A DNA stretch of 20,000 nucleotides from an uncultured virus (IMG/VR IMGVR_UViG_3300001682_000284) (lineage: Duplodnaviria; Heunggongvirae; Uroviricota; Caudoviricetes), in IMG/VR virus record IMGVR_UViG_3300001682_000284. One strand, 5' to 3'. Each line of letters begins with the position of its first letter. The stretch's first letter is position 1. Both the position numbers and the translations under genes were made by a program. Positions 1 through 20,000 of the stretch are shown one piece after another. The notes beneath the pieces were generated by a model. That model was not told the DNA's origin. It was given only the letters and a program-made list of their open reading frames with translations, and searched no databases.

Positions 1-1
1 A

Positions 2-151
2 ATGTTCCACGTAAAAAAGATTCTTTCTGGATTCATTAAGGATGGAACGAAGGTGGCTGGGGGAAATTGTGAAATTTGTGGTAGTACTGAATTAGTTTAC
101 CAATCTGGATGTTCAACTTGTAATAATTGCGGGAGTTCAAAATGTCAATGA
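2..151 (+). CDS. nrdJ: C-terminal end (partial) of class II, B12-dependent ribonucleotide reductase with Zn-ribbon
   Basis: Frame reads FHVKKILSGFIKDGTKVAGGNCEICGSTELVYQSGCSTCNNCGSSKCQ-TGA. The CxxCG...GCxxCxxCGxSKC tail is typical of NrdJ C-termini. Confidence 0.75.
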   Translation: MFHVKKILSGFIKDGTKVAGGNCEICGSTELVYQSGCSTCNNCGSSKCQ

Positions 152-783
152 AAGTTATTAAGAGAAAGTTTATGAGGGCTATTGAAGAATAGCCCCAAAA
201 GGTGGTGTCTGCATCTAATTCTGTTGGGGTTTAGATTAAGGATACTGAAAAGGTTAGAACCAATAACAATTAGATATGGTTATACGATGATATTTCCGAC
301 CAAAGTCTATATACACTTAAAACCTCAATATATTCCATAAATCAATTGTATGATCTAATAAAGCTACAATATGGTGGAATGTTAAAGTTTTAGCCAGTAA
401 TACATTTACATATAGCTAGCAATGGGGGATGTTGTTTTTCGGGACTACACATGTATGATATTATTAAACATAACAAGTACCCCATATACACTTATGTGGA
501 TGGATTTATAGCATCTGCTGCATCACTTCCATTTTTGGCTGGTGCTAAGAGATATATGAGTCCTAATGCGTTTATGATGATACATCAATTAAGTACTTGG
601 TTTATTGGAACATTCTAGAATCTAAAAGATTAGTACGAAAGCAGTGCTAAAGTAATGAATAAATTCAAATAGGTCTATAAATTCGAATTAAATATGGATG
701 CAGATAAGTTGTAGGAATTGCTAAAAAGGGATATATGGCTTGATAGGTAGTAGGCAAATGCCTTAGGATTCATTAGAGAATGA
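148..783 (+). CDS. clpP: ClpP-like serine protease (211 aa, 10 in-frame TAG)
   Basis: ATGA overlap with previous stop. Motifs HIASNGG, DGFIASAAS (Ser), FMMIHQ (His) and KRDIWLDR[E][E]ANALGF. Open only if TAG is sense. Confidence 0.85.
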
Positions 784-794
784 ACCAAAATAGC

Positions 795-830
795 GTGAAG
801 GTTTTTTAGTAAACCAGTTATAATAAAGAC
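795..830 (+). promoter_or_regulatory. Candidate promoter (TATAAT at 819-824) in the only sizeable intergenic gap of the left arm
   Basis: Perfect -10 hexamer but weak -35. Small inverted repeat GGTTT/AAACC (800-815). Followed by AGGAG and the ATG at 853. Confidence 0.35.
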
Positions 831-852
831 AAAGTTAAAAGGAGAAGTTGTA

Positions 853-1134
853 ATGAAAAAGTTTAAGTTTCCTGATTCAACAGTTTGGTTTCTTACTGAA
901 GATGAATACAAAGTCTTTGTTCCGTTCGATATCGTGAAAGATTTTGAGAAATTTGCAGATAAAAATAAGTTTGCCATTAAAGAGTGTGGAGTATATAATT
1001 ATACGAATAACAAAAAAAGAATTAACGACAGAAATAAAGGAATATTAGCAGATGGCAAAGATTACATTGTTAAAAGAGAATCTAAAGATCTCATTGTATC
1101 TTGGTTAAAGTCTGCTTATAAGGAGATTAATTAA
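853..1134 (+). CDS. Hypothetical protein, 93 aa, no TAG codons
   Basis: Listed in the ORF track. AGGAG RBS upstream. Its stop overlaps the next ATG (TAATG). Confidence 0.8.
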   Translation: MKKFKFPDSTVWFLTEDEYKVFVPFDIVKDFEKFADKNKFAIKECGVYNYTNNKKRINDRNKGILADGKDYIVKRESKDLIVSWLKSAYKEIN

Positions 1135-1946
1135 TGGCACAAAAACTATTTGCTTCGCCAGCTATACAATCCATATTGAGAAAGTACAAACCCTTAACAA
1201 AGGAATAGGAAATTAAATATACAGAATAGTATAAAAAGACAAAATCCGATAAATCTGCAACCGCATTGTTAAATGGTGTTTCTCATCTATTTGCCAATAA
1301 GATTAACAAGAACTAGGGAGCATTTTTAAAGTATGTTCCTGAAGCAACTTATGATGATATATTTAATGCCATGGTATTGCAATTTTTCAAGTTTATCCAT
1401 GAGTTCAATCCTAAGAAGTCTAAGCTTAATACTTGGACTGAATATACCATTATGCCAGTTTACAAGGATCCACTAAGGCACATGGGAAATAAGTTTTCTG
1501 CAAAGCATAAAACAGTAGATATAGATAAACCCTTTGCTGGGACAGAAGATACTATAGCAGATATACTTCCAGATGGTAGCGTAGACATATAGGCATAGTG
1601 GGAAAGAGGCATTAAAAACCGTAAACTACAGAACGCCATAAAAAAGTTAAACTCCCAAGATAGAGATATAATATTGAATCTGATGGGTTATGTTAAACCT
1701 CCAAAGAAAGAATGGTCTAAGGTTTTAAAGGATGGCACTGTTTCAATTAATGCCACCACCATTGCAAGAGGTCTTAACATATCCCCAGATAGAGTAAGAA
1801 CTCGTGTTGCCAATATCCTCAAAAAACTTAGAACGGAATTGGCGTAGAGTAAATTTGATAGATATTTCTAGTTGAACAGGTTAATAGAAAGGTATGATAA
1901 TCCTAAACGAAAATATTCTAAATATGATATATTAAACAAGGAGTAA
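1134..1946 (+). CDS. Phage sigma-70-family RNA polymerase sigma factor (divergent)
   Basis: Region 1.2-like YKPLTKE[E]EIKY, region 2-like FNPKKSKLNTW, IDKPFAGTEDTIADILPD, and region 4-like AIKKLNSQDRDII...IARGLNISPDRVR..VANILKKLR. Ends TAA 1944-1946. Confidence 0.75.
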
Positions 1947-1950
1947 TGTT

Positions 1951-2670
1951 TTGAACAAGAATTAGTTAACAATATATGAATTATACAGAAAGTTATATAG
2001 CAAAATGAAAAATGAAGAATTTGTTATAGATAAAACAGGTGCCAAGATGGTTTAGTTGATGCATTGCGCATTTGATTTAGATCCAACTTTGGGTGGTCAT
2101 TTAAATATAGCAGATATTGCAATAACAAATGAGGATTATGTTTAGAGAGAGATTAAGTGGTGCTTAAGCCAGAATTTAGATGTCAGTGAGTTAGTTCCTT
2201 ATGCTAAGATTTGGAACGAGTGCAAGGGAAATGATGATACGGTAAATTCAAATTATGGATGGTGCGTGTATTCCCCTGACAATCATAATCAATTTTAGAA
2301 GGCGTATCAAGCATTAGTAGAACAGAAGTAGACTAGACGTGGTATGTTAATTTATACCAGACCTACTATGCATGAAGATTATAAATAGAATGGAAAGAAT
2401 GACTTTCTATGTACTCAATTTAATCAGTTCTTGATAAGAAACAATAAATTGTAGATGTTCTATGTTATGCGTAGTAATGATGCAAGATATGGTCTATTTA
2501 TCAATTTCCCATGGGCTTGTTATGTGTATGGGGAAATGTTGCAGAAACTTCAATTGACTTATCCTGAATTGGAATCAGGAATGATTCATTGGTATAGCAC
2601 TAGTTTTCATTTGTATTAGAGGCATTTCAAGATGCTTAAGAAGATGTTTAAAGAATAGGAGAAGGCATGA
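1951..2670 (+). CDS. Thymidylate-synthase-fold enzyme of the T4 gp42 (dNMP hydroxymethylase)-like branch
   Basis: TTG start after AGGAG. Motifs FVIDKTGAKMV[E]L, VNSNYGW, TRRG, YTRP, DFLCT (catalytic Cys), MRSND..YG and SFHLY[E]RHF. Confidence 0.85.
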
Positions 2671-3176
2671 ATTTTAGTTTAACACGATAGACAAAGAGTC
2701 CCAGCAGAGGTCATAAAGAAGATGCGGGAATAGATATTTATGTACCAAAACTTACTGATGAATATTGTAAAGATTTCCATTCAATGAATCTAAATTCTTA
2801 GTACACATTAGACAGACCACACAATAGAATTATAATTAATCCTCATAGTAGAATAAAGCTTCCTACTGGGGTGTATTTCAATATACCAGAAAATAATATG
2901 CTTTTGGTGCTAGAAAAGACGAGTGTTCCAAATAAAACTGGAATTATTAGTGGTGCTAGGGTGATCGATGAAAATTATCAAGGTGAATTTATTGCCTCAT
3001 TAATTAATACGTCTGATAATGAAGCAATTTTGCAATAGGGACAAAAGTTTATACAATTAGTTTTAACTCCCATTCATTAGGATAGAGAATTACAACAAAT
3101 TAATTTTGAATAGCTATTTACGAATAAACAAACAACTCGTGGTAGTGGTGCATTTGGTTCAACAGGATTACATTAA
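2667..3176 (+). CDS. dut: Trimeric dUTPase-family pyrophosphatase
   Basis: Motif I DAGIDI, motif III VIDENYQGE, motif IV FIQLV, motif V RGSGAFGSTG. Motif II is atypical (EKTS). Confidence 0.9.
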
Positions 3177-3189
3177 GGAGATTATATAA

Positions 3190-3402
3190 ATGAAGATAAG
3201 ATTAACCCCAATTAAACCAATTTAGGAAGTAAAGGTCAAAAAAGATTAGAAGAAAGATAAAGCTTAGGTTCTTGAAAAATAGATAATATAGCCAGAAAGA
3301 GAAATTTAGACAATTGAAATTCCTAAAGAATAGAAAATATAGAAAAAAATTGAATAGCCAAAACCTAAAAAAAGGTCTTATAATAAGAAGACTACAGAAT
3401 AA
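3190..3402 (+). CDS. Small Lys/Glu-rich low-complexity protein (70 aa, 9 TAG)
   Basis: AGGAG RBS and ATG. Open to TAA with TAG as sense, filling the dut-polB gap. Confidence 0.65.
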
Positions 3403-3425
3403 TCAAACCCACCAAAGGAGATAAA

Positions 3426-6389
3426 GTGGAAGTTTCAAGGATAACAAGGTTAAGGAATAACGGACAAGATTACATTAGAGTCTTCGGTTACAATTAGAAC
3501 GGAGAACCAATTAAGCAACTAAAGGATTTCAAAAATTACATATTTATATAGAAAAAGTACCTAAAGGACATTAAGTACACCGTAAGGGTGTAGGATTAGC
3601 TATATAAATCATACGACCACAATATTACCTCAAAATACCTTAAGAAGGTCATATTAACAGGGTCTAAGACCTTCATGGTTTCAAAGAAATTGCAGGATAT
3701 AGCATATCAATCAGATATTACTCCTGAAACAAAATATATGTTGGATAATAACTTGTAGTTTTCAAGAAAAAGACATATAGCATTCTTTGACATTGAAACT
3801 TTCTATGATATAGAAAATGACCCAGAAGGAAATAGCGTAGATAACGCAGATTCCCCAATCACATCAATATGTTTCTATTCTAACTTTTTAAGTAGATACT
3901 TTGTATTAGCGTGGCATCCTGATCAGGATACTGGTGACGATCCATTTATAATCAAAGAATTAGGAAAGGATAAAGACCTTTATCTGTGTAAGAATGAAGC
4001 AGTTGTATTGGATACATTTTGTTACCTTATTAAGGAATTAAATGTTGATATTATAACTGGTTGGTATTCTCACGGATATGACGTACCTTACATCATGAAG
4101 AGATTAGTTAAGTTATTTGGCACTGCCGACAAACTTTCTCCCGTTGGAAATACTTGGTTAGGAAATAAGGGAGTATATGATGGTTACTTTAAGATAAAGA
4201 TTAGAGGATTAGACAGTATTGACCTCATGTAGGTCGTTCAATCGCTTAATTACAATCTCCAAAATAATAAACTCGATACTGCTGCAGCATAGATCTTAGG
4301 TGGTAAATACAGAAAGTTGAAAACTTCCAGTTGGAGAGACTGGCAGGACAACTTTAATGGGTTTATCAAGTATGCTATCCGAGATGTCGAGATTTTGTAT
4401 TTAATTGATAAAAAACTAAAGGTGTTTGAATATCTCATTCAGATGCAAATTCTTTCAGGTATTAATAGTTTAAATGATATTATGTCCGTAACTAGACTAA
4501 TTGATGCTATGTTTATTAAGAAGTTTTGGAATAAATTAGTGTTCCCAGACAACAAAGAGTCTAAGAGAGTTAGCTTTAAGGGTGGGTTAACAATAGATCC
4601 CACATCCCCTGGTGTTCATGAAGGTGTAGCGGTATTGGACTATGCGTCTCTTTATCCTACCACGATTATGGCTTATAACATTAGTCCTTAGACATTTCTG
4701 TTTTCTAAGGAACAATTAGGGTAGGAACAATTCCAAAAGGAACTTCAATTCTTGAAGGATAATGATATATCCTTTGTAGATACTGGAGAAAGCTAGGAAT
4801 TGTTTGGTGGAAGATACATATTCTTATCCCATAAGGAACACATTGGTTGTCTACCTTCATTATCGTATGAATTGTATACAATGAGAAAGCAATTCAAGAA
4901 GATAGCTAAAAACGGAGCTACAGCTGACGAGAGATTGGTTGCGGATAAAAAGCAATACGCTATTAAGATCATATTAAACTCTATCTATGGAGCTATGGGA
5001 TTCCCATTCTTTAGATTGTTCGTTCCAGAATGCGCAGATGCTGTAACATTCTTTGGGAGAAAGGCACTTAGATTTGCAATGGACAAGATGAGTCCTTGCG
5101 GATTAGTATTATATGGAGATACGGATTCGGTTACATAGGATTCAATGATTAGATATAGAATAAGAGATAATATGATAAAAAGTTGCGAGATAAAGGGTTT
5201 GTTTGATATGATGGCAAAAGATGTGTTTATTACTAAAGATAATAGATATATAGGTAGTTTACCAGATATTGAATTATAGTATTATGATGAAAAAACTGGA
5301 TAGGTTAGATGGGGCTAGGTTGATTTTATTTAGAAACATTTTGTAGATAAACCTACATTTTAGATAAGTTTTGAGAATGGCAGTTTTGTGGCGGTTACTG
5401 AAGATCATTCTTTGGTTGTTAAAAGAAATGAAAATGTTGTTTAGACTAAGGTTTATTAGTTGCAATAGAATGATCAATTTTATACTTTAAATGGATGGAC
5501 TAAAATGAATAAAATAACCCCCCAAGAACGATATGCTAGGTGGGTTTATGATATCCAAATGAAGGATAACCCTCATACATTTTTTGCTAATGGGGTGTTA
5601 GTCCATAACAGCGTATTCATTAAGTTGAAAGTGGACGAGAACACCCTCAAGGAACAGTTGGAATAGTTCAATAAGGAAGTATTACCAGACCAGTTGATTA
5701 AGAGATTTAATCCTTGCATTGATCTAAAGTATCTTCAATATGAATTGGAGCATGAAAAGAACCTTTCATATTTATACTTGGGAGATAGAAAGAAACGGTA
5801 TTATTCAATTCAACAAGACGGAAGCAAGTATATTCATGGGTTAAACATCATAAAGAAAGACACTCCCGCATATATAAAACAATTACTTGACCAACTTTGT
5901 GAACGAGCGGTAACAGGCAAGTTTTCGGTCAGCGATTTGGAATAGGTTTACAATAAAATTAAGACAGCGGAGTTGGACGAAATAGCCGTTCACAAATCCA
6001 TAACAAAGAGATTTGAAAAGTACAACAAAACTATTCCACAGCATGTATCGGGAGCATTATTTGCTAATGAGCATTTGGGTGTGAAGATTAAGCATAGCGA
6101 TGTCGTTTACTTGTTCTACATTAATAGCTTTTGCGAACCAGAAATTAAACCTGGTGATCGTAAGAATGTGGTATGCCTAAGAAAGGAAGATTTCCCATTA
6201 ATAGCTACTACTGATAAATTTTAGATAGATTATAATGAGTTGATGGAGAAACAATTTATTCAACCATTAAGAGAATTTAATAAGATACCTCAAGTACAGA
6301 AGGCAATAGATGATTGGGGTAAGTTATTTAATGACAATTACAGAATGAACAATAAAGGTTAGTTTGTATTTAAAAAGAGAAAGTTCTAA
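3426..6389 (+). CDS. polB: Family B DNA polymerase with 3'-5' exonuclease, interrupted by an intein (987 aa precursor)
   Basis: GTG start after AGGAG. ExoI FFDIET, ExoII GWYSHGYD, ExoIII YAIRD, DYASLYPTTIMAYNISP[E]T, KIILNSIYG, YGDTD|SVFI, KKRY. The five plus-strand ORF-track fragments (4008, 4317, 4800, 5694, 5973) share one frame. Confidence 0.95.
5127..5609 (+). mobile_element. Mini-intein (161 aa, no homing endonuclease) inserted at YGDTD|S of PolB
   Basis: Starts SVT[E]DS directly after YGDTD. Block B VTEDHSL, blocks F/G WVYDIQM...HTFFANGVLVHN, followed by Ser+1. Removal restores YGDTDSVFI. Confidence 0.93.
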
Positions 6390-6406
6390 ATTAGGAGAAT
6401 ACACGC

Positions 6407-6580
6407 TTGAAACTAGAAAAACATTAGGAAAAATAGCTTTCACTATGCTTTAGAATGGTGTAGGATTTGCAGTATAAACAGTCTAGAGAAGGTCTAAATT
6501 AGCAATAGAAAAAGGATTTACAACATTACAGTCAGAGAAAGAGAGATTTATTAATTAAAATGGACAAGGAATAGGAATGA
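6407..6580 (+). CDS. Small hypothetical protein (57 aa)
   Basis: AGGAG then TTG. Open with TAG as sense. Its TGA overlaps the helicase ATG (ATGA). Confidence 0.55.
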
Positions 6581-8163
6581 ACGAGTGGAGTAAGTATTTC
6601 CCCAAGAAATACAAACCTAGATAGTTGCAGATATAGGCTATATAGTTTGTAAGGGATACATTTTTTGTCAAGAATAAGAAGTTTGCTATATTGTAGTCTC
6701 CCGTAGGTTCGGGGAAATCCTTTATAGCATCAACTATAGCTAACTATGTAAACTCATTATATGAGTTCAATAGGAGCTATATATTAACAACCCAGATAAT
6801 TCTACAAAATCAATACAAGAAAGAGTTCGAATAGTTCGCCAATGTTAGCTCAAAGGCAAACTATTATTGTAGTATGTTCAAAGATTCAACATGTGGAGAC
6901 ATGAAATGGCTCCATTAGTATGGTGGAGTACCCACATGTAAGAATTGCGTCTTCGAACGAGAAAAACAGAATTTCCTCAACAATAAGGTGTCCATAACCA
7001 ATACCGCATTCTTTATGACTAATCTTCAATACAATGAAGACCTAATAAAGGACAGGGAATTTTTAGCTATTGATGAAGCCCACAATTTAGAATAGTAGAT
7101 TATCAAGTATAAATCTATATAGATAGATTGTGCAACTTTAGTTAAAGAATATGCGTTTAATGAATCTTATTGGGTTAAGGAAAGAGAAGATGTATTTAAG
7201 TGGTTAATATAGACATTATATTACTGGCTGCAAGAGAAAGCTACAACTTTGAAGTCTTTCATAGAGAACAATAATAAGGGGTTAAATCTCTCCCGTTCCA
7301 AGGTGATTGATGTTAGTAAGAAGTATGATTTCCTAGATAAACTTTTATGTCAATTAGATAGATCTATAGACGTATTTGATCCTAACAGATGGGTAGTTTA
7401 GAATGATACTGAAAATAAAGTTATAAAGATCACTCCTTTATTTGCTTATGATTTCGCTCAGAGCATGGTATTCAAAAAGGCAAATAAAGTGTTGTTAATG
7501 AGTGGTACCATATTGAATAAATTTGATTATTGCAAGAACTTAGGGATTCCAATCGACGATTGTTAGTTCCTGAGTTTGGATAGCCCATTTCCCGTTGAAA
7601 ATAGAAGAATATTCCTGTTGGATTCGGGATCTATGTCTAAAAAGAATATATAGAAAACTATGCCTAATCTAATTAGGGACATCAAGAAGATTTTAGAATT
7701 ACACAAACATTAGAAGGGCATAATACACGTGTCTTCACATCATATCGCCAATTTAATATTTGATGCTTTACAAAACTCTCGATTAGCCATATCCAGTGAG
7801 TTTAATAATAGAGACGAAATGTTGTAGTATCATTCAGATAACGATAATAGCGTATTAATTTCTCCATCGATGATGGAAGGGGTTGATCTAAAATAGGACT
7901 TAAGTAGATTCCAAATTATAGCTAAGGTTCCATTCCCCAATCTAGGAAACAAGTATATCTCGACTAAGAAGGATTTGGTAAATCATTGGTATTAGTATCA
8001 AACGGCTAAGGCGATAGTGCAAGCATATGGTAGGAGCATAAGATCCTAGTAGGACTACGCAGTAACATATATTTTGGATAGCGATTTTGGTTGGTATTAT
8101 AAGCAAAACAAATAGTTGTTCCCTAAATATTTTAAACAAGCAATTTCATACGGCAAGTTATAA
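6577..8163 (+). CDS. DinG/XPD (Rad3)-family SF2 helicase
   Basis: Q motif FP..YKPR[E]LQ, Walker A L[E]SPVGSGKS, DEAH, LMSGT, EGVDLK[E]DLSRFQIIAKVPFP and motif VI QAYGRSIRS[E][E]DY. Cys residues lie between motifs Ia and II. Confidence 0.92.
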
Positions 8164-8189
8164 TAAAAGAAATCGACAAGGAGTATATT

Positions 8190-8654
8190 ATGCCAAGAGG
8201 AAGACCAAAAAAATAGGTGCAGTAGGTTGTATTCGAAATGAAACAATCTCAAGAAATTTAGAATTTAATCAAAGAAATGATTGAAGAAAACAATATTGAT
8301 ACGGGAACAGCAAAACTTTGCGGATTAATGGTAACTCCATGCATTAACAAGACTACTGCTGGAAGATGTATTAAAGCGGGAAAGGAATTGAAGTTCTTTT
8401 CTGATTACGACTATATTATCTAGATATCACAAGAATATTGGGATAATTTAACAGACTAGGCTAGAAAGATCTTAGTTTTACACGAAGTAATGCATATCGA
8501 TATCCGCTATACTAAATAGGGTAAAGAGGTATTTGGAATGAGGCAACATGATGTGGAAGATTTTGCAGTGTTGCTTGAAAAGTATGGATTGCACTGGTTA
8601 AGAGAAGTTAAACTAGTTTAGGAGCATTTGAAGGACAAAGCATAGGACGAATAA
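8190..8654 (+). CDS. Putative phage metallopeptidase (HExxH)
   Basis: DYII[E]IS..YW..L, LHEVMH and HDVEDFAVLLEKYG pattern. AGGAG RBS. Confidence 0.8.
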
Positions 8655-8656
8655 TT

Positions 8657-8842
8657 ATGGAGCAGATGACGTATTATTGGGTTTGCCCAAGATGTAAGAA
8701 ACAATATGAAACACCGCAGCCAATACCAATAATTAGCAATCATTACATTTGTCCAGAATGTTATTATAAGTATGGCAATTCTTAGGTGAATTAGTGTGCT
8801 CCCGTTATAACTAATGAAAGGAAGGAAAGATTATGGGATTGA
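8657..8842 (+). CDS. Small Zn-ribbon protein (61 aa)
   Basis: CPRC...CPEC pairs. Abuts the previous stop and overlaps the next start. Confidence 0.65.
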
Positions 8843-9324
8843 AAGGTTTAGTTGACAAGGAAACAATAATAGAACGCAGTAATAGTTATGGAAATAACTT
8901 TCCATATCTTGTTGAGATTTGGAAAAACTTTTTGAAGCAGAGATATGATATGGATGTTCCTTTAACGCCAGGCGATGTGGCATTTATGTTTGCATTGCAT
9001 AAGATTAGTAGATTAGCTAATAATCCTGGCGATGAAGATACATTAAGAGACATGATCAATTATGCTTGGTTGGGAATAGATTATGATGATTATGTTGAAT
9101 AGCTTAAATCTGCCAGCAATAACAATGATATTGTTGATAATTTAATAGCTGAAATTAAGGAATTATAGTCTCCAAAAGAATAGGATTAGCAACTTTATTG
9201 TTTCTGGTATAAGAGAGATTGTATTTATGACGAGAATGCCGATTGGGGATCAGTAACAAAATGCCCAATGGGGTATTAGACATGGAACGATTGCGATTTT
9301 AATTCTCCTATTGAAATAAATTGA
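8833..9324 (+). CDS. DUF6378-like protein with acidic, Cys-containing C-terminal extension
   Basis: ERSNSYG..F..LVEIW..FL...LTPGDVAFMFALHKISR.....EDTLRDMINYA pattern. Reads through TAG 9100 to TGA 9322, next to the following ATG. Confidence 0.7.
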
Positions 9325-9325
9325 T

Positions 9326-10204
9326 ATGTTGTCTGATTACATAGAAAAGGTTAGTTATTCTAATATTAGCACTTTTTTGCAATGTCAAAGAAAGTGGAAG
9401 TTAACTTATATTGATAAATTAGATAAGAAATAGGATTCTGCAGATACCATTTATGGCACTGTAATCCATGAAGCTATTCAGAAGTTTTTGCACTATTACT
9501 ATTCAAACACTTTAACGACTTTACAAGCCAATAAATAGAAGTTATTAGAGTAGTATTCGATCTTTATAATGAAGGGTTTAGAATAGGGATTTATCAAGAA
9601 GTTGAATTTATCATATTAGATTACTGAACAGTATTTGGGTTATGGAATGGAACTTATTAAATAGTTTATACCGAATGTTAATAAATGGTTTCCAAAATCA
9701 GGAATGGAACTGTAGGGGACAGAAATTTAGTTGAATGTCAATGAGCCTAATTGGAAAGTTAGATTTAACGGCTATATTGACATATTATTGCATGACAAGA
9801 AGAATGATAGATATAAGATTATAGATTTGAAAACTTCTAGAACCAGTTGGAACGACAACCAAAAAAATGATTAGGTAAAAAGATTGCAATTGTTGCTTTA
9901 TAAGATCTTTTTATCGCAATTAAAATCTATCCCCCTTTAGAATATAGATATAGAGTTCTTGATTCTAAAGAAGATAGTATTTTAGGGTCAATACAAGGTT
10001 AGTAGAATTCAAAAATATTAGCCACCTCACGGTAAGGCGACAATAAACAAAGCTGTTAAGTTATTCAATGAAACTTTGAAAGAAATGGAAATTTTATGCG
10101 AAAGTAAATTGTAGGGAGAAATGAATCCCACTAATTATTGCAATTGGTGTTCATTCTATAAGGAGAAACAGTTATGTAGTAGAAAAAGAACCATCAAAAA
10201 ATAA
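9326..10204 (+). CDS. PD-(D/E)XK nuclease, RecB/AddB/Cas4-like, with probable Fe-S Cys set
   Basis: SYSNISTFLQCQRKW, GTVIHEAI, FNGYIDIL, IIDLKTS, QLLLY and C-terminal CNWC...C. Confidence 0.88.
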
Positions 10205-10575
10205 AGTATTTCAATATACTAATAACAGGCGATAACAACTATAATAATTTATCTAAATTCAACATCCTAATGACATAGATTAGTCAAGAAATAGAACAAG
10301 TTAAGTGTATTGGAACTTTTGGTGGAAAGTATGGAGCTTAGGTTCTAGCACAATTATTTGCCTAGCAATAGGGCATCAAGTTTAAAGAGTTTAGTACGTC
10401 AATGTTTAAGAACGTAAAAAGACCCGAAGGTCAATTATACCATATTTTATTATCTGTTGCCACAAAGTGGTCCGACTTAGTTATTATATTCTCCAATGTT
10501 TACAACAATAAAATTAAATAGATAATTGACATATGTAAAAGGAATGATAAGGAATACATAATAATTAAGGAGTAA
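10174..10575 (+). CDS. SLOG/YspA (DUF2493)-like nucleotide-binding protein
   Basis: AGGAG then ATG-TAG-TAG. ILITGDNNY and GGKYGA[E]VLAQLFA[E]Q[E]GI resemble the SLOG GGAxGAD motif. Confidence 0.6.
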
Positions 10576-10577
10576 TG

Positions 10578-10925
10578 ATGGAAGATTTGAACGTAAAGCA
10601 AAGTTTTCCATGCCCAGACTGCGGTTAGTAGGCAATGGAGTTAATAGAAGATCAAACTTTAATGAGATGTTCCAAATGCAAAGCAGAAATGCAATTAGAT
10701 ACATATGCTATATCGTTGTAGTTAGCTTAGAAAGAGTTAATTATCGAAGCATTAAAGATGTTTCTAGAAGCGGGAACAGGAAGATGTGTAAAGTTTAATG
10801 GCAAGCATTATATTGTTGGATTCGATGATGACTACGATATAGTAACTGAAAAGTATGAATTAGGTTAGAATTAGTAGGAAGGTATGTATGTGAGATTATC
10901 CTTTCAAAAGGAGGAAGGGAAATGA
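10578..10925 (+). CDS. Zn-ribbon-containing hypothetical protein
   Basis: CPDCG...CSKC. AGGAG RBS. Alternative start at 10575. ATGA overlap with the next gene. Confidence 0.7.
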
Positions 10926-11167
10926 ACAATTACAAGTATTATCAAGCAACCGTAAGGTATTCTGTACCTGAAACTACTGCAACGGGGAAAACCCAATTAA
11001 AAACAAAACGAGATTAGTATTTAGTTAATGCTGAATCTATAACAAGTGCTTAGCAAACATTGACGGCTACACTTGGATCATTATACGATAATTTCGAAAT
11101 TATAGCCATTAAATAGAGTATTATTCGTGGCGTAATTACTGAAGTTCAAGACGTATTAGCGGAATAA
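10922..11167 (+). CDS. DUF4494-like small protein
   Basis: YYQATVRY....GK..LKTKRD[E]YLVNAESITSA[E] matches the recalled family pattern YLVDA.SFTEAE. Confidence 0.7.
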
Positions 11168-11182
11168 GGGAGATAACGATTT

Positions 11183-12691
11183 ATGGCAGTTAAGAAGTAC
11201 AAGGTTGGGGAATTAAGAAATGGAACGGAAGTCTTGCCTCCTTAGAAGAGAAAGACCATTCTATTCATTAGCGATCTCCATCTAAGACATAGTGGATTAG
11301 GAAGTCAAAAGAAATAGATTATCTATGAAACCTGTCATCGATACAACTATATAGATATAGGGTTTATCGAAGGTATTAATCCACAAGCACAGTATCCAAT
11401 GTAGGATATAAGTCAAAAGGTTCAAGGGGAAACTGGAGTAGCTGATGCTAGCGTTAGAATATTACCTTATGACATATATGGTCAAGATGTAGTTAAGAAA
11501 CAGAAGGATTTATTGAATTATATCGATCAGCTTAAACCTGACGCATTATATCATTTTACTGATCCTCACTCTTGGTATTGGTTGTATTAGATTTAGAATT
11601 TGATTAGATCTAAGATTCCAATTATTTATTACAATATTTGGGACAATTTGCCATACCCTAAATATAATGAAAGATTCTACTCTTGCTCGGATCTGATAAT
11701 GAACATATCTAAACAGACTCAGAATATTGTAAACAATGTTTGCGTTAATTACAAGAGAGAACCTTGGCAAACTAAATATGTACCACATGGTATTAATATG
11801 GAGACGTTTAGACCTTTAGGGAAGAACAATGCCACATATAAAGCTGTGTCAGATATAGTAAAAAGAGATGATTATGATTTCATCTTCTTGTTCGTTAATA
11901 AGAACATTATACGTAAACAAGCATGTTTAATCATGTAGGCGTTTAAGTGGTTCGTTAACAACTATTTAACTCCCGAACAGAAGAAGAGAACTTGTTTAAT
12001 CATGAAAACTTAGGTAATCTATGGACCAGGCATGCCTCTTAATATTTATCAAGAAGACATCATTCACGATCCAACCGTGGACATTAAGTTTATCAGTCAA
12101 GGAATGGACCAACATGAATTAGTAGCACTTTATAATTGTGCGGACGCATTGATTTCTTATTCCACAGCAGAAGGCTTTGGATTATCTAGTGCTTAGGCTA
12201 TGGCGTGTGGCAAACCATTCATCGCTCCTGTTATTGGTGGACTTCAAGATCAAATGGGATTCGAAGATGAAGATGGCAATTTATATGTAAATAACACTGA
12301 GCTCCCCTCTAATTGTTATAAAGCGTTAACAAAACATAAACCGTGGGCATTTCCAATATTCTTTAGCGGACTGGGTGCAACTGGTTCCATGATAACTCCT
12401 TATATTTATGAAATGTATCATAGTTTAGAAGATTTGATATAGGCGATGAAGATGGTTTATTAGATGCCAAAATAGTAGAGAGAAAAAGTTGGATTGGAAG
12501 CAAGAGAATGGATGCAAACCTAGGAAGTTAAAATGACTTCATCTTGGATGGCACAATCTATGGTAGAAAATATTGATTAGATGTTTGCTAAGTGGAAACC
12601 TAAAAAAGAATACAAAATGTTTAAAGGCATTCCAATAATTAAACATACAAATGCGGGTTCGTTTGACCCAATTAAGAAGATTTGGGAGTAA
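11183..12691 (+). CDS. GT-B fold glycosyltransferase (GT4-like) 1
   Basis: ILFISD...HSGLG, HFTDP, IWDNLPYP, YVPHGI, NKNIIRKQ, LYNCAD and EGFGLSSA[E]AMACGKP (E-x7-E), followed by GGLQDQM. Confidence 0.92.
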
Positions 12692-12693
12692 TT

Positions 12694-13950
12694 ATGTAGA
12701 AAAAGAATATAGCTTTAGCAGCACCTTTCACCTCTTACAGTGGATACGGTTAGTATGGTAGATCAATAGCTTTAATGGTTGTTGATCTTTACAAGGATAA
12801 TACAGATATAACTGTATCTCTGTTTGATTTAACTGGTGGAACTTTAGGATAGAGTGAAAAATTTGATCTAAAATCTTCTAAATTTAATTAGATATAGCCT
12901 TACATTAAGGCTAATGAATAGATATAGAAATAGTTTTTTGATATCTTTATGACAGTATCTATTCCTATGGCATTTGTCCAAAGGGGGTTGATCAATATAG
13001 GAATTACTGCCTTAGCAGAAGTAGATAAGGTTCATCCTCAATTGATATAGCATTGTAATCGTATGGACGAAGTGTATGTGATGTCCGATTTCAATATTGA
13101 CACATTAAAACGCTCAATATTTAAACTTCAAGATGAAAGATAGATTAAATTGAATGTTCCTGTGGATAAGATAGGAGTTCCATTTATTTAGATTACTAGC
13201 AAGGGTAAAACTGATATTACCGATTTCATCACTTCCATCCCTCAGAAGTTCTTATTTCTTTCAGTAGGAGAATGGTTACCAGGATCCATTGGAAACGATA
13301 GAAAGGATATTGGTGCATTAATTTCAACATTCTTGAGAGGATTTGCTAACAATAAAGACATAGGATTAGTCTTAAAGACCAATCAAGGAAGATCATCCCT
13401 TCTATCTTAGTATGGAATTAGAGAAAGAATGAACGAAATTGCAAAGGGATTAGGTATTGAAATTACATTTCCTAATGTCTTTTTCATTAGCGGAAATCTA
13501 ACCTAGTCTCAAATGTTAGAAATTTATAATCATGATAAGATCAAAGCCTATGTAACCTTTACACATGGAGAATCATTAGGTATTCCAATTATAGAGTTTA
13601 TTGGTAACACATAGAAACCTGTGATATTGCCATATCATTCAGGAATGTTAGAATACATTAAACCTGAATATAGTTAGATATTAATTCACAAATAGGTACA
13701 AGTACATCCAGAACTATTCCAATCATTTATGAGAGAGTTTGTAATACCCGAATCGAAATGGTACACTGTCGATTATCAATATTCCCTGTTTAAGATGGGC
13801 TAGGTAGTCAACAACTATAATGTTGTAGCTGGAAGAGCTAAGCATCAAAAAGAACATATTAAATAGAACTATTCAAAAGAAAAGATTCAATAGAAATTGG
13901 CTCTTATGCTGGATAAGCATCTAAAATAGGAAGTATCGCTTGATTTATAA
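12694..13950 (+). CDS. GT-B fold glycosyltransferase (GT4-like) 2
   Basis: APFTSYSGYG[E]YGR, NIGITA, CNRMDEV, FLFLSVGEW, DRKDIG, LVLKT and THGESLGIPIIEF (E-x7-E). Confidence 0.9.
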
Positions 13951-14684
13951 TGGCAGTAAAGAAAAAGATCACTAAGTCTAAACCTAAGAAACCGCCTAGA
14001 AGATATGACCATAAAAGGAATTTATTCTAGAACAAAAGGTTCAAGTTTTAGAAGAAAATCAATAAGAATTAGTTACAACCAGGAATGATTGTAACTTTTG
14101 CTTATAAGGGGATGAATGTTCATGACCCTCAACCTTTAGTTTTGGTGTTAAACAAATATTGGTTGGGTAAGCTACACGGAATAAACCTGAATTATTGCAA
14201 ACCTAGTTAGGTCAATGCTATTGCTAAGATTGTATCGGGAAAAATAGATGCTAAACAAGAAAAATTAGGTCAGAAGTACAATCTTACGAATCCTTTCGGG
14301 TTCTACCACACTTCGCTCAAGAGAGCAATTTTAGGATTGGGAAAGAGCATATACCGAACTTACTTTTTTTCAGGAGTAATGCAACCTAAATTGTTAGACT
14401 TTAAATTTGAAAAGTCTAAAGGGAAATAGGTTTTAGTGTTCACAGATAAGTAGGGTAAAACTCAAGTACAAGTAACTAAGATCAAATCTAGAGAAGCAAA
14501 GAGAGTTACAAAAAAGAAACCACAGGATATCTAGCAGAAAGTTAGTTTAACTAGAAAACAAAAGAATGTAAAGGTTATTCCAAATAATAAGCTTACTTCA
14601 TCTAGAGGCACACCTAGAACTTTACAAGTAAAAAATGTATCGACAATATCAGAACCTCAAGTAATTAAGGTTAAGGAAAAATGA
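13950..14684 (+). CDS. T4 gp2-like DNA end protector / basic DNA-binding virion protein
   Basis: PGMIVTFAY...D..PLVLVL....LHGINLNY and YRTY resemble gp2-family motifs. Lys/Arg-rich termini. Confidence 0.6.
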
Positions 14685-14685
14685 T

Positions 14686-14991
14686 ATGAATAAGATGGGG
14701 CTATTTTCAACTATTCCTAAATTAATAAAGGCTATCCAAGTTGAATAGGTTTAGGAAATATATGATCCTAAGAGCGGTTAGAAGTTTCTAGCTCAAATAG
14801 GGGATTGGAAGGTGATAGATGAAAGGGGAAATGTTTTCGTTATCAACTATTTCTAGTTTGTTGAGAGATATTCCCCTGCAGATTCCACATCGTTTTAGAT
14901 GTTTACAAAGAAAGATTAGATATATGCTTCCAGAGGTAGAATTTTTAACTAGTTGAGAAGCAATATTAAACATATTATAGAATAGAAATAA
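14686..14991 (+). CDS. Hypothetical phage protein (PGDYG/GDW-like motif)
   Basis: KAIQV...AQIGDWKVIDERGNVFVI..F[E]FVERY. Tightly packed between neighbours. Confidence 0.6.
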
Positions 14992-15015
14992 TTGGAGATC
15001 AATAAAAATTAAAGA

Positions 15016-15777
15016 ATGGCAGAGACAAGAGATCTTATAGTTCGTTCCAGTAATAAAACCACACATACAAAATCCTTTATAAGGATAGGGGATGAGTCCC
15101 CATTATCCGTTTCAGAAACAGGTTCTTCAATTTAGTTTCTTGGTGATTTATCTGATATCGCCAAGACATTTGATACCCAAGGAAAGGCTTCTGCGTTTAG
15201 AATAAGACATGATACAGTTAATGGTTACTTAATCTTTGAAGGTAGAAGTGGCAGTAATGGACCATATCAGTTAATGAGATTAAATGACGATACTAACACA
15301 GTTACATTTGGTGGCACAGTAGCCTTCGAAGATATTAGTTTTGATTAGATTACTGGCAGTCATATTTATGTTGGCACTTCATCTAGATTATTAGGCACTA
15401 CGTCAATATCATTCTTATCTATGACAAGTTCTTTAGGAACAGCATCAATTTGGTACGATGGAACTTAGTTGCACATCGACGGATTTAGTTCTAAGGGAAC
15501 TAGTTGGAAAACTCAATATAAAATTACTGCTTCTTACGATTCGAATAGCTATTACAATGTCTACACTTCCAGTGCAACTCAAGTAATTTAGGATTATAAC
15601 TATTTATCGGTATTTCTCAATGGATCCCTTCTTTATGCCAGCGGTTCAATTGCTGATTGGGACTATCAAACGGGAAGTAGTTTAGTTACACCCTCTATCA
15701 AATTCAGATATAATCTACCATACACCTAGTAGGACGAATGGTGGTTAGGTTACATATACAGCGGAGGAGAATCTTAA
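15016..15777 (+). CDS. Probable virion structural protein (Ser/Thr/Gly-rich)
   Basis: Open frame with TAG as sense. Beta-rich composition, C-terminal LSVFLNG..L......DY pattern, TAATG overlap with the next gene. Confidence 0.65.
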
Positions 15778-15962
15778 TGGTATATAACATACCTAATTTT
15801 GCGCTAATCAAATAGTACGACTACTATTATGTGGTGGAGTCTTGTTCATTATCGACTGAGAATGATTAGATTTAGATAACGACATTCAATACTATATAGT
15901 AGTTGCATTAGTACGCAACAATTAATAACATAGAATTGCCTATCTAGGAAATTACAGAATAA
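15777..15962 (+). CDS. Small acidic hypothetical protein (61 aa, 7 TAG)
   Basis: TAATG overlaps at both ends. Confidence 0.6.
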
Positions 15963-17422
15963 TGGCTACAGCAACAGTAACTAGGACGATATCAGATACA
16001 GAACATCGAATCACTGTAACTTCTACAGGTGGTGTAGGAAACGTATCCACAATAGCATAGGTGTATGCTGCAGTGATCGCAGCATAGTCTACTGCAATGT
16101 CTTATGATAGTGGTACCAATACATATACACTACGTAGATTAACTAGTACATTTTCTTCATTTTATATAGGTGCTAATTCTACAGTCTAGATTCCTTAGGG
16201 TACTACATTTATTAATTAGGGAACTACTACTGCACGTGCGTCAAATAAGGTATTTTAGATATCCGAAGATGGAAAGCTAATATTAAAGCCTGGTAGTAGA
16301 ATTAAATTCAGTTAGGCTGGTGGATATCTGTACTTTTATGGTATAGTTAGTGCAGTTGGCACAGCAGCTAACCCTATAATTTGGTAGTCTTATAGATCTT
16401 GCTATTGCTATAGTAGAACTGTAGGTGGCCAAACTAGATTTTAGTGGGTAACATTCAAAAATAATACATATTCAACTGGATATTATTTTTATTTTTCGCA
16501 ATACAATCAATATCGTGCAATACCAATGATATTTAAGAATGTAAAATTTATACGCGATAATTCATCAAAATATGGTCACCCATTCTATTTTTCACCTGGT
16601 GGTATGTATTCAAATGTATAGGTAGATGGTTTTTAGTGTGATTATACTAATGTTATAGTGATTTATGGTTGTTCTGTTAAATTAAAGAATGGAATTATTA
16701 AAAATTTAGCAGGTAATAATATCACCATAAAAGGTGGTGGAAATGTAATATCACCGGCATATTAGACTAGTAAGGACGACACTACATTTCCAACTGGAAG
16801 ATTTCAATCTATGGTTGTACTATAGAATATATAGTTTGATAAACTTGCAAGTACTAGTGCCTACGCAATATACGCAGCGTATAATTCATTAGTATATGTA
16901 AAGAATTGTACGTTTACAGTTACTTCTGGACCAGTGTATCGGGGTGTGTATACAGGGTATGGAAGTACTTTAATTTAGAATAATAATGATTATACCGATA
17001 TTATGTCTAATACTTCAAGAAAGTTGATATCTACAACACCAGGGATATTACTACACGGGCATTAGCTAGATTTAACAGTATTAGATTAGAACAATCAACC
17101 AGTAAATGAAGCAACTGTAACAGTCATTCAAAAATCTAATCCATCTAAATAGCGTTGGTCTGGTCTAACTAACTAGAATGGTAAACTACTAACCGTATAT
17201 AACGACAATCCTGTGTACATATAGAAGGAATAGACCAGTTTAAATGCCTTTCAATACTGGTCAAATCCTGGACACACATTAATGGTTAATAAATCTGGGT
17301 ATAAGCCTAGTATTCAATACTTGTCATTTACTCAAGACAAGACCGTGGTAGTAAAACTGTAGATTCAGCCAGACACAATTGATATTCCTGGATTATAGAT
17401 AGGTTAGGGGATAGTATTTTAA
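15962..17422 (+). CDS. Probable tail-spike/fibre-like protein with beta-helix region and C-terminal beta-sandwich (486 aa, about 24 TAG)
   Basis: No TAA/TGA for 486 codons. AVGTAANPII, FKNVKF and VKNCTF are beta-helix-like. LTVLD[E]NNQPVNEATVTV...TN[E]NG...VNKSGY resembles a carboxypeptidase-regulatory-like domain. Confidence 0.7.
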
Positions 17423-17424
17423 TT

Positions 17425-17895
17425 ATGGCACTTAATATTGGCAGAGGAATAAAACTACAAGGCGGATTGTCCATAGGTAAACAGCAAATTCTGTCGACGA
17501 AGTATTATACCATACAAAATATAGTTTGGCGTGTAATTAATAATAGTTAGTCAATGGAAGGATTTATTTCCCCATATGATACATGTTAGTTTTTTTATTC
17601 TAAGGAAGCAGATAAGTGGAAGTGGATTATATACAGAGATGATGATTTTGCCTACGTATATTAGAGAAAGGATGATACTTTTGAAGGATTTCGTAATGAT
17701 AAAGATAAAGTTCTAATATATACATACAATCCTAATAATGTATCTTATAAAGGATGGCCTAGATGCCTAATAGATTTGAAATGCGACACATTTTATGACG
17801 GAACAAGAGAAATCACAGTCTACCCTAGGGGATAGTGGTACAAACCTAATGCATATTATTAGAATATACTTGCTTAGGCTTTACAATCAATATGA
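17425..17895 (+). CDS. Hypothetical (likely virion-associated) protein
   Basis: Open with TAG as sense. N-terminal MALNIGRGIKLQGGLSIG. Ends in TGA. Confidence 0.65.
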
Positions 17896-17904
17896 CAAAT
17901 TTTA

Positions 17905-18154
17905 GAGTTAAAAGGGAGATGATATAGTCCGATCTACATAGAAATATGTAGTTAACATCAATGCAATACACTGCGTAGGAGGATTAATAACGTGGTCCCA
18001 TATAACTGGATGAATTCGGTGAACATCTTAACGAGAAAGACGAAGACAATACCGAGCCAAGCCAAGAGCCAACTCTTGGAAGGTGTAGAGACTACTGGAG
18101 GAAGAATGGTCTTCCTTAATAACCAGCTTGAGCGTCCAGCTACCCTTTTAACTC
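17905..18154 (+). ncRNA. Circularly permuted group I intron ribozyme (IA-like, opened in L8) flanking a 21-nt internal exon
   Basis: P8 3' strand 17905-17918, J8/7-P7' ATGATA-TAGTCC 17919-17930, P9 GAAA hairpin 17934-17951 and omega-G near 17963 all precede P1 (17981-17998), P3, P4, P5, P6, P7 (GAGACTA 18088-18094), P7.1, P3' and the P8 5' strand (18140-18154). Confidence 0.85.
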
Positions 18155-18175
18155 ATTTTAAGGAAACAACAATTA

Positions 18176-20000
18176 ATGGATAAAGTAATTTTAAACGGAA
18201 ACAAGGCAAGATTCTATAATGAAGGTAATACCTAGTCAGGCTCTATACAATATACGGATAGTAAACTATCTATAAAGGGAAATAGTGCAGGTAGTGGTGT
18301 ATTAATTACTGATGGTAAATTACATTTAAAAAGTGGAAATTCTACTAGTAGTATTACATATAATGCTTCTACAGAAGGAGTTCAGTTTCCAGATGGGTTG
18401 GTTATTATTGGGTAGAATTATGCTGGTAATTATCATGACGTTATTAAGATCAAACATAAAAGTACACCTAAATATTCAGTTTCTATATTAATAGCCGATG
18501 AACCATTCGATGTTGGATTTGCTGCGCCCATTGGATCTTTAGGGTTATATACTGAAGAATCGGGGAACTTATACGGTAAATATGGAAATGCCGATGAAGA
18601 GTGGGGTATGTATGTTAGAACTAATAACTCCGGAGTTGTTTAGCAATTAACATCATCTACTATTCAATTAAAGAATGCAACGAATTAGTCTAAAAGTGGA
18701 AGCATTAGTATTAATGGCTCGTCAAAGTTAGAAGTATCTACAGGAATTTATAGCTTGGGAGATATATATGCGCATGGGACTTTGCAGTCATATAGTGGAC
18801 TATACGTCTATAGCGACGATGGCATGAACAATATATTTAGCGTCACTAATGGTGGAGTATGGTCATATTATAATATCGGCGCATCAGATTCGTAGTATCC
18901 TACATATATTGTTATAGGAAACTCAGAGGTTGATTCGTATATTACCTTAAATTCTGATACGTATTACGTTGGTAATAATTATTTTAACAAATCATTACAA
19001 AGCAACACATTCACTACTGGTTTTGGTGGTTCAGGTTTTGCAATATCTCAATCTAATGGTAGATATATTGCTCAATTCGACGATCTTTGGGTTCGTGGTT
19101 CTATGAATGTTTATGAAATGGTTATTAATCAAATAAGAGCGACAAATGGTTCTCTCTGGATTTCAGATGCCAGTAAAGCAATAAGTGCGTCTTATGATTC
19201 AATAAATAAACGAATAGTATTAAGATTTTAGACTGGTTCTTTAATTCCCTTTATTGCTGGAGACATTCTTCGTTCTAAACGCTGGGGAGTTTCAGGTTCT
19301 ACAACACAATCCGTTTGGGATATTACTACTACAGTTTCTGCTGTCAATTATGCTACTGGATATGTGACACTGTCCGCACCATTAGCGAATAATTCATATA
19401 CTGTAACTGGTTCTGCAAATGGAACTTGGGCACAATTTGTTTCTAAGATTTCTAATTCTGGCTCTTAGTGGGTAAGAGTTGGAAACACCACTAATCCAGA
19501 TAGAAAGGGTTCAATATATATAACTTCTAATGATATTGGTGGACCATTTTTAGATGTTTATGATGGAGTGTCTAGTTCAGTGCAGGCTACTTCAGGTGCA
19601 AGCCAAAGTGTCACTTCTTCTAAGGTCAAAGTTAGAATTGGTAAGCTTAAAGGTATAGTAGATCCCACATTCAATCCTTCGGCATTAAGCGGTTACGGTT
19701 TGTATTCAGATAATGTATTTCTCAAAGGCACTATTAGTGCAAAAGCTGGTGATATAGCAGGTTGGAATCTTAACGATACATCCATTTATAAAAAGGTTTC
19801 TGGTAATACATTTTCAATAACTAATTCTGTAGATGGTGCTGGTTTATTCGTGTATAGTGGAACAAATCCCGTATGGAACAATAGCAGTACAAAAGTATAT
19901 ATTGGTTCAGATGGTAAGTTTTCACTTGGAAATAAATTAAAATTTAGTGGGGGTCAATTATCAATTTCAGGCATCGAAGCTGATGTTGGTGAACTTGGTG
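18176..20000 (+). CDS. Large tail fibre / host-specificity-type structural protein (partial, runs off the window)
   Basis: AAGGA RBS. Gly/Ser/Thr-rich. FTTGFGGSGF..AQFDDLWVRGSMNVYEMVINQIRATNGSLWISD, VRVGNTTNPDRKGSIY, GPFLDVYDGV and GYGLYSDNVFLKG patterns recalled from phage tail proteins. Confidence 0.8.

Follow-up and report, generated by a model that had tools for sequence, protein, structure and literature searches.

Translation of UAG as glutamate is known from cellular eukaryotes: NCBI table 31 describes the nuclear code of Blastocrithidia, in which UAG is glutamate and TAA is reassigned too, and NCBI table 30 (peritrich ciliates) assigns both TAA and TAG to glutamate. Laboratory amber suppressors inserting glutamate exist in Escherichia coli, showing that a CUA-anticodon tRNA can carry this amino acid; unmodified tRNA-Glu(CUA) in E. 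coli tends to be charged with glutamine. Among phages, the crAss-like, Lak, Agate, and other groups with recoded TAG are placed under table 15 (TAG as glutamine) (10.1101/2021.08.26.457843; PMC8346664; PMC9523058). Borges et al. (10.1101/2021.08.26.457843) give a suppressor tRNA (CUA) in 35–40% of the code 15 phages, and argue that susceptibility is limited to GlnRS and TrpRS. Here we analysed a stretch of 20,000 nucleotides from an uncultured virus (IMG/VR IMGVR_UViG_3300001682_000284), hereafter called the window. A preliminary description had proposed that TAG is read as glutamate in this DNA and that such a reading is unknown in phages; the latter agrees with the published literature searched, in which no report of TAG as glutamate in a phage was found. 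The combination of TAG as glutamate with TAA and TGA as stops also lies outside the NCBI code list and the literature searched. Comparison with homologous sequences, as described below, supports the assignment of TAG to glutamate, beside GAA and GAG, in the clade to which the window belongs.

With table 11, the longest complete open reading frame in the window comprises only 124 amino acids. Reading through TAG yields 21 tightly packed frames on the plus strand, which cover 93.5% of the window with intergenic gaps of −31 to +280 bases (Table 1). In-frame TAG accounts for 209 of the 6215 codons and is present in 20 of the 21 genes, while in-frame TAA and TGA are both zero; the 20 complete genes end on TAA (14) or TGA (6). 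Since the other two frames contain 218 and 376 TAA and 102 and 202 TGA, the lack of these triplets in frame is not a matter of chance. Pfam domains extend across the TAG sites, and replication genes are recoded as well as structural genes. The retention of TAA and TGA as stops and the use of TAG as a sense codon are thereby confirmed, together with the earlier account of TAG in nearly all genes, ends on TAA or TGA only, and close packing. All eight positions that had been singled out as glutamate sites written as TAG (748, 1206, 2617, 4689, 6694, 8047, 11051, and 12194) indeed carry TAG, the four conserved glutamine sites named beside them are encoded by CAA or CAG, and in the adjacent glycosyltransferase-like gene GAG encodes the second glutamate of the E-x7-E motif. 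TAG makes up 44% of the TAG, GAA, and GAG codons in the window (209/472), with a range of 32–86% in the individual TAG-bearing genes, and the share is higher still in relatives. In some of these relatives, TAG would have taken over most GAA/GAG.

Table 1. Genes of the window read with TAG as a sense codon.
Gene	Coordinates	Strand	Features
ClpP-like protease	127..783	+	PF00574, E 7e-21; 10 in-frame TAG
93-aa gene	853..1134	+	sole gene without TAG; 6 GAA/GAG
Sigma-like gene	1134..1946	+	weak Sigma70_r4/GerE match below cut-off; 7 TAG
Thymidylate-synthase-fold gene	1951..2670	+	PF00303, E 1.7e-10; 9 TAG including 2617
dUTPase	2667..3176	+	PF00692; 5 TAG
Family B DNA polymerase with intein	3426..6389	+	PF00136, PF03104, PF14890; 23 TAG
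DinG/Rad3-like helicase	6577..8163	+	PF13307, PF04851; 20 TAG
Phage metallopeptidase	8190..8654	+	PF18894; 8 TAG
DUF6378 gene	8833..9324	+	PF19905; 5 TAG
PD-(D/E)XK nuclease	9326..10204	+	PF12705; 13 TAG
Three small genes (133, 116, 81 aa; Zn-ribbon, DUF4494-like)	10174..11167	+	17 TAG in total
GT1 glycosyltransferase	11183..12691	+	PF00534; 14 TAG including 12194 in E-x7-E
422-aa gene	12682..13950	+	E-x7-E encoded by GAA and GAG; no match in Pfam scan; 20 TAG
Three genes without assigned function (244, 101, 253 aa)	13950..15777	+	21 TAG
486-aa Ser/Thr/Gly-rich gene	15962..17422	+	TAG is 24 of 28 TAG+GAA+GAG codons
156-aa gene and 608-aa gene (3'-open; tail-fibre-like composition)	17425..19999	+	13 TAG; region absent or replaced in other strains

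The amino acid at TAG was examined with profiles built from standard-code homologues, in which 65 of the 209 window TAG codons, from seven families, fell on usable columns. Glutamate scored highest at these columns, with lysine 31.3, aspartate 33.1, and glutamine 53.6 nats behind; it exceeded glutamine in all seven families, was top overall in five of them, and stayed ahead in 2000 of 2000 bootstraps. The same was found for a second, more heavily recoded lineage, represented by contigs C11 and C98 of MAG G001 (hereafter the G001 phage), where 214 of 443 TAG codons were usable: glutamate was again top, glutamine was 162.5 nats behind, and glutamate exceeded glutamine in 14 of 14 genes. The profile-column tally thus places glutamate far above glutamine in both lineages, as the preliminary description had expected. 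Sense-codon controls were mostly assigned correctly (GAA/GAG to E, CAA to Q, AAA/AAG to K, and GAT/GAC to D), the exceptions being CAG in the window (E ahead by 3.2 nats) and CAA in the G001 set (E ahead by 14.8 nats); at weak columns, the tally has a bias towards E. The mean profile of the TAG columns is E.160, D.104, and Q.063, the GAA/GAG columns having E.197 and the CAA/CAG columns Q.183, and in the first five families the mean Q is.057 at TAG and GAR columns alike. By Mann-Whitney tests on ln(E/Q), TAG columns differ from CAR columns (p=3e-5 in the window and 8e-5 in the second lineage), and compare with GAR columns at p=0.037 (window, TAG slightly lower) and 0.14 (second lineage). The TAG columns thus cannot, or can hardly, be told from those of GAA/GAG, but stand apart from those of CAA/CAG. 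Among individual sites, TAG 4689 of the polymerase (residue 422) is aligned with E in 112 and D in 24 of 150 homologue rows, and TAG 6694 of the helicase (residue 40) with E in 158 of 181.

Broad Pfam models prefer glutamate only mildly: with one family summed per region, the gain is about +19 bits in the window and some +28 bits in the G001 phage. The glycosyltransferase family PF00534, for example, scores 42.6 bits with TAG as E and 37.7 with TAG as Q, and several families favour Q (dUTPase, −0.6; PolB exonuclease, −1.0; GroEL, −0.4; ClpP of C11, −1.5; and the DnaB intein, −4.0). The net charge of the helicase lies closer to that of its homologues (mean +3.1, sd 1.6) with TAG as Q (+3.2) than with TAG as E (−0.6). 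As a test, net charge does not discriminate between the two residues. The slight tilt of the charge and of some Pfam families to Q would suit the ordinary code 15, in which TAG is glutamine and its alignment with glutamate reflects tolerated Glu-to-Gln changes at surface sites. Code 15 is also favoured by precedent, as all recoded TAG phages in the searched literature are assigned glutamine, and TAG is one transition from CAG. The deficits of glutamine in the column tally, over 65 and 214 columns, stand against it.

Direct codon comparison with relatives gave a similar picture. In the nearest standard-code relatives, the window TAG sites are occupied by E at 21 of 44 positions and by Q at none, with control values of E at 30 of 59 GAR sites and Q at 20 of 42 CAR sites; in the PD-(D/E)XK nuclease, 5 of the 13 TAG sites correspond to E in the nearest such relative, and none to Q. 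When the window is aligned with the G001 phage, the TAG sites (n=112) face TAG 32, GAR 22, and CAR 8 times, and the GAR sites (n=169) face TAG 50, GAR 35, and CAR 14 times, whereas the CAR sites (n=120) face TAG 13, GAR 6, and CAR 39 times. An independent metagenome contig closely related to the window, L082, has TAG opposite 101 of the 114 window TAG codons that were aligned, and the stretch 3426–13400 recurs in 20 public runs, so the TAG codons did not arise through assembly errors. In the alignment of L082 to the window, TAG exchanges with GAA/GAG nine times and with CAA/CAG five times; owing to these five exchanges, which speak for code 15, the L082 comparison alone leaves glutamine possible.

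Several functional glutamates are written as TAG in the relatives. The DEAH-box glutamate is TAG in L083 DNA; of 120 database helicases, 7 show it as ‘Q’, and each of these contains more Q than E. Database proteins P0017, P0125, and P0303 are exactly the DNA translated with TAG as Q, a setting used in public protein sets that leads to the ‘DQxH’ boxes of these helicases. The ExoI glutamate of the family B polymerase is likewise ‘Q’ in 2 of 122 sequences, both from Q-inflated relatives, and in a relative TAG stands at the glutamate that E. coli RecA has within FIDAEHAL. In the GroEL of a relative, TAG occupies conserved glutamate sites; 30 TAG codons lie opposite E 12, D 6, and Q 2 times in chain 9rwr_A; some TAG codons are found opposite conserved residues other than glutamate, such as Q in ‘EGMQ’ and D in ‘GFGD’ of GroEL. 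Code 15 demands glutamine at the DEAH-box, RecA, and PolB ExoI glutamate sites of several relatives, and implies helicases with 1.3–1.7% E and 8–9% Q. Together with the absence of Q at the 44 TAG sites compared with the nearest standard-code relatives, these requirements make code 15 extremely unlikely.

The exchanges with both GAR and CAR codons in L082, the window TAG columns lying slightly under the GAR columns, and the few TAG codons opposite conserved Q in the GroEL and RecA alignments may alternatively point to mixed decoding, either by a tRNA-Gln-type suppressor that is charged by a non-discriminating GluRS and partially amidated to give a Glu/Gln mixture, or by two suppressors. However, Q is not enriched at the TAG columns, CAR codons are no commoner opposite TAG (8/112) than opposite GAR (14/169) in the G001 phage alignment, and a glutamine fraction would harm the catalytic glutamate sites. 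We therefore regard mixed decoding as quite unlikely, and prefer a single reading of TAG as glutamate.

As for the host, a distinctive block of four consecutive genes was found in C11, with 2 TAG and 50 GAR codons as compared with 281 TAG and 208 GAR elsewhere (Fisher 2.6e-15). The two TAG codons are located in two genes of the block, only 9 and 6 codons upstream of the annotated TAA stop, and the homologue of the 93-aa gene of the window (853..1134) falls inside this block. The composition of the block suggests that the host uses the standard code and that the code is switched later. MAG G001, the source of this relative, contains a fragment of an RF1 gene as well as an rpoB gene free of in-frame stops, the binning of the phage into this MAG being weak evidence of host; the helicase is present in 1 of 258 genomes of the order of G001, and two tail proteins used as queries retrieved no further contig in the MAG. 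If the host itself read TAG as glutamate, the phage could follow without a decoder of its own, in keeping with the presence of TAG in both replication and structural genes and with the roughly 65 kb of clade DNA in which no suppressor tRNA was found. Such a host code is, however, difficult to reconcile with the TAG-poor block, with the position of its two TAG codons, and with the contents of G001, and published genome screens, as searched, report no bacterial TAG sense code; we consider it very unlikely.

It is very likely that TAG encodes glutamate in the clade, as shown by comparison; the phage would supply a glutamate-charged tRNA(CUA) in a standard-code host. In this mechanism, the host would decode TAG as stop, and a few early phage genes would be free of TAG or terminate on it. 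The phage would then provide the CUA-anticodon tRNA, to be charged with glutamate by glutamyl-tRNA synthetase, after which the remaining genome would become translatable. The simplest origin of this putative decoder may be a single change in the anticodon of a tRNA-Glu(CUC), and its gene would be encoded outside the DNA covered. The glutamate-charged decoder predicted in the preliminary description was not found: the window has no tRNA genes, and neither a tRNA(CUA) nor a CUA anticodon arm occurs in the window, L081, L082, C11, and C98 (some 65 kb in total for the clade; the L082 sequence covers its 46-kb record beyond the first 27 kb). MAG G001 gave 61 tRNA hits, none being tRNA(CUA), and no suppressor was seen among 231 tRNAs in 237 loci. 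Genes for a phage GluRS or release factors (RF2 included), to which the description had also pointed, gave no hit when the window and C11 were scanned with Pfam. Were complete genomes to lack tRNA(CUA) as well, either a novel type of decoder or one taken from another element would have to be assumed.

Three candidates were rejected during these searches. A tRNA on contig C156 of G001 with an apparent Glu-type body and CUA in a 6-base loop was resolved by Infernal into a 7-base loop with UCU and a bulged stem, and its contig uses the standard code. A ‘tRNA-Pyl(cta)’ at 11203–11280 on the minus strand, given by relaxed ARAGORN, lies antisense to an in-frame TAG and forms a poor cloverleaf, and C98 has no counterpart. 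An IMG/VR sequence retrieved by a TAG-in-DEAH-box pattern (L200/G002) comes from a phage with 64% GC that matched by chance, and its lack of a tRNA is uninformative for the clade.

The 20 public runs containing the stretch 3426–13400 come from 16 studies and include RNA libraries, indicating that the phage is common enough for testing; the public reads differ from the window at 955 places. The database helicase P0001 is 92% identical to that of the window. In IMG/VR, no member of the recoded clade was retrieved by a single-protein query, by profile searches with two alignments (among the best 80 of 162 and the best 80 of 255 matches), or with the clade-specific pattern KGIIHVSSH (0 matches). 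It is somewhat likely that a cosmopolitan clade of wastewater, digesters, and groundwater reads TAG as glutamate nearly genome-wide, with TAA and TGA as stops, using a phage-borne, glutamate-accepting CUA decoder in a standard-code host. Phage stop recoding has been treated as TAG to glutamine or TGA to tryptophan only, to which the clade would add a third assignment. Because gene callers fix TAG as Q, the proteins of the clade would be mistranslated in public databases, with catalytic glutamates shown as glutamines, which would misdirect predictions of function, structural models, and searches for peptides. A natural glutamate-charged CUA tRNA would also bear on the synthetases open to phage hijack, as a case beyond GlnRS and TrpRS, and may serve as a new part for genetic code expansion.

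In comparison with the table 15 phages, the clade shares in-frame TAG in many genes with TAA and TGA still acting as stops, and the few standard-code-compatible genes of the relative may fit an early-to-late code switch. Of the pattern expected for table 15 phages, in which early genes suit the host code and later genes are recoded, the relative has the TAG-poor block and the window a single gene without TAG (the 93-aa gene). The recoding spans replication and structural genes (20/21 in the window). The clade also differs from them in that TAG aligns with glutamate rather than glutamine, in that no suppressor tRNA or RF2 gene occurs in the clade DNA examined, and in its habitat of wastewater, digesters, and groundwater instead of the gut. 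The reading of UAG as glutamate is common to the clade and tables 30 and 31; these tables reassign TAA with TAG, while the clade keeps TAA as its main stop (14/20) and never uses it in frame. Moreover, tables 30 and 31 belong to cellular eukaryotes, whereas the clade would represent a phage overriding the code of its host, and the laboratory suppressors inserting glutamate at amber codons are engineered, whereas the decoder of the clade would be natural.

Read with the bacterial code, the window (33% G+C) contains no complete ORF longer than 124 amino acids. Treating TAG as a sense codon yields 21 ORFs, every one on the + strand; together they occupy 93.5% of the window, and the spacing between neighbours ranges from −31 to +280 bases. 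In-frame TAG accounts for 209 of the 6215 codons (3.4%) and is present in 20 of the 21 genes; in-frame TAA and TGA are absent, are abundant in both other frames, and terminate the 20 complete genes (14 and 6, respectively). The eight TAG sites and four Gln sites quoted in the preliminary description were all verified in the sequence, and its observation of many in-frame TAGs, with TAA and TGA kept as stops, is confirmed.

Features of the window and of related or neighbouring contigs
Feature	Sequence	Coordinates	Strand	Basis
ClpP	window		+	Pfam
Thymidylate-synthase fold	window		+	Pfam
dUTPase	window		+	Pfam
Family B polymerase with intein	window	3426-6389	+	Pfam
DinG/Rad3-like helicase	window		+	Pfam
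Phage metallopeptidase	window		+	Pfam
DUF6378	window		+	Pfam
PD-(D/E)XK nuclease	window		+	Pfam
GT1 glycosyltransferase	window		+	Pfam
Sigma-like protein	window		+	Pfam, under curated cut-off
DUF4494-like protein	window		+	Pfam, under curated cut-off
Strain-variable region with Ser/Thr-rich genes	window	15450-18370
Split polymerase gene	L082	4393-8418
Four genes without counterpart in window	L082	2625-3950, 8796-9995, 11639-12787, 13695-14798
RecA, DnaB, ribonucleotide reductase, GroEL	C11 (L232)	409-14296
tRNA, anticodon UCU	G001:C156 (L204)	262-332	-

Two JGI metagenome contigs, L081 (4 kb) and L082 (18.8 kb of a 46-kb record), are close relatives of the window. Of the 114 window TAG codons that fall within the 3370 codons aligned with L082, 101 are TAG in L082 too. 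Positions 3426–13400 of the window are present in 20 public runs from 16 studies (anaerobic digester, activated sludge, wastewater, groundwater, and landfill), six of which are RNA libraries that may contain DNA and hence do not establish transcription; contigs from four of the 20 runs align to the window, mostly with 95–99% likeness. At the Ser/Thr-rich genes, ~2.1–2.9 kb is missing from, or replaced in, the contigs of other runs, and read depth falls to zero in two runs and nearly so in another; this region is a strain-variable cassette, as expected of host-recognition proteins. In the window polymerase, the intein follows the DTDS motif. The L082 polymerase gene is split into two ORFs (591 and 406 amino acids), between which lies a 330-residue ORF with a ROS/MucR-type zinc finger, probably a homing endonuclease within the intein region. 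The four extra L082 genes (three GIY-YIG SegE-like, of which two are weak Pfam matches and the third was assigned by its similar N-terminus, and one DUF7487; 14–30 TAG each) appear to be mobile endonuclease genes now using the code of the phage. In a tblastn search of deposited phages with the helicase, the best matches (H1, H2, and H6–H8; ~30–32% identity) were unannotated 630–735-kb ‘uncultured phage’ records.

One clade member emerged when species genomes were scanned, the 8.6-kb contig C98 (L083), which is binned in a MAG (G001) titled uncultured Spirochaetaceae and is syntenic with the window at ~50% protein identity. The 20-kb contig C11 of the same MAG encodes the N-terminal part of the polymerase, with 21 TAG, together with RecA, 5'-3' exonuclease, DnaB, GroEL, and ribonucleotide reductase, all TAG-dense (up to 7% of codons) and several with inteins; C11 and C98 are hereafter called the G001 phage. 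Inteins are found alike in RecA, DnaB, and the reductase, the last also having a LAGLIDADG domain and being interrupted by a 402-residue ORF, and GroEL is full. AAG and AAA are about equally frequent in the window (283 and 281) despite its low G+C content, unlike GAG (51 of 263) and CAG (38 of 183), each roughly one in five codons of its pair; AAA predominates over AAG in the G001 phage (292 versus 63 aligned columns).

The helicase search returned full-length relatives from 92% identity downward, the closest of which have Q where the window has TAG. Their composition is skewed, with E down to 1.3–1.7% and Q up to 8–9%, as compared with 6.8% and 2.6% in a standard-code relative, and the database proteins P0017, P0125, and P0303 are identical letter by letter to L083/L082 DNA translated with TAG as Q. 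These Q-skewed relatives were genes called with TAG=Q; therefore, Q-rich rows, which if retained would skew the tally to Gln and not Glu, were removed before profile building (Q ≥ E in the first set and Q ≥ 0.8 E in the later set), with 181 of the 223 helicase matches retained. For each family, the query, with X at TAG, was aligned with the retained homologues, an HMM was built without the query, and log emission probabilities for each codon were summed across columns with an occupancy of 60% or more, in a Codetta-like manner.

As anticipated in the preliminary description, Glu scored far above Gln in both phages. Over 44 TAG columns of five window families, Glu was best, followed by Asp (−19.3 nats), with Gln at −41.2 nats; over seven families (65 of the 209 TAG columns), Lys, Asp, and Gln trailed Glu by 31.3, 33.1, and 53.6 nats. 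For the G001 phage (214 of 443 TAG columns), Glu was again best, with Lys next at −59.5 and Gln at −162.5 nats. Glu exceeded Gln in all seven window families, being top overall in five, and in all 14 genes of the G001 phage; it was top in 2000 of 2000 bootstraps of the window tally. Sense-codon controls were mostly correct (GAA and GAG as E, CAA as Q, with Lys, Asp, and most others right), but the tally favours E at weak columns: E was preferred by 3.2 nats for window CAG (18 columns) and, again wrongly, by 14.8 nats for CAA in the G001 set, and ATG, TGC, and CCG were likewise miscalled in the window. We therefore relied on contrasts between columns. The mean profile at window TAG columns (E.160, D.104, K.091, Q.063) resembles that at GAA/GAG columns (E.197), unlike that at CAA/CAG columns (Q.183, E.105). 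In Mann–Whitney tests on ln(E/Q), window TAG columns differed from CAA/CAG columns with p=3e-5 and from GAA/GAG columns with p=0.037; the corresponding values in the G001 phage were 8e-5 and 0.14 (no difference).

Direct comparisons were made with the nearest standard-code relatives (database proteins P0013, P0147, and P0300), which have E at 21 and Q at none of 44 window TAG sites, E at 30 of 59 GAA/GAG sites, and Q at 20 and E at 7 of 42 CAA/CAG sites. Between the two phages, window TAG faces TAG, GAA/GAG, and CAA/CAG in the G001 phage 32, 22, and 8 times (n=112), GAA/GAG does so 50, 35, and 14 times (n=169), and CAA/CAG 13, 6, and 39 times (n=120), so that the TAG and GAA/GAG rows are alike; were TAG to encode Gln, Glu sites would have become Gln more often than they stayed Glu. 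The Glu of the helicase DEAH box is encoded by TAG in L083. Of 120 database helicases, 113 have E at this position and seven read ‘DQxH’; each of the seven contains more Q than E overall. Similarly, two of the 122 PolB homologues, each Q-inflated, show ‘Q’ for the ExoI Glu. In C11 RecA, TAG stands opposite the Glu of FIDAEHAL in E. coli RecA chains, which we take to be the catalytic Glu. The 30 TAGs of C11 GroEL, read by eye from the alignment with chain 9rwr_A, face E 12, D 6, A 3, Q 2, K 2, P 2, T 1, N 1, and a gap 1; the E sites include IAEDVEGE, ATEVEMKEKK, and AAVEEG.

Other results pull away from Glu. A few GroEL TAGs are opposite conserved Q or D, and nine exchanges of TAG with GAA/GAG and five with CAA/CAG separate the window from L082. 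Pfam scans gave E a mild net gain over Q (~+19 bits in the window and ~+28 bits in the G001 phage, summed by hand with one family per region), with dUTPase (−0.6), PolB exo (−1.0), DEAD (−2.4), GroEL (−0.4), C11 ClpP (−1.5), and the DnaB intein (−4.0) leaning to Q. Net charge does not discriminate E from Q, and that of the helicase fits Q better. Altogether, the comparisons make assignment of TAG to Glu well supported in both the window phage and the G001 phage.

The CUA tRNA predicted in the preliminary description was not found in the window, L081, L082, C98, or C11 (ARAGORN including intron and relaxed modes, Rfam, and a CUA-anticodon-arm scan), among the 61 tRNA hits of MAG G001, or, as a suppressor, among the 231 tRNAs of all loci collected. 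The window has no tRNA of any kind and no Rfam family above noise, and Pfam scans of the window and C11 gave no GluRS or release factor gene. Of the proposed reassignment, in-frame TAG is confirmed, sequence comparison supports Glu in each of the two lineages, and the decoder was not found in the DNA scanned. The UCU tRNA of C156 has a bulged A in its anticodon stem and the loop UUUCUAU; C156 is an AT-rich standard-code contig with a tRNA array, a T4-type RNA ligase, and SprT-like and DUF2828 genes. The small G001 contigs C167 (L205; 6.5 kb, 17 Infernal tRNA hits), C441 (L206), and C91 (L207), with dense tRNA arrays and the standard code, look phage-like.

The MAG's own genes include an RF1 gene fragment and rpoB without in-frame stops, and its own code looks standard. 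The helicase was found in 1 of 258 genomes of its order, and binning in a Spirochaetaceae MAG is weak evidence of host. A block of four consecutive C11 genes (775 codons; one sigma-like) has 2 TAG and 50 GAA/GAG, as compared with 281 and 208 in the remainder (Fisher 2.6e-15), which fits early genes translated by a standard-code host; the two TAGs, 9 and 6 codons upstream of the annotated TAA, one adjoining the ATG of the next gene, may be true stops. The host would first read the TAG-poor genes with TAG as stop, and a putative phage-made decoder, most economically a tRNA-Glu(CUC) altered at one anticodon base, would then allow translation of the remaining TAG-rich genes.

Such a reading matters in practice for gene calling and for protein databases. 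In the literature covered by our searches, TAG=Glu was not claimed for any phage; the sole match for ‘reassignment to glutamate’ concerned suspected contamination in archaeal assemblies. The Lak paper (PMC8346664) describes TAG as sometimes aligned with E, yet reads it as Q, and TAG is treated as Q in a 2026 jumbo-phage survey. The same order of early host code and subsequent decoder was proposed for code 15 phages by Borges et al. (10.1101/2021.08.26.457843). The window phage is a stop-codon-recoded phage, in a variant with probable TAG=Glu where the published TAG-recoded phages consulted are assigned TAG=Gln.

What the first reader, a model, noticed from the sequence alone, without database searches (positions are those of the whole stretch)
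17905..18154. Naturally permuted group I intron (3' half before 5' half) between structural genes
Seen: all core helices can be built, but in permuted order. P3 CTGGATG 18006-18012 / CGTCCAG 18133-18139. P4 TTCGGT 18015-18020 / ACCGAG 18051-18056. P5 TCTT/AAGA. P6a CCAAGAG/CTCTTGG. P7 G(A)GACTA 18088-18094 pairs with TAGTCC 17925-17930, which lies upstream. P7.1 spans 18095-18126. P8 CCCTTTTAACTC 18143-18154 is the exact 12-bp complement of GAGTTAAAAGGG 17905-17916, closing the two ends. P9 is CTACATA-GAAA-TATGTAG, P9.0 is GAT/ATC, and omega-G is at 17963. P1 GGAT(T)/GGTCC carries a U.G at 17984. Established: this is the topology of engineered permuted intron-exon (PIE) constructs that circularise RNA, and natural permuted group II introns are known. 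Inference: back-splicing would cut the polycistronic late transcript between the 17425 gene and the tail gene and release a tiny circle, acting as a built-in mRNA processing device. Alternatively the halves trans-splice with partner halves elsewhere. No homing endonuclease or interrupted host gene is adjacent.
Basis: partly seen in the sequence, partly recalled or inferred. Interest (0 to 1): 0.9.

Follow-up and report, generated by a model that had tools for sequence, protein, structure and literature searches.

The report
Back-to-front self-splicing ribozyme in phage
Between two late genes of an uncultured phage lies a compact self-splicing-type (group I) RNA enzyme whose two halves are encoded in swapped order, an arrangement known from laboratory RNA-circle constructs and one coral mitochondrial intron but apparently not described as a small stand-alone natural element.

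Summary
In the 280-nt gap between a 156-aa gene (17425-17895) and a tail-fibre gene (18176 onward) of a TAG-recoded phage, Rfam's group I model matches in two pieces in swapped order. Positions 17880-17951 match the model's 3' end (162-253, 31.6 bits). Positions 18004-18140 match its middle (48-158, 28.8 bits).

Five other assemblies carry the same order (contigs L017, L026, L031; runs X1, X2). Among the window and the three contigs, the ribozyme core is nearly invariant (4 of 229 columns vary). The adjacent gene varies at 33 of 471 columns, and the 20-21-nt linker between the predicted splice sites at 4 of 22. No partner halves occur elsewhere, and the nearest relatives are ordinary canonical-order phage introns.

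The most likely reading is a circularly permuted group I ribozyme kept by selection. It probably cuts the late transcript by GTP-dependent back-splicing and releases a tiny circle. Activity is untested.

Six literature searches found one natural precedent, the giant coral mitochondrial intron ND5-717. I class this as a new variant of a known kind.

The parts
17425..17895 (+). Upstream gene, 156 aa with TAG read as Gln, stop TGA 17893-95, function unknown. It lies inside the conserved island.
   Evidence: Open only with TAG read through. Open in all 4 variants, with 14-16 amino-acid differences. No PHROG or Pfam match. Fold unusable, pLDDT 38.
17905..17916 (+). P8 3' strand (GAGUUAAAAGGG). It pairs with 18143-18154 and closes the permuted ribozyme.
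   Evidence: 12 of 12 Watson-Crick pairs. It is the outermost helix of the MFE fold. 17913 A>G in L026 and X1 gives G.U.
17917..17930 (+). J8/7 (AGAUGAUA) and the P7 3' strand (UAGUCC).
   Evidence: Aligned to the consensus GAAGAUAUAGUC of RF00028 with posterior probability near 1. Invariant in all variants.
17931..17963 (+). J7/9 with P9.0 (GAU 17931-33 with AUC 17957-59), the P9 hairpin 17934-17951 (GAAA loop), the 3' tail, and the proposed omega-G at 17963.
   Evidence: The Flavobacterium-phage P9 differs by fully compensatory changes. Similarity to the cr131_1 intron ends at G17963. Invariant among variants.
17964..17984 (+). Linker, the 'exon' of the permuted intron-exon layout (3'-exon remnant joined to 5'-exon remnant). 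Its last four bases, GGAU 17981-84, form the exon strand of P1, ending in U17984 of the U.G pair.
   Evidence: Hypervariable: 4 of 22 columns vary, against 4 of 229 in the core. It is 21 nt in the window and 20 nt in L017 and L031. X1 carries 5 substitutions and 2 indels here.
17985..18005 (+). P1 loop and internal guide strand (UGGUCC 17993-98), then J1/3. There is no P2.
   Evidence: 17985 U>C in L017, L026 and L031 turns U.G into C-G. 17980 A>G in X1 would add a pair with C17999.
18006..18094 (+). P3 5' strand, P4-P5 domain, P6/P6a, J6/7 and the P7 5' strand with bulged A18089.
   Evidence: RF00028 positions 48-148. Helices verified. P4 and P6a are kept through compensatory changes against canonical relatives. 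Invariant among variants.
18095..18126 (+). P7.1 extension hairpin (CUGG/CCAG closing GAGGAAGA/UCUUCCUU), typical of phage group I introns.
   Evidence: Nearly the same sequence in the cr6_1 canonical intron.
18133..18154 (+). P3 3' strand (18133-39) and P8 5' strand (18143-54).
   Evidence: 18144 C>T in L026 gives G.U. 18147 T>G in X1 breaks one pair.
18176..20000 (+). Downstream tail-fibre-like gene. It runs off the window. A ribosome-binding-like AAGGAAA lies between P8 and the ATG.
   Evidence: phrog_33450 tail fiber protein, E 1.7e-24. The first ~100 nt are about 99-100% conserved, and beyond ~18300 the relatives diverge to about 50%.

Best explanation
This is a compact (~250 nt) group I ribozyme encoded in circularly permuted order and opened in the P8 loop.

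Layout: the transcript first carries P8', J8/7, P7', P9 and the terminal G (17905-17963). Next comes a 20-21-nt non-coding linker (17964-17984). Then come P1, P3, P4-P6, P7, P7.1, P3' and P8 (17985-18154). A 12-bp P8 and P7 bring the two halves together into a normal group I core.

Shown:
- it is group I by identity;
- the order is swapped;
- all core helices are complete;
- the arrangement recurs in related phages;
- the core is constrained while the linker is free to vary.

Inferred mechanism: as in engineered permuted intron-exon constructs, free GTP attacks after U17984. The freed 3'-OH of the linker then attacks after G17963. The products would be:
- a 20-21-nt RNA circle;
- an upstream mRNA ending in the 3' half of the ribozyme;
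- a tail-fibre mRNA that begins with the added G and the structured 5' half.

The net effect would be a built-in, protein-independent cut of the late polycistronic transcript just upstream of the tail-fibre gene's ribosome-binding site.
For: - Split Rfam RF00028 hits in swapped order: 17880-17951 matches model positions 162-253 (31.6 bits, E 4.9e-7). 18004-18140 matches positions 48-158 (28.8 bits, E 1.7e-5).
- All helices verified. Fold z = -4.28.
- The same order stands in L017, L026 and L031. It also stands in contigs of two laid DNA runs that bridge the whole element without joints (X1 17425-18672; X2 17548-18243).
- Variable columns among the window and 3 contigs: core 4 of 229, adjacent gene 33 of 471 (p = 0.003), its third codon positions 10 of 156 (p = 0.024), linker 4 of 22 (linker against core p = 0.0025).
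- All three helix changes among these four sequences keep pairing: A-U to G.U, G-C to G.U, U.G to C-G.
- The window obeys the family's covariation. 11 of 16 predicted pairs in P4, P6 and P6a are kept through double changes across 7 sequences. P3 differs from cr6_1 by two compensatory pairs.
- The nearest relatives are complete canonical introns scoring 77-97 bits. In cr6_1, P8 is a short hairpin, whereas here it is a 12-bp inter-end helix.
- Exactly one 5' half and one 3' half occur per source in 34,884 bases searched with filters off. The next-best hit is 11.4 bits or lower.
- No promoter or terminator signal splits the element.
Against: - No activity data exist.
- As one unit the element fails Rfam's gathering score.
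- Only a handful of closely related variants are known, so covariation within the permuted family itself is minimal: 3 compatible changes and no double compensatory change.
- In X1, 18147 T>G creates an A.G mismatch in P8.
- The first ~94 nt of the tail gene are equally invariant (1 of 94). Part of the low divergence could therefore reflect a recently shared tract rather than selection on the RNA.
- P9.0 and the choice of G17963 as the terminal G rest on conservation boundaries only.
- No convincing P10 was found.
- No other permuted member turned up in four pattern scans.
Confidence: 0.6

Rival explanations
1. Catalytically dead relic. A rearranged intron remnant survives as a folded RNA (for example a stabilising 5' or 3' structure or a protein-binding site), or simply has not yet decayed.
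For: There are no activity data. Divergence among the known variants is small, and the neighbouring tail-gene start is equally invariant (1 of 94 columns). One P8 pair is broken in X1. The contiguous Rfam score is sub-threshold.
Against: The core varies about 4 times less than the third codon positions of the adjacent gene, while the linker embedded within it varies freely. The catalytic junctions J8/7 and J6/7, the bulged P7 and the U.G pair are all intact. The conservation edges coincide with the predicted splice sites.
Confidence: 0.2
2. Conserved DNA linker for module exchange. The island 17370-18270 is kept alike because recombination between phages swaps tail-fibre modules there, and the RNA fold is incidental.
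For: The flanks are mosaic. The gene upstream is 16-30% diverged. The tail gene falls to about 50% identity beyond ~18300, while the island stays at 93% or more.
Against: This does not explain two significant Rfam group I hits, complete core helices and a 12-bp closing stem. It also does not explain why the 21-nt linker in the middle of the tract is the most variable part.
Confidence: 0.08
3. Two independent half-introns. They trans-splice with partner halves elsewhere, or they are the ends of two neighbouring canonical introns, as in L027.
For: Tandem complete introns separated by a mini-exon do exist in nature (L027: 54.6 and 47 bits, both over model 1-253). Trans-splicing group I introns are known in organelles (mentioned in PMC6545197, section 11).
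Against: With filters off, only one 5' half and one 3' half were found in the window and in three related contigs. The two halves are complementary to each other in P7 and P8. The flanking sequences are whole open genes. The linker is 20 or 21 nt, so it is not a conserved reading frame.
Confidence: 0.04
4. The region encodes the 63-aa ORF 17992-18183 (GTG start) rather than an RNA.
For: The ORF is open under table 11 and contains no TAG.
Against: It has no family match. It covers only the 5' half, overlaps the start of the tail gene, and does not explain the Rfam hits or the 12-bp helix between the two ends.
Confidence: 0.02
5. Assembly artefact (mis-join or collapsed duplication).
For: None beyond the unusual order.
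Against: The same order stands in three metagenome contigs and in contigs of two other runs, at 95-99% identity and with no joints.
Confidence: 0.01

Closest known systems
Engineered permuted intron-exon (PIE) group I constructs (Anabaena pre-tRNA, T4 td, Tetrahymena). Cited as refs 37-39 in PMC6545197; details recalled.
   Same: The 3' half of the intron lies upstream of the 5' half on one transcript. An exon segment lies between the 3' and 5' splice sites. A peripheral loop is opened. The expected products are a circular exon and two intron halves.
   Different: This element is natural and genome-encoded. The 'exon' is only 20-21 nt, non-coding and variable. The opened P8 is extended to a 12-bp helix. 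The intron halves continue into flanking mRNAs, so the main consequence would be scission of the transcript.
ND5-717 giant group I intron of corallimorpharian mitochondria (Chi et al. 2019, PMC6545197; abstract and sections 9 and 11 read).
   Same: It is a natural group I intron processed from a permuted precursor. The opening is also at P8. A circular exon RNA was detected there.
   Different: In the coral, permutation follows from an 18-19-kb P8 insertion on a circular genome. The exons encode ND5 and the circle is 2.1 kb. Here the ribozyme is a compact ~250-nt intergenic element in a phage, with no host gene to restore.
Canonical phage group I introns with P7.1 (crAss-like cr6_1 and cr131_1, Flavobacterium phage immuto, Vibrio phage PS17B-2; Rfam RF00028).
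   Same: The core sequence motifs are the same (GAUGAUAUAGUCC, GGAUGAAUUC, GAGACUACUGGAGGAA...UAAUAACCAG) and so are the helices. The 3' half is 91% identical to that of cr131_1.
   Different: Those introns are in canonical order, score 77-97 bits over model 1-253 and have a short P8 hairpin. cr131_1 carries an ORF with a LAGLIDADG-like motif (read by eye).
Circularly permuted group II ribozymes (Roth et al. 2021, PMC8637638; passages read).
   Same: They are natural permuted self-splicing ribozymes that stand alone, do not interrupt an ORF, and make RNA circles.
   Different: They belong to a different ribozyme class with a different chemistry (branching), occur in bacteria and have the partner protein AcpG. 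Nothing of group II was listed here: the only matches at E up to 10 were RF00028 and a chance snoRNA-like match.
Lariat-capping (GIR1) ribozyme, a group I derivative (as described in PMC8637638, Discussion).
   Same: It is a group I-derived ribozyme placed upstream of a gene that creates and protects a new mRNA 5' end.
   Different: GIR1 has a remodelled core and makes a 3-nt lariat by branching. The element here keeps an ordinary group I core, and no such family was listed at E up to 10.

Membership tests
Group I intron ribozyme (Rfam RF00028) | Contiguous match to the covariance model at or above the gathering score (50 bits). | tested here: not met
   0 hits at gathering threshold. 28.8 bits over model positions 5-158 only. 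Nothing at whole-window scale.
Group I intron ribozyme (Rfam RF00028) | Conserved core present: the P3-P8 and P4-P6 domains with J3/4, J6/7 and J8/7. | tested here: met
   Two significant partial hits together cover model positions 48-253 (31.6 and 28.8 bits). Helices verified. Compensatory changes against canonical relatives.
Group I intron ribozyme (Rfam RF00028) | P7 guanosine-binding helix with a bulged nucleotide, pseudoknotted with P3. | tested here: met
   G(A)GACUA 18088-94 pairs with UAGUCC 17925-30 and crosses P3. This is shown at sequence level only.
Group I intron ribozyme (Rfam RF00028) | P1 with a U.G wobble at the 5' splice site, and a terminal G at the 3' splice site. | tested here: inconclusive
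   U17984.G17995 is conserved, and 17985 U>C keeps P1. G17963 is supported by the point where similarity to cr131_1 ends and where variation begins. The cleavage sites were not observed.
Group I intron ribozyme (Rfam RF00028) | Canonical 5'-to-3' domain order, interrupting a host gene whose exons are rejoined. | tested here: not met
   The 3' half lies upstream of the 5' half. The element is intergenic between whole ORFs. The linker is 20 or 21 nt.
Group I intron ribozyme (Rfam RF00028) | GTP-dependent self-splicing. | not testable with these tools
   The RNA runs laid did not cover the element.
Permuted intron-exon (back-splicing) group I RNA | The 3' splice site lies upstream of the 5' splice site on one strand, with an exon segment between them. 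The break is in a peripheral loop closed by a helix. | tested here: met
   The linker is 17964-17984. P8 is 12 bp. No promoter or terminator signal lies between the halves.
Permuted intron-exon (back-splicing) group I RNA | Circular exon product. | not testable with these tools
   No raw RNA reads were available. The contigs of the RNA runs did not cover 17900-18160 of this phage.
Trans-splicing split group I intron | Each half is attached to a coding exon, with a partner half elsewhere. | tested here: not met
   No further halves in 34,884 bases with filters off. The flanking genes are complete. The whole genome is not held, so distant partners cannot be fully excluded.
Circularly permuted group II ribozyme / lariat-capping ribozyme | Match to those RNA families. 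| tested here: not met
   Only RF00028, and a chance snoRNA-like match, appeared at E up to 10 in 17800-18300.

The most novel reading that the evidence does not exclude
This may be the first compact, genome-encoded, circularly permuted group I ribozyme class. In this reading a phage has domesticated a self-splicing intron into a GTP-powered processing device for its late mRNA. The device back-splices out a 20-21-nt RNA circle and separates the tail-fibre message from the upstream message. The new message would start with the added guanosine nucleotide (a triphosphate end if GTP is used) and a folded half-ribozyme. This is a route to a protected 5' end that small self-cleaving ribozymes cannot give.
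Probability: 0.4. Interest if true: 0.9.

Novelty: new variant of a known kind. Interest (0 to 1): 0.8.

Why it matters
Permuted group I introns are the workhorse of synthetic circular-RNA production. Six full-text searches here found a natural counterpart only in the giant coral mitochondrial intron ND5-717.

A small natural version kept by selection would show that evolution found the same trick. It would be the group I counterpart of the circularly permuted group II ribozymes described in 2021. It would also add a GTP-dependent ribozyme to the ways phages may process polycistronic mRNAs.

It offers a naturally optimised, very small P8-split scaffold (12-bp closing stem, no P2) with a minimal exon. 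That makes the lower size limit of ribozyme-made RNA circles directly testable.

It also shows that routine Rfam annotation is blind to permuted ribozymes. There was nothing at gathering threshold or at whole-window scale, so more such elements may be hidden.

Tried and rejected
- Whole genome: none is held.
- Relatives through the flanking proteins: the 156-aa protein found none. The tail fibre found only one distant locus, L016 (34% identity to residues 257-599), which I did not examine further.
- Megablast of the whole window against deposited phages: no match.
- Pattern scans for other permuted members:
  - viral contigs, 15 loci, all chance (0 Rfam hits);
  - viral contigs with a second pattern, 8 loci, none permuted;
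  - prokaryote genomes, 16 loci, all chance;
  - metagenome contigs, 15 loci: 3 true relatives, one pair of tandem canonical introns (L027) and 11 chance matches.
  These patterns fix motif spacing, so absence is weak evidence.
- RNA evidence: the two RNA runs laid (X15, X18; contigs only) covered parts of the tail gene and another organism's intron fragment, but not this element. This says nothing about expression or ends.
- A conventional 3' half downstream (a TAGTCA at 18233-38 seen by eye): rejected. Rfam and my own 3'-half model find nothing there, and the stretch lies in the conserved coding start of the tail gene.
- P10 pairing: only candidates that overlap the P1 strand were found.
- The small hairpin 17961-65 with 17972-76 in the MFE fold is not kept in the variants.
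- Upstream protein: the structure prediction was unusable (pLDDT 38, pTM 0.33), so no fold search was run. The protein atlas does not take recoded proteins.
- Comparing the upstream protein with the cr131_1 intron ORF failed, because that ORF contains recoded stops.

Full report
CONTEXT

Under table 11 or table 4 the window has only short ORFs. With TAG read through it resolves into tightly packed + strand genes. These include a family-B DNA polymerase, a helicase, an exonuclease, two glycosyltransferases and a tail-fibre-like protein.

One window TAG codon (17587) is CAG in relative L026, which fits TAG = Gln. The polymerase is only about 26% identical to T4-like enzymes. Megablast of the whole window finds no deposited phage. 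This is therefore an uncharacterised recoded phage. No whole genome is held.

The finding lies in a 280-nt gap. Upstream is a 156-aa gene of unknown function (17425-17895, stop TGA). Downstream is the tail-fibre-like gene (18176 onward).

THE OBSERVATION

- P8 is a perfect 12-bp pairing of 18143-54 with 17905-16.
- P3, P4, P5, P6a, P7.1, P9 and P9.0 are all present.
- P7 has G18088-C17930 across a bulged A18089.
- P1 ends in U17984.G17995.

The gap folds far better than shuffles (-74.8 kcal/mol, z = -4.28, 0 of 200 shuffles as good). The window's other large gap, 6390-6576, is unstructured (z = +2.0). An unconstrained fold of 17905-18154 recovers all helices except P7, which is the pseudoknot partner of P3.

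IS IT GROUP I, AND IS IT PERMUTED?

At gathering threshold Rfam reports nothing. A sensitive scan of the gap gives RF00028 at 28.8 bits, covering only model positions 5-158 of 253.

Scanning the two proposed halves separately is decisive.
- 17880-17951 matches the end of the model (positions 162-253: P8', J8/7, P7', P9) at 31.6 bits, E 4.9e-7.
- 18004-18140 matches positions 48-158 (P3, P4, P5, P6, J6/7, P7, P3') at 28.8 bits, E 1.7e-5.

The 3' part of the ribozyme therefore lies upstream of the 5' part on the same strand. These E-values are for short searches. Scaling them to 20 kb (my inference) leaves both near 1e-4 to 1e-3.

The nearest relatives in deposited phages are complete canonical introns.
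- Scores over model positions 1-253: crAss-like cr6_1 96.7 bits, Vibrio phage 83.3, Flavobacterium phage 76.9.
- cr6_1 shares the P7.1 sequence and the J8/7-P7' motif, but has a short ordinary P8 hairpin.
- cr131_1 has a ~925-nt canonical intron with an ORF after P7. Its 3' end is 91% identical to 17918-17963, and the similarity stops at the G aligned to 17963.

Across the window, L026 and five canonical introns, 11 of 16 predicted P4, P6 and P6a pairs are kept through double changes. P3 differs from cr6_1 by two compensatory pairs. P9 differs from the Flavobacterium phage by fully compensatory changes.

RIVALS TO THE PERMUTED TOPOLOGY

Assembly artefact is excluded.
- Metagenome contigs L017, L031 and L026 carry the same order.
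- Contigs of two laid DNA runs bridge the whole element without joints. X1 covers 17425-18672 with 58 substitutions. X2 covers 17548-18243 with 23 substitutions.

Tandem or nested canonical introns do occur in nature. L027, picked up by the same pattern, is two complete introns separated by a mini-exon (54.6 and 47 bits).

That is not the case here. I built covariance models of each half from canonical relatives plus the window and ran them with filters off over the window and the three related contigs (34,884 bases). They find exactly one 5' half and one 3' half per source. Everything else scores 11.4 bits or less, with E of 0.3 or more.

Those models contain the window's own sequence, so their top hits are matches by construction. 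Only the absence of further hits counts as evidence.

No promoter-like enrichment or + strand terminator splits the element.

SELECTION

The element sits in a conserved island (about 17370-18270, 93% identity or more). The flanks are mosaic: the gene upstream is 16-30% diverged, and the tail gene falls to about 50% identity beyond ~18300.

Variable columns among the window, L017, L026 and L031 (L017 and L031 are identical within the element):

| Region | Variable columns | Comparison with the core |
|---|---|---|
| Ribozyme core | 4 of 229 | n/a |
| Adjacent gene | 33 of 471 | Fisher p = 0.003 |
| Third codon positions of that gene | 10 of 156 | p = 0.024 |
| Linker | 4 of 22 | p = 0.0025 |

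The three changes inside helices keep pairing: 17913 A>G and 18144 C>T give G.U in P8, and 17985 U>C gives C-G in P1.

For X1, one search lists no change in 17914-17964 or 17981-18146, but five substitutions and two indels in 17965-17980. Only 40 of 111 difference rows were shown in that call, so this is not complete.

Against the selection reading:
- X1's 18147 T>G makes an A.G mismatch in P8.
- The first 94 nt of the tail gene are just as invariant, with 1 variable column.
- The variants are too close to give double compensatory changes within the permuted family itself.

The variable stretch begins right after G17963 and ends before the GGAU that pairs in P1. These are the predicted splice-site boundaries.

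MECHANISM (INFERRED)

The layout is that of a permuted intron-exon RNA opened in P8.
1. Exogenous GTP would attack after U17984.
2. The linker's new 3'-OH would then attack after G17963.

Expected products:
- a 20-21-nt circle;
- an upstream mRNA ending in the 3' half;
- a tail-fibre mRNA that begins with the added G and the folded 5' half, about 20 nt upstream of its ribosome-binding site.

The linker length varies (20 or 21 nt) and so does its sequence. The circle itself is therefore unlikely to be the functional product. Transcript scission, and the structured ends it leaves, are the more likely point.

Variants I cannot distinguish:
- first-step cleavage only;
- 3'-splice-site hydrolysis followed by attack of G17963 on the 5' splice site. 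This would re-join the mRNA without the linker.

The upstream stop codon lies 9 nt before P8', so terminating ribosomes may transiently unfold the ribozyme (inference).

A plausible origin is a tandem duplication, or a tandem-intron arrangement like L027, followed by loss of the outer halves (inference).

COMPARISON WITH WHAT IS KNOWN

Six full-text searches found no compact natural permuted group I ribozyme in phages or bacteria.

The one natural precedent is ND5-717 of corallimorpharian mitochondria.
- Its P8 holds almost the whole circular genome.
- A permuted precursor back-splices to a 2.1-kb circle carrying the ND5 exons (PMC6545197; abstract and sections 9 and 11 read).
- That paper calls it the first natural group I intron excised by back-splicing.

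Natural circularly permuted group II ribozymes are known (PMC8637638, passages read). Papers outside the held library cannot be excluded.

Two earlier notes of this scan (e1-7993054 and e1-5318462, unchecked by me) describe free-standing, differently rewired group I ribozymes between phage genes. They hint at a wider theme of phage-domesticated group I ribozymes.

VERDICT

The structural interpretation is supported. The function is inferred and untested. I class it as a new variant of a known kind, of high interest.

Noticed in passing
window 1-20000: The whole window is TAG-recoded. Genes are open only with TAG read through, with 5-24 in-frame TAGs per gene, replication genes included. A TAG-to-CAG difference at 17587 in L026 supports Gln. 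No suppressor tRNA lies in the window.
   Followed up: partly
window 3426-6389 (DNA polymerase, residues ~570-730): There is a probable mini-intein at the YGDTD|S motif of the family-B polymerase. The DNA_pol_B match stops at residue 570. Pfam Intein_splicing scores 35.0 bits against a cut-off of 35.8, at residues 691-728. The phage would then carry both a protein-level and an RNA-level self-splicing element.
   Followed up: partly
L027 1355-1848 (- strand): Two complete canonical group I introns sit in tandem, separated by a mini-exon of only about 10-20 nt. This is a natural '3' half, mini-exon, 5' half' neighbourhood that could be a precursor of the permuted form. The host gene was not identified.
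   Followed up: partly
L034 330-451 and 489-748 (crAss-like phage cr6_1): A RAGATH-7-assoc RNA (133.4 bits) lies directly upstream of a complete group I intron (96.7 bits) in a stretch with no annotated gene, next to an 'endonuclease' gene on the other strand.
   Followed up: no
L032/L036 (crAss-like phage cr131_1, record 60189-61113): The record annotates two 'hypothetical' CDSs where there appears to be one ~925-nt group I intron. The intron carries an ORF with a LAGLIDADG-like motif (read by eye) that contains recoded stops.
   Followed up: partly
window 17370-18270 against its flanks: The tail region is mosaic. The N-terminal ~30 codons of the tail-fibre gene are about 100% conserved among relatives, while the rest is replaced by unrelated sequence. 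This is the usual anchor-plus-swappable-tip design.
   Followed up: partly
L033 486-741 (Flavobacterium phage immuto): A complete group I intron (76.9 bits) lies just downstream of a tail-fibre gene. It overlaps two short annotated 'hypothetical' CDSs that are probably mis-calls.
   Followed up: no
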